This document shows, piece after piece, positions 1-64,000 of a stretch of DNA of 64,000 nucleotides. Under the pieces are notes generated by a model. The model was not told where the DNA came from, made no database searches, and worked only from the letters and a program-made list of their open reading frames with translations. Source of the stretch: a virus; IMG/VR virus record IMGVR_UViG_3300030616_000025, positions 1-64,000 of that record; one strand, 5' to 3'. Positions within the stretch are counted from its first letter, which is position 1. Every line of letters begins with the position of its first letter. The translations under genes and the position numbers were made by a program.

Positions 1-33
1 AAAAGCCAGTAAATGTGAAATAACACGGTGATG

Positions 34-97
34 GAACGAGTCAGATGTCGAGAAAGCACAGGACATTAGAACGAGTCACGGTCATGGAAAGCACAGG
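34..97. repeat. two direct repeats GAACGAGTCA-N9-AAAGCACAGG, 35 bp apart
   Basis: Read directly. Positions 34-62 and 69-97 share both 10-nt flanks exactly. Only two copies are visible because the window starts here. Confidence 0.5.
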
Positions 98-116
98 CAA
101 AGAGAACGTAAAAACC

Positions 117-150
117 GGGGGAGGAAAAATAAAAGCCTCCCCCACTACTT
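117..150 (+). terminator. hairpin GGGGGAGG-N11-CCTCCCCC with a weak T-rich tail
   Basis: Perfect 8-bp GC-rich stem at 117-124/136-143. The downstream T run (ACTACTTT) is weak. Confidence 0.45.
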
Positions 151-168
151 TAACAGAAAGGAAAAGTT

Positions 169-615
169 ATGAATGATACTGTTAAATGTAATAACTGTGG
201 AATAGAATTAAAAAGGAAAAAGCAGACAAAAGACGGATGGTTGATAGAAGAAGATTCAAAAATAATATATAGACAACGTATCAATACAATGATTGGGAAT
301 GAAGAAAAAAGCGCAAAGGCAACAATAGAACAAGGCGACAATGATTCTATTGGCAGAGAGCAATGGTGGTTAACAATTACAACTGGATATGACAACGAAG
401 AAAAACTATTGCGTAAAGAAGTTTTTGGAACAGCCGAAGAAGCAATGGATTGGGTTAAAAACGAATACCTTGCTATGGTAGACACGATTAGAGCATGCAT
501 CATCAGGGATATGTTTGAGCATATGACAACAGAAAAAGAGATAGAATATACCCATTATTATATACACAATAATTATCTGTCACGAAAAGAATGTAGGGAA
601 AAGAATGGAAACTGA
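169..615 (+). CDS. hypothetical protein with N-terminal CxxC
   Basis: 148-aa ORF preceded by GAAAGGAAAAGTT-ATG. No recognisable family. Confidence 0.5.
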   Translation: MNDTVKCNNCGIELKRKKQTKDGWLIEEDSKIIYRQRINTMIGNEEKSAKATIEQGDNDSIGREQWWLTITTGYDNEEKLLRKEVFGTAEEAMDWVKNEYLAMVDTIRACIIRDMFEHMTTEKEIEYTHYYIHNNYLSRKECREKNGN

Positions 616-730
616 TATTAAAAAAGTCTTGAAAGACTTGTTGAGATTAGAAATAGAAAGGTGGGAAAAATACATGAAAACGCGTAACAAACTAATGGAT
701 TTATTGATTGAACAAATGGAAAAAAACTGA
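605..730 (+). CDS. small hypothetical protein (41 aa)
   Basis: ATG overlaps the end of the upstream ORF and fills the gap to the next gene. Helical, charged sequence. Confidence 0.3.
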   Translation: METDIKKVLKDLLRLEIERWEKYMKTRNKLMDLLIEQMEKN

Positions 731-741
731 AAGGAAAAGTT

Positions 742-999
742 ATGGAAGAAATCATGAGTATAAAGGTGAAAAAATTTAATTTTTTGTTGCATGCATCGTA
801 TTCTGTGGAAACAGAAAGCAATGAATACTCACTCTGTGTAACACCCACAGAGGCTGTAATCAATATTGAGACTAATACTAAGGGCAAACAAATGCAGACT
901 GTTAGCATTCCGCGAAATGTATTAGAATGCTTTTTGGATGAGATAACCTTAAATGGTTTGCCAAAACTTATTGCGTTTTCACAGAAAGCAACAACATGA
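742..999 (+). CDS. hypothetical protein
   Basis: Same GAAAGGAAAAGTT-ATG initiation context as at 169. Its stop overlaps the next start. Confidence 0.5.
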   Translation: MEEIMSIKVKKFNFLLHASYSVETESNEYSLCVTPTEAVINIETNTKGKQMQTVSIPRNVLECFLDEITLNGLPKLIAFSQKATT

Positions 1000-3503
1000 A
1001 CACCAAACCAGCGGAAAAGAAAAAAGTACTATTTATAGCAACACTTCCCTGCGTGAGACTGTGGCGCACGGCGAAAGTGCTTCAAAAGAACGGATGGGAA
1101 GTATATCTGGGGCAGATGCAATCCACGCTGACGGAGTATTTCAAGCTTGACTATTCGCCGTTCAAGGAAGTATTTGAAATGTCAAGCCGCGGAGGATTTC
1201 ACCATATCAAAGAATACTTCGACATAGTACATTCGCACAATGAACCGGATACGCTTTCCGCAATGGCGGCGCTAAGCATGAAAAATTCAAGCACGGGGCT
1301 TGTGCATGACTGCCATGATTTTGTAAGCGCAAAAGCCGGGGTAAGACTGCACGAACACGACAGGATAGTAGAGCTAATGGCTAATACGTTTGTAGACTTA
1401 GCCGTGTATTGCAGTGAGCATCAATATCAACACGTGCAGGGATTGATACGTGAGAACATGCCTAAGAGCGTAATCTTGTTTAACGCGCCGTTAGAAGAAT
1501 ATATACCTAAAACATTACCGGATAAAAAGGTCAATAAGAATAAACCAAAAATAGTGTACGCCGGTACGATCCGCGAGGTAAAAGAAAGTCACAGATACTT
1601 TATAGACGAGTTTATGAAAATACTGAAAATGGGATATGAACTGTATGTGTACGCGCCGCATGTGCCGAAGGAATACGACAAGATGTTCAGGGGGTTCAGG
1701 AACGCTCACAATATGGGACACTGCAATTACCCGGACTTAATCAAGGAACTAAGTCAATACGATTTCGGTATCATGCCGTTCCAGATTACCAGAGAAAATT
1801 ATCCGCACCTTAGACATGGATTGCCGAATAAGCTGTTTGAGTATTTTTCAGCAGGATTGCCCGTGATAAGCAAGGCGGGTATGGATGCTTCTAACGTGAT
1901 AATTGAGGGTGAAAAATTAGGATATGTATACAATGACATAGACGAAATTCGCACGGAAATACCTAAATTGTGGGATATAGAAGTACCGCGGTTCAAATGG
2001 ACAGCGGATAAGGAAGTCGAGAACAAACTACTCCCGGCGTATGAAGATATACGCGCATACAGGAAATACAATCAAGCAGACCCTAAGCGGGAAGTGAATA
2101 TCCGGGAAGTCAAGGGAAACGTATGTGTGATAGACGGTTGGAAGGATGGAGAAAAATTTACATACAAAGATGAATCCGGGGAAGAAAAGGAAAACATATC
2201 ACACGTATACGGCAAAACAAATCACGATAAAGATTTAATCATAGAATCTTTTATGCGGGAGATTGAAGCAGAGGGCGCATTACCGGATTATGTCGTGGAA
2301 ACATCGAAGGACGAAAAGGAGATAAAGAAACGTGCCGAAATGATACAGAAAAGACACAAGGCACGGCGCAAGGAAAGAAAAAAGGAAATAACAACACTCA
2401 TAAAAAACGGCAGGGGAAGAATACCGTATGATGAAAAAATGATACTCATTAGCGGTATGGTGTTATGCAAGAATGAGCAAAAAACAATAGAGAACACAAT
2501 AACCAGTCTGTATTATCTATGTGATGAAATCATAGTGCAGGACAATATGAGTACTGATGACTCAATGAAAATAGTGAAGAAATATCCTAAGTGCCGCACA
2601 TCTGAATTTGATATACAGCCGTGGGATTTTTCGGTGGCGCGGAACAATGCAAGCAAGCAATGCAGGGGGAAATACATAGCGGTAATTGACGCGGACGAAG
2701 AGCTTGATACTGACCCCGCTACGATACGTCAGCAGATCATAGACGATTATAACCGGGGATATATACAGCCGTACAATATGCACACGGTTCAAATAGGAGA
2801 TATGGGAACGCCGACAAGTCATCTAACGCAGATACGTATATATCCGAACAACGATGATTTTAAATGGGCGCGGAGAGAGCATAACCAGATAAAATTTCCA
2901 GACAATAAATATGTCATACAGAAGACGAATTGGCAGAACTTTCATTTTGGATTTCTTGATCCGGCGAAGAAAAAAGCGCGGGAAGAAAGAGCTAACACAT
3001 ATATAGAAATGCTCAAAGTCGAGCTTGCGGAAATGAAAGAGGAAGGTATTGAATTATTGCCGGAATTTGAAAAGGTCATCAATCTGACTAAGTACTGTTG
3101 CTTTATGAGCCGGGAAGATGAATGTCTGGAATTAGGTCGATGGGGATATGAGCAATTCAAGACGTTCCCGAAAACGAATCAGGGGATATTGAGCAGATTT
3201 TTAATAAGTTTTTCTAACGCTCTGATAATTGAAGGGAACTTTGACGAAGCCGAGGACGTACTGAATACATACACAAACCTGATGGGATCGATAGTCGATT
3301 CGTGTTTTTTAAAGCATGTTGTCTCGTACAGAAAGGGGCAGATAATATCATCGCTGATATGGGCGATAAAATACCTTGAACTATTGCAGATCGAACCTAT
3401 GCAGAATGCTTTTAATTATCAGATAACTACCGTATTCTGGGGAATGGTACAGAAGAAATTGCGTTGGCTGAAATGGTTAGTTGACAATTATATGGAGATA
3501 TGA
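996..3503 (+). CDS. bifunctional glycosyltransferase (GT4-like N-terminal half, GT2-like middle, helical-repeat tail)
   Basis: GT-B signature KLFEYFSAGLPVISKAGMD...GEKLGYVY. The GT-A part has ILISGMVLCKNEQKTIENTI...IIVQDNMSTDDS and the DxD-type motif AVIDADEEL. Confidence 0.8.
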   Translation: MNTKPAEKKKVLFIATLPCVRLWRTAKVLQKNGWEVYLGQMQSTLTEYFKLDYSPFKEVFEMSSRGGFHHIKEYFDIVHSHNEPDTLSAMAALSMKNSSTGLVHDCHDFVSAKAGVRLHEHDRIVELMANTFVDLAVYCSEHQYQHVQGLIRENMPKSVILFNAPLEEYIPKTLPDKKVNKNKPKIVYAGTIREVKESHRYFIDEFMKILKMGYELYVYAPHVPKEYDKMFRGFRNAHNMGHCNYPDLIKELSQYDFGIMPFQITRENYPHLRHGLPNKLFEYFSAGLPVISKAGMDASNVIIEGEKLGYVYNDIDEIRTEIPKLWDIEVPRFKWTADKEVENKLLPAYEDIRAYRKYNQADPKREVNIREVKGNVCVIDGWKDGEKFTYKDESGEEKENISHVYGKTNHDKDLIIESFMREIEAEGALPDYVVETSKDEKEIKKRAEMIQKRHKARRKERKKEITTLIKNGRGRIPYDEKMILISGMVLCKNEQKTIENTITSLYYLCDEIIVQDNMSTDDSMKIVKKYPKCRTSEFDIQPWDFSVARNNASKQCRGKYIAVIDADEELDTDPATIRQQIIDDYNRGYIQPYNMHTVQIGDMGTPTSHLTQIRIYPNNDDFKWARREHNQIKFPDNKYVIQKTNWQNFHFGFLDPAKKKAREERANTYIEMLKVELAEMKEEGIELLPEFEKVINLTKYCCFMSREDECLELGRWGYEQFKTFPKTNQGILSRFLISFSNALIIEGNFDEAEDVLNTYTNLMGSIVDSCFLKHVVSYRKGQIISSLIWAIKYLELLQIEPMQNAFNYQITTVFWGMVQKKLRWLKWLVDNYMEI

Positions 3504-3504
3504 A

Positions 3505-3849
3505 ATGAAAAGAAGCTTAATGACAGCAAAAGAATTACAGGAAAGATATTTAGATGATAATGCTTTGGAATTGAGTATAGAAAAATGGCAGAGAGCAGGA
3601 TACAAATCAAACTGGGAAACATTAAAAGATTCACCTATGCATTATATTGACGGTCGGACTTGCGGATTGTGCAGCAAGTATTTTGATACTGATTATGGTG
3701 AATGTTATAACTGTCCATTAAAATCATGTGGCGAAGGAACGTATTGGGATAAGGTTTATGGTGCTGCGCTCAGGGGAGATCGAGACAAATTCATGAAAGC
3801 CAGAAATGCATTATTAAAAAAGATGAAGAAAGCGAGGGACGCGAAATGA
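3505..3849 (+). CDS. hypothetical Cys-rich protein
   Basis: ATG after GGAGATATGAA. CGLC...CYNC...C pattern. The TTG start at 3481 given in the ORF track is less likely. Confidence 0.5.
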   Translation: MKRSLMTAKELQERYLDDNALELSIEKWQRAGYKSNWETLKDSPMHYIDGRTCGLCSKYFDTDYGECYNCPLKSCGEGTYWDKVYGAALRGDRDKFMKARNALLKKMKKARDAK

Positions 3850-4082
3850 AGGTAATTCTGGAATTTAATCTGCCCGACGATAATGATGATTGGGAAATGC
3901 ACAAAATGGCTAACGATATGTGGTTGGCATTGTGGGATTTTGATATGCAGTATTTAAGGAATCAAATAAAACATAATCCAGACAATTTAACTGAAAAACA
4001 GTTAGATGCGGTTGAAAGGGTCAGAGATAAATTGCATGAAATATTATCTGAAAGAAACGTTGATTTAGATAGGGTTAGTTAA
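3846..4082 (+). CDS. hypothetical protein
   Basis: ATGA overlap with the upstream gene. Confidence 0.5.
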   Translation: MKVILEFNLPDDNDDWEMHKMANDMWLALWDFDMQYLRNQIKHNPDNLTEKQLDAVERVRDKLHEILSERNVDLDRVS

Positions 4083-4327
4083 TGAAGACAAAATATAAGT
4101 GGATTCGGTTTCAGCAAGGAGCTTATGACAAAAACCTTTGGCGGTGTTACAATAAAGATGATGAATGTTTGGGTGAAGTCAGCTATGAAAAAGGATGGAG
4201 ACAATTTGTTTTTTGTCCTAACGATATGTATCCGGCGGGGACTATTTATAATTTTAGATGTCTTGAAGACATAGCTGATTTTCTAAAGCAACTAAACAAG
4301 ACAAAAGGATGCTATAAAGAAAAATGA
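4082..4327 (+). CDS. hypothetical protein
   Basis: TAATG junction with the upstream gene. Confidence 0.5.
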   Translation: MKTKYKWIRFQQGAYDKNLWRCYNKDDECLGEVSYEKGWRQFVFCPNDMYPAGTIYNFRCLEDIADFLKQLNKTKGCYKEK

Positions 4328-4662
4328 AACACAATAACTGTCTTACAGAAGAAGATGAATTTGGAAAAGAATTAGCAAATGATTGGGGGTTTCAAGGCAA
4401 ATGGCCGATTTGTAGTTTTTGTAATAACCCAATGCGAATATGTTTTGCAACAACTGGAGATTGGAATGATGATTTTTCCGATAGAAAAAACCTATCAAGA
4501 CGCTTTGCTTTTTTTTGCGAATGCGATGAATGGGAAATGTGGAGACAAAAATTAAATCTTTGTTTTATAAATAAAATACCGATCACAGTAAAAGATTTAT
4601 CGGATATTTACAAGGGCAGATATGACAGAGATAAAAACAGGAGCGAACAAGACAATGAATAA
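4324..4662 (+). CDS. hypothetical Cys-rich protein
   Basis: ATGA overlap. CSFCNNP...CFATT...FFCEC pattern. Confidence 0.5.
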   Translation: MKHNNCLTEEDEFGKELANDWGFQGKWPICSFCNNPMRICFATTGDWNDDFSDRKNLSRRFAFFCECDEWEMWRQKLNLCFINKIPITVKDLSDIYKGRYDRDKNRSEQDNE

Positions 4663-5554
4663 ATATTTAGTGACAGCAGGACAGGGATTAGGAAATCAGA
4701 TTGAAACAATACCGCTGATTGAATGGCTGATACAGCATGACATAGATATAGATGTGTGCTATTGCCATCGCCCGAAAATAGACGGTGATCCGGGGAAAAG
4801 CAAAGTACTTGAAATGTACTGCGACAAAAGAAACATACCGTTCGAAATAAGCGACAACGGCAAGGTGGAATTTCCAGAGCACTACGAAGGGCAGTTAGTA
4901 GGATGTTGGACAGCGCCGAGGAAAGGAGTATATATATGCGCACAGGCGAACCGAAGCTATACTAACGAGATAATGGCGAATATGGACATTCTAAGACAGA
5001 TGAAGCTAACGGATAACGTAACAGACTGTCTTGCTGAAGTTATGCCCTTAGAATGGGAATGCGGGGTCGGACACGATATTGTGCTGTGCAACGGGGGATT
5101 CAACACAGATAAATGGCGCAGGAAGAAATACCCGCACTTTGAACAGCTTGCTGAAATGCTTCACATATTGGGCTACAGCGTGGTAAGCGTGGGAAGAAAA
5201 GACGAATACATACCCGGAACAGTAGACAAGACAGAGATAGGCATGGTAGAGACAGCGGAGATAATAGCGAACAGCCGAATGGGTATCTTTACCGACTCTG
5301 GGTGGTATCACTGGAAGGGCTTGATCGGGGGGAAAGGAATAGCGCTATTCACAGCAACGAACGTCAAAAAGAACTATCATCCGTTAGCGTATCCAGAAAT
5401 TACAGTTATGCAGAAGGGGCTTAAATGCCAGCCGTGCCAGTCTGAAACGTGGGAATGTACGGAGATGTGGCACAGGTGTACACAGTGGAGATGTCAGGAT
5501 ATAGAGCCGAAGAAGATAGTTAAAAATGTGCAGAAAATTTTAAAAATTACTTGA
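4655..5554 (+). CDS. glycosyltransferase family 9 (heptosyltransferase-like)
   Basis: LVTAGQGLGNQIETIPLI at the N-terminus. GIFTDSGWYHW...IALFTATN resembles the GT9 DSGpmHlA...lFG block, and a C-terminal CQPC...C...C cluster is present. The start could instead be 4622. Confidence 0.6.
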   Translation: MNKYLVTAGQGLGNQIETIPLIEWLIQHDIDIDVCYCHRPKIDGDPGKSKVLEMYCDKRNIPFEISDNGKVEFPEHYEGQLVGCWTAPRKGVYICAQANRSYTNEIMANMDILRQMKLTDNVTDCLAEVMPLEWECGVGHDIVLCNGGFNTDKWRRKKYPHFEQLAEMLHILGYSVVSVGRKDEYIPGTVDKTEIGMVETAEIIANSRMGIFTDSGWYHWKGLIGGKGIALFTATNVKKNYHPLAYPEITVMQKGLKCQPCQSETWECTEMWHRCTQWRCQDIEPKKIVKNVQKILKIT

Positions 5555-5578
5555 CATAAGCGAATAATGTGTTATAAT
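5551..5578 (+). promoter_or_regulatory. sigma70-type promoter P1 (TTGACA-N16-TATAAT)
   Basis: -35 at 5551-5556 and -10 at 5573-5578, both perfect hexamers. Confidence 0.6.
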
Positions 5579-5666
5579 ATAGTTGTTTTATAAGGTCAGA
5601 ATATGATTTTAAACTTACAGCAAGGAAGGAAAAAAGATGAATCGTTAAATTGTATTTTTATTATTT

Positions 5667-5739
5667 TGCGGGGTGGAGGAGAAGGTGTCCTTTGCGGTCT
5701 CATAAGCCGTAGACGCGGGTTCAAGTCCCGCCCCCGCAA
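5667..5739 (+). tRNA. tRNA with CAT anticodon (Met; fMet or lysidine-Ile cannot be excluded)
   Basis: Cloverleaf folded by hand. Acceptor TGCGGGG/CCCCGCA, D stem GAGG/CCTT, anticodon stem GCGGT/GCCGT with loop CTCATAA, T arm GCGGG-TTCAAGT-CCCGC, discriminator A. No encoded CCA. Confidence 0.85.
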
Positions 5740-5759
5740 TTATTTTTAAGGAAAGCAAG

Positions 5760-6311
5760 TTGACAGACAAGCCGAGAAAGCCGGAAAAAGAACAGAGACA
5801 CTATGATCGGATGAAATATAGAAACGAATTTATAAATGGTGACTATGCTACTTTAGCCGAATACATAGGCTGTCTTGAAGAAAGAGAAGGGATACATCCG
5901 TCGAAGGAAAGAATATACACATGGAGCGCAGACGGAAAATGGATACTTGCAAAAGAGAAAAGAAAGTGGAAAGACATAATCGCAGGGTATCAGGTAGGGC
6001 AGGAAGAGCAGTTTAGAGAGTACATAAAAAACAGACACGAAATATGGGAAGCTCACATGGCTAAGGTCGGAAGGATAATTGATATAGTCATAGAGAAAAT
6101 GGAAAATGGAGAAGTGGAAATAGAAAAAGTCATTGATCTGGTTCAGGTGTTGGAGCATGAAGCGAGGGTGGGAGAATTGCACACAAAAGAAGAGCACAAC
6201 TTTCCACAAGTAGCTATTCAGAACAACCAGTGGGACGCGGTAAGCAAAAGAATAAAAATGGACAATAATAGGCGGCTTGACATGAAGGATATGGGCGATG
6301 AAAAACAATAA
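5760..6311 (+). CDS. candidate small terminase subunit
   Basis: Position two genes upstream of the large terminase, basic N-terminus, HTH-like ATLAEYIGCLEE. TTG start after AAGGAAAGCAAG. Positional inference only. Confidence 0.4.
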   Translation: MTDKPRKPEKEQRHYDRMKYRNEFINGDYATLAEYIGCLEEREGIHPSKERIYTWSADGKWILAKEKRKWKDIIAGYQVGQEEQFREYIKNRHEIWEAHMAKVGRIIDIVIEKMENGEVEIEKVIDLVQVLEHEARVGELHTKEEHNFPQVAIQNNQWDAVSKRIKMDNNRRLDMKDMGDEKQ

Positions 6312-6612
6312 TATTTTTGGGATACAAAACATGAAGAACGAATATTTTGAATGCGCTTGTCATTCACCGGAACACAGACTTGTGTTTACCTGTGATATAG
6401 GCGATGAGTTTTCAGAAATATGGACAGAGGTTTATTTGCATACATACGAAAATATTTTCAAGAAGATATGGACTGCAATTAAATATGTATTCGGGTATAA
6501 ATGTCAATGGGGGCATTTTGATTGTTTTGTTTTGCAAGAAAAAGATGCACGAAGATTAAGAGATATGCTTGATAAATTTATTCAAAAGATAAGCGATGAA
6601 AAAAATAAATAG
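6298..6612 (+). CDS. hypothetical protein
   Basis: ORF in the packed array with a CACH...C...C pattern. Start uncertain (6298 or 6331). Confidence 0.45.
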   Translation: MKNNNIFGIQNMKNEYFECACHSPEHRLVFTCDIGDEFSEIWTEVYLHTYENIFKKIWTAIKYVFGYKCQWGHFDCFVLQEKDARRLRDMLDKFIQKISDEKNK

Positions 6613-6904
6613 ACTTCCCGGCGACAAGGTTTTAGTTCGGCGCAAAGAACCGAAAAAGCAGTCAGACGGCGGGATACATTTACCCCAGACGGCGTGGGAG
6701 AAATACGAAGAAGGAATTGTCGTTATGGCGGGAGAAGGCAGACAGATGAAAAACGGGGAAGTAGTACCGATAACGGTAAAAATGGGTGACAAGGTTATAA
6801 TGGACAAGCACCGGGGAGAAGAATTTCAGATGAACGGAAAGGAAGTAACGATTATCAGAGAAAGACATATTTTATGTATTACTAATGCGAGGGACGAAGA
6901 ATGA
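6596..6904 (+). CDS. groES: GroES/Cpn10-like co-chaperonin
   Basis: LPGDKVLVRR..EPKKQSDGGIHLPQTAWEKYEEGIVVMAGEG...NGEVVPITVKMGDKVIM...GEEF..NGKEVTIIRERHILCI matches the Cpn10 pattern along its whole length (~100 aa). Confidence 0.75.
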   Translation: MKKINRLPGDKVLVRRKEPKKQSDGGIHLPQTAWEKYEEGIVVMAGEGRQMKNGEVVPITVKMGDKVIMDKHRGEEFQMNGKEVTIIRERHILCITNARDEE

Positions 6905-7104
6905 AACAAACACCGGAAATAATATCACTACAGGAGTGCAGAAATCGCGTACAAGAAAATAAACCTATAGGAAAATTGAATATAGCCTGTCCGAGATGTC
7001 ACGGCGGGATGATGATTAAAGAAGAAGTGACACGAATAACCGGCGCAGACAGACCGGAGATACGGCTAAGGTGCGATAATTGCGGGATAAGGGAAACTGT
7101 TTGA
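6901..7104 (+). CDS. zinc-ribbon protein
   Basis: CPRCHG...CDNCG pattern. ATGA overlap with the upstream gene. Confidence 0.5.
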   Translation: MKQTPEIISLQECRNRVQENKPIGKLNIACPRCHGGMMIKEEVTRITGADRPEIRLRCDNCGIRETV

Positions 7105-8906
7105 ACAAAATAGAAATCGAAAAACACATAGACGAAATGCTACAGGCGATAGCAGATACACGCATGATGCTATTCAGAGATCATCACATAAATACATCCG
7201 GCGATAGAATGTCGTTTGATAGTATGCCGTACATGAAGCAGATATACGAAGAAATATCAAGGCGAATCAGGCTAATGGGCGCGGCGCAGAACGGAAAAAC
7301 AGACTGGGCGACAATAGACTGTCTTTCAATGCTTGGACTTGGGCTAAACACATTCCACGTTTTCAGTGATGCAGTAAGTAAGCAAAAGTATTTTAATACA
7401 CGAGTTAATTTTCTGTGCGACCGAGTACCGCTGTACGCAGAAATGGAAGTCAACGGGAAATATCGCCGGAACATGAATGCCCGCAGAATGGGCGCGTCAA
7501 ACTGGCTGTATGCAATCAGCGGTTCAAAGACAACGTTCAGCTCTGACCCTGCGGATGTGGTTGTCGTAGACGAATACGATGAATGCAACAAAGAAAATAC
7601 AATGATGGCGTGGGACAGAATACAGAACAGCCCGTATAAATTTGACAGACTACTTGCTAACCCGACCGTGGCAAATCAGGGCATAGCGTTACAAATGGAA
7701 GAAAGCAAATACTATGTCTATCACTGGGAATGTGATGAATGCGGGGAAATGATACCGCCTGACTTTTTCAAGGTTGTATGCCACGACGTAATAGACAAAG
7801 AAGGAAATCATTTAGGCTATGAGCTGTACGATACAGAATGGCACGACGGGATAGACAGAGATATATATATCAGGTGTCCGCACTGCAATCACTTGCAGAC
7901 AAGGGAAAAATGGGACGAGAATACATACCGGGGGAAATGGATAGCGAAATACCCGGAGAAAGAAATAGCCGGATACTGGATACCGCTGATACTCAAACTT
8001 GACACACAGATAAGCGAACTCTGGCATGACCTGAAAATATCAGAACACGATATAGTCCAGATGCAGTGGTTTTATAATAAACGACTCGGACTGCCATATG
8101 AAGGACACGGCGCGAAAATTACAAGCGACATGATACACCGGAGTATGGGAGAGTACAATACTCTACAGAGTTACACAGAAGAGCATGGAGCGGTGGCGGG
8201 GGTAGACGTAGGCGCGTACTATGACATGCAGATAGACGTTCATGTTCAGACAGAGGAAAAGGAAAGAAAGAAAATGACACTCTGGGCGGGGAGATGCGAA
8301 AGCCTGGATGATGTTGAAAGCCGGATAAAGCAATACAACGTAAAGCTTGCCGTGTTCGATTCACAGCCGGAATATAACGCTGTAAGAGAATTTCAATCAG
8401 ACATGTACGGTAAATGTCGAGTAGCATTATGCCAGATAATGAAAGCACGGACGGGGAAATTAAAAATAATGGGCGTTGATTGGGACAGGGACAACGACAT
8501 AGTCAAGGTAGATCGTGACTGGCTGTTGACGGAATCACAGCGCATGTGGCAGAACAATATCTGTATTGTGCCGAAGGATTACAAAAGTCTGGCAAACGGA
8601 TTCTGGGAAGATAGTCTTGTCAGCATAACGAAATACAAGGACGAAAAAGAAGACATATACACATGGAGCAAGGCTGAAGGCAAAGACCACTTCAGGTTTT
8701 CAGATGCTTTTGCTATGCTTGCGTGGATGGAGAAAAAGGAAATAATAATAATCGGCGATTTAGACTTTGTAAGGGCAAAGCTTGAATCAGAAGGACACAG
8801 CGAGGAAGATATTGAAAGAGGCGTACAGCGGGTAGCGGACGAAGGATACAAAGAGGAAGATGTATTGCAGTATAGATTTGGCTTTAGAAATCGGAGGAAG
8901 AGATGA
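7080..8906 (+). CDS. terL: large terminase subunit (lambda GpA-like)
   Basis: Walker A MGAAQNGKT, Walker B VVVVDEYDE, internal zinc-ribbon CDECG...CPHCNH. Size and position fit. The exact start is uncertain (TTG 7080, TTG 7102 or a later ATG). Confidence 0.85.
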   Translation: MRDKGNCLNKIEIEKHIDEMLQAIADTRMMLFRDHHINTSGDRMSFDSMPYMKQIYEEISRRIRLMGAAQNGKTDWATIDCLSMLGLGLNTFHVFSDAVSKQKYFNTRVNFLCDRVPLYAEMEVNGKYRRNMNARRMGASNWLYAISGSKTTFSSDPADVVVVDEYDECNKENTMMAWDRIQNSPYKFDRLLANPTVANQGIALQMEESKYYVYHWECDECGEMIPPDFFKVVCHDVIDKEGNHLGYELYDTEWHDGIDRDIYIRCPHCNHLQTREKWDENTYRGKWIAKYPEKEIAGYWIPLILKLDTQISELWHDLKISEHDIVQMQWFYNKRLGLPYEGHGAKITSDMIHRSMGEYNTLQSYTEEHGAVAGVDVGAYYDMQIDVHVQTEEKERKKMTLWAGRCESLDDVESRIKQYNVKLAVFDSQPEYNAVREFQSDMYGKCRVALCQIMKARTGKLKIMGVDWDRDNDIVKVDRDWLLTESQRMWQNNICIVPKDYKSLANGFWEDSLVSITKYKDEKEDIYTWSKAEGKDHFRFSDAFAMLAWMEKKEIIIIGDLDFVRAKLESEGHSEEDIERGVQRVADEGYKEEDVLQYRFGFRNRRKR

Positions 8907-9493
8907 AAGGAACAGTAATCCTTAACTACGGTTGTCCGAGAAGCGGGACTACTTTTATATGGTTTCTACTTCGGGCGGGAACGGGATACACATACGGTAA
9001 GATAGGCGAAAACGATCCTTGTCATCCTTGCAACAGTGGGACAGGTCTATTGCATATCAAGAAAACGTTTCGAGATTATAACGTTGTTTTTATTCGCACG
9101 GTGAGAAATCCCATACAGATATTCGAATCATTCAGACATGCGCACAAAACTAACGACGGCGAAATAGGAAAAAAAGCAGACATAGAAATCAAGCGATACA
9201 TACAAAACGAAGAGCGCAACACAAAAGAACAGGCGGGGAAAGTAAGAATATTAACAGTCAAATTTGACATGCTTTCAAACGATTCTTACGTGGAAAAAGT
9301 AATGACAACATTTAAGAAACACTTTCCGAACGCAGAGCATAATACAAATATTTTGCGGAAATATATACACAAGAATTTTAATCACTTCCCCGTCAGGCCC
9401 GGCAAGTTGCAAAGCGGGGTAAAAGACCGACAGTATCTTAGCGAGACAGAAAGACAGGAAATAATGCAGTGGTATAAGGAAAGCGTAAAATGA
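8903..9493 (+). CDS. sulfotransferase-family protein
   Basis: N-terminal PAPS-binding-type loop NYGCPRSGTTFIWFLL, plus VVFIRTVRNP (3'-phosphate-binding-like RxxRNP). Confidence 0.65.
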   Translation: MKGTVILNYGCPRSGTTFIWFLLRAGTGYTYGKIGENDPCHPCNSGTGLLHIKKTFRDYNVVFIRTVRNPIQIFESFRHAHKTNDGEIGKKADIEIKRYIQNEERNTKEQAGKVRILTVKFDMLSNDSYVEKVMTTFKKHFPNAEHNTNILRKYIHKNFNHFPVRPGKLQSGVKDRQYLSETERQEIMQWYKESVK

Positions 9494-10623
9494 ACATACT
9501 ATGTATCGTAATAGACTGCGGGCGGTTTGACTCTTGGGGCTGTAACGGGTTCAACAGGAATACTCCGAACATAGACAATCTTGCGGAGAAAAGCATACTG
9601 TACACGAACGCATATACTACAGCACCGTATACCCCGGCGGCGATAGCATCACTGTTCACAGGTAAATATCCATACGAGCACGGGATAAGGACAATGTATG
9701 GCAGTTGTCTTGATTCAGATGTTAAGACAGTACCGGAGATACTTCAGGGGCAGGGGTGGAATACGGCAGGGTTTGTCGGCTATGCAGGGCTATTGAGTTA
9801 CTACGGTCTGGACAGGGGCTTTAACTTTTTCGACGAAGATTCGGATTTAAGCAAAAACTGGGGAAAGACAAAAGCAGGGTGGAAAGGTAACGACTGGCGC
9901 AAGATGTATACAAGCTATTGCAAAAATCTAAAGAAAGATAACAATTTTATATTCGCACATTACTTTTTTGCTCACACAGGCGGGGAGAAAGCACTGCCGG
10001 AAGAATACAAAAAAGCAGACACATCAAGACACAAATATTTTCAGTACTACGACAAAAAAATAGAATGGTTTGATAAGGAATGGCTACCGCTGATACTTGA
10101 GCCGTGGGACTTGGATAATACAGCGGTGATAATGCTTGCGGATCACGGGGAATGTTTCGATGTCAAAAAAGAGCCGGGAGGACACCGAACAAATCTATTT
10201 CAGGATACAGTTCACATACCGCTGATGATACACGATATTGTAATCGAGGGTGGCGGTATAGACAGCAAATTGAAAAGCAATATAGATATATTCAGCAATA
10301 TTACCGAATGCAGTCATACAGCAGATACGATTTACTTCGAAACAACAAACGAAGACAAACCAGATCAACCGACATTCCGGGCGGGACTGACGGACGGAAA
10401 GAAAAAAGTAACCGCCGAGGGAGAAAATATAGGAGAGATTATAAACATAGAAGGGTGCTACGAAGTCGACGAGGAAAAGGAAAAAGAAATAGACTTAGAC
10501 CAGGATTGCGGAAAGCTGTTTCAAGAACTCATGGCAAACGAGGAAATGAAGCGAGAAATGAACGTCAAATGGGACGCGCAGGAAGCGCATATCGAAACCT
10601 TAAAGCAGTTGGGGTATATGTAA
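9490..10623 (+). CDS. sulfatase / alkaline-phosphatase-superfamily protein (possibly a phosphotransferase)
   Basis: ILCIVIDCGRFD metal site, YTTAPYTPAAIASLFTGKYPYEHG, MLADHGE. The C/S-x-P-x-R formylglycine motif is absent. Confidence 0.75.
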   Translation: MNILCIVIDCGRFDSWGCNGFNRNTPNIDNLAEKSILYTNAYTTAPYTPAAIASLFTGKYPYEHGIRTMYGSCLDSDVKTVPEILQGQGWNTAGFVGYAGLLSYYGLDRGFNFFDEDSDLSKNWGKTKAGWKGNDWRKMYTSYCKNLKKDNNFIFAHYFFAHTGGEKALPEEYKKADTSRHKYFQYYDKKIEWFDKEWLPLILEPWDLDNTAVIMLADHGECFDVKKEPGGHRTNLFQDTVHIPLMIHDIVIEGGGIDSKLKSNIDIFSNITECSHTADTIYFETTNEDKPDQPTFRAGLTDGKKKVTAEGENIGEIINIEGCYEVDEEKEKEIDLDQDCGKLFQELMANEEMKREMNVKWDAQEAHIETLKQLGYM

Positions 10624-11705
10624 TGCAAGTAAAATTTATAGACCTTGAAAAACTACACGAACCGATAATGCCGGAAATAGCACAGGCGATAGATAGCGTT
10701 GTCAGCGATAACGCTTTTATCGGCGGGAAATATGTAGAAGAATTTGAACAGGCATTCGGGAAATACCACGAAAGTAAATGTATAAGCTGTAACAGCGGGA
10801 CAGACGCGTTGATACTGGCATTGAAGGCGTTGGGAATAGACGAAGACAGCCGTGTTATTGTGCCAGATAATACATTTATAGCGACGGCAAACGCGGTAAG
10901 TGCATTAGGCGGTGTTCCTATATTCGCGGAAACAAACGACGAATATCTGATAACCGCGGAAGGAATAAAAGAAGCATATTATTCAGAGGTAGATGCAATC
11001 ATAGTAGTACACCTGTACGGAAATCCCTGTGACATGGATAGCATAATAGATGTTGCGAATGAATACAATCTGCCGATAATAGAGGACTGCGCGCAGGCTC
11101 ACGGTGCGACATACAAAGGAAAGAAAGTAGGAACATTCGGGGCGTGTGGATGTTTCAGTTTCTATCCGACAAAAAATCTTGGCGCAATGGGAGACGGCGG
11201 GGCTGTAATCACGGGAAACGCACAGCATGAAAGATTTATGAGAATCCTCAAAAATAACGGGCGCATGGATAAATATGAATATCTGGCAGAAGGAATCAAC
11301 AGCAGACTTGACGGTATACAAGCGGCTGTACTGACGGAGAAGTTAAAGCACCTTGACGAATTGAATTATCTGCGCAGGAAAAATGCGGGAATATACTACG
11401 ATGAACTAAAAGATATTGATGAGATAAAAATAATCACGCAGTACCGAGAAGAAAAAATGTGCGTGTATCATCAGTACGTCATAGAAGCAGGATCAAGAAA
11501 TGATTTGCAGTCATATTTGGCTTTATTCGGAATAGAGACAGGAATATACTATCCGTGTGCATTGACCGGAACAAAACCGTATTACAAGCAGGAATTAAAC
11601 GAAGCAGAAAATTTTAACATACTTAGCTTACCTATGCATCCGATGTTGACGGAAGAAGAAATAATATACGTCTGTGATAAGATAAAGGAATTTTACGATG
11701 TGTGA
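10623..11705 (+). CDS. DegT/DnrJ/EryC1/StrS-family PLP-dependent sugar aminotransferase
   Basis: FIGGKYVEEFEQAF, CNSGTDALILALKALGI, IIEDCAQAHGA, FSFYPTKNLGAMGDGG (lysine motif). The start is the ATG overlapping the upstream TAA, not the track's 10152. Confidence 0.9.
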   Translation: MQVKFIDLEKLHEPIMPEIAQAIDSVVSDNAFIGGKYVEEFEQAFGKYHESKCISCNSGTDALILALKALGIDEDSRVIVPDNTFIATANAVSALGGVPIFAETNDEYLITAEGIKEAYYSEVDAIIVVHLYGNPCDMDSIIDVANEYNLPIIEDCAQAHGATYKGKKVGTFGACGCFSFYPTKNLGAMGDGGAVITGNAQHERFMRILKNNGRMDKYEYLAEGINSRLDGIQAAVLTEKLKHLDELNYLRRKNAGIYYDELKDIDEIKIITQYREEKMCVYHQYVIEAGSRNDLQSYLALFGIETGIYYPCALTGTKPYYKQELNEAENFNILSLPMHPMLTEEEIIYVCDKIKEFYDV

Positions 11706-11961
11706 ATACTGCGACTGGTTTAAGCACCCGGAAACAAAACCGCTTATAATTCATGATGAAACAGCCGATTATCTTATAGTTGAATGTCCGATAGAAAGAA
11801 AACCGTTAGTTGTTTTCAAGCGGCACAAGGAAGATATAAAGTATATGGATATGATTGAAGCTATCGCAAGAGTGGGAACGCTGTTCGGGCCGACGTGCAA
11901 AATAAGAACGACCGACAATATTCATGCATGTTTTTATGTGGAGGATGCGCAGAATGTATGA
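11698..11961 (+). CDS. hypothetical protein
   Basis: ORF overlapping the upstream stop. No clear motif. Confidence 0.4.
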   Translation: MCEYCDWFKHPETKPLIIHDETADYLIVECPIERKPLVVFKRHKEDIKYMDMIEAIARVGTLFGPTCKIRTTDNIHACFYVEDAQNV

Positions 11962-12310
11962 GTATTTTATAGACTCTATACCGCCTTCATTAAATGCTTA
12001 TCTTGGAAAATCCGGGAAGTGGTATAAATATCAAGCAGATAAAAAGAAATGGGATTTATTGATGTTTGTTTCAATATCAGTCAATAGACCAGAAAAGCCA
12101 CTACCAAAAGCAAGAGTTATTTTAAGTTATCATTTCCCAGACAACAGAAGGCGTGATGCAGATAATTATTCTGGCAAACTCATATTAGACCCATTAGTTA
12201 AATATGGAGTCTTGCAGGATGATAGTTTTAAAAATGTGAAGTTGGAACTTATGGCAGAATTCAAAAGCGAAACTCCCGGATTAAACATCTTTATAGAGGA
12301 ATTGCTATAA
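11954..12310 (+). CDS. rusA: RusA-family Holliday junction resolvase
   Basis: PPSLNAY...RRRDADNYSGKLILDPLVKYGVLQDDS. GGAGG lies 9 nt upstream of this ATG. Confidence 0.8.
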   Translation: MYEYFIDSIPPSLNAYLGKSGKWYKYQADKKKWDLLMFVSISVNRPEKPLPKARVILSYHFPDNRRRDADNYSGKLILDPLVKYGVLQDDSFKNVKLELMAEFKSETPGLNIFIEELL

Positions 12311-12312
12311 CA

Positions 12313-12504
12313 ATGCCGACATATAGTTTTCAATGTCCGAAGTGCAAATATACAAAAGAGGAATTTCTGCCGATGAATTACAGTACCTTAATAAAGTGTC
12401 CGAAATGCGGGAAGAAAATGCAACAGCAAATAGATTGCGGGGCGGGAGTGATATTTAAAGGCAAGGGTTTTTATGAGACAGATTATCGGAGGAAGAAAAA
12501 ATGA
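12313..12504 (+). CDS. FmdB-family zinc-ribbon protein
   Basis: MPTYSFQCPKC...CPKCG...KGKGFYETDY is the typical CxxC_CxxC_SSSS layout. Confidence 0.7.
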   Translation: MPTYSFQCPKCKYTKEEFLPMNYSTLIKCPKCGKKMQQQIDCGAGVIFKGKGFYETDYRRKKK

Positions 12505-12989
12505 GTGTAGTATGTTGCAAGATAAAAAAAGACAAGATCGAAATAGCCGCCGATACGATAGAGGTTTATGATTGGACTCAAAAAAAAAGCAGTTCAAAGC
12601 TGATAAAAACAAATAATATGATTATTGGCATGGTAGGCGATTGTATGGAGGCAAGCCGTTTCATGCATTATTGCACAACAAATAAACCACGACTGGCGGA
12701 TACATATTCTATTATGCTTTTTTTGTCCGAATTTTCGGAATGGATGATGAACAAGTTTAAGGTTTCTGATATTGAGAATGATTATATGTTGATATTTGAC
12801 AAGAAAGCATTTAGAATGCTTGGTGGACATGTCGACGAAATAACAGATTATTATGCAATAGGTGCGGGAATGGATTATGCATTATCGGCATTATATCTTG
12901 GACATGGTGTAAAAAAGGCAGTCAAAACAGCGTGTGAATTATCTATATATTGTGAAGAGCCTATAGAATATTATTATATAAGGAAATAA
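12501..12989 (+). CDS. hypothetical protein, possibly an HslV/proteasome-beta-like Ntn-hydrolase fold
   Basis: The order of blocks resembles HslV: SVVCCKIKKDKIEIAADT, IIGMVGDCMEA, YYAIGAGMDYALSALYLG, then IYCEEPIEYYYI. Eye alignment only. Confidence 0.35.
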   Translation: MSVVCCKIKKDKIEIAADTIEVYDWTQKKSSSKLIKTNNMIIGMVGDCMEASRFMHYCTTNKPRLADTYSIMLFLSEFSEWMMNKFKVSDIENDYMLIFDKKAFRMLGGHVDEITDYYAIGAGMDYALSALYLGHGVKKAVKTACELSIYCEEPIEYYYIRK

Positions 12990-12991
12990 AA

Positions 12992-13315
12992 ATGGCAATA
13001 ATTAACAGAGATTTATGGGTAGACGAGAGATACACTTCTATAGCAGACATGTTTCAGCCGTGCTTAGACCAGATACAAAAGGGCAAGGGCATGGAGCGGC
13101 ACGGGACGGATCAGAAGTTCAAGGATCAGGTGACATGGCAGATAATAAAAAGCTGTCCTGGTTTTGCGCTTGGACAGATGCTGAAAAAGGGGCTTGAAAT
13201 ATCGAGGCTGTCAAACACGGACGCAAAAATAAGAGAACTCAAAGGAGCTATTAACTACGGCATGTTTGAATTGATGCGGCTACTTGAAGTAAAAGAGAAT
13301 GAAGACAAAGAATGA
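12992..13315 (+). CDS. hypothetical protein
   Basis: ORF in the packed array. Confidence 0.5.
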   Translation: MAIINRDLWVDERYTSIADMFQPCLDQIQKGKGMERHGTDQKFKDQVTWQIIKSCPGFALGQMLKKGLEISRLSNTDAKIRELKGAINYGMFELMRLLEVKENEDKE

Positions 13316-13646
13316 AATTCCTCTGGGCGGAAAAAACGTAAAGATAGGAGAAAAATTCAGATGTCCACAATGCGGAACAATAGCAGTCAAGCAACAGCAC
13401 AATCAGCAGTTTTGCGTAAAGCAACGCAGAAGTGACAATAGTTCAGTATGCAAGAATTTATATCATGGAAAAAGATACGATCACAAGAGACAAAAGCAGG
13501 ACAAAAGAATATTGTATAAAAGAAAAAAAATGAAAGAGATATATTATAACTCAAAGCGAGAACATAAATGCCCGAAATGCGGGGTAGACATTATAGAAGG
13601 TTCTTATTGCGAACTATGTAAGGAGAAAATGAATGTTAATAGCTGA
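13299..13646 (+). CDS. basic double zinc-ribbon protein
   Basis: CPQCG...C...C and CPKCG...CELC, with a Lys/Arg-rich middle. Confidence 0.5.
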   Translation: MKTKNEIPLGGKNVKIGEKFRCPQCGTIAVKQQHNQQFCVKQRRSDNSSVCKNLYHGKRYDHKRQKQDKRILYKRKKMKEIYYNSKREHKCPKCGVDIIEGSYCELCKEKMNVNS

Positions 13647-14505
13647 TTATTCAAAAACATTACCGAATGATTTTAGGTTGTATTGGATGGCTGATTTGCA
13701 TATTGGTATGGCGGGTGTCAAGGAAAAACTCATTAAAGATTTATTTGCAAGAATAAAACGAGATGATAACGCCCGAATAGCATTAGGTGGTGATCTAATT
13801 GAAGCCGCCCCTGTGGGACATCCGTATTTTGATATAGATGTTCATGGTGGGGATTATGCGGTAACAAGCAAACAGGTAGATAGGGTTTGCGAATTGCTTG
13901 ATGGATTGCAGGACAAAATATTGTTTAATCTTGTCGGAAATCATGAACTTCGAATAAAAAACATTATGGATGTTGGTGCGGCAATAAATCAAAGACTTGG
14001 GATTGATGTTCCGTGCGGCAATGTCGATATTGTCTGCACATTGACAGAGAAAAAACACGATGATTATCCTGCAATAAAATTTTATGCTCATCATGGAGCG
14101 GGTAGCGTTAATTCGCAAGCGGGTGATTTAGACCAGATATACAGGAATGATGCAAGACGCGTAAAGAGAAAGCTTCGGTTCAAAAGAGCAGATTGTATTT
14201 TAATGGGTATGGCTCATATACACAAGATAAGAATATGCAAACCCGTTAAACAGATGATGATTATTGGCGACAAAGATAAAAGCGTTAAGCAGGAATACCC
14301 CGAAGCCATATTTACTTCTGATGGGGCTATAGAGGAAAATAGCCGTTGGTATTTTTCTACAGGTGCATTTTTTGGGTCACAAGTAGAGGGAATAGATACT
14401 TATGCCAGTAAATACATGTATGATCCGTTACAGCTTGGGTGCGTCAAAATATACGTAGAAGACGCAAAGGTAAAAAATGTCGAGCCGGTAATTATGGGAA
14501 ATTAA
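13633..14505 (+). CDS. calcineurin-like metallophosphoesterase
   Basis: DLHIG, GGDLIE, VGNHE, AHHGAG and MAHIH motifs in the canonical order. Confidence 0.8.
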   Translation: MLIADYSKTLPNDFRLYWMADLHIGMAGVKEKLIKDLFARIKRDDNARIALGGDLIEAAPVGHPYFDIDVHGGDYAVTSKQVDRVCELLDGLQDKILFNLVGNHELRIKNIMDVGAAINQRLGIDVPCGNVDIVCTLTEKKHDDYPAIKFYAHHGAGSVNSQAGDLDQIYRNDARRVKRKLRFKRADCILMGMAHIHKIRICKPVKQMMIIGDKDKSVKQEYPEAIFTSDGAIEENSRWYFSTGAFFGSQVEGIDTYASKYMYDPLQLGCVKIYVEDAKVKNVEPVIMGN

Positions 14506-14531
14506 CGGTAAACTTTTTTAAAGGAAAAAGG

Positions 14532-14927
14532 ATGGAAGTACAAGACATTAAGGTATACGTAGCCGGTGCATTACAGAACCCGTCCCAAATCAAGTATCTT
14601 GGCAATTCGCGGAAGATGATAAAGGGTGCGAAAGATATACTTGTAAAATATGGGCTTACTCCGTTTTGTCCGGCTGTTGACATGCTGTTCTTTCTTGGAC
14701 TTGAAAACGACGAGGAAATAACCAGAGATATGATAGTAAAATACAGCATGTATTGGCTTATGGTATGCGATATAGTATTTGTATTGCGCGGGTGGGAAGA
14801 TTCAGAAGGTACAAAGCACGAAATAGCGAAAGCCACAGAGCTTGGAATTCCAGTTGTGTATTACGACTATGCATGGTTAGAGAAAGAGGCAAGGAGCGTA
14901 ATTCTTGAAAGACAAAAAGCGGTATAA
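14532..14927 (+). CDS. DUF4406 / nucleoside 2-deoxyribosyltransferase-like protein
   Basis: KVYVAGAL at the N-terminus and VLRGWEDSEGTKHEIAKATELGIPVVY at the C-terminus. Confidence 0.5.
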   Translation: MEVQDIKVYVAGALQNPSQIKYLGNSRKMIKGAKDILVKYGLTPFCPAVDMLFFLGLENDEEITRDMIVKYSMYWLMVCDIVFVLRGWEDSEGTKHEIAKATELGIPVVYYDYAWLEKEARSVILERQKAV

Positions 14928-15597
14928 TATAGTTACGGCAATGGATGTCACGTATGTAAAATACGCGGCACGACTGATAACATCGATCAAAAAAGCCGGG
15001 TGGGAAGGAAAGATAACTATATTAACGAGAGACAAGACACTTAATTGGAATGAGGACATTTATCATATTGGGGAAATGAAATTCCACACGAAGAAATTCA
15101 GTGATGACAGGTGGCTTATGCTTGACATTATCACGCCGTTCAAGGATGGCGATGTTGTCATGTGGATAGACTCTGATGCGATAGTGAAGCCCGGGTTTGA
15201 CAAATTGTTTGAATATGGAAACGGGGGAATATCAGCAGTTCCGGTAAACCATTATTATCAAAGGGAGCACAATAGTTACCAAAGGGTATTTAGCCAAAGA
15301 CCCCAGAAATGGTACAGCGACGGCACGATAGTATTTACCGTCAACGATAAAAGCCGGGAGTTTTTCAGAACATGGCTGATTGCCTGTGGAATGAGTGACA
15401 GGTACAGACATGGAACTATGTTTGCGTTTAACATGGCTCTTGAAATGTCGGGTATGGCTGTTGATATTCCCCGTGATACTCACTTGTTTACGCACGATAT
15501 ATTGAATAAGCGAGAGAATGAAAACGCGCTGATAGTTCAATACGGCGGGAATAACGGGAAAGATGTCTGGCTAAAGGAATACAAAGAATGTTTATGA
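14905..15597 (+). CDS. GT8-like nucleotide-diphospho-sugar transferase
   Basis: YNIVTAMDVTYVKYAARLITSI and the DxD-type motif MWIDSDAIV. Start uncertain (TTG 14905 or ATG 14941). Confidence 0.5.
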   Translation: MKDKKRYNIVTAMDVTYVKYAARLITSIKKAGWEGKITILTRDKTLNWNEDIYHIGEMKFHTKKFSDDRWLMLDIITPFKDGDVVMWIDSDAIVKPGFDKLFEYGNGGISAVPVNHYYQREHNSYQRVFSQRPQKWYSDGTIVFTVNDKSREFFRTWLIACGMSDRYRHGTMFAFNMALEMSGMAVDIPRDTHLFTHDILNKRENENALIVQYGGNNGKDVWLKEYKECL

Positions 15598-15642
15598 TAT
15601 GCGCGGTAATAGGATTATGCGGATTTATATTAGGATACTTAT

Positions 15643-15867
15643 ATGCGCAAATGGAAATGGACGCCTGAAAAACAAATGAAACAATACAAACAAATAAGCG
15701 TCTGGGAATACTTAGCGGAATATATGATAGCACTTATTATCCTGGCAATACCCATGAAATACCTTTGGAATATAGCAATGCCGGGAATAGGTTTAGTCGA
15801 GATAACATACGTACAATCATTGTGTCTGCTTATCATGATACGGATAATGATAGGGCTGAATCTATGA
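15643..15867 (+). CDS. small membrane protein
   Basis: Two hydrophobic segments ([11 protein letters not shown] and [15 protein letters not shown]). Confidence 0.45.
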
Positions 15868-16322
15868 TACATGAAACAGCGATAGTCGAGTCGGGCGCAA
15901 TAATCGGGGAAGGGACAAAGGTATGGCATCACGCCCATATTATGAGCGGCGCACAGATAGGAAAGAATTGTGTGATAAGCAAAAACGTTTTTATAGCGGG
16001 GAATGTAATAATAGGTGACAACACAAAAATACAGAACAATGTCAGCGTGTATTCTGGTGTTACGATATGGGATAATGTCTTTATCGGGCCGAGTGTTGTT
16101 TTTACAAACGTCAAAAAACCGAGGGCGTGGAAAAAGCAGGAATACGAAAAGACACTTATTAAAAGCGGCGTTACGATCGGAGCGAACAGTACAATTATCT
16201 GCGGAATAGAAATAGGAGAAAAAGCCTTTATCGGGGCGGGTTCAGTTGTTACCAAAAACGTAGACGACTTGGCGATAGTGTTAGGTAATCCGGCGCGGAA
16301 AGTGGGGTATGTAGAAGAATGA
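15864..16322 (+). CDS. left-handed beta-helix (hexapeptide) sugar N-acetyltransferase, WbpD/WlbB/QdtC-like
   Basis: Runs of hexapeptide repeats ([42 protein letters not shown]) ending in [14 protein letters not shown] overlap. Confidence 0.85.
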
Positions 16323-17059
16323 GCCTTCCTGAACCGTACTACGAGAACGACCTTGTAACGATATACCACGCAGACTGCTTGGATATACTGCCGGAGATAG
16401 AAAAGGTTGATTTGGTTTTGACTGACCCGCCGTATGGGATAGGGATAGCAAAGAAGGGATCAATAGGAGGTGTTGGCAAAAATGGAAAACATGACAATGT
16501 GAATAACTACGGAAAATCGAATTGGGATAAACACCCACTTTCTTTAGAACAATTCAATAAGATTAAAAGCAAATCAAAAAATCAAATAATTTTTGGTTAT
16601 AATTATTTTGCAAATATACTTCCACCAACAAACGGATTGATAGTATGGGATAAAAAATGCCAAAACAATTGGTGGGATAATTTTTCTGATGGGGAAATAG
16701 CGTGGACGTCTTTTAAAAAGCCGTTAAGAATATTTCGGTATCTTTTTCTTGGGTGTAATGGCAACAATGAAATAACCAGAGGCAAAAAGAAACACCCGAC
16801 ACAAAAACCGCTTGTGCTGATAGGTTGGATGGTGGAGAATTGGACTGACAAAGCAGACATAATTCTCGACCCCTTCCTCGGCTCTGGCACAACGGCAGTG
16901 GCGTGTATGCAATTAGGCAGGAAGTGTATAGGCATAGAGATAGAAGAAAAATACTGTGAAATAGCGGCAAAGCGTTGCGAAGAAGCACGGACGGGATTAA
17001 CCCCTATAGAGCAGGAAATGTATGAAGGAAAAACTTTATTTGATGCGGAAGAAGAATGA
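16319..17059 (+). CDS. DNA methyltransferase (N6-adenine/N4-cytosine, DPPY type)
   Basis: [35 protein letters not shown]. Confidence 0.85.
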
Positions 17060-18702
17060 CAACAATCACCATCCTAACAACCTATTACGAACGGATAGAA
17101 TATTTACAGCGGACAATAGAAAGCATACATAGCGCATTAAAGAGGAAACCGCAGTATGATGTCAGACACTGTATATACGATGATTGCAGTAAGCAGAATA
17201 TAATATCTTCCGCTCAATTTGAAAAGTATATATTACCCAATTATCATATAGACATAAAACGCGGAACAGAAAACAATGGACTTTATCTCTATTGGCGAAC
17301 AGTAACAGAAGCAATGTCAATGTGCGGGGAATGCGATACGGTTATATTCTGGGCGGATGATTTCATAGCTTGCGAGAATTACTTTGATAAGCTGTTTTCG
17401 ATTTACAATAATGATATAATACTGAACGATAGTCTGGATTACAGATACAACGGATTTCAGACGCCCGGACTTGACGGTACGTTTGTACTTCCGTATACAT
17501 GGTATAAATTACTGGGAAATAAAATACTGCCTATCAGAGCGGAGATAATAGAACAAGCGCCGGAACATTTACGAGGCAGTCATGTATGGGAACAGACGAC
17601 AAAGCGCTTATTGACAATACCCGAAGCGCAGATATGGAGTCCGAACTATTCGCTTAGAAAACATATCGGCGAACAGCGGATATTGAATCCATTCAAAACG
17701 AGGGATATAAAAACAGTAAAATGGATAGACGAAGCTAAGAAGCCGAAATTACAACTTATTGACTTTTGGAGAGGCGATGATGCGCATAGGGAAGAAAAGA
17801 AGGTGTTGCTTGTAGTGCCGGGGGAAATAAGAAAAAACATTCAAACAGTATCGACATATATAAATCTATGCAGGAAATACAAACGGGTGGACGTATTGAT
17901 AGATACAAACGATACTGCAAATGCAGTGTTTTATATATACATTACGAAATGGCTTGGCATGAAAGCATTTTGTATTCAGGGAAAAACAGCGCTGATAGAC
18001 AATCTGTTTTCTAACTACGATATAGTGTTAAGCGATTTTTCATACAGCAAGGGAGATAAAACAGAACAGCAGAATATCGTCAAGCAATACACGAACACAT
18101 TAAATCAGATCGGGAATTACAGAAAAGTAAAACCGGCACACATACATAACAATACATTACCTATTGACTGGGGTAAAATCCGGGGAAAGAAATTTAAAAA
18201 GGAATACGACATACTCATTATAAATCAAGCGCCGGATAACTGGAACGGCACAAGAAGAAAGCACGGACATATACGGCAATTAGCGCTTGAACTGATAGAC
18301 AAGGGGCGCAAGGTAGTACAGCCGGACACAGGATACAACAGGCTAAGAGATATTCCGGTTGTCGAGGGTGACAATATGGACTTGATAGCACAGAGCAAAC
18401 TTGTAATAGGGAATAACTGTTGGCAGACAGAATTTGCTAACGTTATAGGTGTAAGGAACATAACCATATTCACGGCAGAGGATCCGGCAGTATGGAGAGA
18501 CAGGGGATTTCACAGGTTCAGTCTTAACATTATTCCCGGCAGACAAGCAGGATGCGCACCGTGTGAAACAAGGGGGAAGTTAAAGGAGAAATGTCCGAAG
18601 TGGATTTGCACACAGTATGATTTAAGCAAAATAGTAAACGTTGCAATAGAAATGTTGTCGGGGGAATTTATAAAAGTCAAAGGGGATTGTATATGGCAAT
18701 GA
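17056..18702 (+). CDS. two-domain glycosyltransferase (GT2-like N-terminus, GT9-like C-terminus)
   Basis: ITILTTYYERIEYLQRTIESI...IYDDCS at the N-terminus. VIGNNCWQTEFANVIG...ITIFTAEDP and CAPC...C...C at the C-terminus parallel the 4655 gene. Confidence 0.6.
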   Translation: MTTITILTTYYERIEYLQRTIESIHSALKRKPQYDVRHCIYDDCSKQNIISSAQFEKYILPNYHIDIKRGTENNGLYLYWRTVTEAMSMCGECDTVIFWADDFIACENYFDKLFSIYNNDIILNDSLDYRYNGFQTPGLDGTFVLPYTWYKLLGNKILPIRAEIIEQAPEHLRGSHVWEQTTKRLLTIPEAQIWSPNYSLRKHIGEQRILNPFKTRDIKTVKWIDEAKKPKLQLIDFWRGDDAHREEKKVLLVVPGEIRKNIQTVSTYINLCRKYKRVDVLIDTNDTANAVFYIYITKWLGMKAFCIQGKTALIDNLFSNYDIVLSDFSYSKGDKTEQQNIVKQYTNTLNQIGNYRKVKPAHIHNNTLPIDWGKIRGKKFKKEYDILIINQAPDNWNGTRRKHGHIRQLALELIDKGRKVVQPDTGYNRLRDIPVVEGDNMDLIAQSKLVIGNNCWQTEFANVIGVRNITIFTAEDPAVWRDRGFHRFSLNIIPGRQAGCAPCETRGKLKEKCPKWICTQYDLSKIVNVAIEMLSGEFIKVKGDCIWQ

Positions 18703-19226
18703 GAGAGATTAAGTTCAGGGCGTGGTCGCCAAAATGGGAATCAATGTTTTATTTTTCGCACATGGTGTGGCATTGGTTTGGAGATAGTTATTTGAGGTGT
18801 CAGAAAGATTATGAAACTAATCCGGTAGATGTGTCTTCTCAATGCGGTTTAGTTGATTGTAGCACCAAAATAGGGCGCATAGAAGAAGGACAGATAGAAT
18901 ATGAACTCATGCAATACACAGGACTCAAGGACAAGAACGGCAAGGAGGTATTTGAGGGGGATGTGGTTAGATGTTGGAAAGACCAAGACTGTTTTACAGA
19001 CGATAGCCCACTCAATCTTGTACCGGGTTATGCGGAAGCGATTATAGAGTATAATCCGTTTATTTGGGGGTTTAAACAATTAAATGGCAGTAACTGGTTT
19101 TTTTATGGGCCAGAAGGAAGGGAATTTTTCCCTGAATATTGGAGCGAAAAGACAAAACATGAAACATGGGAAGTAATCGGCAACATATATGAATCGGATA
19201 TGGAGAAGCTATGCCAAAAGGAGTAA
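18699..19226 (+). CDS. YopX-family protein
   Basis: MREIKFRAW, QYTGLKDKNGKEVFEGDVV, WEVIGNIYE. Confidence 0.75.
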   Translation: MREIKFRAWSPKWESMFYFSHMVWHWFGDSYLRCQKDYETNPVDVSSQCGLVDCSTKIGRIEEGQIEYELMQYTGLKDKNGKEVFEGDVVRCWKDQDCFTDDSPLNLVPGYAEAIIEYNPFIWGFKQLNGSNWFFYGPEGREFFPEYWSEKTKHETWEVIGNIYESDMEKLCQKE

Positions 19227-19765
19227 AGGGATTTCAGTTGAACCACACAACCGCTAAAGACACCAGAATAAAAATAGGCGATGCGCTTCGAAAAATATAT
19301 TGGTTCTATTGTGACTATTGTTGTCAGCGGATATTTACCCGCCCATCTCATTACAAGAGAAAGAAGCGGCACTATTGCTCTATGGAATGCTATTCAAAAG
19401 ACAGAAGGGAAAACTGGAAGCCAGAAGATCAACCAACATGGACTGGCGGTGTAAGCAACACAGAAACGCATAGACGATGGAAAAAGAAAAATCCAGAACG
19501 AATGGCGCATTTAAAAGCGAGAAGATATGCGAGAAAGAAGAATGCCGAAGGATTTCATACGTTTGAGGAGTGGCAAGAATTATTAAAGAAATACGGTTGG
19601 AAATGCGCTCATTGTGGCGCAGAAAATGATATAACAAAAGATCATATAATTCCGTTATCGGAAAACGGAACAGACTATATCGATAATATTCAACCGTTGT
19701 GCAGAAGTTGTAATAGCAAGAAGTGGAAACACATCTACGAAAACCCAGAACTATTGAAAGGATAA
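19211..19765 (+). CDS. HNH endonuclease
   Basis: CAHCG...DITKDHIIPLSENGTDYIDNIQPLCRSCNSKK. Confidence 0.85.
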   Translation: MPKGVKGFQLNHTTAKDTRIKIGDALRKIYWFYCDYCCQRIFTRPSHYKRKKRHYCSMECYSKDRRENWKPEDQPTWTGGVSNTETHRRWKKKNPERMAHLKARRYARKKNAEGFHTFEEWQELLKKYGWKCAHCGAENDITKDHIIPLSENGTDYIDNIQPLCRSCNSKKWKHIYENPELLKG

Positions 19766-19768
19766 ACC

Positions 19769-20020
19769 ATGCCGTATGTCAAGCAAATAAATAGAGATTC
19801 ATTGGATTACATTGTACAGGCAATGAGATTGGCAGAGATAAAAGCCGACGGCGATTTAAACTATATTCTATTCGCCTATTGCAAAAGACATATCAAGCCG
19901 GGATATAATAACTATAAGAATTTTTGCAGTGAATTAAGACAATGCGCAACAGAGATAGAAAGACGGCTATTAGCGCCATACGAAGACCAGAAAATTGTAG
20001 AAAATGGAGATGTGATATGA
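19769..20020 (+). CDS. hypothetical protein
   Basis: ORF in the packed array. Confidence 0.5.
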   Translation: MPYVKQINRDSLDYIVQAMRLAEIKADGDLNYILFAYCKRHIKPGYNNYKNFCSELRQCATEIERRLLAPYEDQKIVENGDVI

Positions 20021-20601
20021 GGTTCCCAGACTTCGAAGCGTGGAAAGAATACATACATCCCATAGACAGGAACAAGAACCTACAGCAGAGATATGAATAC
20101 TATCGAAATAAATACGACATGTTAAGTGAAATTGAATGTAGCAAGATGTGTGAAATCGGAGTCAGATACGGATACAGTGCGATAAGCTTTTTGACGGCAC
20201 ACCCGATCGCTGAATATATGGGTATTGATTGGATAAGTGGCGAGCATGGCGGGGTACAGGAAGATACATTCAGATACGTTTATCCTATGCTTGCGAAAGA
20301 ATTTCCAGAGGCTGTCATAAGTCTTGTACATGCGAATACGCAGGAAATGGTTTCACTACCGACAAATGAATTTGATTTTATTCACATAGACGGCGATCAT
20401 ACATATGAGGGTGCGGGGTGGGATATGAGAATAGCGTGGGAATCATTAAAGCATGGCGGCATGATGCTGATAGATGATTACAAGGCATTAAAAGAAATAC
20501 AACACGCAGTAAATGACTTTATCATAAGTCGTGGCGATCAGATAAAACAATATAATTTAGTAGACACATTCAGGGGAGATTTTAGGATATGGAAAACATG
20601 A
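20017..20601 (+). CDS. class I SAM-dependent methyltransferase (Methyltransf_24/CmcI-like)
   Basis: CEIGVRYGYSAISFL and FIHIDGDHTYEGAGWD...LKHGGMMLIDDY. ATGA overlap. Confidence 0.7.
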   Translation: MRFPDFEAWKEYIHPIDRNKNLQQRYEYYRNKYDMLSEIECSKMCEIGVRYGYSAISFLTAHPIAEYMGIDWISGEHGGVQEDTFRYVYPMLAKEFPEAVISLVHANTQEMVSLPTNEFDFIHIDGDHTYEGAGWDMRIAWESLKHGGMMLIDDYKALKEIQHAVNDFIISRGDQIKQYNLVDTFRGDFRIWKT

Positions 20602-21485
20602 ATAATATGCTTTATTACGATTGGAATAATCTCATAGTGTTAGATGCTTGCCGGTTTGATATATTCGAACAGGTCAATGATATTCCGGGGGAATTAAAAA
20701 TGATACGGTCTGTCGGGTGTCAAACAATAGAATGGGTAAGGGGAACATTCGGCAAGAGGAAGCATGATGACACAGTTTACTATTCATCAAATCCGTTTAT
20801 CAGCGAATCAGAACTTGGCAAGCTCTTGCCGGGACTGAAATTTCACAGGATATACAACGTATGGAAAAGCGGATATGACAAAGCAATTAAGAATGTGCCG
20901 CCCAGAAATGTCAACAAAATAGTATATGAAACGTATGAAATGCACAAAGAGAAAAGAAAAGTAATTCATTACAACAATCCGCATATACCGTTTTTGACGG
21001 GGGATGAAAAAGTACTCGGGAAAAACTATAGCGAAATGAAGAAGGATTTGGAAGCCGGATTGATAACAGCGTCGGACATAAGACTTGCGTATATCGAAAC
21101 GACCAGAGAAGTGTTAAGCGCGGTCAAGGAATTGCTTGCGGTATTGAAGGGCAAGACAATCATTACCGCGGATCACGGAGATATGCTTGGGGAGAAGGGA
21201 TTGTGGGGACATGGTACACGGCATAGAGGCATACTTGAACAAGTGCCGCTATTGGTAGTCAAGCCAGACGAAGAATTGATAATCGAACAGCTTGATAGTC
21301 TTGGATATATGGACAAACCGCAGACTTATATATACGCTTGGGGTAACAATGAAAAGCGCAAGTCAATGAAGGGTAGAGAGTGCGAGGTGTTAGCGCGGGG
21401 AAAGAAAAATACATGCACAGTGAAATTTCTTGACAACGGGCAAGTGGAATCTATCAGCAGAAACGCTTTAAGGAAGGTAAAATGA
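20598..21485 (+). CDS. alkaline-phosphatase/sulfatase-superfamily protein with a small C-terminal beta domain
   Basis: LIVLDACRFD metal site and ITADHGDMLGEKGLWGHG. No sulfatase nucleophile motif is recognisable. Confidence 0.55.
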   Translation: MNNMLYYDWNNLIVLDACRFDIFEQVNDIPGELKMIRSVGCQTIEWVRGTFGKRKHDDTVYYSSNPFISESELGKLLPGLKFHRIYNVWKSGYDKAIKNVPPRNVNKIVYETYEMHKEKRKVIHYNNPHIPFLTGDEKVLGKNYSEMKKDLEAGLITASDIRLAYIETTREVLSAVKELLAVLKGKTIITADHGDMLGEKGLWGHGTRHRGILEQVPLLVVKPDEELIIEQLDSLGYMDKPQTYIYAWGNNEKRKSMKGRECEVLARGKKNTCTVKFLDNGQVESISRNALRKVK

Positions 21486-22168
21486 TACTAACAAAATACG
21501 TAATTGGAAGTGGGTTCTTTTGCACAGAAGACGGGAACGTTAAGCATGGAGGTACAGCACGGTTTGGGACAGACACATTTGTACATACGCCAGAGTTTTT
21601 CAATCTATGGTTTGAATATATCAGCAAATTTACAACACCAGAATATGTATTTATAACTGACGCACGAAGTCCGGCTGTACCGGGAATACCGAAAAACAAT
21701 AACTTTGACATAATCTGGTATCGCAGGAAAGACAATCTTGGACACGCACGAGGTTGGAACGACGGGGTAATACAGGGTGCTGAATTCGCGCATCAGAAAA
21801 ACTGCGACTATGTCTATGTAGAGCAGGATTGTTTGGTATACGGGAAAGGGTGGGTAGAGAAATGCATGTACGGAATGGACAAGCCAGTACTGTTAGGCGA
21901 AGGCGGGCCGGGCAACTGGCCTATACAGCAGTGCTTAATCGTGGTTAAGAATTACTTTATACCTACGTTTGTAAAGCTGATAGGCGAAACGCTCAAAGAC
22001 GAGGCTGGAAAAGACATAGCACAGGAATACATGTATTCACGCAGGCTTGAAGGACATTATGAATTTATACCGTTTGTGGGCGGCAGACATAGACCGTTAG
22101 CCGATGATTACTGGTATGCACAGCACATCAAGCCGGAAGAATTAAAGAAAATGAAAGAGCTAATATGA
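21482..22168 (+). CDS. hypothetical protein (possible sugar-nucleotide transferase fold)
   Basis: Embedded in the glycan block. YVYVEQDC is a possible acidic motif. No firm family. Confidence 0.4.
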   Translation: MILTKYVIGSGFFCTEDGNVKHGGTARFGTDTFVHTPEFFNLWFEYISKFTTPEYVFITDARSPAVPGIPKNNNFDIIWYRRKDNLGHARGWNDGVIQGAEFAHQKNCDYVYVEQDCLVYGKGWVEKCMYGMDKPVLLGEGGPGNWPIQQCLIVVKNYFIPTFVKLIGETLKDEAGKDIAQEYMYSRRLEGHYEFIPFVGGRHRPLADDYWYAQHIKPEELKKMKELI

Positions 22169-22713
22169 AATACGATCTCGGAGGCAAGGGAAAAGGCGGT
22201 GAATGGACAACGGTAAATCTCGGCGCAAACGCAGACATACGCGCCAATCTACTTTACCTCGATGAATTTTGCGAAGACGGAGAAGTAGACGAGTTTAGAT
22301 TATTCAGTGTCTACGAACACCTGCCGACAGTATACATACCTAAATTTCACGCGGATATACACAGGAAATTAAAGCCAGACGGAATATTGCACGTGAAATT
22401 GACAGATGCAAAAAAGGCAATACAATTTTACAACGAAGGGAAGCTGTCATTTTACGGGCTGAATGACATACTGTTTGCATGTAAAGCGCGGAGATTAAAA
22501 GAGGCACGGGAAAAGTTAATTGACTTTAACATCCACAGGTGCATGTGGGGGGAAGAAGAAGCAATAAAGGAATTTGAACATTACGGATACAGGGTAAGAG
22601 TTGAGCAACGGAAATCATGGAAGTTTAACCTGCCGAGTTACTTGCCGTTTCATGACAACGAGAAATACTTTGACCTATCAATACCGGAATTTATATTGGA
22701 GTGCAAACATTGA
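22165..22713 (+). CDS. possible SAM methyltransferase-fold protein
   Basis: FSVYEHLP...IHRKLKPDGILHV resembles the C-terminal half of the Methyltransf_11 fold. The glycine-rich N-terminus is atypical. Confidence 0.4.
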   Translation: MKYDLGGKGKGGEWTTVNLGANADIRANLLYLDEFCEDGEVDEFRLFSVYEHLPTVYIPKFHADIHRKLKPDGILHVKLTDAKKAIQFYNEGKLSFYGLNDILFACKARRLKEAREKLIDFNIHRCMWGEEEAIKEFEHYGYRVRVEQRKSWKFNLPSYLPFHDNEKYFDLSIPEFILECKH

Positions 22714-23723
22714 AAACAATCTATCACTATCACATTTATAATTCAAACAGAGGTGACCAGGCTATACACCAATCAATACACGATATGATAGAGAGGGTGC
22801 ACGGAGAAAAAATAAACTGGATTCCCAAATGTCTCAATAATGATGTATGCACAAAAGAAGTCATAAAGGAAATGAACGAACAGGGCGACATGCTTATAAT
22901 AGGGGGGAGCGGATTATACGTTAATGCATGGAAAAACTATGAGGGTGCGTATTGGTATTTTCCGTGCGATCAGAAACTATTCAAGGAGATAAAAATACCT
23001 ATAGTACTGTGGAGCTTGGGAATGAACAAGGATTTTTCGGGGGAAGAAGAGCCGTTGACTGAGCAGACGTGGGATAGTATAGCGGAAATGAATGAACTGT
23101 GTGCAATGAGCAGTGTTAGAGACGAACGAACATTTGACAATCTATTGTGGCACGGAATAAAAACAAAACTCATAGCAGACCCGGCGCTATTTTTACAACC
23201 GGACACGAAGATTGAAAACGCCGAATTGCAGAGGTTAATTATAGACAATGATACGCTTGGGCTTAATCTGGCAAGTCACACAGAGTGTGCAAGAGCAATC
23301 CGGGATAAGAGCATAGATAAAATAATTGACATGTGTCATGCGTGGACAGGAAGCATAGTATACTTAAAACATCACGAAATGGAACACCGAAGTATAAAGC
23401 TATTGAAGAAAAAGGGTTTAAATCCATATGTTGTAGATTGCGAGCCGAAGCAGTTGTTGTATGTTATGCAACATCTGAGCCGGGCAATAAACATGATGCT
23501 TCATAACTGCATATTGTGTGTCAACGCAGAACTTCCGGTGTATAATATTCCATATAATGTAAAGCACGAGGGGTTTTTTAACTTGTTTTCGGATTCAATG
23601 AAATGCACAGGGTCGGACGCGTATATGATAAAGTGCTATGACGATCAGATATTGCGCCGGAAAAGAAAACTGAAACAGGACAATGACGATTGGTGCAGAA
23701 GGGTAGCTGAATTACTGAATTAA
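22701..23723 (+). CDS. polysaccharide pyruvyl transferase-like protein
   Basis: YHIYNSNRGDQAI...GDMLIIGGSGLY is the PS_pyruv_trans N-terminal signature. GTG or TTG start. Confidence 0.6.
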   Translation: MQTLKTIYHYHIYNSNRGDQAIHQSIHDMIERVHGEKINWIPKCLNNDVCTKEVIKEMNEQGDMLIIGGSGLYVNAWKNYEGAYWYFPCDQKLFKEIKIPIVLWSLGMNKDFSGEEEPLTEQTWDSIAEMNELCAMSSVRDERTFDNLLWHGIKTKLIADPALFLQPDTKIENAELQRLIIDNDTLGLNLASHTECARAIRDKSIDKIIDMCHAWTGSIVYLKHHEMEHRSIKLLKKKGLNPYVVDCEPKQLLYVMQHLSRAINMMLHNCILCVNAELPVYNIPYNVKHEGFFNLFSDSMKCTGSDAYMIKCYDDQILRRKRKLKQDNDDWCRRVAELLN

Positions 23724-23758
23724 ATATAATTATCTAATTGTTAGAAGGAGGTAAAATT

Positions 23759-24421
23759 ATGGAAAAACATGAGATAGAAAACGTTGTGTATCCGGGTTAT
23801 GATACTGGAAATATTGATGGATGGTTAAAGAAGTCTGAGGGAGAAACATTATATGCTATTTCAAAACTGACAGCAGGCCCGATACTTGAAATAGGTTCTT
23901 GGCACGGGTTGTCAACGTCATATATAGGGCGCGGGGTAAGAGACAGCCGTGATAATTATCCAGATAAAAGATTTGTTGCAACAGAGATGAATCCGACAAA
24001 AGATAATTTCCGGCAGATAGATGATAAGCATTGTGGCTTTTTCGATCCACCAGATGCAGACAAGCCTATAGTTGTTTCCGCACTTTGTGCATTAGACAAG
24101 ATACTTCCGACTATTGGAAAATGCATGGAAATTCTAAAAAAAAACATGAACGATATTGAAATGACTGATTATGTAGAAATACTTGAGGGTAGATTTGAAG
24201 ATGTTGCACCCAAATTGCAGTATTCATTTATTTTTTGCGACATTACTCACAGCAAGAAAGGAATAGACATGCGTATACCTGTTATAAAAACTATGCTTGC
24301 AGAGGAAGGGGTATTGGCGTGTCATGATGTACCGAGCCGAAATCTTGTTGATTATTTGCATAGATACATACATCCAAAAACCTATTTTTGTGTTGACAAT
24401 TTATATGTTGGATTGTTTTAA
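23759..24421 (+). CDS. class I SAM-dependent methyltransferase (Methyltransf_24-like)
   Basis: GAAGGAGG lies 7 nt before the ATG. PILEIGSWHGLSTSYIGRG and FIFCDITHS. Confidence 0.65.
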   Translation: MEKHEIENVVYPGYDTGNIDGWLKKSEGETLYAISKLTAGPILEIGSWHGLSTSYIGRGVRDSRDNYPDKRFVATEMNPTKDNFRQIDDKHCGFFDPPDADKPIVVSALCALDKILPTIGKCMEILKKNMNDIEMTDYVEILEGRFEDVAPKLQYSFIFCDITHSKKGIDMRIPVIKTMLAEEGVLACHDVPSRNLVDYLHRYIHPKTYFCVDNLYVGLF

Positions 24422-24529
24422 ATGGATTTATTGAATTTAATAAAAAAGCGTAGGATGAATGGATACGCAAAAGATGAATTAAAACACAAAAACGACATAT
24501 GGGTTGAGAAAGTAGCGAGTCTATTATGA
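24422..24529 (+). CDS. small hypothetical protein (35 aa)
   Basis: Fills the gap exactly. TAAATG start and ATGA overlap with the MurB-like gene. Confidence 0.3.
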   Translation: MDLLNLIKKRRMNGYAKDELKHKNDIWVEKVASLL

Positions 24530-25356
24530 AAAAATATTACAATTATTCAGTAAAGCATCTAACGACATTCAATATCGGCGGGGAAATGGAAGAGGTAGTA
24601 TTCCCGCAGACAGTCATTGAAGTAATGGAAGCATTAGAGACAGACAAGCGTATATATATACTCGGCGGTGGGAGTAATGTATTATTCGCCGACGGAAAGA
24701 TAGAAGGTAGGCTGATATGTCTTAAAAAGCTCTGTAGTCGCATCTGGGACGGCGTAGAGCTAACGGCAGACGCAGGATGTACAAACATGCTACTTTCAAA
24801 AGAAGCGGCGTTACAGGGGCTGTCAGGGCTTGAATGGGGCGTCTGTGTGCCTGGAACTATAGGTGGGGCGGCATACATGAACGCAAGCTATCAGCAGGGT
24901 ATAAGGCACTGTGCTACGCACGTATGGTACTACGATAGGCACGAGCAAGGAAACGCAGTTATAGAGTGGAAAGCTGCGGGGAAAGGACACAGAAAAACCA
25001 TATTTCAGGACATTGACTGCGTAATTCTTAGCGTGAAAATGCGATTAAAGAAGGACACCGTTCAAAATATCAGCAATAGAATGAGCAAACAGTTGGCGCG
25101 GAAAGAAAAAACACAGCCGATATATACCAATAGCGCAGGGTGTATATTCAAAAATCCGTCCTTCATGCTTAAAGTCAAATTGCCGACAAAGAAGATAGGC
25201 GGGGCGGAAATAAGCGAGGTAGACCCGCGATATATAATTAACGCAGGGGGAGCAACAGCAAAGGACGTACTGGAGCTGATACGGATAATCGAGGACGCGG
25301 AGGGAGAGAAAAAAGAACTTGAAATAAAACTTATAGGATTTGACGAAAAAAAATAA
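24526..25356 (+). CDS. murB: MurB-like UDP-N-acetylenolpyruvoylglucosamine reductase
   Basis: HLTTFNIGGE, ILGGGSNVLFAD, GLSGLEWGVCVPGTIGGAAYMNA, SAGCIFKNP. Confidence 0.8.
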   Translation: MKKYYNYSVKHLTTFNIGGEMEEVVFPQTVIEVMEALETDKRIYILGGGSNVLFADGKIEGRLICLKKLCSRIWDGVELTADAGCTNMLLSKEAALQGLSGLEWGVCVPGTIGGAAYMNASYQQGIRHCATHVWYYDRHEQGNAVIEWKAAGKGHRKTIFQDIDCVILSVKMRLKKDTVQNISNRMSKQLARKEKTQPIYTNSAGCIFKNPSFMLKVKLPTKKIGGAEISEVDPRYIINAGGATAKDVLELIRIIEDAEGEKKELEIKLIGFDEKK

Positions 25357-25363
25357 AAACTTC

Positions 25364-25391
25364 TTGACATATCATGAAAAAGACATATAAT
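25364..25391 (+). promoter_or_regulatory. sigma70-type promoter P2 (TTGACA-N16-TATAAT)
   Basis: -35 at 25364-25369 and -10 at 25386-25391. Confidence 0.6.
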
Positions 25392-25414
25392 ATAGGTATT
25401 TAAAGGATAGAGCA

Positions 25415-25699
25415 ATGATATGCACAGTACAATGGTGTCCGAACAGAAACGTTTACATGGCGCACAACTGTAGCAGATACACAGCCGGCGAAATAAAGGA
25501 TTGCAAGCTATTCCAATACGTCCGTAGTCTGCAGAAAACACCGCTTGACATTTGCCGGGATATAGAAGCAGAAGTGGATTCGTGGGGAGAAATTTTAGGT
25601 GATTACGACAGGGGACGGCTTGATATGGCGCAATGGGCGCAGGAGCATATATCGGGTTGTAAGGATTACACTGAATTGGAGGAGAAGGAAGATGAGTGA
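25415..25699 (+). CDS. hypothetical protein
   Basis: AAAGGA SD-like sequence upstream. First gene after P2. Confidence 0.5.
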   Translation: MICTVQWCPNRNVYMAHNCSRYTAGEIKDCKLFQYVRSLQKTPLDICRDIEAEVDSWGEILGDYDRGRLDMAQWAQEHISGCKDYTELEEKEDE

Positions 25700-25862
25700 T
25701 AAATTCAAATGTATATGTGGGTTCGAATTTGCAGGGCCGGGAGAGATTAGAAACTGTGAAGCATTTGTTACTGCCAAAGGTGAAGGCGGGATTATCTGTC
25801 CAGAATGCAAGCAAGCGTACGTTAATCGTCTGCCGGTAACATTAGAAACGGATGAACAATGA
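25692..25862 (+). CDS. zinc-ribbon protein (56 aa)
   Basis: GGAGAAGGAAG upstream. CIC...C...CPEC pattern. Confidence 0.45.
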   Translation: MSDKFKCICGFEFAGPGEIRNCEAFVTAKGEGGIICPECKQAYVNRLPVTLETDEQ

Positions 25863-26089
25863 AAAACATGTACGAGGTCGAAGTAAAAAGCGGAAATAAA
25901 TACTTCGTAATAGCAAACGACTTTAACGACGCGGAAAGAGTATTATCAAAATATATAGAGCGATGGGGATTGTTAAAGCATTATACGAGAGGCGCAAAAA
26001 GAATAACGCTCATATCACCGGTGGCGGAAATAAACGACGCGAAAGCAGATAAGACACAGGCAAGAGTCCTGTATGAAGAAAATCTATGA
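25859..26089 (+). CDS. hypothetical protein
   Basis: ATGA overlap. Confidence 0.5.
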   Translation: MKNMYEVEVKSGNKYFVIANDFNDAERVLSKYIERWGLLKHYTRGAKRITLISPVAEINDAKADKTQARVLYEENL

Positions 26090-26970
26090 AGACGGCTTAT
26101 ATCTATAATATCCCGGATTGGGCGGTGCATAACGTAGGCAAGCTATGGTTTGGACACAGAGACGATGTCGACTTGCTTAACTGGCACAACACGAGCGGGG
26201 AAGAATTAAAAAAATACGACCACATCATATTTGGACTATACACAATCTATGAGGACTTCAAATACAACAAACACAACTGCACTGTTGTTATACATGACCC
26301 TTGTGAGGTATTCGATCAAAACGTGGGATGGAAACAATCTCACAAGGTAACGTCTGCGGCAAACAAAATAAAGCATATTAGAAATTTAATCGTTATCAGC
26401 GAGGAAATGGAATACAGGATACACAAAGAGATAGGGCGAATGACATATCGCATACCGACAATGACACTGGACGAGCCGGGGGAAGTAAAAGATAGAGAGA
26501 CATGCAAGGTAATATCGATATTCAACAGATACCCGCGGAAAAGACCGGACTTTATAGTCAAACTACAAAAGCAACTGAAAAACGCGGGAATAGAAATGTA
26601 CATAAAGACAACGAAAGATAACATGCTAAGCAGGGAAGAATACATACAGAAATTAGACAGCCATGATATATACGTATGTGCGTCATTTCAGGAAGGTGGC
26701 CCTTTGCCCGCTTTAGACGCTATGAACAGAGGTTTAATGGTTATTTCGACGCCGGTAGGACAAATGCGGGAAATGATAAAAACAGGTCATAACGGTATAC
26801 TGTGCAATCACTTATCTATAAAGCAGTGGATAGAGCACTTAAACGAAAACCGGGGAGAGATAAAAAGAATGCAAAAAGCCTCCCTTGAAACAATACGTAA
26901 ACAGCGTAATATACAGGATATACGCAAAACAGTAGATGACTATTTAGAAAGGAAAAGCCATGAAGAGTAA
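26086..26970 (+). CDS. GT-B glycosyltransferase (GT1/GT4-like)
   Basis: YVCASFQEGGPLPALDAMNRGLMVISTPVGQMREMIKTGHNGIL. Confidence 0.75.
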   Translation: MKTAYIYNIPDWAVHNVGKLWFGHRDDVDLLNWHNTSGEELKKYDHIIFGLYTIYEDFKYNKHNCTVVIHDPCEVFDQNVGWKQSHKVTSAANKIKHIRNLIVISEEMEYRIHKEIGRMTYRIPTMTLDEPGEVKDRETCKVISIFNRYPRKRPDFIVKLQKQLKNAGIEMYIKTTKDNMLSREEYIQKLDSHDIYVCASFQEGGPLPALDAMNRGLMVISTPVGQMREMIKTGHNGILCNHLSIKQWIEHLNENRGEIKRMQKASLETIRKQRNIQDIRKTVDDYLERKSHEE

Positions 26971-27373
26971 CAAGGTAATGGAAATCGTAGAGAGAGCAGA
27001 AAACGCGGAAAAGGAAGTAGAACGGTTAGAGGCTGTAGCTAAAAACCAAAAGAGAGAAATTGAAAGACTTGAAATAGCTATGGATCGAGAAGACAATAAG
27101 CACAAAATGGAGATAGAAGACATACAGCATAAGACAAGGCTGTTGAAAGAAAAAGACACCCAGTGGATCGAGGCGGAAAAAGAAAGAATGCAGGCAGAGC
27201 AGGAAAAGTACAAAGCACAGTTACATTCTCAATTCTGGCATCGTGTCGTAGAACAGGTAACGCAGATAGTAGAACAGATACATGCTATCTATCAGCCGAG
27301 GGACAAAGAAGACATGAACAAATGGCGTGAGGCTGTACTGAAAACATTGTCAGAAGCAAAGGCTAAGAAATAG
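26960..27373 (+). CDS. coiled-coil protein
   Basis: Glu/Lys-rich heptad-like sequence. GAAAGGAAAAGCC-ATG context. Confidence 0.5.
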   Translation: MKSNKVMEIVERAENAEKEVERLEAVAKNQKREIERLEIAMDREDNKHKMEIEDIQHKTRLLKEKDTQWIEAEKERMQAEQEKYKAQLHSQFWHRVVEQVTQIVEQIHAIYQPRDKEDMNKWREAVLKTLSEAKAKK

Positions 27374-27598
27374 TTGTATAAGCCGAAGAATACAGCATTA
27401 CTGCACGAAGAGGGTACGCATATCATAGTATGCTGTAATCCGGATTGTCCGTGGGGGGAAGAGATAAAGGACTATGACAATGTAGATGAAATGGGTGAAG
27501 CCGGTTGGCGGTTTGACACATCGGCTCACCCTCTGACCTGGGGGAATCTTAATGCGTACTGTCCGAAATGCGCAAAGGAGATAAAGGATGGAACATGA
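27374..27598 (+). CDS. zinc-ribbon protein (TTG start)
   Basis: CCNPDCPW...CPKC pattern. Non-ATG start without a clear SD. Confidence 0.35.
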   Translation: MYKPKNTALLHEEGTHIIVCCNPDCPWGEEIKDYDNVDEMGEAGWRFDTSAHPLTWGNLNAYCPKCAKEIKDGT

Positions 27599-27902
27599 AA
27601 AAAAACTGACGAAAGAGCAAGCGGAGAAAATAAAGAAAAGGCTTGAGTTCCTTCATAGTGATCATTATTGCTTGGGGTATATAGAAGGGGAGATTGTTGA
27701 TATTATAGACTCCATGACAGAGAAAACCCCGGAAGAAGAGCTTGCGGAATATAAGTGTCCGAAGTGTAATAGCGAATTATCTATTTCCGGTATAGACAAC
27801 AATGTGTATTGCTGTAGTTGTCGACTTTTAATCGGTAGCAGAGACTTTTATTATTTGATGCCATGCTATCAGCCAGATTGGAACGGGGGGAAAAGAAAAT
27901 GA
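27588..27902 (+). CDS. zinc-ribbon protein
   Basis: CPKCN...CCSC pattern. AAGGAG upstream. Confidence 0.45.
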   Translation: MEHEKKLTKEQAEKIKKRLEFLHSDHYCLGYIEGEIVDIIDSMTEKTPEEELAEYKCPKCNSELSISGIDNNVYCCSCRLLIGSRDFYYLMPCYQPDWNGGKRK

Positions 27903-28294
27903 CATATCAACAGGAACTGCAAAAAGAGCTTGACAAATGGCTTCAGCCGGTTATGACAGAGCCGACAAAGACGACCGACGGAGAGATGAATACCTACCCG
28001 ATAATTTTCAAATATGGTGTTGCTTCTCCTTCTGGATGCTACCCACCGCTAACATATACTGTCGACTGGGGCAAGGTAACAGAGGAGCCTACCTGTCCAC
28101 CGCCGGATGAGGAATGGGAGGAATGGGAAGATGATGAATATCTGTATAAGAAGATACCGATTGGAGCCTTGTTTCAGCCTCAATGTGAGCATCAGCAAGG
28201 TTATTTTGGCGCTTGGGCGGGTGGGTATGTATGGGAGAATAAAAGCATAGCAAGCACATATAGCGAAGGAGAGGTAATACGATGGGAAAAGTGA
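27899..28294 (+). CDS. hypothetical protein
   Basis: ATGA overlap. The track start at 27863 is less likely. Confidence 0.45.
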   Translation: MTYQQELQKELDKWLQPVMTEPTKTTDGEMNTYPIIFKYGVASPSGCYPPLTYTVDWGKVTEEPTCPPPDEEWEEWEDDEYLYKKIPIGALFQPQCEHQQGYFGAWAGGYVWENKSIASTYSEGEVIRWEK

Positions 28295-28593
28295 AATATG
28301 AATACATAGCAACAGAGATGACCCCGCAGGAGATAATAGCCAGATACGGCGTGAAGAAAAGCTGTAGGGTATGCCACGAGCGGGGGATAGAAGGATACAT
28401 GACCCGGTTCATAGACGAAACCACAAGCAGGAAAGTAGCTGTGATGTGCAAGTGCGTAGAGAACAGGATAACGAAAACCGGGGATAGAGCAGAAGGGCGG
28501 GTACAGGATAACGAGGGGATAGACATAGACAAGTTTATCATAAGCGTTAAGACTGAATGTAAAGAGGAAGCTAAGGATGAAAATACAGTATAA
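28282..28593 (+). CDS. hypothetical protein
   Basis: ORF in the packed array. C..C....C.C pattern. Confidence 0.45.
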   Translation: MGKVKYEYIATEMTPQEIIARYGVKKSCRVCHERGIEGYMTRFIDETTSRKVAVMCKCVENRITKTGDRAEGRVQDNEGIDIDKFIISVKTECKEEAKDENTV

Positions 28594-28759
28594 TTCAAGT
28601 TGCAATGATTGCGAAGAGCGCACTTTAGAGATTCGGCAGAATAGAGTCTATATATCGAACAAGCATTCTGGTTGGGGAATTAAAGCGCGGTATGATTTAA
28701 CAAAAGAAGAAGCGGTAAAAGTCATAAACGAATTGCGTAAATTTACGAAGGCAGAATAA
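28577..28759 (+). CDS. hypothetical protein
   Basis: AGGAAGCTAAGG upstream. Confidence 0.4.
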   Translation: MKIQYNSSCNDCEERTLEIRQNRVYISNKHSGWGIKARYDLTKEEAVKVINELRKFTKAE

Positions 28760-28760
28760 T

Positions 28761-28895
28761 ATGCAGGTCAAAAAGGACGAGTTTGATGGAGCGATCAGCA
28801 AGCTGAAGCCTAAGCGCTCTAATGGTGAATGGCGGAGTCTGTCCTTATTACTTAAGGAATGGAACCGTTCCTACGACCTGCATCAATTTTATTAG
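28761..28895 (+). CDS. small hypothetical protein (44 aa)
   Basis: ATG 2 nt after the upstream stop. Below the length cut-off of the ORF track. Confidence 0.25.
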   Translation: MQVKKDEFDGAISKLKPKRSNGEWRSLSLLLKEWNRSYDLHQFY

Positions 28896-29053
28896 AGAGG
28901 CGAGAGTGTTTGTTGAGCCGACATATGGTTACGAACCAGACGTTATTTTAACGCCTCACATCTCTATTACTAATTAGATGAGGATAGAGAATATATGTCA
29001 ATTGTTTGCTAAGGACAAACAAACACCACAACATTTCTCATGAAAGGCAAGGA

Positions 29054-29248
29054 ATGATAGGCGATAGATTAGAAATCATTGAATCGGGGTGGAAAATATA
29101 TGATATACGAATTACAATAGAGGGCTATTATCATGAATACAACCATCTTATGGAAGAGCAGAAAGACAGCCTATTGAGTTATTACTTTGATTTTGTAAAA
29201 CAGATCAAGCAGGGATATTGCCCGTACTGGAATTGGTTTAAGGAATAA
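29054..29248 (+). CDS. hypothetical protein
   Basis: ATG after AAAGGCAAGGA. The TTG at 29006 in the track is less likely. Confidence 0.4.
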   Translation: MIGDRLEIIESGWKIYDIRITIEGYYHEYNHLMEEQKDSLLSYYFDFVKQIKQGYCPYWNWFKE

Positions 29249-29251
29249 TGA

Positions 29252-29458
29252 ATGTACCACTTCGAAGGACACATAAGAGAAGCAGTAGAAAGCGCATGGC
29301 ACGAACTGGCGACAGAACACCGCTACCATGAAATGCGCAAGGTGCTAAGAAGGGAGATAGCACTGAAAGCGCTACGGGAGGGAGAGACAATCAAGAGAGC
29401 AAGCTATAGCCTGGATATGAGCATGAACACATTAAAAGCTATGGTAAGGGGAGGATAA
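29252..29458 (+). CDS. hypothetical protein, possible C-terminal HTH
   Basis: TIKRASYSLDMSMNTLKAMV looks like a helix-turn-helix. Confidence 0.4.
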   Translation: MYHFEGHIREAVESAWHELATEHRYHEMRKVLRREIALKALREGETIKRASYSLDMSMNTLKAMVRGG

Positions 29459-29703
29459 TGGAAATATATACAATTATACAGAAAATGGCTACGACCAAAA
29501 AGTACGAAGATAGATCAGAGTTAAAAGGTAAATTGCTTGAGTATGATTACAGAATTACAGAACACACGGCTCTTTTGATCATGGAAATTATAAAAGATTG
29601 GGAAAGGGATATTTCACACCAAATAGCTGATCATGTTTTGTGCTGTATGGTTAGCTTCAAGGTAAGAGAAGCATTTCAATCTATTGATAAATGGTATTCT
29701 TAA
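29458..29703 (+). CDS. hypothetical protein
   Basis: GGGGAGGATA-ATG start. Confidence 0.45.
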   Translation: MEIYTIIQKMATTKKYEDRSELKGKLLEYDYRITEHTALLIMEIIKDWERDISHQIADHVLCCMVSFKVREAFQSIDKWYS

Positions 29704-29713
29704 TGTCATAAAA

Positions 29714-29799
29714 TTGACAACTGTCAAAACTTTGACATCTTAAATTTGCTATTCCCGAAAAAATATAGTACAATATAGCTGTAAAACTATAGTACTATA
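29714..29799 (+). promoter_or_regulatory. operator/promoter-like repeat cluster upstream of the portal gene
   Basis: TTGACA-AC-TGTCAA inverted repeat at 29714-29727, a third TTGACA at 29732-29737, TATAGTAC at 29764-29771, and the perfect 12-bp palindrome TATAGTACTATA at 29788-29799. Confidence 0.35.
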
Positions 29800-29812
29800 A
29801 AAAAGGGAATCT

Positions 29813-31465
29813 ATGAGCCTACTTAACAAGATAGGTTTAGCATCACACAAGAAACTCAAACAGGCGCAGGAAGCGCTACAATCCCGTGACAACCAGATAG
29901 CTGAATTCAGCAATAAGCTTGAATCCCGAGAAAAGCAAGTCGAAGAGTTTACCGAAAGGTTTAAACTGCTTGAAGAAACGTCCGGCATATACAAGCGCAG
30001 GCTTGCGCATATTCAGAAGGAAGTCAGCGAAACAAAGAAGCTGACAGAAGCCGGGTATATGTTCTCCGGGGAAGACGGGGAAGAGAACTATATCGAAGTC
30101 GGCACATCCAAATATGACCTGAATCATCAGGACTATTCAGAACTGCAAAAGCAATGGGTAGAGATATTCAAAATCAATCCCTATGCTAAGCGCATACTGG
30201 AAATGCAGACGGATTTTATAATCGGGGATGGGATAACGTACAGAATAGACGACGAGCAGGAGAAAACACTTGGGCCGATAATGGACAAGTTCTGGAATGA
30301 CTACGACAATGACATAGGCCGCAATCTGGACACAATGGTAACAGAGCTTATGCTGTTTGGTGAACAGGTATATCCCATAATCAAAACGAAGGACAAGTCA
30401 ACAATTAAGATCGGGAACATAGACCCGAGGACAATAATTAAAATACGCAAAGACCCGAACAACACTAAGAGGCTATGGCAGGTCATAGTAGACGGCGGGC
30501 AAGAAAACAAAGACAGGGCTTACGGCGTATTGAATGAAACACCCGAAGGCAAAATGGGTATAGACAAAGACCAGAATAAACCGCACCCGGACGACAGTCA
30601 AAGCAAGGAGATAGAATACATAGGGGAAGTTGTCGTATTTCAGATAAACAAGCTGTTCAGTCAGGCACGGGGATACAGCGAACTAACCACTATGCTTGAC
30701 ACATTAGACCTTCTGGATCAGTTTGTATTCCAGGTTGCGGAGAGAAGTCTATTGCTGTTTCACTATCTCATGCACGTTACCTGTAAGGGAATGGGCGACG
30801 AGGAAATAAAGAAATACCGTCAGAAAGTCAGCAAGACATCGAGTGTGCTTGTGACAAACGAAATGGTTGAAATAGAGCTTATGTCCCCGGAGTTACAGAG
30901 CGTAGACGCACAGAACATCGTAACGACCATAGTCAGATACGCAATGGCAGGGGCAGGGATACCGGAGCATTTCATTGTTGCAGGAGATAACACGAATTAC
31001 GCAACAGCTAAAGAGCAGGGAACGCCGATAGAAAAGCGACTTGAAAGACGGCAGGACTTAATACGACAGATGCTTATACGCCTGACACGTATACAGTTGG
31101 AATATGCTTTCCCGAGTGCCGGGACAGACGAAATACAGGACTACATGGACGCTATTACGTTTCAGTTCCCGTCTATTAAGGGTGTGGACAAAAAGCAATC
31201 AGCAGACGTGCTAAGGAGTCTTGCAACTGCGCTACTGATAGCGGTGAATGCAAACATGATAACCAGAGAGAGCGCGGCAAAGGCATACATAGACGAAGCA
31301 GAGCGGCAGGGGATAGAGCTTGAAGAAGGGGATTACGAAGCATTCGATGACATTGAAAACAACATGTACAATGATCCGAAAGTAAAGGCGATATTAGGCA
31401 AAATGGGTAAGGACATGGATAACGACAAAAAGCAGATTCCCGGCAAGAAAAAAGGTGTTGCTTAA
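29813..31465 (+). CDS. portal protein
   Basis: 550 aa, immediately upstream of a MuF/SPP1-gp7-like gene and the capsid gene. Assigned by size, position and general composition. Confidence 0.65.
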   Translation: MSLLNKIGLASHKKLKQAQEALQSRDNQIAEFSNKLESREKQVEEFTERFKLLEETSGIYKRRLAHIQKEVSETKKLTEAGYMFSGEDGEENYIEVGTSKYDLNHQDYSELQKQWVEIFKINPYAKRILEMQTDFIIGDGITYRIDDEQEKTLGPIMDKFWNDYDNDIGRNLDTMVTELMLFGEQVYPIIKTKDKSTIKIGNIDPRTIIKIRKDPNNTKRLWQVIVDGGQENKDRAYGVLNETPEGKMGIDKDQNKPHPDDSQSKEIEYIGEVVVFQINKLFSQARGYSELTTMLDTLDLLDQFVFQVAERSLLLFHYLMHVTCKGMGDEEIKKYRQKVSKTSSVLVTNEMVEIELMSPELQSVDAQNIVTTIVRYAMAGAGIPEHFIVAGDNTNYATAKEQGTPIEKRLERRQDLIRQMLIRLTRIQLEYAFPSAGTDEIQDYMDAITFQFPSIKGVDKKQSADVLRSLATALLIAVNANMITRESAAKAYIDEAERQGIELEEGDYEAFDDIENNMYNDPKVKAILGKMGKDMDNDKKQIPGKKKGVA

Positions 31466-31638
31466 TGGATATAAAAATATGTCCCGAATGCGGTGCAAAG
31501 ACTATATACGGGCTTGATAAAACAGGAAGACGGCACATATGCAAAAACGAAGATATTATAAGATTTAGCAATATCAAGATTCAACAGACAATGAATGAAA
31601 TAGACAAACTTAAATCATTGCTTGGGATATCTCAATAA
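31465..31638 (+). CDS. zinc-ribbon protein (57 aa)
   Basis: TAATG overlap with the portal gene. CPECG...HIC pattern. Ends directly before the next ATG. Confidence 0.35.
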   Translation: MDIKICPECGAKTIYGLDKTGRRHICKNEDIIRFSNIKIQQTMNEIDKLKSLLGISQ

Positions 31639-32544
31639 ATGGCGGGTAGACACAGCAAAAGACAGATAGCTTACGCCGCTGAAATACAAGACCTACTCGG
31701 GGACTATAAGACTGTAATGCTTGGCTATTCGGACAAGATAAAAAGCATACTTGAAGACTCACGGTTAAGACTTATAGGTAGACTGAACACTATGCCAGAA
31801 GGGGTATGGCAAAGCTACCACTTTGAACGTATACGAAAAGAACTTCAGGGTGTTTTGGGGCGCTTTGACAGAGAATATCTCATGCTTACCGGAAAAGCAC
31901 TGGACTATAGCGGTAAATCGGGATTAGAATTTGTCATATCCCCATTAAAGAACCATTTGGCTCTTGCGCATACCCCTGCAATATTTCAGCCCGCTTTTGT
32001 AGACCCGTACATACGACAGACATTCAATCTGGTTAACACCATGATTAAGGGCGCGGAGGGGTTAGTAGAACAGGAGATAATGAGTCATATATACGTAAAC
32101 ATGTCCGGTGCAGAGGGTGTACCGACAACGATACAGAAGATTATAAACACAATATCCGGCAAGCTTGGCGGGGAGACAGCAGGGTTTAAAAACCTGAATA
32201 AAAGGTCATGGGCTATATTCAGGACGGAGACAATCAAACTGCACAATCTATCTGCACAAATACAGATGAGGCGGGCAGGAGAGATATTCCCGGAGAGCAG
32301 GAAGACATGGCATCACAGCGGTATGCACGGACTGGGGCAGACGCCGAGACCTGGACACGTAGCACTTGACATGTCGACAGTAGACTTTAACGAGCGATTT
32401 GTGAATCCGGTAACAGGTATGAGCCTGGAATATCCGCATGACCCCACGGCTGACGCAGGGGAGATTGTAAATTGCGGTTGTTTCCATTCGTTGAAAATGC
32501 CGGATGAAGTAATGTTAAGCGATAGAACAATGGTATTGACTTGA
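31639..32544 (+). CDS. head morphogenesis protein (Mu gpF / SPP1 gp7 family)
   Basis: C-terminal TWHHSG...RPGHVALDMSTVDFNERF...EIVNCGCF matches the family's R..H..ldG...F...CRC-type block. Confidence 0.75.
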   Translation: MAGRHSKRQIAYAAEIQDLLGDYKTVMLGYSDKIKSILEDSRLRLIGRLNTMPEGVWQSYHFERIRKELQGVLGRFDREYLMLTGKALDYSGKSGLEFVISPLKNHLALAHTPAIFQPAFVDPYIRQTFNLVNTMIKGAEGLVEQEIMSHIYVNMSGAEGVPTTIQKIINTISGKLGGETAGFKNLNKRSWAIFRTETIKLHNLSAQIQMRRAGEIFPESRKTWHHSGMHGLGQTPRPGHVALDMSTVDFNERFVNPVTGMSLEYPHDPTADAGEIVNCGCFHSLKMPDEVMLSDRTMVLT

Positions 32545-32555
32545 AAGGAAAAGGT

Positions 32556-33338
32556 ATGAAAAACATTAGTAAGACGGATTTGGTAGCGTGTATGCAGAAG
32601 GGCATGAATCAGAAGGAAATGGCAGAGACACTTAATTGCAGTATACCGACACTGCACAAGTACCTTGACAAGCATGAATTGAGGGACGGCTTGCCGAAGG
32701 AACTTAAAACAAATGCATGGACACTGAATGAATCGAAGTATGCATTTTGCGTCAAACTGCGGGCTGATTATAACGTGCAGAACATCACATTAAAAGAACT
32801 GCTTGAACTGTCACAGGAAGACTTGGTAGGTATATACGAGGAATACCAGAAGAAGCAGTCAATGCCGCAACCGCCTACACAGCCTGTGCCTCTTGCGCAG
32901 ACAGTACAGCAGACCACACCGCCGCCTACTAAAAGTGTGTCTGATATTCCGCGGGAGATATTTTACCCAGACCCGGAAAAAGAAAAACAGCGGGGAATAG
33001 AGGAAGCCAGACAACAGGAGATTTGGCGCAAGGAATGGGCTGAATACAAAGACAAGAAAAGTATCAGAGTGGCAAAGAACAGGGCGAATCAGAAGCTGTT
33101 CTATGTAAAGCCGGTCAATCCCTACACAATGCGCAATCACGACATAGAGAAGATACGCAAGCATAGTGACGGCAGTATAACAATTAAAGCTCTATGCGGC
33201 CCGAAATGGCATTGGACAAAACAGGAACTGAACGGCAAGGGCAAAAAGGTAAAAGAGCTTAACGTAGCATACGGCAATGCAAACAAGGAAAAGGAATTCG
33301 ACGAAGGATTTTTAGGCTATAAGGAAATGGTTATATGA
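32556..33338 (+). CDS. HTH-domain protein with a basic C-terminal region
   Basis: GMNQKEMAETLNCSIPTLHKYL. GAAAGGAAAAGGT-ATG context. Confidence 0.5.
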   Translation: MKNISKTDLVACMQKGMNQKEMAETLNCSIPTLHKYLDKHELRDGLPKELKTNAWTLNESKYAFCVKLRADYNVQNITLKELLELSQEDLVGIYEEYQKKQSMPQPPTQPVPLAQTVQQTTPPPTKSVSDIPREIFYPDPEKEKQRGIEEARQQEIWRKEWAEYKDKKSIRVAKNRANQKLFYVKPVNPYTMRNHDIEKIRKHSDGSITIKALCGPKWHWTKQELNGKGKKVKELNVAYGNANKEKEFDEGFLGYKEMVI

Positions 33339-35971
33339 CGGACAAATTGCAAGAGTATATAAAGAAAGTTGGTAGCGAATACTGTATCTTTTCCCACAAG
33401 ACAGACAAGAAGCTATCCTGCTATGACACGGAAGCGGAAGCAGAAAAAGCCTTAAAACGGATGGCTCAATACAGAGAAGAGCGTGGACAGGGGCAGGGGA
33501 AAGGAAACTCCAAACAGCAGGACGGGGGAACTGGAACGTGTGTATGTCCTAAATGCGGCGCAGAAGCAACGCATGACAGGGGTACACCGTGCCTTGAAAT
33601 GAAGTGTCCTAAATGCGGTACTGCAATGGTAGGCAAAAGCAAAGAACAGCAGGAAGCGGAAAACGCTATCAACATACAGGTAGACACAATACAGATACGG
33701 GAAAGTAAAAACCCGTGGACATGGAAAGTGTGTGTAATCCAGGAGGGGTTAAGCAAGAACAGGACTGAATACACGCTTGAAGCCCTGCACAACATGAAGG
33801 ACTTAGTAAACGAAGCGAACAAAGGTTCACAGCCTGTGCCTGTAATGTGTTATGACTATGAGACAAGTATAGATATGTTAAACCACCTTTCGAATGCGGA
33901 ACGCGATCTTTTCCCGGAGGGATTTCCGAAAAAGACAATCGGTTGGTTACGTAACGCAAGTATCGTAGAAGAGGGTGGAATAAACAGACTGCTTGCAGAC
34001 CTTGAAATCAGTAAAAGTGCGGAATGGTTTAAGGACTTGATCGTTTCTGCAAAGGAAGCTGACCCGCCTATACAAAATCCATTCGGATTAAGTATAGATG
34101 GGGAAGGCACTTCTATTGAGGGAATGCACGAAGCAGACGGGGAGCTGAAGTGGACAATTACCAGTGTTCGAAAGCTTTTCGAGGTTACCGTAGTAACGTA
34201 TCCCAGTGCGGGAGGCGAGATTATAGATGTTAAGGAAGACAGACAAAGGTTTGTCACATTGATTGAAAGTTTATTTAAGGGTAAAGAAATGAAAAAGCTG
34301 ATTGAAAAGCTGAAAGAACTTTTTGAGAATATCAAAGAGGGTGAAACGCTTGAAGACGCAATCAAGGCACTTGAAGTAGCTAAGGGCGAAGACAAGCGTT
34401 TTGACTTTGAGCTGACAGAGGAAAATGCGGACGAAGTTCTTGAAAAGGTTAAAGAACTTGCTTACAACATTAAGATTGAACGCGGTTTGAGGGACAGGGC
34501 AAGTGCCGAGGAAGTAGCACAGATGGGTAAAATGCTTGAAGAGATCAAGGCACAGATAGCCGAACTCACACCGTCGAAAAAAAGCGAGCCGGAGGAAAAG
34601 CCGGAGGAAAAGAAAGAAGGTGCAGACATGGAAGACGCACAGAAAATTCTTGAAGAGCTGAAACAGGCAAAGGCTGAACTTGCAGTTTCCAAAACTCTTG
34701 ACGACAGCAAGCTGTCTGACAAGGGCAAGGACGTTATTCGCAATCGCTATAAGGGTGTAAGCGAAGTTGACGAAAAAGAACTGCGGGAAGCGATTCTTGA
34801 GCTTGAAGATGCTCTCGGAACGGTCGAGGGGAAAGACCAGAGCGTCGCACTGACAGAGACTGAAAAAGAGAAACAGGTTGAACACTATCAGGAACAGATG
34901 GACACAATCTACGGCGTTCCTGATGCAGAGGGCAGGGTAAAGCCTTTCAGTTCTGCTAAATTCCGCGGACTGTGTGACCTGTATGAACAGTGGACTGGGG
35001 ATAAGGGCGTAACAGGAAATATAAGACTTGAAAATCCTTACGGGCGTTCAAGAATTTCCGAAGCTATCCAGGTTAGTGACTTTTCTACCATGCTTGGAAC
35101 GTCAATGACTAAACACATGGTATTTGAGTATGACCGGATAGAAGACCAGTGGAGAAAGCTCTGTAATGTGAAACCCATCCGGGATTTCAAACAGCAGGAC
35201 TTTATTCAGTTCGGTGCATACGCGGCACTGGCAACAGTGAATGAACTCGGGTGCTATGCTGAATTCAGTACGCCTACCGAAGAGACAGGGAATTACTCAC
35301 CTACAAAACGTGGTAATTTCATCTCAATTTCCCGTGAATCGATCCTCAATGATGATCTTGGGAAATTCCGCAGGACTACACAGCAGATCGGGCGGGCGGC
35401 TAAAGTAACACTGAACCAGTTTGTATTCGACCTTGCATTGAACTATTCAAGTTCAATCAACGGCGGGACGATATATGACAGCAAGGCGCTGTATCATGCA
35501 TCGCATTCAAACTATGCAACCGCCTCACTTACCAAAGCGAACCTTGAAACTGCATGGGTGGCAATGAGAGCACAGACAGACCTTGACAGCGTTGCGGCGC
35601 TTGATATTCTGCCTAAGTATCTTATTGTATCTCCCACACAGAGAAGCACGGCTGTACCGATTGTCGAAAGTCAGTATCTGCCGGGCGGGTCGAACAATGA
35701 TGTCAACACGGCTTACAAGCTGTGCGAAGTCATGATTTCGAATTATCTCCGCAGTGATACCAATAACTGGTATCTGGTAGCAGACCCCGCGGTACATGAC
35801 ACTATTGAACTGGGTTTTGTACAGGGTAGAGAAGCACCGGCTGTATTCGTGCAGAATGACGGAGCGGTTGGAATGGTATTCAGTCACGACAAGATTTCCT
35901 ACAAAATCCGCCATGAATACGGCGGGGCAGTGACTTCTTACCAGAGCTTTTACGGTTCTGTTGTAACGTAG
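33335..35971 (+). CDS. fusion of zinc-ribbon, prohead-protease-like region, acidic coiled-coil scaffold and major capsid protein
   Basis: CPKCG...CPKCG at the N-terminus. FGLSIDGEG resembles the HK97-family protease G-x-S-x-G block. A Glu/Lys-rich segment of roughly 200 aa follows, then a C-terminal domain of roughly 330 aa in capsid position, followed by a strong terminator. Confidence 0.65.
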   Translation: MTDKLQEYIKKVGSEYCIFSHKTDKKLSCYDTEAEAEKALKRMAQYREERGQGQGKGNSKQQDGGTGTCVCPKCGAEATHDRGTPCLEMKCPKCGTAMVGKSKEQQEAENAINIQVDTIQIRESKNPWTWKVCVIQEGLSKNRTEYTLEALHNMKDLVNEANKGSQPVPVMCYDYETSIDMLNHLSNAERDLFPEGFPKKTIGWLRNASIVEEGGINRLLADLEISKSAEWFKDLIVSAKEADPPIQNPFGLSIDGEGTSIEGMHEADGELKWTITSVRKLFEVTVVTYPSAGGEIIDVKEDRQRFVTLIESLFKGKEMKKLIEKLKELFENIKEGETLEDAIKALEVAKGEDKRFDFELTEENADEVLEKVKELAYNIKIERGLRDRASAEEVAQMGKMLEEIKAQIAELTPSKKSEPEEKPEEKKEGADMEDAQKILEELKQAKAELAVSKTLDDSKLSDKGKDVIRNRYKGVSEVDEKELREAILELEDALGTVEGKDQSVALTETEKEKQVEHYQEQMDTIYGVPDAEGRVKPFSSAKFRGLCDLYEQWTGDKGVTGNIRLENPYGRSRISEAIQVSDFSTMLGTSMTKHMVFEYDRIEDQWRKLCNVKPIRDFKQQDFIQFGAYAALATVNELGCYAEFSTPTEETGNYSPTKRGNFISISRESILNDDLGKFRRTTQQIGRAAKVTLNQFVFDLALNYSSSINGGTIYDSKALYHASHSNYATASLTKANLETAWVAMRAQTDLDSVAALDILPKYLIVSPTQRSTAVPIVESQYLPGGSNNDVNTAYKLCEVMISNYLRSDTNNWYLVADPAVHDTIELGFVQGREAPAVFVQNDGAVGMVFSHDKISYKIRHEYGGAVTSYQSFYGSVVT

Positions 35972-36020
35972 ACGGAATTGTGGTGATTCCTTTCCGTTCA
36001 AACGTTTTTTGTCACCACGC

Positions 36021-36058
36021 AGGGGAGGGGGTTCATACCGCCCCCTCTCCGTATTTTC
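36021..36058 (+). terminator. rho-independent terminator after the capsid gene
   Basis: GGGGAGGGGG-TTCATACC-GCCCCCTCTCC hairpin followed by GTATTTTC. Confidence 0.6.
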
Positions 36059-36075
36059 ATATAGGAGACTAAGGC

Positions 36076-37335
36076 ATGGCTACAACAATGGTGCAATGGC
36101 CTTGTGACGGAGTAAAGCTTTTGGGGGCTACTGGTGCAAGCGCACAAGGAGCAGGACAGTGGTTTGCCATGCCGTCAGGGGCGAAAGTAATAGAGATTTT
36201 CACATTACCCGAAACATCGGACGCGTTAAAGCTTGTCTGGACAGTACAGCTTGCGATGCACAGTTCGGTTTCAGGTGCAAAGAGTAAGAATAACCCGGAA
36301 ACAGTAATTTCAAAAACAGGAGCGGATGGTGCGGAAAGTATGAAATTCTCCACGCTGTGTACGCTCATAAGAGTAAACGTAACTACGTATAACGCTGACG
36401 CCTTGCATTCACAGGTGCTTATGGCGGCAGACTACGGGACTATCGTAACACTTGACGATGCGGAAATAACGGTTGGCGATGTAACAATAGGCAGTAACAT
36501 TACCGAGACAAATTCAACGGCGATTAAAGCGGCTGTAGAAAAAATGGATGACTGGGATGAAGCGGACAGGGCAAAAGTCAATCCAATAGTCGGACAAGCA
36601 GGGATAGATGCTGACGCAGGAGCGGCAAGCGCAAAAACGCCGAGAGTTATAACGGCTTCAGACGATCCAGGCAATGTACATCTCGGAACAATAGCCGCTA
36701 CAAACTCACTTATGGAAGGGCATTTGGGTAACATAGCAACAGACACAGCTTCTATCAGTACAGACGCTTCTACGATAGCAGGAGCGATAGGCACAGAGGA
36801 CGGGACATTACCTTCTGGGATAGCGCTGATTGGCGGAGAAGTCGTAGACGGAGTACCGACCGAAGTAACCGACGGAAATCTTGCGGCGTTGTGGATAAAC
36901 ACGTTCAAGCAGTTAGTTCCGGCAGGATTTGACTTAACGCAGAACGCGCTAAGCATTACAGAAGTAGCGCCACCGCTATTGATGCTTGACAAAGAGACAG
37001 GCATAACACAGCTTACAGAGCCTGGGGTTACTACACCTGTCGATGCGTCACTGTACGGGATTGCAGGGTACAGCGTAACGATTGCGAATATCGATAGTAA
37101 TGTCATACTTGGCTTAGTCGGCACAACGGACGAATCAGGCTCTTACGAATGCAGACTTGTCAACACGGCGGTAGCGAACTGCGCAATATCAGGTAACAGG
37201 GCTACAATCACAGCTAACGGAACATATCTGATATACACGGAAGACCCGGCTGTTAAGTTACAGCTTGATTGGATTTCTGAATTAGGCGGCGCAAATGCCA
37301 CGGCAGATGCAGACAGATTTTTCAGGAGAAAGTAA
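36076..37335 (+). CDS. Ala/Thr/Gly/Asp-rich virion protein (decoration or head fibre candidate)
   Basis: First gene after the capsid terminator. GGAGACTAAGGC-ATG start. No family recognised. Confidence 0.45.
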   Translation: MATTMVQWPCDGVKLLGATGASAQGAGQWFAMPSGAKVIEIFTLPETSDALKLVWTVQLAMHSSVSGAKSKNNPETVISKTGADGAESMKFSTLCTLIRVNVTTYNADALHSQVLMAADYGTIVTLDDAEITVGDVTIGSNITETNSTAIKAAVEKMDDWDEADRAKVNPIVGQAGIDADAGAASAKTPRVITASDDPGNVHLGTIAATNSLMEGHLGNIATDTASISTDASTIAGAIGTEDGTLPSGIALIGGEVVDGVPTEVTDGNLAALWINTFKQLVPAGFDLTQNALSITEVAPPLLMLDKETGITQLTEPGVTTPVDASLYGIAGYSVTIANIDSNVILGLVGTTDESGSYECRLVNTAVANCAISGNRATITANGTYLIYTEDPAVKLQLDWISELGGANATADADRFFRRK

Positions 37336-37337
37336 AA

Positions 37338-37769
37338 ATGGAAATATATCCAAAAGCAAAGGTTGAAACAGAAACGGTGGAATACACGCCGGAAGAAAAA
37401 CAGTCTGTAGCAAATGAATTTGTACGGCTTAAAGAAGAAGGGCCAGACCCCGGATACTTCCCTATCGGCGTAGACAGACAGCTGAAAGACAGAGAAGCGG
37501 CGGCAATAGCGAACATAAACGTAATCGGCGACAGGAAATACTATCCTTGCGCTATAAAGCTTATCGCTGAGATCGAGCAGGAAGCCAAAGACATGAAAGC
37601 TGTCAGACCGGCAGACTGCAAGGATGAAGCTGAATACAAATCGGAGCTTGCGAAGAAAAAGACATACCTGGATGAAACGACATACTTTGACGCGGTACTT
37701 GCGCATAACGGAGTGGAAGACTTTGCTGAACTAAAGACAGCACTCACGCCGAAAGAAATAGCCAAATGA
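37338..37769 (+). CDS. hypothetical structural-module protein
   Basis: Start 2 nt after the upstream stop. Confidence 0.45.
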   Translation: MEIYPKAKVETETVEYTPEEKQSVANEFVRLKEEGPDPGYFPIGVDRQLKDREAAAIANINVIGDRKYYPCAIKLIAEIEQEAKDMKAVRPADCKDEAEYKSELAKKKTYLDETTYFDAVLAHNGVEDFAELKTALTPKEIAK

Positions 37770-37948
37770 AAAAGCTATTGATAATAGTCCCTTTGATTGT
37801 GCTTTGCAACTGTAGGATAGGTTGGTATATCCACAAGACAGAAACGTCGGTCAATGCGGCTACAAACGAAGTGTGGGTACGTGAGACAGAGGAAATACGG
37901 ATAAAGATAAAGAAAGCCACCATACAGCAATTGAGGAATGAACGGTGA
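37766..37948 (+). CDS. small protein with an N-terminal signal/anchor-like segment
   Basis: MKKLLIIVPLIVLCNC. The Cys context is not a canonical lipobox. Confidence 0.35.
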   Translation: MKKLLIIVPLIVLCNCRIGWYIHKTETSVNAATNEVWVRETEEIRIKIKKATIQQLRNER

Positions 37949-38652
37949 TAATGCGGAGATTTAAGCAAGACCCTGACTGCGTATTTGCAGAGCGGTTTAT
38001 TTCTCCGCAGGATTGCAGAGACAGAGGGTTTACTATAAGCGGGAATCCGGGCGTGGAAAATTCTCCATATGGACATGCTCTGACACTTGCAGGAGGCACG
38101 CCGGATTATCTTGCGTTGGATGATGCTACATATATTGGAGATTTAATAGGAACGGGCGATTTTAGTATTGTAGCCGCAATTAAGAACAGTGCCACGTTAG
38201 CAGGAACCGCAAACAAGTACACCATTATAGCGGATAAAGATCAGCCAAATACAACGAAAATAGGATTTGCATTTATACTTGCCGGGGGATCGCTTAACGG
38301 TTTGCAGATACGGTTGAATGACGCCACGAATGCAAACGACATGACCTTGAGTTTGTCAACAGACAGGACGACTCTGTTGTCTAATGGCAACTGGCATACG
38401 GTAGGTGTATCGGTTGACCGGGGGACTATAGCAGACAGCAGGCTGTATGTAAATTCCTTTTCCGGGGAATACTCAGCAGCCGGTGACGCTATAGGTGCGA
38501 ACACGCTCAGCAACGATCAGGACTTGACACTTGGAACACTGGGGAACAAAATCACATATCCGGCTACGCTGAGCGTGGCGTACGTGCTGATATATAAGAG
38601 GATTTTATCTGCCGCAGAGTTTGGCAATTTCCACACAGGGGAGGCGTTCTGA
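37945..38652 (+). CDS. LamG / concanavalin-A-like lectin-fold protein, paralog 1
   Basis: FSIVAAIKNS...NWHTVGVSVDRG...RLYVNS...LTLG. Confidence 0.55.
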   Translation: MIMRRFKQDPDCVFAERFISPQDCRDRGFTISGNPGVENSPYGHALTLAGGTPDYLALDDATYIGDLIGTGDFSIVAAIKNSATLAGTANKYTIIADKDQPNTTKIGFAFILAGGSLNGLQIRLNDATNANDMTLSLSTDRTTLLSNGNWHTVGVSVDRGTIADSRLYVNSFSGEYSAAGDAIGANTLSNDQDLTLGTLGNKITYPATLSVAYVLIYKRILSAAEFGNFHTGEAF

Positions 38653-39344
38653 TGTACCTCAATAATCTTGTCGGCTTCTGGGATATGAGCACGATAAATC
38701 CCGTGAACCTTGCGCCGAGGACGTACGGGACAGGTAATGGCACAGGGACAGGAATTGCGGCGGCTAATATAGTAAACGGCGTGGGCGGAGGCAAGGGGAC
38801 GCTGTATAACGGGACAGATGAACTGACTACCATATCAAATAATTCAAATTTGGTTTTTGGCAATGGAACATCAGACAATCCATTCAGCATAGCAACTTGG
38901 GTTAAAGCAACTGATTGGAGCAACTTTACCATAGTCGGCAAGGGGATTCACGGAACAGATGGAGAATACAGGCTAAAAACATCCGCCACAGATAAAATAC
39001 AATTTTATCTTTCCGATGAAAGCGAAACAGATTATATCGCGAGGTACTACAATGCTGGATTAACCTCCCATGAAGGACAGTGGGTTTTTATTACTGCTAC
39101 TTATGACGGCAGCTCTGCGGTTACCGGATTAAAAATATACTTAAACGAATCAAGGATTGATGATACAAGCTTGGCGGGTGGCTCTTACGTTGCTATGACA
39201 GATGAATCTGCTGACCTAATTATAGGTGAGTATGACGGAGATTATGCATCGGGTGTTATGGATTATTTTATGATATTTAACTTCGAACTCGCTCAAACGC
39301 AGGTAATCGACCTAATGAACCGCACCAGAACAGGGAGACTATAA
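38652..39344 (+). CDS. LamG / concanavalin-A-like lectin-fold protein, paralog 2
   Basis: FSIATWVKAT...QWVFITATYDGSSAVTGLKIYLNESRIDD...LIIG. This is the best match to the Laminin_G_3 pattern. Confidence 0.65.
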   Translation: MYLNNLVGFWDMSTINPVNLAPRTYGTGNGTGTGIAAANIVNGVGGGKGTLYNGTDELTTISNNSNLVFGNGTSDNPFSIATWVKATDWSNFTIVGKGIHGTDGEYRLKTSATDKIQFYLSDESETDYIARYYNAGLTSHEGQWVFITATYDGSSAVTGLKIYLNESRIDDTSLAGGSYVAMTDESADLIIGEYDGDYASGVMDYFMIFNFELAQTQVIDLMNRTRTGRL

Positions 39345-40004
39345 ATGCCTTCATGGAGATTGAAAGAGCACTGTGTTTATTGCAACCACCTTAGAGATGC
39401 GTCTATAGATGAGGTTACGAAGACGGCGAATGCTTGGACGGGGACGGAGGCATATATTGAGAATCCTTACGGGTTTAGCGTGGGGGATTTTAACGGGGCA
39501 AGTCATTTAGATATAACTGCTCTTCTTGCAAGATTTTCTTCTTTGACGGAAGTAACAATTTCTGTTCTGTTTAAAATTGATAGCCTTGGAGCAGACAGAG
39601 TAATATTTGCGGCTTCAGATAGTGGTGATGCTTCAAGTGAGATTAAATTTAATGTAAGCAGTTTAAACAAAGTTATATTTAGTGCAAGAGAAAATGGGTC
39701 TGGTATTTTTAGCGCAACCTCTACCACAACTGTAATAGCTAATCATTGGTATCATGCGGTTGGTACAGTAAACTCTACAGCTTCTTATATATATCTTGAT
39801 GGTAAATATGATGCTGTTGGTACTGGTGCTGCTGGGTTTTCTGTGGTAAACGATTTAGATCATGTGGCTATAGGTGCAAATAAAGACAGTGGTGGTTTGC
39901 AATGGTACTGGAACGGTGGGATAGGAACTATAAAGATTCATAATTTTGTGGCGACTTACGACGAAGCAATTGTATTAAACCGCATGGCAAAGAGGGGGCT
40001 ATAA
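39345..40004 (+). CDS. LamG / concanavalin-A-like lectin-fold protein, paralog 3
   Basis: VTISVLFKID...HWYHAVGTVNSTASYIYLDGK...VAIGAN. Confidence 0.55.
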   Translation: MPSWRLKEHCVYCNHLRDASIDEVTKTANAWTGTEAYIENPYGFSVGDFNGASHLDITALLARFSSLTEVTISVLFKIDSLGADRVIFAASDSGDASSEIKFNVSSLNKVIFSARENGSGIFSATSTTTVIANHWYHAVGTVNSTASYIYLDGKYDAVGTGAAGFSVVNDLDHVAIGANKDSGGLQWYWNGGIGTIKIHNFVATYDEAIVLNRMAKRGL

Positions 40005-40624
40005 TGATTTACCCCGAACAGCCGATCCTTTCAAGAGCGCTTCCCGATATTGCGGACAGCACGCTCGTCGGCTCCTGGCTCACGCACAAAACTCCGAGCA
40101 GTGGGAAGGATTATTCGACGGTAGGCAATGACGGAGTAAGCACAGGCATTAAGTGGAATAAGATCGGCGGTTATTTTGACGGAGCAAGTTATCTGAATAT
40201 GACAGGCGGTACATTTACTGGGATTGACACGGTTGAGTTTTGGTTTAAAACGAGTGGCGCAGGGTCTATGTGTATAATAAATGATTTTAGAACGAATAGG
40301 AGTGTTTACATAAACGGTGGTAAGATAAACTTTAGAAACTCTGATAATTCTGCAAATTTAGCAACAGCGAATACATTTAATGATAACGCTTGGCATTACG
40401 GACTCGTTAATATAGAGAATGATTTAATATATCTTGATGGAGAAGTGGAGGCGACAGAAGCAGGTGATGGTCTTGCCAGTGACAGGATTCTAATTGGAGC
40501 AAGGCATAGTGGCGGTTATGGTAGTTATTTCATTGGTGATCTTGCCTGTTTAAACGCATATGCAACACCCAAATCAGCTTCTTTCGCAAAATACCGATAC
40601 TTACAGTGTGTACCAGAAGGATAA
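40004..40624 (+). CDS. LamG / concanavalin-A-like lectin-fold protein, paralog 4
   Basis: DTVEFWFKTS...AWHYGLVNIENDLIYLDGE...ILIGAR. Confidence 0.55.
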   Translation: MIYPEQPILSRALPDIADSTLVGSWLTHKTPSSGKDYSTVGNDGVSTGIKWNKIGGYFDGASYLNMTGGTFTGIDTVEFWFKTSGAGSMCIINDFRTNRSVYINGGKINFRNSDNSANLATANTFNDNAWHYGLVNIENDLIYLDGEVEATEAGDGLASDRILIGARHSGGYGSYFIGDLACLNAYATPKSASFAKYRYLQCVPEG

Positions 40625-40627
40625 AGA

Positions 40628-41263
40628 ATGAGCTTAGTATTCCAAACAATAGACGGCACAAAAGACCTAAGCCGGTATAAACACGCGATAACCAATTCAT
40701 CCGGCCCAGCTGCAATACTTGGCAGGCGTGTTGATATTCCCGCGGCAAATGAGAATGCTTATATTCGGATTGGTTCAGCTGGGGATACAAAGTTTACTGG
40801 CTCAGATGGATTTACGGTAGCAGAATGGATTAGGCTTGGGCGGGTAGATGTACAACAGTATCTTTTAAATCTATGGGGAACAGACGCGTCTTGGGGAACA
40901 TCTATATCAGCTTCAAATAGAGCAATTTTTTTAACATATGATGGTGTTGGTTCTTCAACTCTTACGGGAGCTACAACTTTATTTATTGCTAATCGTTGGT
41001 ATAGGTTAATTTTTGTTTATGATGGTGGTACGACCGGAACAAATGGACATATTTATATAAATGGAGAAATTGAAATTGAGGGAACGATTAACAGAGTCCC
41101 TCATTATGTTGCCGGGCAGGGAGTGGGATTTGGAACTGAATGGACAAGAAATATTGCAACAGATTTAGTAGGCTCCGGCTCAGACCTGAGATTTTACAAC
41201 ACCGCATGGAGCGCAGGACAGGCTAAACTCGACTACGAAATGACAAGACTGCGGAGACACTAA
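40628..41263 (+). CDS. LamG / concanavalin-A-like lectin-fold protein, paralog 5
   Basis: FTVAEWIRLG...RWYRLIFVYDGGTTGTNGHIYINGE. Confidence 0.55.
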   Translation: MSLVFQTIDGTKDLSRYKHAITNSSGPAAILGRRVDIPAANENAYIRIGSAGDTKFTGSDGFTVAEWIRLGRVDVQQYLLNLWGTDASWGTSISASNRAIFLTYDGVGSSTLTGATTLFIANRWYRLIFVYDGGTTGTNGHIYINGEIEIEGTINRVPHYVAGQGVGFGTEWTRNIATDLVGSGSDLRFYNTAWSAGQAKLDYEMTRLRRH

Positions 41264-41953
41264 ATGAACCTTACAGACGCAAGAACATATTGCGGATACC
41301 TACTGCAAACACAAGACATTTCTCTTGACAGCGAAACGGCAGTATTGAATTACTGTATAGGTGATGCGGTAGACCAGTATTCACAGGATAAGCCGCTTGT
41401 ATATTGCGAAGCTGTAGCCGGGAGCGGGTCGAAAAGATATAGCCTTGACGGACTTACGAATTTTGACTTTGAATTCAGTGTGATTATAGAGATAGAATAT
41501 CCGATAGACAAGAACCCGCCTGAATTGATAGACGACAGATACTGGACATACATTCAAAGACCGTCGGGGGATAATGACGATTTATTGTTTATTGACACTA
41601 CTCCTGCAAGCGGGGAAAGTTTTCATATCTATTACACGTACTACACAAACGATATAAACGACGTAAGAGCAAAAGACCAGAGGGCGGTTGTATCGCTTGC
41701 GGCTTCGTATGCCTGTCAGGTCATGGCAAACAAGGCGAATCAGTCCGGGGATGATAATGTCAACGCTGACTTTGTGGACAGAACATCAAACAAAAATAAC
41801 TTTGTTGAATCAGCTAAGTATTTCGAGGAAAAGTATAAAAAGCGTATTTTCGGAGATAAAGACAGCATAAGTCCGGCGTTGAATATTACGAACCTTGACA
41901 CATACGTACACAGACAGCATAAGAGAATACTGCACAAGAGGACATACACCTAA
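41264..41953 (+). CDS. head-tail connector/adaptor candidate
   Basis: Position between the head and tail genes. Positional inference only. Confidence 0.4.
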   Translation: MNLTDARTYCGYLLQTQDISLDSETAVLNYCIGDAVDQYSQDKPLVYCEAVAGSGSKRYSLDGLTNFDFEFSVIIEIEYPIDKNPPELIDDRYWTYIQRPSGDNDDLLFIDTTPASGESFHIYYTYYTNDINDVRAKDQRAVVSLAASYACQVMANKANQSGDDNVNADFVDRTSNKNNFVESAKYFEEKYKKRIFGDKDSISPALNITNLDTYVHRQHKRILHKRTYT

Positions 41954-42477
41954 TGGAAATATCGATAGATTTCAGCGACGTAGAAAAACAGGTTGCGGAT
42001 ATTACCCGAAAAGCGCCGTGGGTTATAGATGAGATTATCATACACTGGCTGTTGGCAGGGGCGAAAGAAATACTTCACAGGTCGGTCATTGGCGCAAGTG
42101 GAATAAGAGGCGTTACCGGGAAATATCACGGTGCATTTACGAACACTGATATTATGGGCGGGGTAGGAGACAGGCATATCATAGTTGTCAACGTAGCGGA
42201 TTACAGCATGGTTATAGAGCACGGAGCAAAGTTCACAAACAAAATGCCGCCGCCCGGAGTACTTGACGAATGGGTAAGGAAAATAATTGCACCCGGAAGC
42301 ATAGAAGAGGTCAAGCGGATAGCCTATTTGATAGGCAGATCATACGTGCGCAAGGGTAGAGCCGGGAAGAAAGCCATTAAGGGCAGATACGTAATGACAA
42401 ACGCATACAAAAAGGCAAAAGCGCGACTTGACACATGGCTGAAACAATTGGTAGATCAAGGATTGAAAAAGCTATGA
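41953..42477 (+). CDS. head-tail joining protein candidate (HK97 gp10-like position)
   Basis: Position and size only. Confidence 0.35.
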   Translation: MEISIDFSDVEKQVADITRKAPWVIDEIIIHWLLAGAKEILHRSVIGASGIRGVTGKYHGAFTNTDIMGGVGDRHIIVVNVADYSMVIEHGAKFTNKMPPPGVLDEWVRKIIAPGSIEEVKRIAYLIGRSYVRKGRAGKKAIKGRYVMTNAYKKAKARLDTWLKQLVDQGLKKL

Positions 42478-42953
42478 GTTGGGCGACGATAAGTACAGCA
42501 TTAAAGGCGCTTGTGGTAGGCGTTACCGGAGTGCCGGAAGATAATGTATATGAACGTATTGCAATGTATAACGATGCGCAGGAATTCAAGGACTTATTCT
42601 TTGACGGTACGAACAGCAGATTTCTGGGGGTAGAAATATACACGACCAGGGACGAAGATGATTTGGTTGCTCATAACACGATACACACGGAACATGATGT
42701 TGTTATACGCTGTTTCATTGGGATAAAGGACAGGAATCAGGGCAATGATACCTATACCACGCTTAGGAATTTGGTAGAAGACATACGAGAAGTGTTAAGG
42801 AAGAATTTAACAGTATCAGGAACATGCGTAAACGCAGATATGCCCGCTATGGCAGAAATAAGTCCCGGACTTAGACAGAGCGTTTATACGTGGGAATGCG
42901 CTATAAACTGGACTGTATACGAGAGAACGACTGTAACTGAAAATTTATCATAA
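42474..42953 (+). CDS. tail terminator/completion protein candidate
   Basis: ATGA overlap. Lies immediately upstream of the tube gene. Confidence 0.35.
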   Translation: MSWATISTALKALVVGVTGVPEDNVYERIAMYNDAQEFKDLFFDGTNSRFLGVEIYTTRDEDDLVAHNTIHTEHDVVIRCFIGIKDRNQGNDTYTTLRNLVEDIREVLRKNLTVSGTCVNADMPAMAEISPGLRQSVYTWECAINWTVYERTTVTENLS

Positions 42954-42964
42954 GGAGTTACGTT

Positions 42965-43885
42965 ATGGGATTAGAAAGAAACAGAACCTTACTTGCGAAA
43001 GAAGAGGATTCATACGGCAGTGATCCGTCTCCCTCTGCGACAGACGCGGTAAGAATATCTAACCTTGTTGTTACGCCGGAGGTTAAGGTATTGACACGGG
43101 ACAATTACAAGGGTTCTATGTCGAGCGACGGAATCAGGGTCGGCGGGAAAACATATAGAATTACTTTTGACATTGAGCTTAAAGGCAGAGATGCTATACC
43201 GAGTGCCGCAAATCCGCTTGAATATGATGCGCTGTTAAGAGCATGTGCAATGACAGTTGATTATTCAGCTACATATGCGACGTATACGCCTGAAAGTGAC
43301 GACACGGTAGGGGTAACAATGTACGCGAACTATGACGGCGTTAGATACGAACTGAACGGCTGTCAGGGCAATTTCACGATAAGTGCGGTTGCCGGAGAAG
43401 TTGTCAAGCTAAGCTTTGATTTCTTGGGATTGTACAATATTCCTGCCGCGCAAGATATGCCGACACCTTCATTTGACAGTTCTGAACTTCCGCCTATATT
43501 TGAAAGTGCAAGTTTCAGCGTCGATAGTTTCGAGGGTATTATAAACGAGCTGACAATGGACATGGGGAACACAATATCCCCGAGGCCGGACGCTAACAGC
43601 GCAGACGGGATTAAGGGCTACAGGATTTCGGGCAGAGAAGTAAGCGGAACAATCGACCCGGAGGAAGATTTAAGTTCGAAAAACCTGTTTACCAAATTTG
43701 CTTCATCCGATACAAGCGTCATGGAAGCATATGTGGGCGCTACAGCAGGAAACAGATTTCATTTATACTGGCCGACAGTTCAGTATAGACAGGTTGCGCC
43801 GGATGCGCGGGAAGGTATAAATATACATTCAGTAGAATATATAGCTACAGGAGATGATAACGAATTTCGTTTAAGATGTTATTAG
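42965..43885 (+). CDS. major tail tube protein candidate
   Basis: AAGGAG upstream. 306 aa, directly upstream of the chaperone pair and the tape measure. Confidence 0.5.
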   Translation: MGLERNRTLLAKEEDSYGSDPSPSATDAVRISNLVVTPEVKVLTRDNYKGSMSSDGIRVGGKTYRITFDIELKGRDAIPSAANPLEYDALLRACAMTVDYSATYATYTPESDDTVGVTMYANYDGVRYELNGCQGNFTISAVAGEVVKLSFDFLGLYNIPAAQDMPTPSFDSSELPPIFESASFSVDSFEGIINELTMDMGNTISPRPDANSADGIKGYRISGREVSGTIDPEEDLSSKNLFTKFASSDTSVMEAYVGATAGNRFHLYWPTVQYRQVAPDAREGINIHSVEYIATGDDNEFRLRCY

Positions 43886-43898
43886 AAAGGAAAAGTGT

Positions 43899-44285
43899 AT
43901 GTCTGTAAAAGGAATGGATTTAACGGAATATACGTTTGTGTCGAAAAACGATACTACCGAGCCGCACACAGAGTTTAAAATGACTCCCGCTAAGCGGATG
44001 GAAGCTTTCAGTGTAGGTGCTGTGTACAATATGATTGTGCAGAGTGAAAGCGGGGAAGAGAAAATACTGAAAGCGTTTAGCGAACATGCAAACGAAGTAG
44101 GCGACTGTATTTACGGATACATAGAAAAGCATTGTACAAGCGTAAAGAACTTCTGGGTAAAAGATCAGTTACAGTCCGGGACGATTGATAAGTTTTTGGA
44201 TAGTATAAAACCTATACTTGCTATGGAGATTGTAGGGGATGCGCTTAACAGAGTGAACGTCAATGAGGAAGAAGAAAAAAACTGA
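43899..44285 (+). CDS. tail assembly chaperone (G-like)
   Basis: Acidic 128-aa protein upstream of the tape measure. Ends in the slippery run GAA AAA AAC TGA. Confidence 0.6.
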   Translation: MSVKGMDLTEYTFVSKNDTTEPHTEFKMTPAKRMEAFSVGAVYNMIVQSESGEEKILKAFSEHANEVGDCIYGYIEKHCTSVKNFWVKDQLQSGTIDKFLDSIKPILAMEIVGDALNRVNVNEEEEKN

Positions 44286-44647
44286 CGATAGCTGTATTGT
44301 GCAGTGTATATAAAATAAATTGTGATGACTGCATCCCCCGGCGCAATACAGCGAAGGAAATAAAAAGATGCGCAGAAAGACGCGAAGAAATGGGATGCGA
44401 AAAAAAGCTTACAGTCCCGGTATTCACATACAAAGAAACAGGACAGCAATTCTACAGATGTCCGATAAAGCTTGTGACAAATCAAACGTGGTTTCTCCTT
44501 GCTTTATACAATCACTACAAAAATGGATACCTTGCTTTTGCAGGAGGGGTTTTAGATCAGCCGGAATGGTACTTGAAGCGCATGGAGAAAATACAGGAAC
44601 TGGAATACAGAATGAGAGAAGAATATAATCCGAGAGGCGCGAAATGA
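43899..44647 (+). CDS. tail assembly chaperone frameshift product (G-T-like)
   Basis: The -1 frame from 44276 reads KKLTIAVLCSVYK... without a stop up to 44647, whose stop overlaps the tape-measure start. Confidence 0.5.
44276..44282 (+). promoter_or_regulatory. -1 programmed frameshift heptamer A_AAA_AAC
   Basis: The heptamer is in the correct phase with the zero frame. The -1 frame is open from here into the 44297-44647 ORF. Confidence 0.6.
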
Positions 44648-46899
44648 TAGGCAGAAGCACAGATAAAAAACAGATGGACGTTATTCTGCGAGGCAGAGAC
44701 AAGACCAAACAGGCGTTCCGGTCGATGAAGTCAAACGCCGATCAGTCCAAAAAGGCAATCAAGCAAGCATTTACAGCGATGAAAGCTTCTGCGTTGGCTT
44801 TTGAGGTTGCAGTGGTAGCCGGTGCGGTAATGGCGATGAAAAAAATGGTTAATATGACTGTTGAACTGACAAGATCAAGCGTCAACACAGCAGACCAGTT
44901 CGAAGTACTTAGATTGCAGATGCAGACATTACAGGGGAGTGTTGAAAAGGGAAATGCTACTTTTGAAAAGCTCTGGACTACAGCAAAAAAGATACCCTTT
45001 ACAATTGATGACATAGCAAAGGGCGCTAAAACACTACAGGCGTTCGGTATGCTTGGAGACGATGTCGAAACAGCCATGATAGGTATAGCTGATGCATCTG
45101 CGGCGGCAGGGGTCAGTATAGACACGATGGCGGTAGTCATGGGTAGGGCGTGGCAAATGGGTAACTTTTTAACCCGAGGCCCAGGTGCTATATTCAAAGG
45201 TATTATGCAGACGAAAATGGGGATAGAAGATATAACGAAATTATCTCTGCCCGAATTTCAAAAAGCAGTCGGTGAAATGCTTACCAATCCGAAATACGGC
45301 ATAGCGGGGATGAGTGAAAAGCTTGCTACGACATGGACTGGTATCCGGTCAATGATAAGTGACTCAATGACACAGATAAAGCTTTCGATTGCGGAAGCCG
45401 GGGTATTCGAAGAAGTCAAGAGACTGGGCGAAAGTATTCGAGACTGGTTAAGGCGTGAAGATATTGTGGGCGTTATATCGAGGATAGGAAGCATAGCTGG
45501 TGAAATGATAGGGGAACTACACGATACACTTACGCGCATGGTTGAATCCGGGGATTTAAAAATATTACTTGAAGACTGGGTGAACACAGCAAGAAAGTGG
45601 GCGAATTCGGCAAAAGATATAATCAAAAATATCCCTGCTATCAGCCGGATTATAATGAATATGGTGCAGACATTGAGCATGGCACTTGCGGAAGTTATCG
45701 ACAAACTATACAGCGTGTTAAACAGCTTTGATAAAATCAGCGGCACAAGCGCACAATTAACACGCAATATCAATTCAACAGCTACAGCTATGACCGAATT
45801 ATCGGAGAAAACGACACAGGTTTCCAAAACGTATCGATGGATAGCCAGAGAAGCAGACAGAGCATGGGATGCACGTTCAATACAGACGGTTATACAGGTA
45901 ATAACTTCGGGTATAGATAGAATGTCGGAATTTGCCGGAGAATCAGAAGAGGCAAAAAAAAGCATAGCATTAGCAAGACAGGAATTAGAACGTATTTCGC
46001 AAGCGGGCGGGAAAGTAGGTGCTAAGCAGATATTAAAGGTTGATGTATTACCGCTACTTGAAGACGCAATGAGAAAAATAACTAAAGAATATGCCAATCA
46101 GTCAAACGTATTAAACGAACAGCATAAATTGCATAGCGGTCAATTGAAACAACATCAAGAAACGCTTACCTTTACGGGTCAGATTAGAAAAGCACACCAG
46201 GACATATTAGACCTGTTCAAAGAGCAGAATGAAGAAATTGATGCCACGCAACCGAAGCTTGATGAAACGAAAACTAAAGCAGACAAAATAGCAGGGGCGT
46301 TCAATGTTGGCGCAGAAAAAGTATTGACGATAAAAAAGCATTGGGAGGAAGTTGTTGCGGAATTCAAAAAGACAACCACAATAGGAATAGAAGTCAGTAA
46401 ATCATTGGCTTCAAGTTTTGAAACGATCTTTTTTGATGCGATGACAAATCAGCTCAAAACGCTTAATGATTATCTGTTGAATTTCGGGCGGAACTTAGCG
46501 CAGATTATGGCTCAATGGGCGGCTATGCAAACGATGAAGGGATTAACGGGGATGTTTAGCGGGGCCGGAACGCCGGGCGCAGGATCAGGATCGGTAGCCG
46601 GAATGTTAGTTGATGCAGGGATAGAGGAATTTCCCACTGGCGGAATAGTATCGGGGATAGGAACAGCACATAAACCAGTCCTTGCACAGCCGGGGGAAAT
46701 GTATCTTAACAGAGAACAGCAACACAATCTTTTGAATATGCTTAGTAACGGCAATGCAAATAACGGTGGTTCAACGATAATAAATATTTCAGCTATGGAT
46801 ACGCAGAGTATGTTACAAGCGTTAAGCCGTGACCCGCAGTTGATACCGGCTACAATAGCAAGAGCGAACAAAGCAGGGACATTAAGGAACATGCGATGA
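44644..46899 (+). CDS. tail tape measure protein
   Basis: 751 aa and helical, with a core like LQAFGMLGDDVETAMIGIADASAAAGVSIDTMAVVMGRAW. Canonical position. Confidence 0.85.
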   Translation: MIGRSTDKKQMDVILRGRDKTKQAFRSMKSNADQSKKAIKQAFTAMKASALAFEVAVVAGAVMAMKKMVNMTVELTRSSVNTADQFEVLRLQMQTLQGSVEKGNATFEKLWTTAKKIPFTIDDIAKGAKTLQAFGMLGDDVETAMIGIADASAAAGVSIDTMAVVMGRAWQMGNFLTRGPGAIFKGIMQTKMGIEDITKLSLPEFQKAVGEMLTNPKYGIAGMSEKLATTWTGIRSMISDSMTQIKLSIAEAGVFEEVKRLGESIRDWLRREDIVGVISRIGSIAGEMIGELHDTLTRMVESGDLKILLEDWVNTARKWANSAKDIIKNIPAISRIIMNMVQTLSMALAEVIDKLYSVLNSFDKISGTSAQLTRNINSTATAMTELSEKTTQVSKTYRWIAREADRAWDARSIQTVIQVITSGIDRMSEFAGESEEAKKSIALARQELERISQAGGKVGAKQILKVDVLPLLEDAMRKITKEYANQSNVLNEQHKLHSGQLKQHQETLTFTGQIRKAHQDILDLFKEQNEEIDATQPKLDETKTKADKIAGAFNVGAEKVLTIKKHWEEVVAEFKKTTTIGIEVSKSLASSFETIFFDAMTNQLKTLNDYLLNFGRNLAQIMAQWAAMQTMKGLTGMFSGAGTPGAGSGSVAGMLVDAGIEEFPTGGIVSGIGTAHKPVLAQPGEMYLNREQQHNLLNMLSNGNANNGGSTIINISAMDTQSMLQALSRDPQLIPATIARANKAGTLRNMR

Positions 46900-47489
46900 G
46901 CGATTTAGTATTTAACGATGAAGTAACAGCAACATACGGATTTCCGTTTAAGCCGAGAAGCACAATAGAATCCACACAGGTCAGAAGCGCGGCAGGAACA
47001 CAGCAGAGCTTTTTAAATTCAGATCACGATAAAGCTACGTATTTTCTCGGTTTTCAGTCCATGACGAACAGCGAAAAGGAAAGTCTTGAAGACTTCTTCA
47101 AGGCCCGTTCCGGCGCACATGAAACTTTTTTGTTTTACGATGCACGGACATATGATGTTGCAAGTGAATCCATAGGCACGGCGGATGGAAGCACATTGAC
47201 ATTTCAATTAACCCAGGACGGATTTTCAAGATGGAATATAGTTGCCAATTCATATACTGTCTGGGTAGACGGTGCAACACAGACTGACACGGTGGATTAC
47301 AATGTCGACGTAACAGATGACGGGCGAATTATATTCGTTTCTGCACCGGCAAGCGGAGCAGTAACTGCAAGCTATCAATATTATCGCAGAGTCCATTTCC
47401 TTGAAAAAGACATAGATCCCTACGAAGTTGCGTATAGATTCTGGAATGTCGACTTATTGACACTTGAAGAAATACTGGTGAATGTGTAA
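46896..47489 (+). CDS. distal tail protein (GTA ORFg12 / DUF2460-like position)
   Basis: First gene after the tape measure. Synteny with the three genes that follow. Confidence 0.45.
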   Translation: MSDLVFNDEVTATYGFPFKPRSTIESTQVRSAAGTQQSFLNSDHDKATYFLGFQSMTNSEKESLEDFFKARSGAHETFLFYDARTYDVASESIGTADGSTLTFQLTQDGFSRWNIVANSYTVWVDGATQTDTVDYNVDVTDDGRIIFVSAPASGAVTASYQYYRRVHFLEKDIDPYEVAYRFWNVDLLTLEEILVNV

Positions 47490-48301
47490 TGGCATGGGAT
47501 TCATCTGCCGTAGAACTGAAAATAATCGAACTGTACAAGATAGAACTTGCGAACGGTTCATTTTATTATTTCACTGACTTTGAAAAGGGCGATATTTTTG
47601 TTTTTGACAGTGCATCCTATACGCCCGTTCCGTTATTGAGCGAGCCTGTACAGCGCACAAGCGATTTATCATCTTCAGAAAAGACAATAACTCTTCCACG
47701 CCACGATGATTATATTACTACAGCAGATTTATTCGACAGGTATCTTGACAATTCGGAACTGACATTCTATCAGGTTGACAGGGATGATGTCGCAAATTAT
47801 CGCATAGGATTCAAGGGAATTGCGGGAAAAGTAAATTATAATATGCACACGATTGCAATAACGTATGTCAATAAGTTTAACTTTTCACACAAGGTAATAC
47901 CGAGATTTACATATCAGGAAAGTTGTCCGTATAAGATATTCTCTACAGAATGCGGATTGACAAAAGCGACATGGAAAACATCAGGGACGGTAGACAGCGC
48001 GACATCCACGACGCTTGTGGATTCGGCTCTTACGCAAGCTGATGATTACTGGCAATTCGGATATGTTGAAATGACTTCTGGCGATGCAAGCGGAGATAAG
48101 CGAATGATAACCGGATTCAATGCGGCAAATGACCGGGTTACAATTCTGCGTCCATGGAGCACAACGCCGTCAAACGGTGATACGTATGATATTTACCCTC
48201 ACTGTCAAAAGAAATACACTCTGTGTGATTCCATATTCAGCAATTCTTTGAATTACGGCGGCTGTATGCACATACCCCGCCCGGAGGAAACGCTGATATG
48301 A
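47489..48301 (+). CDS. DUF2163 / phage BR0599-like tail protein
   Basis: IELYKIELANGSFYYFTD at the N-terminus. C-terminal Cys-containing block CQKKYTLCDSIFSNSLNYGGCMHIPRP. Confidence 0.55.
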   Translation: MAWDSSAVELKIIELYKIELANGSFYYFTDFEKGDIFVFDSASYTPVPLLSEPVQRTSDLSSSEKTITLPRHDDYITTADLFDRYLDNSELTFYQVDRDDVANYRIGFKGIAGKVNYNMHTIAITYVNKFNFSHKVIPRFTYQESCPYKIFSTECGLTKATWKTSGTVDSATSTTLVDSALTQADDYWQFGYVEMTSGDASGDKRMITGFNAANDRVTILRPWSTTPSNGDTYDIYPHCQKKYTLCDSIFSNSLNYGGCMHIPRPEETLI

Positions 48302-48720
48302 AATGGCGCGATATTGTTGTCAACGAAGCTTTAAGTTGGCTGCATACTCCATACAGGTACGGTGCGTGTATGAAAGGGCGTGGGGTAGATTGCGCAAGAC
48401 TGATATTGACATGTTTTAAGAAAGCAGATAAAATTCCAAAGGGCTATGAACCGCCGCATCAACACCGGGACTGGATTATGGGAAAGAATATAGATCCGGA
48501 AACATTCACGCGGTGCTTATTGCTTTTTGCGAAGAGAATATCAACAGACTTAATACAAAAAGGAGACGTACTTAGCTTTAAATATATCGGCATAGAAAGT
48601 CATCTCGGGATTGTGGTAGACAACGAGAATTTCATTCATGCCGTAACTGGAAAATGCGTTATGATACATCCGATTAAAACATTTCGCAAAAAAATAGTAG
48701 CTGTATATAGGGCGAAATAA
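48298..48720 (+). CDS. NlpC/P60 cell-wall peptidase (tail-associated)
   Basis: WLHTPYRYGA...GVDCARLI (Cys), SHLGIVV (His), FIHA. Confidence 0.8.
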   Translation: MKWRDIVVNEALSWLHTPYRYGACMKGRGVDCARLILTCFKKADKIPKGYEPPHQHRDWIMGKNIDPETFTRCLLLFAKRISTDLIQKGDVLSFKYIGIESHLGIVVDNENFIHAVTGKCVMIHPIKTFRKKIVAVYRAK

Positions 48721-51700
48721 TGGGCGGTGCTAAAAAATCAACAGCAATGCCTCTTGGTTTGGGGATTATGGGTTCACTTGTCAGCGGCGGCAGTCCGTGG
48801 GGCTATATGGCGGGATACGCAATCGGTTCATGGCTTTTTCCGCCGGAAGAAATGGAGGGCATAGACCCGCCCGATCCGTATAGAACATTGGGGGTGAATA
48901 CTTCCGGCACAGGCAATCCGTGGCCTTTACTTTACGGTACAAATCGATTCGGGGGGAACTATATCTGGAAAGGCGCTTTAACACACTCCCCGATTTACGA
49001 AAAATCAGACACCGGCGGCAAGGGTGGAGGCGGCGGAGGCGGTAGCAAAAAACAGGTTGTCGGTCACAAATATTACATGGACGCAATGATAGGATGTTGT
49101 CAGGGAGAAGCAGATTTAGGAAGAATGTTTTTTGACAACGCAGTTTATCCGTGGAGAGACGATACTTCTATATCCTTTTACCGGGGGACAAGCTCACAGA
49201 CAGCATGGAGCGTATACAGCGCGGAAGTAAGCAATCCTACCACATTCAGAAATCTGTCATATATAGGATTGGATGATTTCTATATCGGAGAGAATACCTC
49301 ACGCGCACCAATCGTGACTACAGAATTGCACAGGTATCCATACAATGTTGCGGCAGGAACAAGCGCAAGGATTTATACACATTATTCGGAACTGGCAAGT
49401 GCCGGACTATGCGCAAAACGTGATAATGGCACTATACTTTCTGTAGATGAAGATAATTTGGTTATCTATGGGCGCGATTGGAGTCAGAAAACGATATATG
49501 ATGTAAGCGATGTTTTTGCCTGTACTTATTCTAACGGGGCATACTCTCCCGTCCGAGGCATAGACCTAATAGAGACAGAAAAAGAAGTCTACATGAATGT
49601 GGCATGGTATGAGAATAGAGTAATGGAGCGCAGAGCACATGTAGCGCAAATAAAAATAAACAAACACTATGACAGTCTAACAATTACAAAAGATGATATT
49701 ACAGATACAACCATAGTTGATGAGCCTCATGGAAGCGATGCACCTTATGCAATAGATATATCGCATAATGATAATAAATCATATGCTGTATGGAGAGATT
49801 TAGAAGGAGACATATATCTTGAAGAATATGATTACAATGATTACACGGTCACGCCGACTCAATATGATATATCAACATATTTTCATACTTCGAATTATTC
49901 AGACAGATATATACGATTAGTTACAACAAATAACACAGCTTATGTTATAGCGCAAGAGAACACAAACTATGGATATGAATTATGTTCTTTTGATATAGAT
50001 AACAGCATGGCATTTGTAGCATCTGACACGATTGCGCAATCAGAAGTAGGCGGCAAACCGGGAATTGCAGTCATGCATGGGGAAAATGAACTTATAGCTA
50101 TAGGCACAGCAACATCCGGCAGTACAAGAGAAATGATACTATTCGAAATAGATACGGATGGCAATATTACACGTAAAACGAATACTGAAATACAGCATGA
50201 TTCTGATATTGATATGACTGATAGATTTTCCAATTATCTAACAACTGCATCAGATGGGACTTTGTTTATCAATTGGAATAATAATGGCGCCCCTGCACCT
50301 GGCATCCCTGATTGGTTTCTTGGCGCAGAGCAATATATTATAGACGCTAACCCTGCACAGGTATTGTATGATGTGATTGTCAACGAAGCAGAATACAGCA
50401 CGGGTGATATAGCGAGTGCATCACTACAGGAAATGTCTACATACTGCATGACTAACACGATAGGCATATCTCCCGTGTTCAATACGAAGCGACACGCAAA
50501 CGATATTATACGGCAGATAATGAATGATGTCATGGGGCTTGCATACATAGACAACGAAGGGCAGTTCGCCGTTAAGGTGTTTCAGAATTCAGATTCATCC
50601 GAGGGTACGATTACAGCCGCTGATATTGTAGAAGGAAGTTTTGAGCACGTAAATATAGAACTGAAAGATAAGCGTGAATGCGCGAACAGAATAAATATAA
50701 ATTATCTTGATCGCATGAACAAGTACAAAAAATCAGATTTTACGATAGACCATTTTGTTGCACAGGAAGAAGACGGGGAAATAATCAGTGAAACTTGGAA
50801 CATGCAGGATTTTTCTAATGTCAAAACCGCGTCTAAAATTGCATGGCAGTATCTGAAATCAGCACAGTATGACACACATGTTTTTACGTTTGATCTTATG
50901 CCGCAATATATGGGATTGAATATCGGCGCTGTGCTGACTCTGAATATAGCTTCTGAAAATCTTGTCAGTCAGAAGGTAAGAGTTTTACAGATAGGTGACC
51001 CGGATTTGAGAACCGGTGCGACAAGCATTACAGCACGAAGGGAGGAAACATGGCTGAATACATTTGATGATTATGTGGCACAGGCTAATGAGTCTGACGA
51101 TACACAGGAGGATTTACCGAAAAGTGTAATACCGGTTATATTTGAACTTCCCGCCGTACAGACAGACGATTCATATTACGCGGGGATAACAGCAATCACT
51201 AATGATGAGAACACGGTTGCTTGCGGAATACATTTGAGCGATGACAATATATCATTCACAAAAATAGGCGAATGTTGGCGTCTGGCATATACGGGTGATA
51301 TAGGTTCGGCTGTGGATTCAGGCGATAAGAGAATATCCATCGATATTACAGATTACCCGGATGCATTTGCAACATACACTGTTACCGACCAGAGAAATGA
51401 TGAAACATTCAGCTTGATAGGTGAACTGCAAACCGGGGACTGCGAACTTTCGAATATGGAGTTTGTCACATACAGAGAATCATCTACAAGCGGCAATACC
51501 GTAACGCTGAAAAACTGCTATCGCGGAAAATACTATACACTCCCGAAAGACCATACGACAGACGAAGTACTTTTACATGTCGGCACAAACAGATTTTTTC
51601 TGTTCTCTTTCCCCGGAATTAAAGTTGGAAAAACAGTCTATGTAAAAGTTACAGGAATGAACTATGCGGGAGTGGAAGAAGATACTGCAGATGTCGATTC

Positions 51701-52133
51701 ATACGAATACACCGTAATAGGATTAACGAAAAAAGCCACTCATGTTTCAGGCTTGCAGATTTATGACCCCGACAATTCTATTTACAAGGCAAGTCTTGAT
51801 ACTATTGCAAGTTCTGACGTTACAGTAAAATGGAAAGAAACCGCACGTCTCGGCGGGTGGAGTTCTAAGGCATTTATCACGGGTTGGGAATGGAATGATT
51901 TTTATACAGGCGATGTGAATGATTATAATATTCTGATTTATGACAGCAGTTTAAATCATATTGCAACACATAATCTTGGAAATGTGCTTACGGAATATGA
52001 ATACACAAAATCGCAGAATGAAACAGATTTCGGTTCATTGACGAAAGATTTTTATATCGGTGTTCAGCCATTGAATGACAACGGCGGTCTGCCGAATGAC
52101 ATTGTAAAACAGCATGTGGAACTAAATATATGA
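48720..52133 (+). CDS. host-specificity / central tail tip protein (lambda J or GTA ORFg15-like)
   Basis: 1137 aa. Gly run GGKGGGGGGGSKK followed by YYMDAMIGCCQGE near the N-terminus. Position after the P60 peptidase. Confidence 0.7.
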   Translation: MGGAKKSTAMPLGLGIMGSLVSGGSPWGYMAGYAIGSWLFPPEEMEGIDPPDPYRTLGVNTSGTGNPWPLLYGTNRFGGNYIWKGALTHSPIYEKSDTGGKGGGGGGGSKKQVVGHKYYMDAMIGCCQGEADLGRMFFDNAVYPWRDDTSISFYRGTSSQTAWSVYSAEVSNPTTFRNLSYIGLDDFYIGENTSRAPIVTTELHRYPYNVAAGTSARIYTHYSELASAGLCAKRDNGTILSVDEDNLVIYGRDWSQKTIYDVSDVFACTYSNGAYSPVRGIDLIETEKEVYMNVAWYENRVMERRAHVAQIKINKHYDSLTITKDDITDTTIVDEPHGSDAPYAIDISHNDNKSYAVWRDLEGDIYLEEYDYNDYTVTPTQYDISTYFHTSNYSDRYIRLVTTNNTAYVIAQENTNYGYELCSFDIDNSMAFVASDTIAQSEVGGKPGIAVMHGENELIAIGTATSGSTREMILFEIDTDGNITRKTNTEIQHDSDIDMTDRFSNYLTTASDGTLFINWNNNGAPAPGIPDWFLGAEQYIIDANPAQVLYDVIVNEAEYSTGDIASASLQEMSTYCMTNTIGISPVFNTKRHANDIIRQIMNDVMGLAYIDNEGQFAVKVFQNSDSSEGTITAADIVEGSFEHVNIELKDKRECANRININYLDRMNKYKKSDFTIDHFVAQEEDGEIISETWNMQDFSNVKTASKIAWQYLKSAQYDTHVFTFDLMPQYMGLNIGAVLTLNIASENLVSQKVRVLQIGDPDLRTGATSITARREETWLNTFDDYVAQANESDDTQEDLPKSVIPVIFELPAVQTDDSYYAGITAITNDENTVACGIHLSDDNISFTKIGECWRLAYTGDIGSAVDSGDKRISIDITDYPDAFATYTVTDQRNDETFSLIGELQTGDCELSNMEFVTYRESSTSGNTVTLKNCYRGKYYTLPKDHTTDEVLLHVGTNRFFLFSFPGIKVGKTVYVKVTGMNYAGVEEDTADVDSYEYTVIGLTKKATHVSGLQIYDPDNSIYKASLDTIASSDVTVKWKETARLGGWSSKAFITGWEWNDFYTGDVNDYNILIYDSSLNHIATHNLGNVLTEYEYTKSQNETDFGSLTKDFYIGVQPLNDNGGLPNDIVKQHVELNI

Positions 52134-53827
52134 CACTAACAACAGACTTGGGATTAGACAAGCCTTCTGACGGATCGAGTAACGCAGGGGAAAGTTACAA
52201 CGACGCTCTGGATACGCTTGATGCGGGGAGAACGTACAAGGTAACACTCGGAGAAGCATTCAGCCAGTATCACGTTGGATATATAGCATCTGACGGACAG
52301 GCATATTTGGCTAACGCGGATTCGGAAACGACAGCACGGTCAATAGGCTTTGTCACGGAAGCAGGAGACGCCGCGGCTGAAAGATACTTCAGATACTTAG
52401 GGCGGATACAGAATACCGACTGGAACTTGAATCCCGGCGAACCTGTCTACGTGAGCACATCGAACGGTGAGATTACGCAGACAGCGCCGACAAGTCCGAA
52501 CTATAAAAACGAAATCGGAATAGCGTTCACAAGCAATATAGTGTTCGCAAGGATACCGAGTTATTTAGATGCTGAAGTAGGGACACAATCTGTATTCAAA
52601 ACCATTACGGCTGACACCGGAAGCACTACTGCGGACAGTGCCACAGATACGCTTGCAATTGAGGGCGGCACGGGAATATCAACCGAAATAACCGGCGATA
52701 CATTGACAATAACAGGACACGAAAAGTATACGGACGCAGAAGCAATAGCGGCTATCAAAGGTGACGGGGATTGGAACGCTTCAAATTGGGACACAGCTTT
52801 CGGTTGGGGAGATCATGGCGGGGAGGGATATTTAAAAACCGTAGACATTTCAGACGATACGAACCTTGCTGTTACAGCGCCTGTCGTTCTTACTGATGAT
52901 ACACTAAGCGTTGATACCGCTACACCTTCTGACGGAGATACAACACACCTTTCAACAGCAGACCAGATTTACGACTGGGTTACAGGATTGGGCTACGGCA
53001 CAATGAGTGATTTGGTTGATGACACATCACCTGAACTCGGGGGAAATTTGAATGTTAATAATAATAATATCAATAACAACGGTTCAGATATTACAATAGA
53101 TGACCCCATCAATGTAGAAGCAGATCAAGACATAGTGTGCGAAATAGGCCGTGCTCAAATTGGTTATGACGGCACAAATGCAGATACAGTTGTATTAGCC
53201 CACTATGATAATATGGGAACGACAGCATACGGGCTGAAAATGTCTGCGGCTAATACGGTTATCAATGCGCCTACTGGCGGTGTTGTGGCTGTTGGCGTTA
53301 ACAACACCACTGCCTTTCAAGTGAGCGCAACACAGGTAAAAAATTATGTGCAGACATATATACAGGAAACAGCCGCCGCCGCCGCAACTGCGGCAGGATG
53401 GGGGCAAGCATGGGTTAAGAACGATAACCCTAATCAATTATGGTTTCAAGATGACGCAGGAAATGACCAAAAATTATCAGGCGGTTTGTTCATTGAAACA
53501 GGAACTTATACCGGAGACGGGGCTACAAGTCAAGTTGTCAGCCTAACGAACAGTGACTTGATAGTCAAATATGTAAAGATATGGTTTGAAGACACAGATG
53601 GAAATGTAATACGTTCACACGAAACGACCAACACGCTTGTTACGCAGGATGCGCAAGGATTGGCAGTACAGCACTATGGCGATGCCGCAGAAAGAGCTAC
53701 ATATCAGGATGATACTATTATAGCATTAGGCACAGGCTCTTTTACTGTTGATGACAGGGGTACAGACCAACATCCGAACTCAAACGGTGATACATATCAT
53801 TACGTTGTTTTTGGAACTTATATATGA
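52130..53827 (+). CDS. tail fibre protein
   Basis: Position and Thr/Gly/Asp-rich repetitive body. The N-terminal ~140 aa are paralogous to the 54701 gene. Confidence 0.55.
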   Translation: MTLTTDLGLDKPSDGSSNAGESYNDALDTLDAGRTYKVTLGEAFSQYHVGYIASDGQAYLANADSETTARSIGFVTEAGDAAAERYFRYLGRIQNTDWNLNPGEPVYVSTSNGEITQTAPTSPNYKNEIGIAFTSNIVFARIPSYLDAEVGTQSVFKTITADTGSTTADSATDTLAIEGGTGISTEITGDTLTITGHEKYTDAEAIAAIKGDGDWNASNWDTAFGWGDHGGEGYLKTVDISDDTNLAVTAPVVLTDDTLSVDTATPSDGDTTHLSTADQIYDWVTGLGYGTMSDLVDDTSPELGGNLNVNNNNINNNGSDITIDDPINVEADQDIVCEIGRAQIGYDGTNADTVVLAHYDNMGTTAYGLKMSAANTVINAPTGGVVAVGVNNTTAFQVSATQVKNYVQTYIQETAAAAATAAGWGQAWVKNDNPNQLWFQDDAGNDQKLSGGLFIETGTYTGDGATSQVVSLTNSDLIVKYVKIWFEDTDGNVIRSHETTNTLVTQDAQGLAVQHYGDAAERATYQDDTIIALGTGSFTVDDRGTDQHPNSNGDTYHYVVFGTYI

Positions 53828-53985
53828 TGAAATACTGGGTAAAGAAAGCGGAGAAACACACGAAAATAATTATGGGACTGATAAAAAAGAAGCTTAGTAA
53901 GAAGGAACTCGAGGATAAAATATTTGAACAGATAGGATTTTACGAACACGAAATAAGGAGTAAACGCAATGAGAAATCTAAATAG
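53824..53985 (+). CDS. small basic protein (53 aa)
   Basis: ATGA overlap with the fibre gene. Below the track cut-off. Confidence 0.25.
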   Translation: MMKYWVKKAEKHTKIIMGLIKKKLSKKELEDKIFEQIGFYEHEIRSKRNEKSK

Positions 53986-54451
53986 GGATTTAAAGCCCGA
54001 TCCGGCATTGATGAGTATAATCGAGGCTATAATTGTGATGATTGTCATGCTTGGATTGTTTATGCCTGGATGTAGTATTTTTGGCGGGAACGAATCAGAC
54101 CCTTATGCCAAACCAATATCTAAATTAGAAACAGATTTAAAAACAGCAAAAAAAGAGATTGACAAAAGCAAAAAACAGCTTGAAAACATTACGGGTGATG
54201 TGTCTATGTTTGAGCAGAGATTCAGCAAAATAGAAAATATAATGACTAACATTCAGACGCAAGTCAGTGTTGTAAAAAGCGAAGCCAATCAATACAATGA
54301 ATCGATAACGAGAATCTTGTGGACGCTTGGTGGATTATATATACTGTTTCATATATTCAAATTTATAAGTATTATAGTAGCAGCAAAGTTTGCGCCGGGC
54401 AGTACGGTAAAAAATGTATTTACCTTGCCGTGGGAGAAACGAAATGGCTAA
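53969..54451 (+). CDS. membrane protein with N-terminal signal-like segment, coiled coil and C-terminal TMD (unimolecular-spanin-like layout)
   Basis: IIVMIVMLGLFMPGCS (non-canonical lipobox), coiled-coil middle, and C-terminal ILWTLGGLYILFHIFKFISIIVAAKFA. Confidence 0.35.
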   Translation: MRNLNRDLKPDPALMSIIEAIIVMIVMLGLFMPGCSIFGGNESDPYAKPISKLETDLKTAKKEIDKSKKQLENITGDVSMFEQRFSKIENIMTNIQTQVSVVKSEANQYNESITRILWTLGGLYILFHIFKFISIIVAAKFAPGSTVKNVFTLPWEKRNG

Positions 54452-54710
54452 CGGAGAAATGAGCGTAAAAGAAGCAATTGAAAATGAGATCGCGGGCATA
54501 GAAAAACCTTCCGTGGAATTGAGATGCATAAAACATCTTGCATCTGGGTTTGATAACTTAAAATGCGAAGCACACATGAAAGCCATAGAAAAGATACAAG
54601 AATTTCAGTCGCGCACGAAGGGTGGAATTATTGCATTGTCCATTCTCATAGGTGGCGGGCTTCTCGGTTTGATATGGGCGATAATTAAAGGATTAACGCA
54701 ATGGCTGTGA
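54444..54710 (+). CDS. tail-anchored small membrane protein
   Basis: Single C-terminal TMD GGIIALSILIGGGLLGLIWAII. This start overlaps the upstream ORF by 8 nt. Confidence 0.4.
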   Translation: MANGEMSVKEAIENEIAGIEKPSVELRCIKHLASGFDNLKCEAHMKAIEKIQEFQSRTKGGIIALSILIGGGLLGLIWAIIKGLTQWL

Positions 54711-55123
54711 CTACATATTCCGGGCTGAACAAACCGTCAGACGGTCAAGAGAATGCCGGGGAAGATTACAATGATAACATGGACGTTCTGGACGGTGTAT
54801 CCAGAATAGAGCTGACGTGCGGTGAAGCGTTAACGCAATACTATCTCGGGTATATAGCATCGGACGGAAAAGCATATCAGGCTGATAACTCCGCAACTGA
54901 TTCCGCAGAAGCTGTCGGGTTCATAAAGGAAACGACTGCCGCGGAAAGTGACGAATACTTTATCCGTAACGGTGTCATTACAAACGGCGCATGGAGCTTC
55001 ACAAAGGGACAGCCGGTATACGTAGGCACAGGCGGGGGAATAACCCAGACAGAACCCGGAATCAGCCGCAGGGTCGGTATAGCAATGGACACTACAAAAC
55101 TCATAGTAAATATTACATGGTAA
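54701..55123 (+). CDS. paralog of the tail-fibre N-terminal domain
   Basis: LNKPSDGQENAGEDYNDNMDVLD...YLGYIASDGKAYQADNS...GQPVYVGTGGGITQTEP aligns block for block with 52130-52560. Confidence 0.5.
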   Translation: MAVTTYSGLNKPSDGQENAGEDYNDNMDVLDGVSRIELTCGEALTQYYLGYIASDGKAYQADNSATDSAEAVGFIKETTAAESDEYFIRNGVITNGAWSFTKGQPVYVGTGGGITQTEPGISRRVGIAMDTTKLIVNITW

Positions 55124-55137
55124 TTTTACGAATTTAC

Positions 55138-55165
55138 TTGACAAAACGCAGATAAAGCATATAAT
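55138..55165 (+). promoter_or_regulatory. sigma70-type promoter P3 (TTGACA-N16-TATAAT)
   Basis: -35 at 55138-55143 and -10 at 55160-55165. Confidence 0.6.
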
Positions 55166-55210
55166 ACACTATGTTTACCGTTAATTATTGTCAAGCAAGA
55201 AAGGAAATCT

Positions 55211-55651
55211 ATGATTAAATCAAGGAACATTAGTGTTATGATAAAGAATATGTGTTGCAATTTTGCACACAATAAATGTCTTGGCGCTACATGGAAACCA
55301 CAAGAAGACGACCCGGAATATAAGCATTTTGTGTTTAATAAAACTGACGATTGCATAATCAAGAAAGGAAAAAGATGCATACATTTTGAAAATACCATAC
55401 TTCCTGTCATAAAAAAAGAAAATAACAAAAGAGCGTTAAAACAGTATCTATCAAAACTGGATATACCGGATAGAGAAAAAGATGTGATAATCGGAACGCT
55501 GACAGACAATACTTGCAATCAATGCGGCACACCTATAGGCTCAAGAAAAAAGTACTGCTATAAATGCTCAAATATCCGTAGAAAAAAATCAAAAAACACC
55601 TATCAAAAACAGTATATGCGAGAAACCCGGAAAGAACCGTCAGCCTGTTAG
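55211..55651 (+). CDS. Cys-rich protein (Cys_rich_VLP-like) with a basic zinc-ribbon tail
   Basis: CCNFAHNKCLG...DDCIIKKGKRCIHFENTILP, then CNQCG...CYKC. Confidence 0.45.
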   Translation: MIKSRNISVMIKNMCCNFAHNKCLGATWKPQEDDPEYKHFVFNKTDDCIIKKGKRCIHFENTILPVIKKENNKRALKQYLSKLDIPDREKDVIIGTLTDNTCNQCGTPIGSRKKYCYKCSNIRRKKSKNTYQKQYMRETRKEPSAC

Positions 55652-56164
55652 TACAAACAAGCTATTTTTTGTCGTCATAACTCATTGAAAATTAACAAGT
55701 TAATTTTTTGAAAAATTCCAACCTATACCATAGTACTATTTTGCAATATATCGCATATTGTTTGTACTAACAGAATACATGTATATCGTATATAATAACG
55801 CTTATTGTAATTCCTGTTTTTCTTATCTTCTTATAAGAAGTAATTACTATTCCTCACGTATTATTCAATAATCTTAGATTGTTTATCTATACTTCTTATT
55901 TTCATAAAAGGTTTTCTGTATTACAAGATATATCTCTAATATCATGTATTCAGAATATGATAGTAGTATATTACTATCTATTGGTATTTACTAACTATTG
56001 TTTATATTAACAAGTATATATATAATATATATCTTAAAGAAAAGAAGAAATACTATGTAAAAAGAAAAAGCAAGTGTAACGGTGAACACTGAAAGGTGGA
56101 AAAGAATGTCAATACTTATCTGTAACTATCGACAATTCGTTTCAAGAAAAATTATTTTTTTCTC
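55645..56164. other. AT-rich repeat-bearing intergenic region, candidate replication origin
   Basis: No ORF. 16-bp inverted repeat CTGTTAGTACAAACAA at 55645-55660 and 55758-55773, 14-bp palindrome CTTCTTATAAGAAG at 55827-55840, ATTACTAT at 55843-55850 and 55970-55977, and a TA-alternating tract near 56015-56036. A helicase gene follows. Confidence 0.4.
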
Positions 56165-56192
56165 TTGACTAAAACAGAAAACGAAATATAAT
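56165..56192 (+). promoter_or_regulatory. sigma70-type promoter P4 (TTGACT-N16-TATAAT)
   Basis: -35 at 56165-56170 and -10 at 56187-56192. Confidence 0.55.
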
Positions 56193-56276
56193 AACAATCC
56201 ATAAGCCGGGCAGAGCTGTGTTTTCTTAATCACTCTCTTCCGCATGGCTCTGTTCGGCGCTTTTAAAGGAAGAGAC

Positions 56277-57641
56277 ATGGATGTACAAGCTGAACGGGAC
56301 GCGAACCTAACATTTCTATACGGGATAAAGGTCAGAAAAGACCTGCTCATCCGGGGAATTAAAACAGTCAAAAACAAATTTCTGATGACAGAATACCGGG
56401 CGATGTATTACGCATTCCAGATTACATATGCTGAAACAAAAACCCATATAGACAGCGCGGAAATGTTCGACAGGATAGTTGACACCATAGACAGGATACA
56501 GAACAAGCAGGAAATAAAAGACCAGTTCCTGGATGTATTCATGATTGGTAAATTCAGCGAAGAAATGTTCGAGCATTCAATACACACGATTCTTGAAGGA
56601 TACAAGCAAAGGATAACGGAAGATTTTAAAAAGGGATTATTGAGAACAAAAACAGTCTCGGAAGTAGAGAAAAAAATAGTTGACTACAAGCATGAGCTTG
56701 AACATGCAGGGGATGACGGAGCGCCTAAGACAATGGCGCAAATGAGCACTACATTATTGGACGAATATGAAGACGAAGATTACTATACATACAGCACTTC
56801 GATTGAATCACTGGACGCAGTATTGGGTGGACTGCAAAAGGGACAGTTCTATCTCGTAGCCGGATACACGAATGACGGCAAGACGATACTCACAAAACAA
56901 ATGATATGGAAATCGATTTTGGCGGGGCATAAAATATTATGGGTACAGCTTGAAGGCACGGAAAGAGAGACAAGAGAAATGTTCGCTTGCAGTCTTGCGC
57001 ATGAGATAGGGTGCGGAACAATAACGAGCGAGAAAATACGGACACGAAGCATACCGAAAGAGTACTGGGAAAAGTATATTGAGATAAAAGATTACATGGC
57101 AAAAATGGATAACTTCGTATTGATACGTCCGCGGAAAAAATACACAATAACAGATTTAGAAAATGACATCGACAGAATGAAGCAGGGGAAAGGAATAGAA
57201 ATAGTTGTCGTTGATTATCTTGAATTGCTATACGCAGAAAACAATGATGATTACAGACTGCGCATGAAACAGCTTGCAATGAGAGCGGAAAATATATCAA
57301 CTACCAGAGATGTATGTTTTATAAGCCCGTGGCAAATCAATAGAGACGGCAGGGCGAATGCGGAAAAGAGGGCAAAGAAAAAACGCAAGGGGGAACCGCC
57401 GGTAGAAAAGCATTACAAAACATACGATCTGCAAGAAAGTAGTGCTTTGGAACAATGCGCGAAAGCTGTGATTTGGGTATATTCTGATGATGACTTGAGA
57501 GAACAGCAACAGATAAGAATAGGAATTAGCAAAGCGAAAGTTTCAGACAATCCATTAGAGACAGGATTCATTTGTCGCACTGACTTTAATCATTGTAGAA
57601 TCTATCAGAATGAGCATGATAACGTAGGAATTCCGTTCTAA
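56277..57641 (+). CDS. dnaB: DnaB-family replicative helicase
   Basis: GQFYLVAGYTNDGKT (Walker A), IVVVDYLELL (Walker B), FISPWQINRDG (SQLNR-type motif). The ATG at 56277 follows AAAGGAAGAG; the alternative start is 56244. Confidence 0.85.
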   Translation: MDVQAERDANLTFLYGIKVRKDLLIRGIKTVKNKFLMTEYRAMYYAFQITYAETKTHIDSAEMFDRIVDTIDRIQNKQEIKDQFLDVFMIGKFSEEMFEHSIHTILEGYKQRITEDFKKGLLRTKTVSEVEKKIVDYKHELEHAGDDGAPKTMAQMSTTLLDEYEDEDYYTYSTSIESLDAVLGGLQKGQFYLVAGYTNDGKTILTKQMIWKSILAGHKILWVQLEGTERETREMFACSLAHEIGCGTITSEKIRTRSIPKEYWEKYIEIKDYMAKMDNFVLIRPRKKYTITDLENDIDRMKQGKGIEIVVVDYLELLYAENNDDYRLRMKQLAMRAENISTTRDVCFISPWQINRDGRANAEKRAKKKRKGEPPVEKHYKTYDLQESSALEQCAKAVIWVYSDDDLREQQQIRIGISKAKVSDNPLETGFICRTDFNHCRIYQNEHDNVGIPF

Positions 57642-57730
57642 ACCTAAATATTTTTAATATATTAACCCATTGAAATATAAAGACTTATGAAAAACGGGGT
57701 AAAAAAAGTAAAATAAATCATAAAAAAAAC

Positions 57731-57758
57731 TTGACATTCTAAAATAATATGTCATAAT
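57731..57758 (+). promoter_or_regulatory. sigma70-type promoter P5 (TTGACA-N16-CATAAT)
   Basis: -35 at 57731-57736 and -10 at 57753-57758. Confidence 0.55.
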
Positions 57759-57783
57759 ATACAGTAGAAAAGATATGAATTAT

Positions 57784-57913
57784 GAGAGAGAAACAGACAA
57801 TCGAAACGAAAAAAACACAAGGCCGGGGCGTGGTGACTTCAGGGCGGATGTCCGTCACTGTTTCTCTCTCCATCCACAAACCGGCCACCATTTTTTTTTA
57901 AAGGAGAGAGAAG
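57784..57913 (+). ncRNA. structured leader or small RNA with an anti-SD element and a T9 run
   Basis: GAGAGAGAAACAG (57784-57796) is the perfect complement of CTGTTTCTCTCTC (57858-57870). TTCTCTCTCC (57862-57871) is also the perfect complement of the SD GGAGAGAGAA at 57903-57912. GGCCGG and CCGGCC lie at 57821-57826 and 57881-57886, and nine T at 57891-57899. Confidence 0.4.
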
Positions 57914-58099
57914 ATGGACGAAATGACGTATAGAATTGAAGAAAACGAATGTCATTTAACCCTTATCACAAAAGGCAATGGCAATGAAGGAATTTGCAAG
58001 CGTATGCGTAAGGAATATATCAAGGATGGGTGCAAGCAGGATTTCATTAAAAATTGGGAAGCGGAAATGAAGGAATACGGATACAAACCTTGTCAATAA
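57914..58099 (+). CDS. hypothetical protein
   Basis: AAAGGAGAGAGAAG upstream. Confidence 0.45.
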   Translation: MDEMTYRIEENECHLTLITKGNGNEGICKRMRKEYIKDGCKQDFIKNWEAEMKEYGYKPCQ

Positions 58100-58111
58100 A
58101 GGAGAGAGAAA

Positions 58112-58669
58112 ATGAGCAAGACAAGAAACGCGGAAGAGTTTAAGAAATCGGATTACAGGCATAGTCCGTTACCGTGGCAAACAAGTGATGTGCTAATGTG
58201 GACTATTATTGATAAGGATAATTTATCCGTTGTGCAAGTGACAAACGGAAACAGAGAGGAGCGTAAGGCAAACGCCGAATTTATTGTTGAGGCCTGCAAT
58301 GAGCATTGGAGACTAAAGGCAGAAAGCGAATCTGCGGAGAAAACAATAAACGCCAGAAATGAATTGATAGGAGAGCTGCAAGCGGAGAATGAGGAGTTGA
58401 AGAGGGATAGGTGCGAACACTGTGGAACAAAGCTGAATTTAGACGGGTGCCTTCTTTGCGGTGCTCCTGTCTGCTGTCCCCATTGTTGTCAAATTACGTC
58501 GTTTGAAATGGAGATAGAAAAGCTCGAACAGCAGAACAAGGAGCTTGTGGAGGCTCTTGAAAACTACATAAATGCCAAATCACGACCACATGGAATAAAA
58601 AACCCAAACGAAATCGAGAGAACTTGGTTCGAATTGTTAAATGCAATCAAAAAAGCGAAAGGAGAATAA
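58112..58669 (+). CDS. mosaic coiled-coil protein (SPLPW domain, Cys cluster, KKAKGE tail; Ea22-like architecture)
   Basis: HSPLPW...ANAEFIVEACN, LQAENEELK, LEQQNKELVEALE. Ends IKKAKGE. Confidence 0.5.
   Translation: MSKTRNAEEFKKSDYRHSPLPWQTSDVLMWTIIDKDNLSVVQVTNGNREERKANAEFIVEACNEHWRLKAESESAEKTINARNELIGELQAENEELKRDRCEHCGTKLNLDGCLLCGAPVCCPHCCQITSFEMEIEKLEQQNKELVEALENYINAKSRPHGIKNPNEIERTWFELLNAIKKAKGE
58646..58669 (+). repeat. junction repeat ATCAAAAAAGCGAAAGGAGAATAA, copy 1
   Basis: Encodes the (I)KKAKGE stop and carries the SD for the next gene. Confidence 0.8.
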
Positions 58670-58670
58670 C

Positions 58671-59138
58671 ATGGAAAAAGAGAAGAAAGCGGAGCATAGT
58701 CCGTTGCCGTGGCATACCGACAGAGAGAGGGCTTTTATATGGGGGCAAGATAAAGAACACGGAGAAATGATTGCAGAGATTAGAAATTGGGGATATTTAA
58801 CGTCAGTTATGAATTTAACGGAAGAGGAAGCGGTCACAGTACAGTACGCTAATGCAGAGTTTATCGTTAAAGCCTGTAATAATTATTATGATCTACAGAA
58901 AGCACTTGAGCACAGAATGGAAGAAGTCGAAAAGTTGAAAGAGCAGAATAAAAACCTAAACAAATTCGACAAAGAAAATTGTGCAAGAATGGAAGAACAG
59001 GACAGGATTCTTAAAAAGCTGAAAGCGGAGAATACGGAGCTTGTGGAGCTAATCAAATTATGTGACAAAGAAAAGGATGAATTAAGAATGCAATTGGCAG
59101 ATGCATATAAAGAGATCAAAAAAGCGAAAGGAGAATAA
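58671..59138 (+). CDS. mosaic coiled-coil protein (SPLPW domain, KKAKGE tail)
   Basis: HSPLPW...ANAEFIVKACN, NTELVELIK. Ends IKKAKGE. The start follows the shared GGAGAATAAC. Confidence 0.5.
   Translation: MEKEKKAEHSPLPWHTDRERAFIWGQDKEHGEMIAEIRNWGYLTSVMNLTEEEAVTVQYANAEFIVKACNNYYDLQKALEHRMEEVEKLKEQNKNLNKFDKENCARMEEQDRILKKLKAENTELVELIKLCDKEKDELRMQLADAYKEIKKAKGE
59115..59138 (+). repeat. junction repeat, copy 2
   Basis: Identical 24-mer. Confidence 0.8.
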
Positions 59139-59140
59139 AG

Positions 59141-59422
59141 ATGAGCGAAGCAAAAAGATATGATCACCAAATTTGCGAAGAGTATGCCGGAGATGCAGAA
59201 TGCCCCGGTATGGTTGAGTCGGAGGATGGCGAATATGTGGAGTATAAAGATTATGAAGCACTGCAAGCGGAGAATGAGGAGTCGAAGGCCCTTATTAAAG
59301 GTTATAAGGAGCTTGTGGAGTTACTTGAGAAGTATGAATTAAAAACTTGCGCTATACCAGATGAAGAATTTCAAGAGATGAATCGCAAGGTCAGAGCAAT
59401 CAAAAAAGCGAAAGGAAAATAA
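59141..59422 (+). CDS. mosaic coiled-coil protein (KKAKGK tail)
   Basis: EALQAENEESK, KELVELLE. Ends IKKAKGK. Confidence 0.5.
   Translation: MSEAKRYDHQICEEYAGDAECPGMVESEDGEYVEYKDYEALQAENEESKALIKGYKELVELLEKYELKTCAIPDEEFQEMNRKVRAIKKAKGK
59399..59422 (+). repeat. junction repeat, copy 3 (one mismatch)
   Basis: ATCAAAAAAGCGAAAGGAAAATAA. Confidence 0.75.
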
Positions 59423-59464
59423 ATGCGCCTCTGGCACTACAAACTAATACCGATACTTGACAGA
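59423..59464 (+). pseudogene. 14-codon 5' remnant of a pyrimidine-dimer-glycosylase-like (TIGR02328-type) gene
   Basis: Encodes MRLWHYKLIPILDR, identical to the start of the gene at 60347. After this the frame runs into unrelated sequence and stops at 59530. Confidence 0.55.
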
Positions 59465-59529
59465 AAAAAAATTATTTTTGTTTGCAATTTGGGAAAAAAT
59501 ATGTCATTATTAAAGCGGAGATCGAGATA

Positions 59530-59631
59530 ATGATATATAGATTTAACTCTGTTGGCAGAATCCTTTTCGGCAATTATCGCCGTCTCGGTCTCCTTCTGTC
59601 AACAGAGTTTTTATTTGGAGATCGAGAATGA
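59530..59631 (+). CDS. leader ORF (33 aa) coupled to the HNH gene
   Basis: Preceded by GGAGATCGAGATA-ATG. Its TGA overlaps the HNH ATG. May be regulatory only. Confidence 0.3.
   Translation: MIYRFNSVGRILFGNYRRLGLLLSTEFLFGDRE
59545..59616 (+). terminator. long-stem terminator/attenuator-like hairpin upstream of the HNH gene
   Basis: AACTCTGTTGGCAG (59545-59558) pairs with CTGTCAACAGAGTT (59596-59609) over 14 bp with one G-U pair. TTTTTATTT follows. Confidence 0.4.
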
Positions 59632-60347
59632 ATAAAATTAACAACAATCTCAAATACGGAAAAAATTGTATAGGGCAAACGGTTATAAACAATTATGGTG
59701 AAACCGGATTAATTGTTGATATGTACACAGAGACAGATAATCACAAAAAATGTATGGTAAAAATAATGTATCCCGACGGAACTTGGCATTGTAGGGAAAA
59801 ACATTTTGTTAATATTGGATCGTTTAAAAAGCCTTATAAATTCGACTTAAAAGAAGATCTTAAAAATGGATTCAAACCTGTTTATGGATGGGAGGATTAT
59901 TATATTATAAATAAATATGGGGTTATAAAAACAATATTTGGAAAACACAAGGGAAAAATAAAAAGACAAAGTAATCGGTGGAAATACAGTTCTTACAGAA
60001 AATCTCAAGTATATAAAAACCCTTATAAAGCTATTTGTTTGTATAAGAGGGGTAAAGAAACAAGAAAAAATAGATTGGTTCATACTATTATGGTGGAGAC
60101 ATTTATTCGGACGCTCAAAAAAGGAGAGCAGGTAAATCATATAAATGGCATTTCATCAGATAACAGACTTATAAATCTTGAAATTGTCAATAGACAAAAT
60201 AATAATAAAAAATATAGGGATTTTGGTTTTCTTAGCGAAGAAGAAATAAAAAAACTTGATAATTTCTGCTGGGATAACAATATGAACTATAAAGAGGCTA
60301 TTCATTGTTTTGTGAAGTCTTTTTTAACAAAGGAGGTGATGCTATAA
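59628..60347 (+). CDS. HNH homing endonuclease (NUMOD4-like N-terminus plus HNH_3-like core)
   Basis: YGWEDYYIINKYGVIKT and LVHTIMVETFI...GEQVNHINGISSDNRLINLEIV. Confidence 0.8.
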   Translation: MNKINNNLKYGKNCIGQTVINNYGETGLIVDMYTETDNHKKCMVKIMYPDGTWHCREKHFVNIGSFKKPYKFDLKEDLKNGFKPVYGWEDYYIINKYGVIKTIFGKHKGKIKRQSNRWKYSSYRKSQVYKNPYKAICLYKRGKETRKNRLVHTIMVETFIRTLKKGEQVNHINGISSDNRLINLEIVNRQNNNKKYRDFGFLSEEEIKKLDNFCWDNNMNYKEAIHCFVKSFLTKEVML

Positions 60348-60746
60348 TGAGGCTCTGGCATTATAAATTAATACCTATATTGGATAGACAAAGGTTGCTG
60401 GGGCAGCATTGACTGTCTTAGAGAATGCTGTGCGCTTAGGGGAAACGGTTGGGGGAGGAAACATTCTACTGTTGATTATGTGTTTGAGCACAAGTATTGC
60501 TTGCTTGTCAATTATCACTGGAATGTGATTGCGGAAATGGTTGCACGTGGATATAATTACAATAGATTGTGGGACAGTTATATATACAGGGGTAAAAATT
60601 GCAAGGTTCGCACTGATGATAGATCGCTTGTTCCTCAATATCATTACCCCGAACATGACGAAGAATATCTAACTGAATGTAAAGAACTGCTGATCGAAAA
60701 AGACCCGGATTTTTACAAACCACTTTTTGAAGGAGCAAAGAAATGA
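60347..60746 (+). pseudogene. pyrimidine-dimer DNA glycosylase-like gene (TIGR02328/Pyr_excise-like) interrupted by a 10-nt insertion
   Basis: Frame A gives MRLWHYKLIPILDRQRLLGQH then a stop at 60410. A second frame from 60420 gives RECCALRGNGWGRKHSTVDYVFEH... to 60746. Deleting 60410-60419 restores the contiguous GQHRECCALRG block. Confidence 0.65.
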
Positions 60747-60979
60747 ATCTGGCGAACAGAAAAGGAAACTACGCGGAAGAAAAGCATGTAGCAATAAGAG
60801 GCGTAAATCAGGTACACAGGATGTGTCCTGAATGCGGAATAACAATGGCTGTCTGGACGGAGGAAGAATACAGACTGCATAGGCACGAATGTGAAGACCA
60901 GTGGGACAGGACGCTTGAAAAACACTGCATGAAATATCACCCGAAATTGACGCGGGTATATGTTCCGGCTATAGGTTAA
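60743..60979 (+). CDS. zinc-finger protein
   Basis: CPECG...HRHEC pattern. ATGA overlap. Confidence 0.45.
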   Translation: MNLANRKGNYAEEKHVAIRGVNQVHRMCPECGITMAVWTEEEYRLHRHECEDQWDRTLEKHCMKYHPKLTRVYVPAIG

Positions 60980-60990
60980 GGAGAGAAAAG

Positions 60991-61344
60991 ATGGAAAATG
61001 AATCAATAAAACGAATGTTAAGTAAAATCAATATTGCCTGGAGAGGATATAAGCCGGAATACTTTTTGGAACGAGTCAAGGAAATACTTGTCAAAGAATT
61101 TGAAGCACTGCAAGCGGAGAATGAGGAGCTGGGAAAGTTGTCTATGGCAAGACAAAAAGAACTGGTTGAAAGGAATCATGCCTTATGCAAGGAGCTAAAT
61201 ACTTTAGAACAGCAGAACAAGGAGCTTGTGGAGGCTTTGGAGGAAGCCATAGAATGGATAGTTGAAATACACGGAGAGGACGGGAAAAATTTAGCGGGGG
61301 TATACAGGTTGACAAATCTTGTCAAAAAAGCGAAAGGAGAATAA
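60991..61344 (+). CDS. mosaic coiled-coil protein (KKAKGE tail)
   Basis: EALQAENEELG, LEQQNKELVEALE. Ends VKKAKGE. Confidence 0.5.
   Translation: MENESIKRMLSKINIAWRGYKPEYFLERVKEILVKEFEALQAENEELGKLSMARQKELVERNHALCKELNTLEQQNKELVEALEEAIEWIVEIHGEDGKNLAGVYRLTNLVKKAKGE
61321..61344 (+). repeat. junction repeat, copy 4
   Basis: GTCAAAAAAGCGAAAGGAGAATAA. Confidence 0.8.
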
Positions 61345-61896
61345 ATGAATTACATCGTATCAGGATTAGAACGATCAGGAACATCTTTAATGATGGCTAT
61401 ACTGGAAGCCGGGGGATTTCCCGTGGCGTATGACGAATCGCGGAAGCCGGACGAAAGTAATCCCAAAGGATACTATGAGCTATTCGGCGGGAAGATAATA
61501 AACAGGCTTATGGAAAACGAAGTCTATATGCACCTATACGATGAATCAGCAATTAAGATAACGTCTGTAGGTTTGACTTTTCTTCCGCGCGAATATGACT
61601 ACCGTATAATATACATGGAGCGGGATATTAAAGAAGTAAAAATGTCCATGCAGAAAATGGCGAAGGAAAAATTAGCAGACAATCTCGAAGAGCTATTACA
61701 CACAGAGAACGTCTTTCTGAAAGACTACATGGACGAAAGCGGATATGAATATATTGTAGTGAATTACAATAGTCTCTTGACAAATCCGGGAAAGGAGATT
61801 AAAAGGGTGTCTGACTTTTGCGGGGGAATAGATATTGAAAAAGCGGAAACGGTTATAGACAGGAAGCTTTACCGAAACAGAAAGGAAGAGAAATGA
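61345..61896 (+). CDS. sulfotransferase-family protein
   Basis: IVSGLERSGTSLMMAIL PAPS-loop-type N-terminus. ~180 aa, the size of small bacterial sulfotransferases. Confidence 0.6.
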   Translation: MNYIVSGLERSGTSLMMAILEAGGFPVAYDESRKPDESNPKGYYELFGGKIINRLMENEVYMHLYDESAIKITSVGLTFLPREYDYRIIYMERDIKEVKMSMQKMAKEKLADNLEELLHTENVFLKDYMDESGYEYIVVNYNSLLTNPGKEIKRVSDFCGGIDIEKAETVIDRKLYRNRKEEK

Positions 61897-62054
61897 GCCA
61901 AAATGAATTCAGAATAATATTGATACAATTGTTAATGTTTCAATATTTAATCTTTAATGAAAGTTTTAGCAAGACAGTACAGACTTTATGGGGAGTATTT
62001 GTAATAATTGCAAGTATCATTCACATATTCGGGTTATACCCAAAGGGAGAATAG
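61893..62054 (+). CDS. small hydrophobic protein (53 aa)
   Basis: ATGA overlap. Two hydrophobic stretches (IILIQLLMFQYLIF and GVFVIIASIIHIFGL). Confidence 0.3.
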   Translation: MSQNEFRIILIQLLMFQYLIFNESFSKTVQTLWGVFVIIASIIHIFGLYPKGE

Positions 62055-62057
62055 CAA

Positions 62058-62645
62058 ATGACGAAGGAAGAGATGAAGCAGGAGATTTTCAAAAGACACG
62101 ATTTATACAAAGGGTATCTCTGGAAACACAGAGCGGAGCTTGCGTATATAGACATGCAGTTTGTGGATGACGCAGTGCATGACATTATGATCCGCATGAT
62201 TAAATATGCCCGAAGAATAAAACGAGAAGAAGTCGGCGCATTTATAAATACGCTATTTAGAAATATTACAAAATGGTATAACAGGGACAAGTACACGGAA
62301 TGGAAAAAGCGCAAATCGATCAACAGTCAAAAGAACTGGGAATTTTTACTGACGATACCATACGGGGAAATCGAGCAATCGAAACGACAGGCAAAAGCCG
62401 CGGAAGAAATAATCAGGAACATAACACCACAGTTAAAGGGGAATGCTCAAACCGTTTTCGTGAAATTGCAGGAAAGATTAAATGACTTCATAGTAGAAGA
62501 CAACTACAGGAAAAACCGCACGAAATTCCAGAGAAGCGGAATATTCATAGATATAGCGGCTGAAATGGGATTTTCGCGGGAAAGGATAAGACAACTGAAC
62601 GTGGAGATACGAACACAAATCGAGAAAAAAATAAAATTTGCTTGA
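62058..62645 (+). CDS. sigma-70-family (ECF-like) sigma factor candidate
   Basis: C-terminal IDIAAEMGFSRERIRQLNVEIR resembles the region 4.2 HTH. The N-terminal half is region-2-like in length. AAGGGAGAATAGCAA-ATG start. Confidence 0.55.
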   Translation: MTKEEMKQEIFKRHDLYKGYLWKHRAELAYIDMQFVDDAVHDIMIRMIKYARRIKREEVGAFINTLFRNITKWYNRDKYTEWKKRKSINSQKNWEFLLTIPYGEIEQSKRQAKAAEEIIRNITPQLKGNAQTVFVKLQERLNDFIVEDNYRKNRTKFQRSGIFIDIAAEMGFSRERIRQLNVEIRTQIEKKIKFA

Positions 62646-62669
62646 CATATTTAGATAATCGCATATAAT
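62642..62669 (+). promoter_or_regulatory. sigma70-type promoter P6 (TTGACA-N16-TATAAT)
   Basis: -35 at 62642-62647 and -10 at 62664-62669. Confidence 0.6.
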
Positions 62670-62695
62670 ACAGTTATTTATAGAAAGGAAATGAT

Positions 62696-63223
62696 ATGCC
62701 TGATTACAACAATTTCAAAATCGAGTACGGAAAAACTTTTACGTGTACACTGTCTTATGACTCCCCGAGAAAAGTCGAGAAGGAGGGAAAAACATTTTAT
62801 TACTGGGGCTGTGAGCATAACAATCAGTCCGGGACGTTCAAATGCTCCGCGTATCTCAAAAAGCACATAGAAAAAACGGGTGCAAAAAAAGGTTCAAATC
62901 TGATGATACTTATGGAGAAAACCGACGACGGAAAAACATCGTATAAGGTAGAAACAATAGGCACTGGTGTTCAGCCGCAGGAAGAGACAGAGAGCCACAC
63001 AGAGTATGATGATGAACCGCAGACATATCCAGAGTCAACGCCCGCACCCGTGGGACAGCCGAAACACAATCCGGCGTTGTTGCACTGCATGGAACTGGCG
63101 GAGAAATTCACAGCAACAAGAATGATACAGAACAAAGACAGCTTTAACGACAAGGACGACATGATGAGAACATTCAAGGCGATGTCGAATGACATATATG
63201 ATTACTACAGGAAAAATGCATGA
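62696..63223 (+). CDS. hypothetical protein with an acidic, Pro-rich linker (possible DNA-binding protein)
   Basis: AGAAAGGAAATGAT-ATG start. First gene after P6. No firm motif. Confidence 0.45.
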   Translation: MPDYNNFKIEYGKTFTCTLSYDSPRKVEKEGKTFYYWGCEHNNQSGTFKCSAYLKKHIEKTGAKKGSNLMILMEKTDDGKTSYKVETIGTGVQPQEETESHTEYDDEPQTYPESTPAPVGQPKHNPALLHCMELAEKFTATRMIQNKDSFNDKDDMMRTFKAMSNDIYDYYRKNA

Positions 63224-63822
63224 GAGCAATCATAAGGAGAAAATTCAGGTACGGGGACGAATGGATAACCGAACTGTCAAGCACAAAAGAAGTGCCGTAT
63301 TTCAAGGGGAGTACAATCAAGATAGAGGAATCCTATTCTGAAAGACAGCTTAAATTTGTACATGCCATGTTCGGGGATATAGCGGATCAGACAGGCTACA
63401 CGAAAAATGAAGTCAAAGACATGCTGAAAAAAAAAGCGGAAGTCGACAGTGTAGCCACGATAGACGCGGAAGGGATGGATAGACTGATTGACATTACGCT
63501 TGAATTTGTCAAGGAGAACGATATAACTCTGAATGTTAAAACGGTCGAGCAAATGGAAGCCGAACAGCATGTAGACTTATGTGTGTACAAAAAGGTATGT
63601 CTGATATGCGGCAAACCCGCCGACACACATCACGTAGACAAAATAGGTATGGGGCGGGAAAGAAAAGCAGTAGACAAAGCAAATCCGAACCTAAAGAAAC
63701 TACCGCTATGCAGGGAACATCACTCGGAATTACACAGTACGGATACATACACGTTCAGGAATTTATATCATCTTGGCGACGGATATAAAAAATATTTTGA
63801 AAGGACTTTGTACGGTGAATAG
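63220..63822 (+). CDS. HNH-like / DUF968-like protein
   Basis: CLICGKPADTHHVDKIGMG...LPLCREHHSELHS. Confidence 0.5.
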   Translation: MRAIIRRKFRYGDEWITELSSTKEVPYFKGSTIKIEESYSERQLKFVHAMFGDIADQTGYTKNEVKDMLKKKAEVDSVATIDAEGMDRLIDITLEFVKENDITLNVKTVEQMEAEQHVDLCVYKKVCLICGKPADTHHVDKIGMGRERKAVDKANPNLKKLPLCREHHSELHSTDTYTFRNLYHLGDGYKKYFERTLYGE

Positions 63823-64000
63823 AGAAACAGTATTTTGGATAATTGTAATGTTATATTTTTGTCTATATGTTGTGGCAGCAATATTGAATATAATTTTTCT
63901 ACTAATAGATGAATACCCACGAGAAGTTAAATATATTTCACAGCAAACGGATGTTTTTTATTTATTGTTTCATATGTTAATAGCTGTCTTATTGGGTATT
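63815..64000 (+). CDS. partial membrane protein (runs off the window)
   Basis: GTG start overlapping the upstream stop. Hydrophobic FWIIVMLYFCLYVVAAILNIIFLLI. No stop before 64000. Confidence 0.3.
   Translation, partial: MNRETVFWIIVMLYFCLYVVAAILNIIFLLIDEYPREVKYISQQTDVFYLLFHMLIAVLLGI

Follow-up and report, generated by a model that had tools for sequence, protein, structure and literature searches.

A predicted glycan-assembly and tailoring module beside the terminase of an uncultured tailed phage

The interval between the large terminase and portal genes of an uncultured tailed phage appears to carry a phage-specific, lineage-conserved module of soluble cytoplasmic enzymes for glycan assembly and tailoring. 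Their most likely target would be the structural proteins of the virion, a reading that we hold with middling confidence. The window analyzed comprises 64,000 nucleotides (positions 1 to 64,000 of IMG/VR record IMGVR_UViG_3300030616_000025); the glycan-enzyme gene set takes up about one fifth of the 69-kb genome. Judged from sequence, the block consists of phage-borne glycan-building and tailoring enzymes and not of host DNA, in a mosaic that also holds RusA, an HNH endonuclease, YopX and a nuclease-like phosphoesterase. The predicted features are as follows.

996-3503, + strand: GT4-GT2 fusion glycosyltransferase, 835 aa, module member upstream of the terminase (Glyco_trans_1_4 1.8e-10, Glycos_transf_2 1.6e-13)
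4622-5554, + strand: stand-alone GT9-like domain protein, 310 aa, with a C-terminal four-Cys cluster (weak Glyco_transf_9)
7080-8906, + strand: large terminase, left boundary (GpA_ATPase 5e-16); homologues 39-53% identical define the phage lineage
8903-9493, + strand: sulfotransferase 1, putative PAPS-type, tentative (Sulfotransfer_3 25.7 bits, cut-off 27; motifs CPRSGTTF and RNPIQIFES)
9490-10623, + strand: alkaline-phosphatase-superfamily ('sulfatase' fold) enzyme, AP-fold for short, with Thr nucleophile (PF00884 1.2e-28, Phosphodiest 7e-6)
10569-11705, + strand: DegT-family sugar aminotransferase, closest to C-3 aminotransferases (PF01041 3e-98)
11698-14927, + strand: non-sugar interlude of 87-aa ORF, RusA, 63-aa ORF, HslV-like peptidase, 107-aa ORF, Zn ribbon, metallophosphoesterase and DUF4406
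14905-15597, + strand: GT8-like glycosyltransferase, weak call (Glyco_transf_8 E 0.0027, 17.8 bits, cut-off 24.3; DSD motif of DxD type)
15765-16322, + strand: left-handed beta-helix N-acetyltransferase, 3-amino-sugar class (Hexapep 1.2e-25)
16319-17059, + strand: N6/N4 DNA methyltransferase, not a sugar enzyme (N6_N4_Mtase 2.9e-29)
17056-18702, + strand: two-domain glycosyltransferase (GT2-GT9), N-terminal GT-A (GT2-like) and C-terminal GT9-like domain with four-Cys cluster (profile, fold)
18687-20020, + strand: YopX at 18687 (3e-18), HNH endonuclease at 19211 (1.6e-11), DUF6899 at 19769 (6e-22)
20017-20601, + strand: Methyltransf_24 (TylF-like) methyltransferase a (PF13578 2.1e-15, TylF 5.9e-5)
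20589-21485, + strand: second AP-fold protein, weak call (Sulfatase 15.7 bits, cut-off 25; ADHGD motif)
21482-22168, + strand: conserved module protein, 228 aa (no Pfam, PHROG or NCBIfam match)
22165-22713, + strand: 182-aa protein (no Pfam, PHROG or NCBIfam match; no orthologue in the relatives searched)
22701-23723, + strand: polysaccharide pyruvyl transferase, CsaB/WcaK family (PF04230 1.5e-13)
23738-24421, + strand: Methyltransf_24 methyltransferase b (PF13578 4.2e-14)
24526-25356, + strand: MurB-like FAD-dependent enolpyruvyl reductase (FAD_binding_4 and MurB_C)
26086-26970, + strand: GT4 glycosyltransferase, 294 aa (Glycos_transf_1 6.4e-12)
26960-29703, + strand: about 10 small ORFs filling the remainder of the gap (no Pfam matches)
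29813-31465, + strand: portal, right boundary (weak Phage_portal_2), 38-51% identical to the portals of relatives
61345-61896, + strand: sulfotransferase 2, conserved set, outside 8903-26970 (Sulfotransfer_3 29.5 and Sulfotransfer_1 26.6 bits, both above cut-offs)

Layout and origin of the interval

The initial annotation had described a large gap between terminase and portal that is rich in sugar genes, and this was borne out. The gap measures 20,906 bp and is 96.8% coding, with 39 genes that all lie on the + strand of the gene map; within positions 8903-26970, 13 of 30 genes (about 11.3 of 18.1 kb) encode carbohydrate-type or conserved module proteins. Neighbouring genes overlap or abut at 31 of the 40 junctions of the interval, and no convincing + strand terminator was found between the terminase and a strong hairpin at 36022-36050, after the capsid gene. 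Together with the common orientation, these features make it probable that block and head genes are co-expressed.

Host chromosome joined by misassembly, raised beforehand as a threat to this interpretation, is excluded by composition, independent assembly and conservation in phages. Tetranucleotide usage of the block correlates with that of other non-structural parts of the genome (r = 0.90-0.94), with which it shares a purine-rich (~0.60) coding strand. The identical sequence was obtained from a second, independent assembly with a different circular start, and other phage contigs keep much of the block.

Predicted enzymes of glycan assembly and tailoring

Profile searches, suggested at the outset, placed ORFs of the block in carbohydrate-active families, and the failure that had been feared is thereby excluded. 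Seven glycosyltransferase domains were counted (five robust, two weak) in the GT4-GT2 fusion, GT2-GT9, the second GT9-like domain, GT4 and the GT8-like protein. The relatives L002 and L073 (UViG_3300033148_004581) have separate GT4 genes that share 36-37% identity with the N-terminal half of the fusion and are followed by a separate GT2 gene. The stand-alone GT9-like protein and the C-terminal half of GT2-GT9 are paralogues (E 6e-9); the former is also 29% identical to the C-terminal half of a 570-aa protein of L073. GT2-GT9 itself is rare, with 42 homologues in 1.84 billion representatives, and has full-length orthologues in L002 (27%) and L073. Its profile matched WaaF (1.4e-6), SpsA (0.002) and TibC (0.19) in the PDB, and Foldseek matches of the AF2 model (pLDDT 80) were WaaC, WaaF, TibC, 3tov and GT-A enzymes; this fold search does not tell LPS-type heptosyltransferases (WaaC, WaaF) from a protein-type one (TibC). 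A further resemblance of the N-terminal GT-A domain is to TarP (PDB 6h2n/6h21), a prophage-encoded teichoic-acid glycosyltransferase.

The best PDB matches of the DegT aminotransferase include QdtB, DesV, WlaRG and WbpE, although no NCBIfam equivalog cut-off was reached, and those of the acetyltransferase are WlbB (3mqg, 3.5e-50), FdtD (4mzu) and QdtC (3fs8). By these matches, both enzymes point to the same 3-amino-sugar chemistry. No enzyme forming the aminotransferase precursor (4,6-dehydratase, 3,4-ketoisomerase or 3-oxidase) was recognized in the window, suggesting that the pathway would take intermediates from the host or use unannotated ORFs. The pyruvyl transferase scored 47.8 bits with the CsaB model, below the model cut-off, and had no match among 50,697 deposited phage records. 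PDB matches of the MurB-like reductase are all MurB (best 4pyt, 5e-36), with NF010480 at 185.7 bits against 259; Cys replaces Ser in its AGS-xF-xNP motif (AGS aligns with AGC), as it does in the L073 orthologue.

Both AP-fold proteins had been described as sulfatase/alkaline-phosphatase-fold. The formylglycine motif is absent from both, and the sulfatase assignment does not stand; a Thr-type alkaline-phosphatase fold stands for the protein at 9490-10623, and the call at 20589 is weak. In an alignment of 9490-10623 with solved sulfatases the catalytic Cys is replaced by Thr and the motif Arg by Ile, and a formylglycine sulfatase was rejected on these grounds. Within its subfamily the Thr is nearly invariant, while the +4 position of the motif is Arg in sulfatases, His in most subfamily members and Ile in the copy of the window. 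Full-length orthologues (37%) occur in L002 and L073. The second protein matched a choline-sulfatase model (3.5e-6) and the STM4013 family (8.6e-5), both far below cut-offs.

Sulfation was likewise proposed initially. Sulfotransferase 1 falls below the cut-off, its AF2 model has a pLDDT of 34, and its hhalign alignment to the sulfotransferase 2 profile covers the P-loop only. Sulfotransferase 2, on the other hand, has an orthologue in L073 directly upstream of the portal, in the terminase-portal gap, and L076, whose portal is the closest to that of the window, has a CysN-CysD-like fusion in the corresponding interval. These two genes make a sulfation component plausible.

Several genes of the block are not sugar enzymes. 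In the interlude, RusA starts at 11924 (1.3e-5), the HslV-like gene at 12501, the Zn ribbon at 13299, the metallophosphoesterase ('DNA repair exonuclease') at 13633 and DUF4406 at 14439 (2.9e-9); further matches are phrog_1040 and phrog_7339. The motifs DLH, GGD, GNHE, HHG and HIH are visible in the metallophosphoesterase. Of the three or four SAM methyltransferases listed initially, the two Methyltransf_24 genes (19942/20017 and 23738) stand, while 16319-17059 was rejected as a glycan methyltransferase, being a DNA N6/N4 methylase by profile. An orthologous segment of the methylase (over 88 aa) and an orthologue of YopX lie inside the L073 module; the two genes are thus syntenic within the sugar module.

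Such neighbours bear on a DNA hypermodification reading, in which the glycosyltransferases and tailoring enzymes would decorate modified bases of phage DNA against restriction, as in T-even phages and others with glycan-modified DNA. Phage glycosyltransferases are classically known for glycosylating DNA, and besides the N6/N4 methylase and YopX the block holds a nucleoside-deoxyribosyltransferase-like DUF4406 protein. A range of DNA glycans has been described (Pyle et al. 2024, cited in PMC12619734; PMC9614988). However, the window yielded no thymidylate-synthase-like dCMP/dUMP hydroxymethylase, 5-hmdU kinase, deazaguanine gene or phage DNA polymerase, and none is recorded for the remaining 4.9 kb. 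To our knowledge, pyruvylation, enolpyruvyl reduction, sulfation and seven glycosyltransferase domains go far beyond any known DNA glycan. We regard this role as very improbable.

Conservation in related and unrelated phages

The terminase and portal of L073 are 39% and 38% identical to those of the window, 12 genes of which recur there at 26-51% identity. These include sulfotransferase 2 (51%), the N6/N4 methylase (49%), the MurB-like reductase (46%), the pyruvyl transferase (45%), Methyltransf_24 methyltransferase a (44%), the 228-aa protein (41%, directly after GT2-GT9), GT4 (39%, within the module), the GT4 half of the fusion (37%), the AP-fold enzyme (37%), YopX (27%) and GT2-GT9 (26%). 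L002 shares GT4, the AP-fold protein and GT2-GT9 with the window. A core of about 10 genes is kept together among phages that share only about 40% terminase identity, and in related phages its divergence is similar to that of terminase and portal.

The initial annotation had envisaged one block wedged between terminase and portal. In a synteny comparison, which it had recommended, six relatives with terminases about 40% identical carry the portal 300-430 bp downstream of the terminase, indicating that the expansion in the window is derived. A single insertion does not fit, however: two related phages, L073 among them, carry the homologous module upstream of the terminase, and in the window it is split around the terminase, with the conserved sulfotransferase 2 far off. 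The arrangement is better described, from gene order, as a module rearranged around the terminase combined with accumulation of morons. The module would thus occupy a variable accessory site adjoining the terminase, mixed with unrelated mobile and DNA-metabolism genes.

The window, L002 and L075 all have GT2-GT9 next to the terminase. In three contigs of unrelated SU10-type phages, family members are immediate neighbours of a terminase-sized gene, portal and capsid cluster, in modules with GT2, a rhamnosyltransferase-like gene, an epimerase/dehydratase, MT24, MT11 and a hexapeptide acetyltransferase. No family member was seen in bacterial chromosomal context.

The mosaic could also be an accessory collection of unrelated small sugar and nucleotide functions (an amino-sugar pair, a conserved glycosyltransferase core, sulfotransferases with differing targets), in which case a one-pathway reading over-interprets co-location. 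RusA, HNH, YopX, the DNA methylase, the nuclease-like phosphoesterase and many small ORFs interrupt the block, genes are arranged differently from one relative to the next, and the terminase-portal gaps of L002 and L076 have entirely different contents. No orthologue of DegT, sulfotransferase 1, the GT8-like gene or the second AP-fold protein turned up in the relatives searched. In L078/L036 a 58% orthologue of the acetyltransferase adjoins a DUF1937/DUF4406 protein, without glycosyltransferases in the 10 kb seen on either side, suggesting that not every 'sugar' gene need share one pathway. Against this stand the intact core, the similar enzyme combinations around the signature GT2-GT9 in unrelated phages, and the fit of aminotransferase and acetyltransferase to one chemistry. 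We consider such a collection decidedly unlikely.

Possible targets of the glycan

The recurrence of the module beside head genes of related and unrelated phages suggests that it most likely serves to coat the virus particle. During infection, the enzymes would use nucleotide sugars, PEP, SAM and PAPS of the host. The product would be an acidic hetero-oligosaccharide or polysaccharide carrying methyl, pyruvyl or lactyl, N-acetyl, and sulfate and/or phosphate groups. It may be assembled on a soluble acceptor in the cytoplasm, and structural proteins of the virion would receive it before the particle is assembled or while this happens; variable tailoring genes would diversify the exposed coat. 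The sugar enzymes lack TM-like segments, and no polytopic membrane protein is encoded in the genome. Such decoration would parallel the glycans carried by the capsid and tail tube of mycobacteriophages (cited in PMC12619734) and the fibril glycosylation of giant viruses, the Mimivirus fibril cluster having the same parts list (PMC9614988).

As for the acceptor, Ser/Thr-rich tails of the mycobacteriophage type are absent from all head and tail proteins. An earlier candidate, the 'Ala/Thr-rich' protein at 36076, is not supported: it contains only 18% Ser+Thr and has no full-length counterpart in a module-bearing relative. Nor do the window-specific 419-aa and lectin-fold proteins co-occur with the module.

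Alternatively, the soluble enzymes might act on lipid-linked or cytoplasmic precursors of the host envelope (LPS core/O-antigen, teichoic acids, secondary cell-wall polymer or capsule), with host machinery exporting the product, so as to block superinfection or prevent loss of progeny on debris. Large cell-wall synthesis gene sets of cyanomyoviruses have been interpreted as envelope remodelling (PMC12801897). The GT9-like domains resemble the LPS heptosyltransferases WaaC and WaaF, the N-terminal domain of GT2-GT9 resembles TarP, and CsaB/WcaK-family pyruvyl transferases modify cell-wall polymers and exopolysaccharides. LtaS- and EptA-type envelope phosphotransferases belong to the fold family of the Thr-type AP-fold enzymes, but the LtaS/EptA membrane domain is absent from the AP-fold proteins of the window. 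Likewise, no flippase, polymerase, Gtr-type or acyltransferase-3 membrane protein or initiating phosphoglycosyl transferase was found. Classic serotype conversion benefits lysogens, whereas neither an integrase nor any other sign of lysogeny turned up in the whole 69-kb genome, and there is no obvious envelope rationale for a module that consistently adjoins packaging and head genes in two phage types unrelated to each other. Of the two readings offered initially, the comparative context leans towards virion glycosylation; envelope remodelling stays a live rival, though a rather unlikely one.

GT9 enzymes classically act on LPS core. Soluble glycosyltransferases can modify envelope polymers before export, and the missing membrane parts are in themselves compatible with envelope remodelling.

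Genome layout and phage origin of the gene block

The window represents most of the 69-kb genome of an uncultured tailed phage, in which every long ORF lies on the + strand and GC content and skews are even throughout. Across the whole window, one-strand coding is accompanied by a purine fraction of ~0.60 on the coding strand and by strong positive GC and AT skews. This sequence is on record both as ENA contig ERZ27252234 k141_3008316 (69,038 bp) and as a JGI copy (69,024 bp). Since the ENA contig begins near window position 61,132, the assemblies are two circular permutations of a single genome. The block under study lies between the following genes:

7080-8906, + strand, large terminase (GpA_ATPase)
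29813-31465, + strand, portal (weak Pfam match; 38-51% identity to portals of relatives)

Downstream of the portal come a MuF-like gene for head morphogenesis, the gene for a capsid fusion of 878 aa, and those for the tail tube (42965-43885), the tape measure and the distal tail. A gene for a GroES (Cpn10) co-chaperonin (6596-6904) is located just upstream of the terminase, and a tRNA-Met (CAT) gene at 5666-5740.

The terminase-portal interval measures 20,906 bp, holds 39 genes and is 96.8% coding, with genes overlapping or abutting at 31 of the 40 junctions of the gene map. The initial annotation had described a large sugar-tailoring block in this interval. The gene block itself was confirmed and its composition proved mosaic: members of carbohydrate-type families or of the conserved glycan module described below account for 13 of the 30 genes in 8903-26970 (~11.3 of 18.1 kb). 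Interspersed among them are non-sugar genes, encoding RusA, an HslV-like peptidase, a Zn-ribbon protein, a metallophosphoesterase, and DUF4406, N6/N4 DNA methylase, YopX, HNH and DUF6899 proteins. The HslV-family peptidase-like protein (phrog_1040) is encoded at 12501-12989 and the metallophosphoesterase, of the calcineurin type (phrog_7339, 'DNA repair exonuclease'), at 13633-14505.

Host chromosome joined by misassembly, which had been named as a possible origin of the block, is ruled out by its matching composition, by the agreement of two assemblies with different circular starts and by the conservation of its genes in other phage contigs. Strand-specific tetranucleotide usage of three parts of the block correlates with that of other non-structural parts of the genome at r = 0.90-0.94, and the block genes have a purine-rich coding strand, as does the rest of the genome.

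Enzymes of the glycan module

The carbohydrate-type genes, including those outside the block, are:

996-3503, + strand, GT4-GT2 glycosyltransferase fusion (robust family call)
4622-5554, + strand, stand-alone GT9-like protein of 310 aa, paralogue of the C-terminal half of GT2-GT9
8903-9493, + strand, sulfotransferase 1, tentative (Sulfotransfer_3 25.7 bits vs cut-off 27, below threshold)
9490-10623, + strand, first alkaline-phosphatase-fold (AP-fold) protein (PF00884 1e-28, 100.8 bits vs cut-off 25)
10569-11705, + strand, DegT aminotransferase (PF01041 3e-98, 329.8 bits vs cut-off 19.8)
14905-15597, + strand, GT8-like protein (weak call)
15765-16322, + strand, hexapeptide N-acetyltransferase (Hexapep 88.5 bits)
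17056-18702, + strand, GT-A and GT9-like fusion of 548 aa, GT2-GT9 (family profile and AlphaFold model)
20017-20601 and 23738-24421, + strand, two Methyltransf_24 enzymes (robust family calls)
20589-21485, + strand, second AP-fold protein (weak call)
22701-23723, + strand, pyruvyl transferase (PF04230 51.8 bits vs 25.3, profile positions 1-278 of 280)
24526-25356, + strand, MurB-like reductase (FAD_binding_4 and MurB_C, both above cut-off)
26086-26970, + strand, GT4 glycosyltransferase (robust family call)
61345-61896, + strand, sulfotransferase 2 (Sulfotransfer_3 29.5 vs 27 and Sulfotransfer_1 26.6 vs 22, both passed)

The two-domain nature originally assigned to GT2-GT9 was borne out by profile and model alike. 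PDB sequence searches with the GT9-like domains gave nothing useful; the family profile detected WaaF (1psw, 1.4e-6) and SpsA (0.002). In an AF2 model (pLDDT 80, pTM 0.82), the C-terminal half matches WaaC, WaaF, TibC and a Veillonella GT9 (3tov), with target TM-scores of 0.45-0.58, and the N-terminal half matches GT-A enzymes, the structure of TarP being among the fold matches. Profile and model together point to GT9 membership, with a predicted GT-B fold of GT9 type and a nucleotide-sugar-binding C-terminal subdomain; the Pfam score is below threshold. The fold search did not separate LPS-type from protein-type heptosyltransferases: TibC, a protein O-heptosyltransferase of the BAHT group that has a four-Cys iron site and assembles as a dodecamer, scored no better than WaaC/WaaF. 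Both GT9-like domains end in a four-Cys cluster (CxPC...C...WxC; 18550-18620 and 5440-5520) that is conserved across this rare family and that may form a metal site resembling the iron site of TibC.

A 3-acetamido sugar would be the joint product of DegT and the acetyltransferase, which form a coherent pair as judged from their nearest relatives. DegT is a full-length PF01041 member that belongs with solved sugar aminotransferases and reaches no NCBIfam equivalog cut-off; its two best PDB matches are annotated aminotransferases (7b0d, 3e-83; 7n63, 2e-82), and its nearest named solved relatives are sugar C-3 aminotransferases (QdtB, 3e-72; DesV, 6e-68; WbpE, 9e-60; and WlaRG). The acetyltransferase, a beta-helix enzyme with hexapeptide repeats, is closest to the 3-amino-sugar class, to which it can be assigned (WlbB 3mqg, 3.5e-50; FdtD 4mzu, 2.7e-44; QdtC, 1.4e-19). 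No enzyme that would make the keto-sugar precursor for the pair was recognised in the window. Among deposited phage records, 88 contain DegT-type genes. The best annotated match, 'Aphanizomenon phage Yong-DA' (GenBank ON073792.1), has genes for ParA, ParB, a replication protein and polysaccharide export; it resembles a plasmid and is hence a doubtful phage comparator.

The acetyltransferase gene also travels with a gene for a DUF4406/DUF1937 (nucleoside deoxyribosyltransferase-like) protein, both in the window (14439-16322) and in the related contig L036 (4642-7200), whose acetyltransferase is 58% identical. In L036, three DNA methylases are found nearby and the pair occurs without glycosyltransferases, suggesting that some of the 'sugar' genes may serve other functions. 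This occurrence favours the reading that the genes form no single pathway, which we nevertheless consider quite improbable. A 345-aa protein of L036 was not supported as a DegT orthologue and is a DNA methylase instead.

The first AP-fold protein had been noted as having a sulfatase/alkaline-phosphatase fold, and the fold holds. It shares fold and family with type I sulfatases and differs from them in the catalytic residue. The metal-binding Asp and an Asp-His pair are kept, D9, D218 and H219 being conserved in the homologue alignment. The formylglycine motif C/S-x-P/A-x-R, however, is absent: the window reads T-P-A-A-I, and against 6hr5, 7oz8 and 4upi the catalytic Cys aligns to Thr and the motif Arg to Ile. 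As this Thr is nearly invariant among homologues (consensus T-x-P-S-H) and replaces Cys/Ser, and the P-x-R part is missing, a formylglycine-dependent (type I) sulfatase is ruled out. Within the AP fold, a Thr nucleophile typically marks enzymes of phosphoryl transfer (LtaS, EptA and NPP, for example). The protein is therefore more likely a phospho-substituent transferase or phosphodiesterase than a sulfatase, to judge from its active-site motif. No homologue of this enzyme was found in 50,697 deposited phage records.

The pyruvyl transferase likewise had no homologue in the 50,697 deposited phage records, nor did a PDB sequence search return a match. It belongs to PF04230 and does not reach the CsaB equivalog cut-off (47.8 vs 213). 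The MurB-like gene is always close to it. All 13 PDB matches of the MurB-like reductase are MurB (best 4pyt, 5e-36), and matches among deposited phages are mostly unannotated gut fragments. The protein has sequence family and fold in common with bacterial MurB but differs in remaining below the NCBIfam equivalog cut-offs (185.7 vs 259 and 122.5 vs 144.5), in having a pyruvyl transferase as partner instead of MurA, and in carrying Cys for the Ser of the AGS-xF-xNP motif (AGS in 4pyt, AGC here), which we take to be the catalytic general acid of MurB. The variant occurs in both phage orthologues, that of the window and that of contig L073 (12343-13191), part of the related viral genome UViG_3300033148_004581. 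The pair may convert a PEP-derived enolpyruvyl/pyruvyl substituent to a lactyl ether.

As to sulfation, the initial annotation had relied on a sulfotransferase within the block. Sulfotransferase 1, the gene concerned, remains below threshold; support comes from sulfotransferase 2, outside the block, which passes two Pfam thresholds. Motifs resembling the 5'-phosphosulfate-binding loop (CPRSGTTF, ERSGTS) and R-x7/8-S segments, which may correspond to the R...S motif that binds the 3'-phosphate of PAPS, are visible in the candidates, and PDB sequence searches with both returned no match. The single-sequence AF2 model of sulfotransferase 1 has a pLDDT of 34, and hhalign aligned it to the sulfotransferase 2 profile over the P-loop alone. 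Our literature search (phage sulfotransferase, virion glycan) retrieved no report of phage-directed glycan sulfation. The related contig L076 (IMGVR_UViG_3300009034_000632) encodes, at 2279-3565, just upstream of the portal and within the terminase-portal interval, a 428-aa fusion of a CysN-like GTPase and a CysD-like (PAPS_reduct-domain) protein. Its best scores are to CysN and CysD, i.e., ATP sulfurylase. An HNH gene adjoins this fusion.

Conservation among relatives and comparison with known systems

Cultured phages include no close relative (terminase identity ~20%), and single-protein IMG/VR scans found none either. Metagenomic relatives, with terminases 39-53% identical to that of the window, were recovered via alignments.

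Terminase-portal interval in the window and in related phage contigs
L004/L005/L006 lineage, L031/L082, L036/L078 and L077: 300-430 bp, then the same head genes
UViG_3300033148_004581 (L073-L075, L083): ~3.5 kb
L076 (closest by portal, 51%): >6 kb
L002: >10 kb
Window: 20.9 kb

Tight spacing is the common state among relatives, which indicates that the expansion in the window is derived. UViG_3300033148_004581, whose terminase and portal are 39% and 38% identical to those of the window, carries orthologues of twelve window genes: the AP-fold enzyme (37%), GT2-GT9 (26%), a 228-aa protein with no assigned function (41%), YopX (27%), GT4 (39%), pyruvyl transferase (45%), N6/N4 methylase (49%), Methyltransf_24 (44%), the MurB-like protein (46%), sulfotransferase 2 (51%), and the GT4 half of the GT4-GT2 fusion (37%), which is followed by a separate GT2 gene. 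In that genome the module directly precedes the terminase and the sulfotransferase is found just upstream of the portal; in L002, the genes for GT4, the AP-fold enzyme and GT2-GT9 likewise precede the terminase. The window has parts of the module on either side of the terminase. It is thus a conserved phage module of variable position.

The block is accordingly neither a single wedge nor a recent host capture. On the question put to synteny, whether the block is an insertion, the interval proved to be expanded, but not by one event: no flanking direct repeats were found at the block boundaries, and the module of the relatives lies on the other side of the terminase. Tailoring genes differ as well, the window adding DegT, sulfotransferase 1, the GT8-like protein and the second AP-fold protein, and UViG_3300033148_004581 adding a PIG-L deacetylase and an ATP-grasp enzyme. 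Orthology to window genes was not supported for the L073 296-aa protein (second AP-fold protein), the L002 313-aa protein (4622-5554) or the 298-aa and 140-aa ORFs of L076.

Two non-sugar genes are kept inside the module, N6/N4 DNA methylase (16319-17059) and YopX (18687-19226), with counterparts at 8670-9020 and 10979-11761 of L073. Three HNH-type nuclease genes are present in the genome, one inside the sugar block (19211-19765) and two elsewhere (59628-60347 and 63220-63822), and a LAGLIDADG-like gene adjoins the module in L073 (113-1456). Such selfish elements may drive rearrangements of the module.

The GT2-GT9 family is rare. A search of 1.84 billion representatives gave 42 matches at E <= 1e-3, of which about a dozen cover the full length. 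Among 2.9 million IMG/VR contigs, the gene was found on a single one, and a word-indexed search with the protein returned only itself. All members with sufficient context are on phage contigs and adjoin packaging and head genes, as in the window, L002 and L075. The fusion also occurs in contigs L087, L088 and L091, which are of an unrelated morphogenetic type with SU10-type portal and capsid. Here the module comprises GT2, a rhamnosyltransferase-like gene, an NDP-sugar epimerase/dehydratase, Methyltransf_24, Methyltransf_11 and a hexapeptide acetyltransferase, and is transcribed divergently from a cluster of a terminase-sized gene, portal and capsid. The short contig L085 shows the same glycan-gene surroundings of GT2-GT9.

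By functional analogy, the closest systems are virion glycosylation in mycobacteriophages and the fibril cluster of Mimivirus. In mycobacteriophages, glycans have been placed on the C-termini of capsid and tail-tube subunits (Freeman et al. 2023, Cell Host Microbe 31:1216, as cited in PMC12619734), and the clusters are described as consisting of a few genes, with two glycosyltransferases in phage Maravista (PMC11256854). Common to both are tailed phages with their own soluble glycosyltransferases and methyltransferases, a combination that we also found here; there the glycan, made in the cytoplasm of infected cells, reaches capsid and tail proteins. The present set differs in comprising ~15 genes, with amino-sugar, pyruvyl/MurB-like, AP-fold and sulfotransferase functions, and in lacking a C-terminal Ser/Thr-rich acceptor.

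The Mimivirus cluster R132-L143 includes an aminotransferase (L136), an N-acetyltransferase (L142), a pyruvyl transferase (L143), glycosyltransferases, some of them multi-domain, and a SAM methyltransferase (R132); it is virus-encoded and cytoplasmic, decorates the particle surface and differs between clades (PMC9614988). The parts list is nearly the same, and the variation between clades parallels that of tailoring genes among the relatives here, the resemblance being one of function. In contrast to the 69-kb bacteriophage, Mimivirus is a giant eukaryotic virus, and its cluster as described lacks a sulfotransferase, a MurB-like reductase and an AP-fold protein.

The large cyanomyovirus S-SCSM2R has 22 cell-wall synthesis/modification genes, including 13 glycosyltransferases; cyanomyovirus sugar genes have been read as modifying the host cell surface or DNA, and LPS-precursor and export genes (KdsA, KdsB, PgaA) are among them (PMC12801897). 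These are likewise lytic phages with many carbohydrate-active genes, but their genomes are far larger, and GT2-GT9, the pyruvyl transferase and MurB-like pair and sulfotransferases are not reported there.

Given the large cyanomyovirus sets and the DegT-type genes of the 88 phage records, sugar clusters in phages do not form a new category. Novel features here are how large the set is for a genome of 69 kb, its conservation as a module, and the rare marker GT2-GT9, associated with head genes in different types of phage; further ones are the combination of a pyruvyl transferase and a MurB variant with Cys, an AP-fold enzyme of Thr type, and sulfation as a theme.

Probable acceptor of the predicted glycan

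All inference here is drawn from sequence. In an infected cell, the enzymes would draw on host nucleotide sugars, PEP, SAM and PAPS; L076 may supplement activated sulfate by itself. A hetero-oligosaccharide or polysaccharide would be assembled in five to seven glycosyl-transfer steps and decorated with 3-acetamido sugars, O-methyl, pyruvyl or lactyl groups, and sulfate and/or phosphate esters.

The most likely acceptor would be structural proteins of the virion, an assignment to which we give about an even chance. It is favoured by the association with head genes in unrelated phages, the soluble cytoplasmic machinery, the absence of lysogeny genes and the precedents. None of the carbohydrate enzymes has TM-like segments and no polytopic membrane protein is encoded in the genome, so that the machinery on its own is cytoplasmic. 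On the + strand, no convincing terminator was found between the terminase and a hairpin at 36022-36050, which, together with the dense gene overlaps, weakly suggests read-through with the head genes. This hairpin, a strong terminator (11 pairs, 8 G-C), lies directly 3' of the capsid gene (33335-35971), whose 878-aa product has its HK97-type capsid domain in residues 577-867 only; a long capsid fusion, of 815-987 aa, occurs in all relatives.

A Ser/Thr-rich C-terminal acceptor tail was not found on the head and tail proteins, the maximum being 10-12 Ser/Thr per 30 residues. The 'Ala/Thr-rich' protein at 36076, earlier put forward as an acceptor, is unsupported, having neither such a tail nor co-occurrence with the module. 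This 419-aa protein (36076-37335), without a Pfam or PHROG match, is an enlarged form of a ~115-aa post-capsid ORF of relatives (L076 12328-12672; 38% over 118 aa).

Between the head and tail genes, five tandem ORFs of ~205-235 aa occupy 37945-41263, three of them with ConA-like lectin (Laminin_G_3) matches; AT skew falls to ~0.01-0.05 here. Their absence from all relatives examined points to a second insertion hot spot. These lectin-fold paralogues do not co-occur with the module either and are not supported as module-linked acceptors.

That the glycan instead remodels the host envelope is rather unlikely. Serotype-converting Gtr/Oac phages and prophage TarP are temperate systems of one to three genes, usually with integral membrane proteins. 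They resemble the present case in that their phage enzymes alter a bacterial surface glycan, TarP being a soluble GT-A enzyme. Against such serotype conversion, however, stand a gene set about five-fold larger and the lack of membrane-embedded Gtr, Oac or Wzy-type components. Moreover, no integrase family was detected in the window or is on record for the rest of the genome, the only match being a weak one to Transposase_20. DNA hypermodification by glycosylation is highly improbable and was rejected, as neither a thymidylate-synthase-like hydroxymethylase nor another acceptor-making gene was found in the ORFs scanned or on record for the genome.

Developing the virion-protein assignment, we tentatively put forward, as a possible though doubtful reading, a phage-specific 'capsid glycocalyx' module in at least two unrelated morphogenetic types, with GT2-GT9 as a marker always beside packaging and head genes. 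In this lineage it would produce a sulfated, pyruvylated/lactylated, methylated amino-sugar virion glycan, and thus the first phage-directed glycan sulfation, some relatives having their own sulfate-activation enzyme.

Virus-encoded glycosylation of particles is established for giant viruses and a few mycobacteriophages, and environmental phages are hardly explored in this respect. The locus offers a conserved and unusually rich enzyme set, the GT2-GT9 fusion a rare marker for finding such modules in metagenomes, and the repeated head-gene association makes virion glycosylation directly testable. If carried by the particle, the glycan would affect receptor binding, adsorption to particles or mucus, immune and antibody recognition, and decay in soil and sediment. 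With the sulfotransferases and the CysN-CysD-like gene of the sister phage, the 'sulfur auxiliary genes' of phages would reach beyond assimilation to the sulfation of glycans. New carbohydrate chemistry may be found in the enzymes themselves, candidates being the AP-fold enzyme of Thr type, the MurB variant with Cys that is paired with a pyruvyl transferase, and the GT9-like domain with its four-Cys cluster.

Prophage relatives, sought in GTDB genomes as a clue to the host, were not found. A perfect sigma-70 consensus (TTGACA-16-TATAAT, 25364-25391) is present in the 58-bp gap 3' of the MurB-like gene, and GGAGG-type ribosome-binding sites are frequent; taken together, these suggest that the host is an ordinary bacterium and not of the Bacteroidota type.

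Follow-up and report, generated by a model that had tools for sequence, protein, structure and literature searches.

We propose that two overlapping genes of a phage, encoding a minimal sulfotransferase-fold protein (ST1) and a predicted soluble protein with an S1 sulfatase fold (AP1), probably specify independent tailoring enzymes within a set of genes for glycan building, and neither a pair that writes and erases sulfate nor a dedicated two-gene unit. Both genes lie on the + strand of the window, the 64,000-nucleotide stretch of viral DNA analysed here, with ST1 (196 aa) at 8903..9493 and AP1 (377 aa) at 9490..10623, and they belong to a large phage gene set that builds and decorates a sugar chain.

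In the phage genome the two genes sit between the gene for the large terminase subunit (gpA type; 7080..8906, +; PF05876 5e-16, phrog_675 8e-60) and that for a PLP-dependent DegT/DnrJ/EryC1-type sugar aminotransferase (10623..11705, +; PF01041 1e-98), whose best NCBIfam matches are PseC/LegC-like, every one under its cut-off. As first described from the sequence, the ST1 and AP1 ORFs overlap; the junction is ATGA, in which the AP1 ATG (9490-9492) overlaps the ST1 TGA (9491-9493). The junction between terminase and ST1 is likewise ATGA (ST1 ATG at 8903, terminase TGA at 8904-8906), and the AP1 TAA (10621-10623) overlaps the ATG of the aminotransferase gene at 10623. Upstream of this gene string is a promoter-like site (5551..5578, +; TTGACA-16 nt-TATAAT, 12/12, with a TG), which is a consensus match only, and no convincing terminator was found on the + strand from this site to 11705. 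Because the ST1 family comprises 137 clusters (E<=1e-3, among 1.84 billion representatives) and AP1 matches PF00884 at 1.2e-28, both ORFs are, judged by their sequences, real genes.

ST1 represents a family of compact, ~200-aa proteins. The original prediction placed a PAPS-loop-type CPRSGTT sequence at its N-terminus; this motif is indeed present, occupies residues 11-17 and is invariant in the family alignment. The predicted PAPS-binding elements are a 5′-PSB loop (G10-C-P-R13-S-G-T-T17), a 3′-PB pair (R68 and S76) and R165-x-G167, and the family motifs further include E36 and H41-P42. Across 32 homologues G10, P12, R13, G15, T16, T17, H41, P42, R65, R68 and S76 are invariant, and E36, R165 and G167 are nearly so. 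In the family profile, PRsGTT aligns to SULT1A3 PKSGTT (47-52) and TPST GVPRSGTT, and the R68/S76 3′-phosphate pair aligns to SULT1 R130/S138. PF13469 is matched at E<=0.01 by 29 of the 32 family members (best 7e-11); ST1 itself scores 25.7 bits, just below the 27-bit gathering cut-off. In the AF2 model (pLDDT 94.3), strand 4-10 is followed by helix 14-25, with the PSB loop after this first strand, and the top PDB folds are SULT1C2, SULT1B1, TPST2, NDST1, Stf9 and Stf0, at weak E-values of ~1e-3. By sequence and model, ST1 is thus predicted to be a sulfotransferase-fold enzyme, as was originally suggested. Candidates for the catalytic base are the near-invariant E36 and the invariant H41; the HMM alignment puts SULT His108 six residues after H41.

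ST1 has the same fold as the Sulfotransfer_3/TPST/CurM-ST type (PF13469; related to the PF00685 cytosolic SULTs), shares the Arg-type 5′-phosphosulfate loop PRSGTT with TPST and CurM ST, and has the same 3′-phosphate Arg/Ser spacing and C-terminal R-x-G as PAPS-dependent sulfotransferases. However, known enzymes of this class have 250-300 aa, and at ~200 aa ST1 therefore misses most of the substrate-binding insertions; its family is distinct from theirs. When 185,579 species genomes were scanned with a pattern, no full-length ST1 relative was found, and no family among the PHROG profiles matches ST1. Members were seen in phage-like and viral contigs, and in eight of the nine independent contigs examined they lie among genes for glycosyltransferases, sugar-nucleotide metabolism or methyltransferases. 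The ST1 homologue of another phage adjoins the prohead protease and major capsid genes.

AP1 adopts a two-domain fold in its AF2 model, with Foldseek TM scores of 0.61-0.73 to S1 sulfatases, and its clade gives full-length profile matches down to 1e-68 in the class of S1 sulfatases and phosphonate monoester hydrolases. Its nearest neighbours in sequence and fold are the S1 sulfatases and the phosphonate monoester hydrolases, both hydrolases, and the sulfatase-type C-terminal subdomain PF16347 is present in its relatives. A match to PF01663 covers residues 5-68 only (26.3 bits, cut-off 23; 7e-6). The protein starts at its first β-strand (M1-N-I-L-C-I-V-I-D9), with no N-terminal extension, membrane anchor or signal peptide; an extension is absent from both phage copies, whereas in roughly half of the relatives from bacteria there is one resembling a signal peptide or membrane segment. 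From its sequence, AP1 is predicted to be soluble and cytoplasmic.

To place the active-site residues of AP1, pairwise HMM alignments to solved S1 sulfatases were used. Residues 45-65 (A-P-Y-T-P-A-A-I-A-S-L-F-T-G-K-Y-P-Y-E-H-G) contain no C/S-x-P-x-R, in agreement with the original prediction, and the S1 catalytic signature from which formylglycine is formed, [CS]-x-[PA]-x-R (PMC5066984), is absent from AP1. T48-P49-A50-A51-I52 aligns to S-T-P-A-R and C-A-A-S-R of solved sulfatases, with Thr48 in the Cys/Ser nucleophile column, where no Cys or Ser in a CxPxR context is found; a Thr nucleophile had been proposed. The conserved Arg had been read as replaced by Ala, but its column holds Ile52, a position that varies in the clade (H/I/F/L; His in most relatives). 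In the model, T48 opens the helix after strand 36-42, as the nucleophile of this fold does. The G-K-M-H of 7oz8 (S1 G-K-x-H; Lys113/His115, PAS numbering) aligns to non-conserved residues, the column of the active-site Lys (Lys375, PAS numbering) is an invariant His232, and the second metal Asp of S1 sulfatases (Asp14) is Cys10, at a position that is never Asp in the AP1 clade. Kept and invariant are D9, D218 and H219 as metal ligands and His162 in the active site (S1 Asp13, Asp317, Asn/His318 and His211); the conservation of these residues, and of T48 and H232, reaches from the phage copies out to relatives in bacteria that are 25% identical. The replacement of the nucleophile and of the sulfate-binding residues, with the metal ligands and His162 retained, points to phospho-threonine chemistry, probably on phosphate esters. 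We predict that AP1 has the S1 sulfatase fold and is not a sulfatase.

AP1 has the two-domain fold, D9/D218/H219 and His162 in common with the S1 sulfatases and S1_0 phosphonate monoester hydrolases (SulfAtlas; PAS/AtsA, PMH, PehA), but it has Thr for Cys/Ser, Ile (His in relatives) for Arg55, no Lys113/His115, His for Lys375 and no second Asp, and it is shorter (377 aa) and predicted to be cytoplasmic. With LtaS, EptA/MCR-1, OpgB and BcsG it shares a Thr/Ser nucleophile at a helix start, a single metal site of D/E, T, D and H, and extra His; the transfer of anionic or zwitterionic phospho-groups onto glycans would be common ground as well. These enzymes, however, have an N-terminal multi-pass membrane anchor and an extracytoplasmic catalytic domain and use membrane phospholipid donors outside the cytoplasm, whereas AP1 has no transmembrane domain or signal peptide. 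None of these families occurs among the best 60 of 62 PDB sequence matches, the top 50 Foldseek matches or the NCBIfam hits of AP1, and the only near case among the matches listed is a weak one to YejM (E 0.007). The proposed analogy to LtaS, EptA and OpgB thus extends to the Thr nucleophile and breaks down over solubility, anchoring and closest kinship. Nucleotide pyrophosphatases/phosphodiesterases (NPP, PF01663) resemble AP1 in their Thr nucleophile, set in T-x-P-x-H...T-G-x-Y-P-x-x-H-G, and in their soluble catalytic domain, but AP1 matches them at this N-terminal motif only, and the rest of the protein, including its C-terminal subdomain, is sulfatase-type. NPP enzymes have a bimetallo Zn site (D/H/H plus D/T/D/H), and in AP1 H162 and H232 could form a second site.

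The gene set around ST1 and AP1 is extensive. AP1 is one of ~10 genes in common with another phage contig (L001), at 26-46% identity, which include GT4, GT2, GT1, pyruvyl transferase, MurB-like and Methyltransf_24 genes, among others. Those shared in this way, all on the + strand, encode an 835-aa fused glycosyltransferase with GT4/GT1 and GT2 domains (996..3503), a 548-aa protein with a weak GT2 match (17056..18702; paralogue at 4622-5554), a Methyltransf_24 (TylF-like) methyltransferase (19942..20601), a 228-aa protein of no assigned function (21482..22168; 42% identical to the L001 gene), a polysaccharide pyruvyl transferase (22701..23723; PF04230 1.5e-13), a MurB-like FAD-dependent reductase (24526..25356; PF02873 and PF01565) and a GT1-family glycosyltransferase (26086..26970). 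Also on the + strand are a hexapeptide-repeat acyl/acetyltransferase (15765..16322; PF00132 1e-25), likely the partner of the aminotransferase in making an N-acyl amino sugar, a second Methyltransf_24 methyltransferase (23738..24421), and a second, shorter alkaline-phosphatase-superfamily protein, AP2 (20589..21485; LDACRFD ... ADHGDMLGEKGLWGHG ... LDSLGYM; PF00884 E 0.009), which matches AP1 weakly. A second small sulfotransferase of a different subfamily, ST2 (61345..61896, +; 183 aa; PF00685 26.6 bits, cut-off 22; PF13469 29.5 bits, cut-off 27), is similar to ST1 at the P-loop level only. The set totals ~6 glycosyltransferase-type genes, at least two sugar-type methyltransferases (plus one DNA-type), one pyruvyl transferase, one MurB-like gene, one aminotransferase, one acetyltransferase, two sulfotransferases and two proteins of the alkaline phosphatase fold. 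No gene for PAPS synthesis was found in the window. It also holds one gene of the DNA methyltransferase type (PF01555) and one that resembles nucleoside deoxyribosyltransferases.

ST1 and AP1 are not a conserved gene pair. By tblastn, no AP1 relative was found beside any ST1 relative and no ST1 relative beside any AP1 relative, so that the pairing first suggested recurs at no other locus; the gene of the closest AP1 homologue comes after an ATP-grasp gene, not a sulfotransferase, and the steady companions of AP1 are glycosyltransferases, not the aminotransferase or the sulfotransferases. In our model, ST1 would be a minimal PAPS-dependent sulfotransferase that holds PAPS by its PRSGTT loop, R68/S76 and R165-x-G167 and, with E36 or H41 as base, places sulfate onto a sugar hydroxyl or amine. 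Within the alkaline phosphatase superfamily, AP1 would descend from the S1 sulfatase/phosphonate-monoester-hydrolase branch, with an active site remodelled for phosphoryl transfer: a metal would be bound by D9, T48, D218 and H219, attack of the T48 alkoxide on a phosphorus centre would form a phospho-threonine intermediate, and H162 and H232 would stand in for the sulfatase His and Lys, so that AP1 would cleave or transfer a phosphodiester-linked group. We draw this Thr-based phosphoryl transfer from other branches of the superfamily, because every characterised relative in the S1/PMH branch is a formylglycine-using hydrolase. Given its predicted cytoplasmic location and its association with glycosyltransferases, the pyruvyl transferase, the MurB-like reductase and methyltransferases, AP1 most likely acts on the glycan that the phage makes or on a nucleotide-activated precursor of that glycan. 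As acceptor for the glycan set as a whole, the most likely candidate would be a protein of the virion, produced from the same string of late genes.

Several other readings deserve weighing. That AP1 is a genuine sulfatase, with ST1 writing sulfate and AP1 erasing it, would fit the overall fold and the best sequence matches, but Thr cannot be converted to formylglycine (PMC5066984), AP1 has retained none of Arg55, Lys113, His115 and Lys375, and the window yielded neither a formylglycine-generating enzyme nor an anaerobic sulfatase-maturating one; with the sulfate-specific residues gone, a write/erase pair, which had already been doubted, is very unlikely, and we give it almost no weight. Sulfatases with Ile or Leu at the Arg position are possibly inactive according to the authors of the sulfatase classification (PMC5066984). 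AP1 might be an inert glycan- or phosphate-binding or scaffolding subunit, with Ile52 in place of a His/Arg near the nucleophile and Cys10 in place of the second Asp; the conservation of D9, T48, H162, D218, H219 and H232 out to distant bacterial relatives, and the variability of position 52 and constant lack of Asp at position 10 within the clade, make this improbable. A real possibility, although we would not expect it, is that AP1 acts purely as a hydrolase in precursor supply or by-product removal, for instance as a nucleotide-sugar pyrophosphatase/phosphodiesterase (a PseG/LegG-like step after DegT and the acetyltransferase), as a sugar-phosphate phosphatase or in removing PAP after the sulfotransferases. 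The closest characterised relatives hydrolyse, the N-terminal 64 residues match PF01663 with the T...TG-x-YP-x-x-HG motif in common, and the DegT enzyme is most like PseC/LegC; yet that match is limited to the N-terminal motif, the window proteins scanned include neither a nonulosonic-acid synthase nor a CMP-sugar synthetase, and AP1 keeps the company of glycosyltransferases. The soluble Thr/Ser enzymes of the superfamily that have been characterised are, to our knowledge, either hydrolases or mutases.

It is also conceivable, if rather doubtful, that ST1 and AP1 work as a unit on one acceptor, ST1 adding sulfate and AP1 adding a phospho-alcohol (glycerol-phosphate, phosphoethanolamine, phosphocholine or a phosphonate) through phospho-Thr from a soluble CDP/CMP-activated donor. 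The Thr nucleophile, D/T/D/H metal site and two further His of AP1 form an arrangement that we take to resemble EptA/MCR-1-type transferases; the two genes are translationally coupled, the remaining genes of the module all add groups to sugars, and more distant viral AP1 relatives adjoin two cytidylyltransferase-like (CTP_transf_like) genes. In contrast, the nearest characterised relatives are hydrolases, the adjacency with ST1 is not conserved, and in the window no donor-synthesis gene (cytidylyltransferase, kinase) was found and none making a phospho-alcohol donor; moreover, the known transferases of this kind are membrane-anchored and use phospholipid headgroups (bioRxiv 10.64898/2026.09.23.753746), whereas AP1 is predicted to be soluble. 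The original proposal that AP1 adds a phospho-alcohol is thus one possibility among several, because AP1 is not of the LtaS/EptA/OpgB type, no donor gene was found in the window and the pair is not conserved. Finally, the glycan set, including ST1 and AP1, may decorate phage DNA (hydroxymethyl-pyrimidine glycan hypermodification) or a host envelope polymer instead of virion proteins. The glycosyltransferases of DNA-hypermodifying phages adjoin terminase and sugar-modifying genes (bioRxiv 10.1101/2023.12.21.572611), and the PF01555 and deoxyribosyltransferase-like genes would suit such a role; however, neither a TET/JBP-type dioxygenase nor a thymidylate-synthase-like hydroxymethylase was found among the scanned proteins, none of the genes seen is of a membrane-bound flippase or polymerase type, and an ST1 homologue in another phage has capsid genes as neighbours. 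We consider this destination unlikely.

Independent tailoring within the phage glycan set remains our preferred reading. A bolder version, quite unlikely as it stands, is that the phage particle (or the phage DNA) bears a coat of heavily tailored, polyanionic glycan with sulfate from two phage enzymes (ST1 and ST2), pyruvyl or lactyl groups, methyl groups and a phosphodiester-linked group. If so, AP1 would be the first phospho-substituent transferase of S1 sulfatase descent that is soluble and cytoplasmic, and its donor would be nucleotide-activated rather than a membrane lipid. In the literature found on phage virion glycosylation and DNA glycan hypermodification, no sulfotransferase or alkaline-phosphatase-fold enzyme is linked to either, and neither is mentioned in bioRxiv 10.1101/2023.12.21.572611. 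As in the present phage, soluble glycosyltransferases and sugar-tailoring enzymes are found among late, packaging or structural genes both in phage virion glycosylation (mycobacteriophage glycosyltransferases; Freeman et al. 2023, as cited in PMC12582341) and in DNA glycan hypermodification (bioRxiv 10.1101/2023.12.21.572611), but the gene set described here is much larger.

ST1, the 196-aa product of the gene at 8903-9493 (+), is a predicted sulfotransferase by both sequence and model comparison. Taken alone it matches Pfam Sulfotransfer_3 with an E-value of 1.6e-5 and a score just below the gathering cut-off, and it has no match in PHROGs or NCBIfam. A family search seeded with ST1 and its single detectable homologue yielded 33 proteins, and in a filter-free HMMER scan of 1.84 billion representatives the family comprises 137 clusters, nearly all of 180-250 aa; 29 of 32 members match PF13469. 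G10, P12, R13, G15, T16, T17, H41, P42, R65, R68 and S76 are invariant in the family alignment, and C11, E36, R165 and G167 are nearly so. The CPRSGTT sequence had been read in the original prediction as a PAPS loop; this is right, and the remaining PAPS motifs agree. Specifically, the family-profile alignment places PRsGTT on the PKSGTT of SULT1A3 and on the GVPRSGTT of tyrosylprotein sulfotransferases, and R68 and S76 of ST1 on the 3′-phosphate binders R130 and S138. E36 and H41 are both candidates for the catalytic base. AlphaFold models ST1 with high confidence (pLDDT 94.3), and the top-ranking PDB matches to the model are sulfotransferases (SULT1C2, S4, SULT2A8, SULT1B1, TPST2, NDST1, Stf9 and Stf0), with weak E-values of ~1e-3, a probability of 1.0 and TM-scores of 0.5-0.6. 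Named matches in a viral structure library are largely sulfotransferase-family proteins from phages and giant viruses.

The genomic settings of the ST1 family share a theme. On a short contig one relative adjoins GT-D-like and Gly_transf_sug genes; on jumbo-phage contigs of 177-231 kb, relatives are embedded in a series of GT61, GT64, GT8, GT2 and methyltransferase genes; and on a 54.6-kb phage contig a homologue has a GT1 gene on one side and prohead protease and major capsid genes on the other. Among IMG/VR contigs, L012 encodes a 409-aa fusion of an ST1-family domain with a SAM-dependent methyltransferase domain (3161-4390, +), flanked by GT1 and GT2 genes; on a second, the relative adjoins NAD-epimerase/dehydratase and methyltransferase genes; on a third it sits between a nucleotide-diphospho-sugar transferase and a GT-D-like gene; and on a fourth the neighbours carry no annotation. 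A pattern scan for ST1 over bacterial and archaeal genomes (one per species, 185,579 species) returned only matches of P-loop length. Because of these neighbourhoods and the outcome of the genome scan, we assign the family as putative glycan-tailoring enzymes, so far found only on phage-like and viral contigs. On a 1.1-kb Logan contig (L008), an open reading frame at 122-835 (+) joins ~115 ST1-like residues, 76% identical to the relative P0057, in frame to ~120 residues that match APS kinase. This protein may be an assembly chimera or, alternatively, a genuine fusion that connects the ST1 family with PAPS synthesis, and a link from ST1 to PAPS supply by this route was dropped as too weak, given a single short assembly.

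The neighbouring gene encodes AP1 (9490-10623, +), a 377-aa protein with a sulfatase fold. AP1 matches PF00884 (1.2e-28) and, at its N-terminus, PF01663; the latter match arises because the core motif of AP1 relatives, T-x-P-S-H-x-S-x-x-T-G-x-Y-P-x-x-H-G, also resembles the NPP signature. Among solved structures, the 60 listed of 62 significant matches are all S1 sulfatases or phosphonate monoester hydrolases, and a profile of AP1 and its relatives matches the same two groups over the full length, down to 1e-68. The AF2 model (pLDDT 77.6, with a high-scoring core) retrieves them again in Foldseek, with TM-scores up to 0.73, and the NCBIfam matches, to arylsulfatase, PehA and choline sulfatase, all lie far under their cut-offs. 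LtaS, EptA and OpgB, to which AP1 had originally been likened, are absent from the listed matches to PDB sequences, profiles, Foldseek structures and NCBIfam models.

The S1 sulfatase catalytic residues are listed in PMC5066984, and we mapped them onto AP1 using Pseudomonas AtsA numbering. The metal ligands Asp13 and Asp317/Asn318 correspond to D9 and D218/H219, all invariant among relatives, as is H162, the counterpart of active-site His211; the metal ligand Asp14 is replaced by C10, at a position that is never Asp in the relatives. The sulfate-binding residues Lys113 and His115 have no counterpart in AP1 or its relatives, and Lys375, also sulfate-binding, is replaced by H232 (His in 16 of 18). 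The nucleophile Cys51 aligns with T48 (Thr in 16 of 18, Ser in two of 18), which in the AF2 model opens helix 48-57 after strand 36-42, the nucleophile position of the fold. The formylglycine motif is thus missing, as had been predicted, with Thr in the nucleophile column of the alignment to S1 sulfatases. Arg55, which stabilises formylglycine, is indeed lost, but a correction of register shows that its replacement is I52 and not the Ala originally proposed; 10 of the 17 other proteins have His here. Thr occupies the nucleophile position in 30 of 59 PF00884 seed sequences, it cannot give formylglycine, and Thr-bearing PF00884 proteins are not to be named sulfatases (PMC5066984). Because T48 cannot give formylglycine and the sulfate-specific S1 residues are replaced or missing, AP1 is predicted to be a Thr-type non-sulfatase; the claim that it does not erase sulfate stands, and a pair that writes and erases sulfate is out. 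A D/T/D/H metal site with two His is the constellation seen in Thr-based phosphoryl-transfer enzymes of the superfamily, and its presence in AP1 would suggest phosphoryl-transfer chemistry.

AP1 has a sole close homologue, P0001 (37% identity), encoded directly 3′ of an ATP-grasp gene on a 45-kb viral contig (L001, IMGVR_UViG_3300033148_004581); scans of IMG/VR and metagenome contigs found this one close relative and a few distant ones. L001 and positions 996-26970 of the window have about ten glycan-related genes in common, at 26-46% identity and in a different order, and the contigs are otherwise dissimilar. These genes encode AP1; GT4 and GT2, from two genes in L001 but as a single 835-aa fusion protein in the window (996-3503); GT1 (26086-26970); a polysaccharide pyruvyl transferase (22701-23723, +); a MurB-like reductase (24526-25356, +); a Methyltransf_24 protein (19942-20601); a PF01555 methyltransferase; a GT-like protein of 548/570 aa; and a protein of 228/242 aa to which no function is assigned. 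ST1, the sugar aminotransferase DegT (10623-11705, +) and a hexapeptide acetyltransferase (15765-16322) have no counterpart in the retrieved part of L001. When ST1 and AP1 were compared by tblastn with 21 loci, no ST1 locus contained an AP1 relative, or the reverse. The 294-aa genes 3′ of the ST1 homologues in contigs L004 and L007 are mutually unrelated, and that of L004 is also unrelated to AP1 and to AP2, a shorter alkaline-phosphatase-fold protein of the window. Because of this gene sharing with L001 and the lack of shared ST1/AP1 loci, AP1 is a putative core member of a phage glycan module and ST1 and DegT look like add-ons; the view of ST1 and AP1 as a pair does not hold beyond this phage, to which their adjacency is probably specific.

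About half of the bacterial relatives of AP1 are extended at the N-terminus by what looks like a signal peptide, lipoprotein box or membrane segment. Since both phage copies start straight at the first beta-strand, AP1 is predicted to act in the cytoplasm, unlike LtaS, EptA, OpgB and BcsG. The original prediction in its strict form, that the pair adds sulfate and, through transfer by AP1, a phospho-alcohol, is improbable in our estimation: the analogy with LtaS and EptA fails on membrane topology and relatedness, no donor pathway was found in the window, and the ST1-AP1 pair is not conserved. A role as a pure hydrolase of a phospho-group is conceivable, if doubtful. Two contigs from IMG/VR, 77 and 109 kb long (L017, at 6760-9197, and L016), carry a tandem pair of more distant viral relatives (24% identity), whose nucleophile region reads Ser-L-P-S-H or Ser-L-P-V-A. 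Neighbouring genes encode two cytidylyltransferase-like proteins, a B12-binding radical SAM enzyme, TPP-dependent E1 alpha and beta subunits, a hexapeptide transferase, a phosphonate-binding protein, a methyltransferase and GT1. The locus is possibly a viral gene cluster for a phospho- or phosphono-glycan, and it gives a hint, but only a hint, that such relatives handle CDP/CMP-activated phospho(no)-groups.

As for the acceptor of the glycan set, we tentatively favour virion proteins because of the late-gene position and the ST1 homologue that adjoins capsid genes. Mycobacteriophages provide a documented case of phage enzymes that glycosylate virions (cited in PMC12582341), and glycan hypermodification of DNA is documented as well (bioRxiv 10.1101/2023.12.21.572611). 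The ~55 window proteins scanned against Pfam include no TET/JBP or thymidylate-synthase-like protein, which argues against DNA glycosylation based on hydroxymethyl-pyrimidines. A PglZ-like role in defence was also considered and rejected, with no PADLOC match for ST1, AP1, AP2, ST2 (a second small sulfotransferase) or two neighbours.

The window is a tailed-phage genome fragment of 41% G+C, encoding a gpA-type large terminase (7080-8906), a portal (29813-31465), a fused protease-major capsid protein (33335-35971, +; 878 aa), and tape measure and tail proteins. Residues ~365-878 of the capsid protein match fused head-maturation-protease/major-capsid families, its N-terminal ~360 residues match no PHROG family, and its relatives are all distant (≤35% identity). 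Positions 7000-12500 matched none of 50,697 phage records by near or distant DNA similarity; a 69-kb metagenome contig encodes an identical ST1 protein. The coordinates and overlap predicted for the ST1 and AP1 genes are confirmed, and the string is tightly packed: ATGA overlaps join the terminase stop to the ST1 start (8903-8906) and the ST1 stop to the AP1 start (9490-9493), and a TAATG overlap joins AP1 to DegT (10621-10625). The public gene call starts DegT at ATG 10569, a 55-nt overlap with AP1; the 10623 start, which gives a 1-nt TAATG overlap and a Pfam match from residue 17, seems likelier. A Cpn10/GroES-like co-chaperonin gene (6596-6904, +) lies just 5′ of the terminase gene. The sole sizeable intergenic gap upstream of the GroES-terminase-ST1-AP1-DegT string holds a consensus sigma-70-type promoter-like site (5551-5578, +; perfect TTGACA-16-TATAAT with an extended -10 TG), and no convincing + strand terminator lies between it and 11705. 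Because of the overlaps, this site and the terminator scan, these five genes probably form a single transcription unit.

The remaining glycan genes of the window extend this repertoire, and the proteins of the set all appear soluble. ST2 (61345-61896, +; 183 aa) belongs to another subfamily, unrelated to ST1 beyond the P-loop; it has a GLERSGTS loop and R-D-x-x-E-V-x-x-S and scores above the cut-offs of both PF00685 and PF13469 in Pfam, and this phage therefore has two sulfotransferases. AP2 (20589-21485, +; 298 aa) contains LDACRFD, ADHGDMLGEKGLWGHG, VPLLV and LDSLGYM, with a tail of ~55 aa beyond the last of these; SVGCQTIEW is an atypical sequence for the nucleophile region, and the LGY[ILM] motif recurs as the conserved C-terminal end of AP1 and its relatives. 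Weak GT9-like and GT8-like proteins and a second Methyltransf_24 protein are also encoded. DegT and the acetyltransferase suggest a putative N-acetylated 4-amino-4,6-dideoxyhexose; no 4,6-dehydratase was seen in the window. The pyruvyl transferase and MurB-like enolpyruvyl reductase, together in both phages, suggest one more anionic decoration, a sugar with a pyruvate ketal or a lactyl ether.

These findings are not categorically new, because Thr in PF00884 proteins and phage sulfotransferase annotations are already on record. The novelty lies in a compact sulfotransferase family, so far only from phage-like contigs, and in a putatively cytoplasmic Thr enzyme of S1 descent, both part of a phage glycan-tailoring repertoire that is unusually rich. 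We know of no demonstration of sulfated glycans made by a bacteriophage, and the literature searched yielded none; nor did it yield a characterised Thr-type S1-like enzyme, a soluble CDP-alcohol-dependent AP-fold transferase, or any paper combining phage-encoded, sulfatase and sulfotransferase. The ~200-aa family, found mostly within phage glycan clusters, offers a direct handle for testing phage sulfated glycans. AP1 would exemplify a sulfatase scaffold re-tooled for phosphate chemistry (Cys to Thr, Arg/Lys to His), and it warns against annotating viral PF00884 matches as sulfatases or including them among sulfur-cycling auxiliary genes. Should the products turn out to decorate virions, they would matter for how phage and host recognise each other, for the immune recognition of therapeutic phages and for the stability of the particle.

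Elsewhere in the window, eight successive open reading frames of 172-235 aa lie between the head and tail genes (37945-42953, +); the two scanned match no family, and those at 39345, 40004 and 40628 show weak mutual similarity. Among the glycan and DNA-metabolism genes are those for an HslV-family peptidase-like protein (12501-12989, +) and a DUF4406/nucleoside 2-deoxyribosyltransferase-like protein (14439-14927, +).

Follow-up and report, generated by a model that had tools for sequence, protein, structure and literature searches.

The question raised by this locus is what a MurB-like flavoprotein does in a phage genome in which it is encoded one gene away from a PS_pyruv_trans-family protein. 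The DNA analysed, referred to hereafter as the window, is a 64,000-nucleotide stretch of IMG/VR record IMGVR_UViG_3300030616_000025 and is most of a siphovirus-like phage genome of ~69 kb. A sequence-only reading had placed a pyruvyl-transferase-like gene, a methyltransferase gene and a MurB-like gene in a row and offered two explanations: that the phage installs a pyruvate-derived lactyl (carboxyethyl) or ketal group on its glycan and has recruited the MurB homologue for the reduction of an enolpyruvyl intermediate, or that it boosts the host supply of UDP-MurNAc. The three open reading frames that it placed on the + strand between 22701 and 25356 are there, and Pfam bears out their identities:

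22701 to 23723, + strand: PS_pyruv_trans-family protein (PF04230; 340 aa), GT-B-like fold predicted
23738 to 24421 (or 23759 to 24421), + strand: class I SAM methyltransferase (Methyltransf_24, PF13578, 4e-14)
24526 to 25356, + strand: MurB-like FAD-dependent reductase of a pyruvyl-transferase-linked subfamily (276 aa; FAD_binding_4 plus MurB_C)

Glycan genes between terminase and portal

From 22.7 to 25.4 kb the genes follow one another closely on a single strand, and no terminator-like site was found across that segment. It forms part of a ~20 kb interval, filled by soluble glycan-building enzymes, that runs from the large terminase gene to the portal gene and is adjoined by the structural module. 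At least 10 further glycan genes accompany the transferase/reductase pair in this interval; Pfam identified glycosyltransferases, a DegT aminotransferase, an acetyltransferase, methyltransferases and a sulfatase-like enzyme. The features are given below with identities to genes of L002, a phage contig of 45 kb that encodes TerL.

996 to 3503, + strand: GT4 plus GT2 two-domain glycosyltransferase (Glyco_trans_1_4 at residues 184-325, Glycos_transf_2 at 489-573), corresponding to two separate L002 genes
9490 to 10623, + strand: sulfatase/alkaline-phosphatase-superfamily enzyme (PF00884, 1.2e-28; 37% identity to L002:5060-6160)
10152 to 11705, + strand: DegT/DnrJ/EryC1 sugar aminotransferase (PF01041, 3e-98, residues 174-511 of the maximal open reading frame); the domain runs from ~10670 and the real start codon is probably near 10620-10670
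15765 to 16322, + strand: hexapeptide-repeat acyltransferase (PF00132, 1.2e-25), probably a sugar N-acetyltransferase
17056 to 18702, + strand: large GT2-like protein with a weak N-terminal Glycos_transf_2 match (26% identity over 595 aa to L002:6172-7884)
19942 to 20601, + strand: second Methyltransf_24 methyltransferase (PF13578, 2e-15; 44% identity to L002:11701-12285, which lies directly upstream of the L002 MurB-like gene)
21482 to 22168, + strand: function-unassigned protein common with phage L002 (41% identity to L002:7878-8612), with no Pfam or PHROG match
26086 to 26970, + strand: GT4-type glycosyltransferase (Glycos_transf_1, Glyco_trans_1_4, 6e-12; 39% identity to L002:8956-9846)

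The transferase and its MurB-like neighbour

The 22701 protein, for which a gene caller places the start at 22710 (337 aa), matched PF04230 at 51.8 bits (cut-off 25.3; E 1.5e-13) over profile positions 1-278 of 280, so the earlier PS_pyruv_trans-like call holds at full length. The CsaB model TIGR03609 was also matched (1e-12), but 47.8 bits is far under its cut-off of 213.1 and assignment as a CsaB equivalog was rejected. With the AF2 model (pLDDT 87.7), Foldseek returned GT-B enzymes such as UDP-GlcNAc 2-epimerases, WaaA and BshA at TM scores of only ~0.5; no solved pyruvyltransferase was among the best 50 matches, and the PDB yielded no match by sequence or by profile. In contrast to CsaB and its kin, the protein has just four close relatives among 1.84 billion representative proteins (five at ≤1e-30, including the window's own), and no homologue was found in 50,697 phage records. 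We propose that it is a PEP-dependent enolpyruvyl or pyruvyl transferase.

The methyltransferase that follows, probably a glycan O-methyltransferase, gave no PDB and no PHROG match and shows no similarity to the methyltransferase encoded 3' of the L002 MurB-like gene. We place it outside the conserved pair because it has no counterpart at this position in that related phage and is missing from the other loci described below.

The 24526 protein has the domain architecture and three-domain fold of MurB. Pfam found FAD_binding_4 (PF01565, 8e-11) and MurB_C (PF02873, 2e-15), the best NCBIfam match was MurB PRK13905 (E 8.7e-55), and the AF2 model (pLDDT 93.2) gave Foldseek TM scores of 0.89-0.90 against the type II MurB structures 4pyt, 1hsk and 3tx1. 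The FAD-domain motifs and the SAGCIFKNP motif noted earlier are both present, and the catalytic residues, which the sequence-only reading had left to an alignment, are retained: Arg159, Ser229 and Glu325 of E. coli K-12 MurB correspond to R156, C206 and E266, and Asn294 corresponds to N239. Cys at the Ser229 site is usual: it occupies the position in 53/119 and 19/66 ordinary MurBs, and T. caldophilus MurB (2gqt) has it too. The L002 orthologue, which is 46% identical, preserves the FAD and catalytic motifs.

Other properties set the protein apart. It scored 185.7 bits with PRK13905 against a cut-off of 259 and 122.5 with TIGR00179 against 144.5, and it fell under the cut-off of all seven NCBIfam MurB models. 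Among ~5.8 billion proteins the best non-self identity was 36-38%, to sequences from unrelated phyla. The positions of E. coli Tyr158, Lys275 and Gln288 (His in type II enzymes), which we take to be substrate-pocket contacts, are occupied by H155, P220 and D233; in 66 ordinary MurBs they hold Tyr (65/66), Lys or Arg in the GLKG motif (64/66) and His (66/66). A loop is shortened at residues 211-225, with 13 aa after the FKNP motif, and the GLKG loop is lost. Given the sub-cut-off scores, the low identity, the loss of three near-invariant residues and the short loop, we conclude that the 24526 protein is not an ordinary MurB.

These results bear on the suggestion of a UDP-MurNAc boost, under which the gene would be an auxiliary metabolic gene for a true UDP-N-acetylenolpyruvoylglucosamine reductase, its proximity to the transferase being incidental. 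MurB is indeed the top match in every library, neither the catalytic Arg, Cys and Glu nor the FAD motifs have been lost, and the fold matches MurB at a TM score of 0.9. Host-derived auxiliary metabolic genes, however, are usually far closer to the host gene, and no close cellular homologue was found here. The sub-cut-off scores also speak against a true MurB, as do the missing GLKG loop, the replaced His (invariant in ordinary MurBs) and Tyr (near-invariant), and the recurrence of this variant together with a pyruvyl transferase in ten loci, including that of an archaeon without murein. The gene has neither a MurA partner nor a cell-wall neighbourhood, its neighbours being glycan genes: no mur genes were found in the window and, in agreement with the earlier remark that no MurA-like gene is seen, no MurA or EPT-family protein was found among all window open reading frames of at least 300 aa. 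In INPHARED the matches were unannotated faecal contigs or fragmentary records, and no homologue came from a bona fide phage isolate. A contribution to host UDP-MurNAc is thus very improbable.

Recurrence of the pair and the signature of its reductase

The transferase and the MurB-like gene are adjacent in 10 independent glycan loci, in one of them as a fusion protein. Seven loci are metagenomic (the window included; three on viral contigs), and the others belong to Natrinema pellirubrum, Cetobacterium somerae and Paracoccus aestuarii. In the window the methyltransferase gene alone separates the two. The other nine loci are as follows.

L002: transferase 47% and reductase 46% identical to those of the window; two genes between
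L005, L006 and L007 (one locus): overlapping stop/start codons; transferase on 14 contigs
L008, metagenomic: MurB-like gene downstream of the transferase; overlapping stop/start codons
L016, metagenomic: MurB-like gene 3' of the transferase
L018, IMG/VR 59-kb contig with a head-tail-adaptor-like gene: MurB-like gene 3' of the transferase
L019, metagenomic: MurB-like gene 3' of the transferase
Natrinema pellirubrum pNATPE01: transferase gene overlapping that of a 'FAD-binding protein', within an agl/flippase cluster
Cetobacterium somerae: pair adjoining an O-antigen polymerase gene
Paracoccus aestuarii pAES7: single 845-aa protein with PS_pyruv_trans, FAD_binding_4 and MurB_C

A MurB-like gene lay downstream in five of the six closest 22701 relatives inspected, the exception being P0123 on the 2-kb contig L003. 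Three transferase relatives (L003, L020/L021 and L022) had no MurB-like neighbour in the sequence available. Natrinema is a haloarchaeon, and haloarchaea have no murein. According to the locus tables, the transferase and the MurB-like reductase are the only genes common to all ten loci. The Paracoccus fusion and the overlapping codons indicate that the two are tightly coupled. The three relatives without a MurB-like neighbour and the intervening genes, one methyltransferase in the window and two genes in L002, count against a lactyl-ether reading.

The partnered reductases share the departures seen in the window protein. The His of ordinary MurBs is missing in all 15 partnered sequences that cover its position (the 16th, L019p, is truncated there), and the Tyr158 equivalent is lost in 15 of 16, the exception being that of Cetobacterium. 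The loop measures 11-18 aa in the 15 partnered sequences covering it versus at least 19 aa in ordinary MurBs. The equivalents of Arg159 (16/16) and Glu325 (14/14, two sequences being truncated) are kept, and that of Asn294 is retained. At the Ser229 position the partnered proteins have Cys, Ser, Thr or even Gly (L008, L016, L018); such variation is odd if the canonical mechanism is conserved, though the window protein has Cys. The window protein fits the subfamily pattern (D233, 13-aa loop, R156, E266 and N239). A profile built from four members scored relatives at 427-309 bits and ordinary MurBs at no more than 239 bits. In a neighbour-joining tree the 13 metagenomic members formed one bipartition, with a bootstrap of only 52/100, and long branches could attract each other in this grouping. 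The residue pattern suggests that these reductases have kept the reduction machinery and remodelled the substrate pocket.

Of 54 alignment columns with near-invariant residues in bacterial MurBs, 16 differ in the window protein, as might be seen if a captured bacterial gene were decaying and no longer functional. The 276-aa open reading frame is nevertheless intact, the AF2 model is confident (pLDDT 93), and the FAD motifs and catalytic triad remain. Identical substitutions occur in the 46%-identical phage orthologue and the pattern spans domains of life, which argues for selection, not drift; decay is extremely improbable.

A different possibility is that the transferase makes an ordinary pyruvate ketal and that the MurB-like protein carries out some other redox step, for example on an unsaturated or keto sugar, the two being pathway neighbours and not consecutive enzymes. 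The characterised PS_pyruv_trans (PF04230) enzymes all form pyruvate ketals, not enol ethers (PMC6801904). A pyruvate ketal is not a MurB-type substrate, which counts against the lactyl-ether reading, the pocket is remodelled, and the Gly or Thr at the Ser229 position in several partnered proteins hints at altered chemistry. Speaking against it are the tight coupling seen in the Paracoccus fusion and in the overlaps of L005, L008 and Natrinema, and the fact that ten loci have only these two genes in common. In addition, the Arg159 and Glu325 equivalents, which in MurB bind the carboxylate of the enolpyruvyl group and polarise it, are uniformly kept. On this evidence we regard a ketal product with a separate reduction in the same pathway as rather unlikely.

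A candidate lactyl-ether pathway

On balance we favour a role in which the pair would add a lactyl (carboxyethyl) ether to a phage glycan, not to a cell-wall precursor, because it recurs, and fuses, in glycan clusters of phages, bacteria and a murein-free archaeon. The first of the two original explanations is therefore the best supported, on comparative grounds, although the methyltransferase of its three-gene row does not belong to the pair. We infer from the genomic comparisons that the transferase would use phosphoenolpyruvate, passing an enolpyruvyl group to a sugar hydroxyl and forming an enol ether rather than a ketal. The MurB-like enzyme would then act on the enol ether with bound FAD and NAD(P)H, its retained Arg156, Cys206 and Glu266 serving in the reduction to an O-(1-carboxyethyl) (lactyl) ether. 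With an acceptor other than UDP-GlcNAc, the two steps would give the phage-specified glycan an acidic sugar resembling muramic acid. As to where that glycan is attached, we speculate that a virion protein may be glycosylated in the cytoplasm.

The same chemistry might instead be aimed at a small molecule or at a polymer of the host envelope, for instance in superinfection exclusion or receptor masking. Phage-encoded glycan-modifying genes often target host O-antigen, and nothing in the window pinpoints the acceptor. A hydropathy scan of the window, however, found no open reading frames with more than two predicted membrane-spanning segments, and Pfam together with that scan found no flippase, polymerase or phosphoglycosyl transferase. 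The genes also lie between terminase and portal, beside the structural module, and are numerous enough to build a glycan de novo, beyond adding one group. A host target therefore seems unlikely to us, and a decoration of the virion is preferred.

The proposed route resembles the MurA/MurB pathway, in which enolpyruvyl transfer from PEP is followed by flavin reduction to a D-lactyl ether, and the window reductase is a structural homologue of type II MurB in which the equivalents of Arg159, Ser229 (here Cys) and Glu325 are retained. It differs in that the partner is a PS_pyruv_trans protein with a predicted GT-B-like fold, non-homologous to the MurA/EPSP-synthase fold, and in that the reductase is without the Tyr158, Lys275 and Gln288/His equivalents and has a shorter loop. 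The MurA/MurB genes belong to a cell-wall (dcw) cluster, whereas the window genes lie in a phage glycan cluster and the pair is also found where there is no murein.

To our knowledge, the ketal-forming pyruvyltransferases have no reported FAD reductase partner. These enzymes (CsaB, Pvg1p, WcfO, GumL, ExoV, Mimivirus L143 and Megavirus mg538) are PF04230 members with a GT-B-like predicted fold, encoded in glycan clusters with glycosyltransferases and methyltransferases, as in the window. Their product is a cyclic ketal that needs no reduction, whereas the window product is proposed to be a reduced enol ether. Giant viruses were already known to encode PF04230 members (PMC9614988).

Lactyl-ether sugars are described in PMC7685785 for E. 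coli O58, O69, O124, O146 and O150, where wfeP is the dedicated gene assigned to UDP-GlcLA synthesis in O124. A work cited in PMC5643014 refers to 'two new genes' for glycolactilic-acid biosynthesis in Shigella boydii 17, and in bioRxiv 10.64898/2026.05.23.727390 a sugar of 234 Da, for which glucolactilic acid is the proposed identity, correlates with Campylobacter pgl operons that have a pyruvyl transferase gene. Compared by description only, these systems share with the window the predicted product class, an O-(1-carboxyethyl) hexose of a surface glycan, and the use of dedicated cluster genes. They are cellular and depend on Wzx/Wzy or pgl lipid-linked assembly, whereas the window is from a phage without membrane machinery.

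Mycobacteriophage capsid and Mimivirus fibril glycosylation rely, as here, on virus-encoded, host-independent sets of soluble glycan enzymes, among them glycosyltransferases, aminotransferases, acetyltransferases and methyltransferases (PMC9614988), and predicted capsid glycosylation is mentioned in PMC11256854. No MurB-like reductase is reported for these virion systems, and for the window attachment to the virion is a conjecture.

We suggest only tentatively that the PS_pyruv_trans/MurB-like pairing has not previously been recognised as a lactyl-ether module. It is possible, though doubtful, that a PS_pyruv_trans protein with a His-less MurB-like partner represents a second, non-MurA fold for enolpyruvyl transfer, in a module spread over bacteria, archaea and phages that here may yield a membrane-free, peptidoglycan-like acidic decoration of the virion. 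If that is true, the gene pair or its fusion would be a genomic marker predicting lactyl-ether glycans in any genome.

The MurB-like reductase and its neighbours

The three adjacent genes that the sequence-only reading had singled out were each supported by domain matches, in the roles it had assigned to them.

22701-23723, + strand, PS_pyruv_trans transferase: full-length PF04230 match, 51.8 bits against a cut-off of 25.3
23738-24421, + strand, methyltransferase: Methyltransf_24
24526-25356, + strand, MurB-like reductase: FAD_binding_4 and MurB_C, with matches to MurB models down to E 8.7e-55

Membership of the first protein among the pyruvyl transferases was thus borne out by profile search, and its AF2 model (pLDDT 87.7) suggests a fold of the GT-B type. 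Its relatives are few. Sequence and profile searches of the PDB and a tblastn search of phage records gave no match, a word-seeded search returned only the protein itself, and when 1.84 billion representative proteins were searched exhaustively with HMMER, just four close relatives (≤1e-30) emerged. A search of GTDB species genomes with a transferase pattern found a single 1.9-kb contig. At residues 264-268, six of ten aligned relatives have the motif R-x-H, with the Arg two residues ahead of the invariant His268; that Arg position is Met in the window protein and in its relatives P0122 and P0123, and Leu in the relative P0131.

The AF2 model of the reductase (pLDDT 93.2) superimposed on the solved type II MurBs 4pyt, 1hsk and 3tx1 with TM scores of 0.89-0.90, and the FAD-domain motifs and SAGCIFKNP claimed for it were present. 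The top PDB match, LucY (4pyt), was rejected as a functional clue, being a housekeeping MurB of the Bacillus type. Alignment to E. coli K-12 MurB (from NC_000913.3) equated R156, C206 and E266 with Arg159, Ser229 and Glu325 (E. coli numbering), residues that presumably act on the enolpyruvyl group, as we take it from MurB crystal structures. Cys at the Ser229 site is common in ordinary MurBs (53/119 and 19/66) and is found in Thermus 2gqt. Loss of the catalytic residues, which the sequence-only reading had taken as the mark of a decayed gene, was not found, and decay is extremely improbable.

Even so, the reductase is not an ordinary MurB. It did not reach the curated cut-off of any of the seven NCBIfam MurB models, and it deviated at 16 of the 54 columns in which 119 bacterial MurBs show conservation of 85% or more. 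Among ~5.8 billion proteins it was a singleton, the next best match being 36-38% identical and the matches scattered over unrelated phyla. Tyr158, a Tyr in 65 of 66 ordinary MurBs, is His; Lys275 of the GLKG motif is Pro; the position of Gln288, which is His in 66/66 type II MurBs, is Asp; and the loop after FKNP has 13 residues, compared to at least 19 in ordinary MurBs. Judging from crystal structures of MurB from E. coli and S. aureus, these positions presumably contact the UDP-GlcNAc part of the substrate. In phages, tblastn with the reductase matched nothing but fragmentary records and faecal contigs that lack annotation ('Bacteriophage sp.'), 27-35% identical, and these were not counted as phage homologues. 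A metagenome scan with the MurB-like alignment returned ordinary MurBs for the most part.

Recurrence and signature of the pair

The evidence decisive for the predicted function of the pair is comparative. Context was looked up for the four close transferase relatives and for somewhat more distant ones, and three cultured organisms came from a plasmid collection queried with the MurB-like protein.

Loci at which a pyruvyl transferase accompanies a MurB-like gene (L numbers denote inspected loci)
L002, IMGVR_UViG_3300033148_004581, 45-kb contig with terminase: transferase (47% identical), DNA methylase, Methyltransf_24, MurB-like (46% identical)
L005, L006 and L007: transferase on 14 contigs, with stop/start overlap with a 291-aa MurB-like gene
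L008, metagenomic contig: arrangement as in L005-L007; MurB-like 3123-3953
L016, 1.9-kb contig: arrangement as in L005-L007; MurB-like from ~1213
L018, IMG/VR 59-kb contig: arrangement as in L005-L007; MurB-like 9036-9854
L019, metagenomic contig: arrangement as in L005-L007; reductase cut by the contig end
Natrinema pellirubrum pNATPE01 (L023, NC_019967.1), 6806-8813: pyruvyl transferase overlapping a MurB-like 'FAD-binding protein'
Cetobacterium somerae: pair flanked by GT4 genes and an O-antigen polymerase
Paracoccus aestuarii pAES7 (L025, NC_019366.1), 2492-5029: one 845-aa protein, PS_pyruv_trans + FAD_binding_4 + MurB_C

The 59-kb contig (L018) also carries six GT genes, a 4,6-dehydratase, DegT and a head-tail-adaptor-like gene. 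In Natrinema the pair is followed by a flippase, aglF and aglM (an agl-type glycosylation cluster), with a PAPS-reductase-family gene nearby; haloarchaea have no murein. Since BLAST detected no similarity between the Natrinema transferase and that of the window, the pairing is not restricted to one transferase lineage. The Paracoccus fusion, on a 13-kb plasmid, is annotated just as 'polysaccharide pyruvyl transferase family protein' and adjoins a glycosyltransferase gene and glf. A distant blastn search of 5,426 E. coli genomes with the Cetobacterium pair, aimed at the lactyl genes of O124 and O146, gave no match. A Stenotrophomonas plasmid MurB was set aside, being an ordinary copy with no glycan context.

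The second-closest transferase relative, P0123 (42% identical), lies on a 2-kb contig (L003, 84-1557) and is followed by a gene of the Nitroreductase family (FMN) instead of a MurB-like gene; here another flavin reductase may substitute for the MurB-like enzyme. Longer PF04230 proteins were considered as fusions with other flavin reductases and dropped, their actual partners being GT2, Wzx-type flippase and methyltransferase domains.

The MurB-like proteins encoded beside, or fused to, PF04230 proteins share a signature. We compared 16 such partnered sequences, two of them cut by contig ends. None of the 15 that span the position has the invariant His, 15 of the 16 lack Tyr158 (the exception is Cetobacterium), and the loop, where covered (15 sequences), is 11-18 residues long. 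All 16 retain Arg159, and Glu325 and Asn294 are retained wherever they are covered. A four-member profile scored relatives at 427-309 bits and ordinary MurBs at no more than 239 bits, and neighbour-joining placed the 13 metagenomic members in one bipartition, with a bootstrap of just 52%. These domains, folds, residues and linkages are computed results.

The Ser229 position does not fit neatly with this signature. The window and L002 have Cys there, the three cultured organisms Ser, the L005 family (L005:2625-3500) Thr, and L008, L016 and L018 Gly. As the enzymes with Gly or Thr are otherwise well conserved, the canonical proton donor may have been replaced in them by another residue or by water.

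The sequence-only reading had also suggested that the phage boosts the UDP-MurNAc supply of its host, which would make the MurB-like gene a genuine auxiliary metabolic gene (AMG). Because the reductase is atypical in its scores, identity and lost Tyr, Lys and His equivalents, because linkage to PF04230 recurs, even in a murein-free haloarchaeon, and because the partnered reductases share their signature, we consider this very unlikely.

Proposed chemistry

We suggest that the transferase would transfer an enolpyruvyl group from PEP to the hydroxyl of a sugar, and that the MurB-like enzyme would then reduce it, with the help of FAD and NAD(P)H, to yield a 1-carboxyethyl (lactyl) ether. The use of PEP, the formation of an enol-ether intermediate and its reduction are steps that we infer. 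The acceptor would be other than UDP-GlcNAc, because the substrate pocket is remodelled. Compared to MurA and MurB, the proposed chemistry is a variant of the same logic; as the sequence-only reading had held, no MurA-fold protein occurs among the window ORFs of at least 300 aa. On balance, we regard this function of the pair as probable, with moderate confidence. What chiefly speaks against it is that all PF04230 enzymes characterised so far yield a ketal (PMC6801904). That the two enzymes are neighbours in a pathway and do not catalyse consecutive steps is a lesser possibility, and we think it unlikely.

Setting in the phage genome and wider significance

All genes of the window lie on the + strand (G+C ~41%), and a metagenomic contig, ERZ27252234 k141_3008316 (69,038 bp), matches it. 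The phage hallmarks and flanking features were as follows.

996-3503, + strand, GT4+GT2 fusion, upstream of the terminase
7080-8906, + strand, large terminase (phage hallmark)
8903-9493, + strand, weak sulfotransferase-like match
29813-31465, + strand, portal (phage hallmark)
33335-35971, + strand, protease/major-capsid fusion (phage hallmark), 878 aa; PHROG 'major head and protease protein' and 'head maturation protease'
44644-46899, + strand, tape measure (phage hallmark)
48720-53827, + strand, tail proteins (phage hallmark)
56244-57641, + strand, DnaB-like helicase (phage hallmark)

No cultured phage has a terminase more than 23% identical to this one, and the 11-kb cluster had no nucleotide match among 50,697 phage records. 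Soluble glycan genes fill ~20 kb from terminase to portal (the glycan region overall is 996-27000) and encode a large GT2-like protein, a GT4 glycosyltransferase, a DegT aminotransferase, a hexapeptide acyltransferase, two Methyltransf_24 proteins, a sulfatase-superfamily enzyme and a weaker sulfatase-like protein. Most window glycan genes have orthologues in L002, in a different gene order. A hydropathy scan found no window ORF with more than two hydrophobic segments, so that no polytopic membrane protein, and thus no flippase, polymerase or phosphoglycosyl transferase, was seen. This lack of membrane machinery argues for assembly of the glycan in the cytoplasm, on a soluble acceptor. From gene position and precedent we speculate that a virion protein may be that acceptor; that a host polymer is the target instead has a small but appreciable chance, and bears on the acceptor, not on the chemistry.

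Several other features of the window were observed. Interspersed with the glycan genes are HNH (19211-19765), YopX (18687-19226), DNA methylase (16319-17059) and RusA (11924-12310) genes, and a DUF4406/nucleoside 2-deoxyribosyltransferase-like protein (14439-14927) is encoded upstream of the acyltransferase. A Cpn10/GroES co-chaperonin (6596-6904; PF00166, 3e-25) and a tRNA-Met (5666-5740) are present. The head protein at 33335-35971 is fused and unusually long. Immediately past the capsid genes, six consecutive ORFs of 206-235 aa (37945-41953) include three with ConA-like lectin/Laminin_G_3 matches; one of these and a fourth have Toxin_R_bind_N-like matches. The six may be paralogues with a role in carbohydrate binding or decoration, perhaps tied to the glycan theme. 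A perfect sigma-70 consensus (TTGACA-16 nt-TATAAT, 12/12) at 25364-25391, 8 nt past the MurB-like stop codon and upstream of small ORFs beginning at 25415, may start a new transcription unit.

Lactyl-ether sugars are not limited to MurNAc: chemical studies have detected others in many O-antigens, capsules, cyanobacterial and mycobacterial exopolysaccharides and Campylobacter N-glycans. How they are made is scarcely described in the searchable literature, and no account of a MurB-like/pyruvyl-transferase pair was found there, work on viral murB AMGs included. Such sugars are present in E. coli O58, O69, O124, O146 and O150, and wfeP has been assigned to UDP-GlcLA synthesis (PMC7685785); for Shigella boydii 17, the work as cited in PMC5643014 speaks of 'two new genes' for glucolactilic acid. 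What both have in common with the present pair is the class of product predicted for it. Lactyl-ether glycans as such are already known, and so, from giant viruses, are virus-encoded pyruvyl transferases (PMC9614988). New, as far as the searchable literature goes, are a distinct PF04230-tied MurB-like subfamily in three kinds of genome, a fusion included, its occurrence in tailed phages, and its placement within a large phage glycan toolkit that is independent of membranes.

The conserved, at times fused, pair offers a concrete hypothesis for lactyl-ether chemistry that is testable with two purified proteins, and a His-less MurB fold beside PF04230 provides a sequence signature for finding lactyl-ether glycans. 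Some caution in annotation is warranted, as the labels that partnered proteins carry, 'UDP-N-acetylmuramate dehydrogenase' or 'FAD-binding protein', could cause them to be mistaken for peptidoglycan AMGs. The Natrinema pellirubrum cluster predicts an undescribed lactyl-modified archaeal glycan. In the phage, a MurB homologue would serve a purpose apart from cell-wall synthesis, and its place within an unusually large membrane-independent glycan toolkit, from terminase to portal, points to elaborate glycosylation of the virion or during infection in an uncultured phage lineage.
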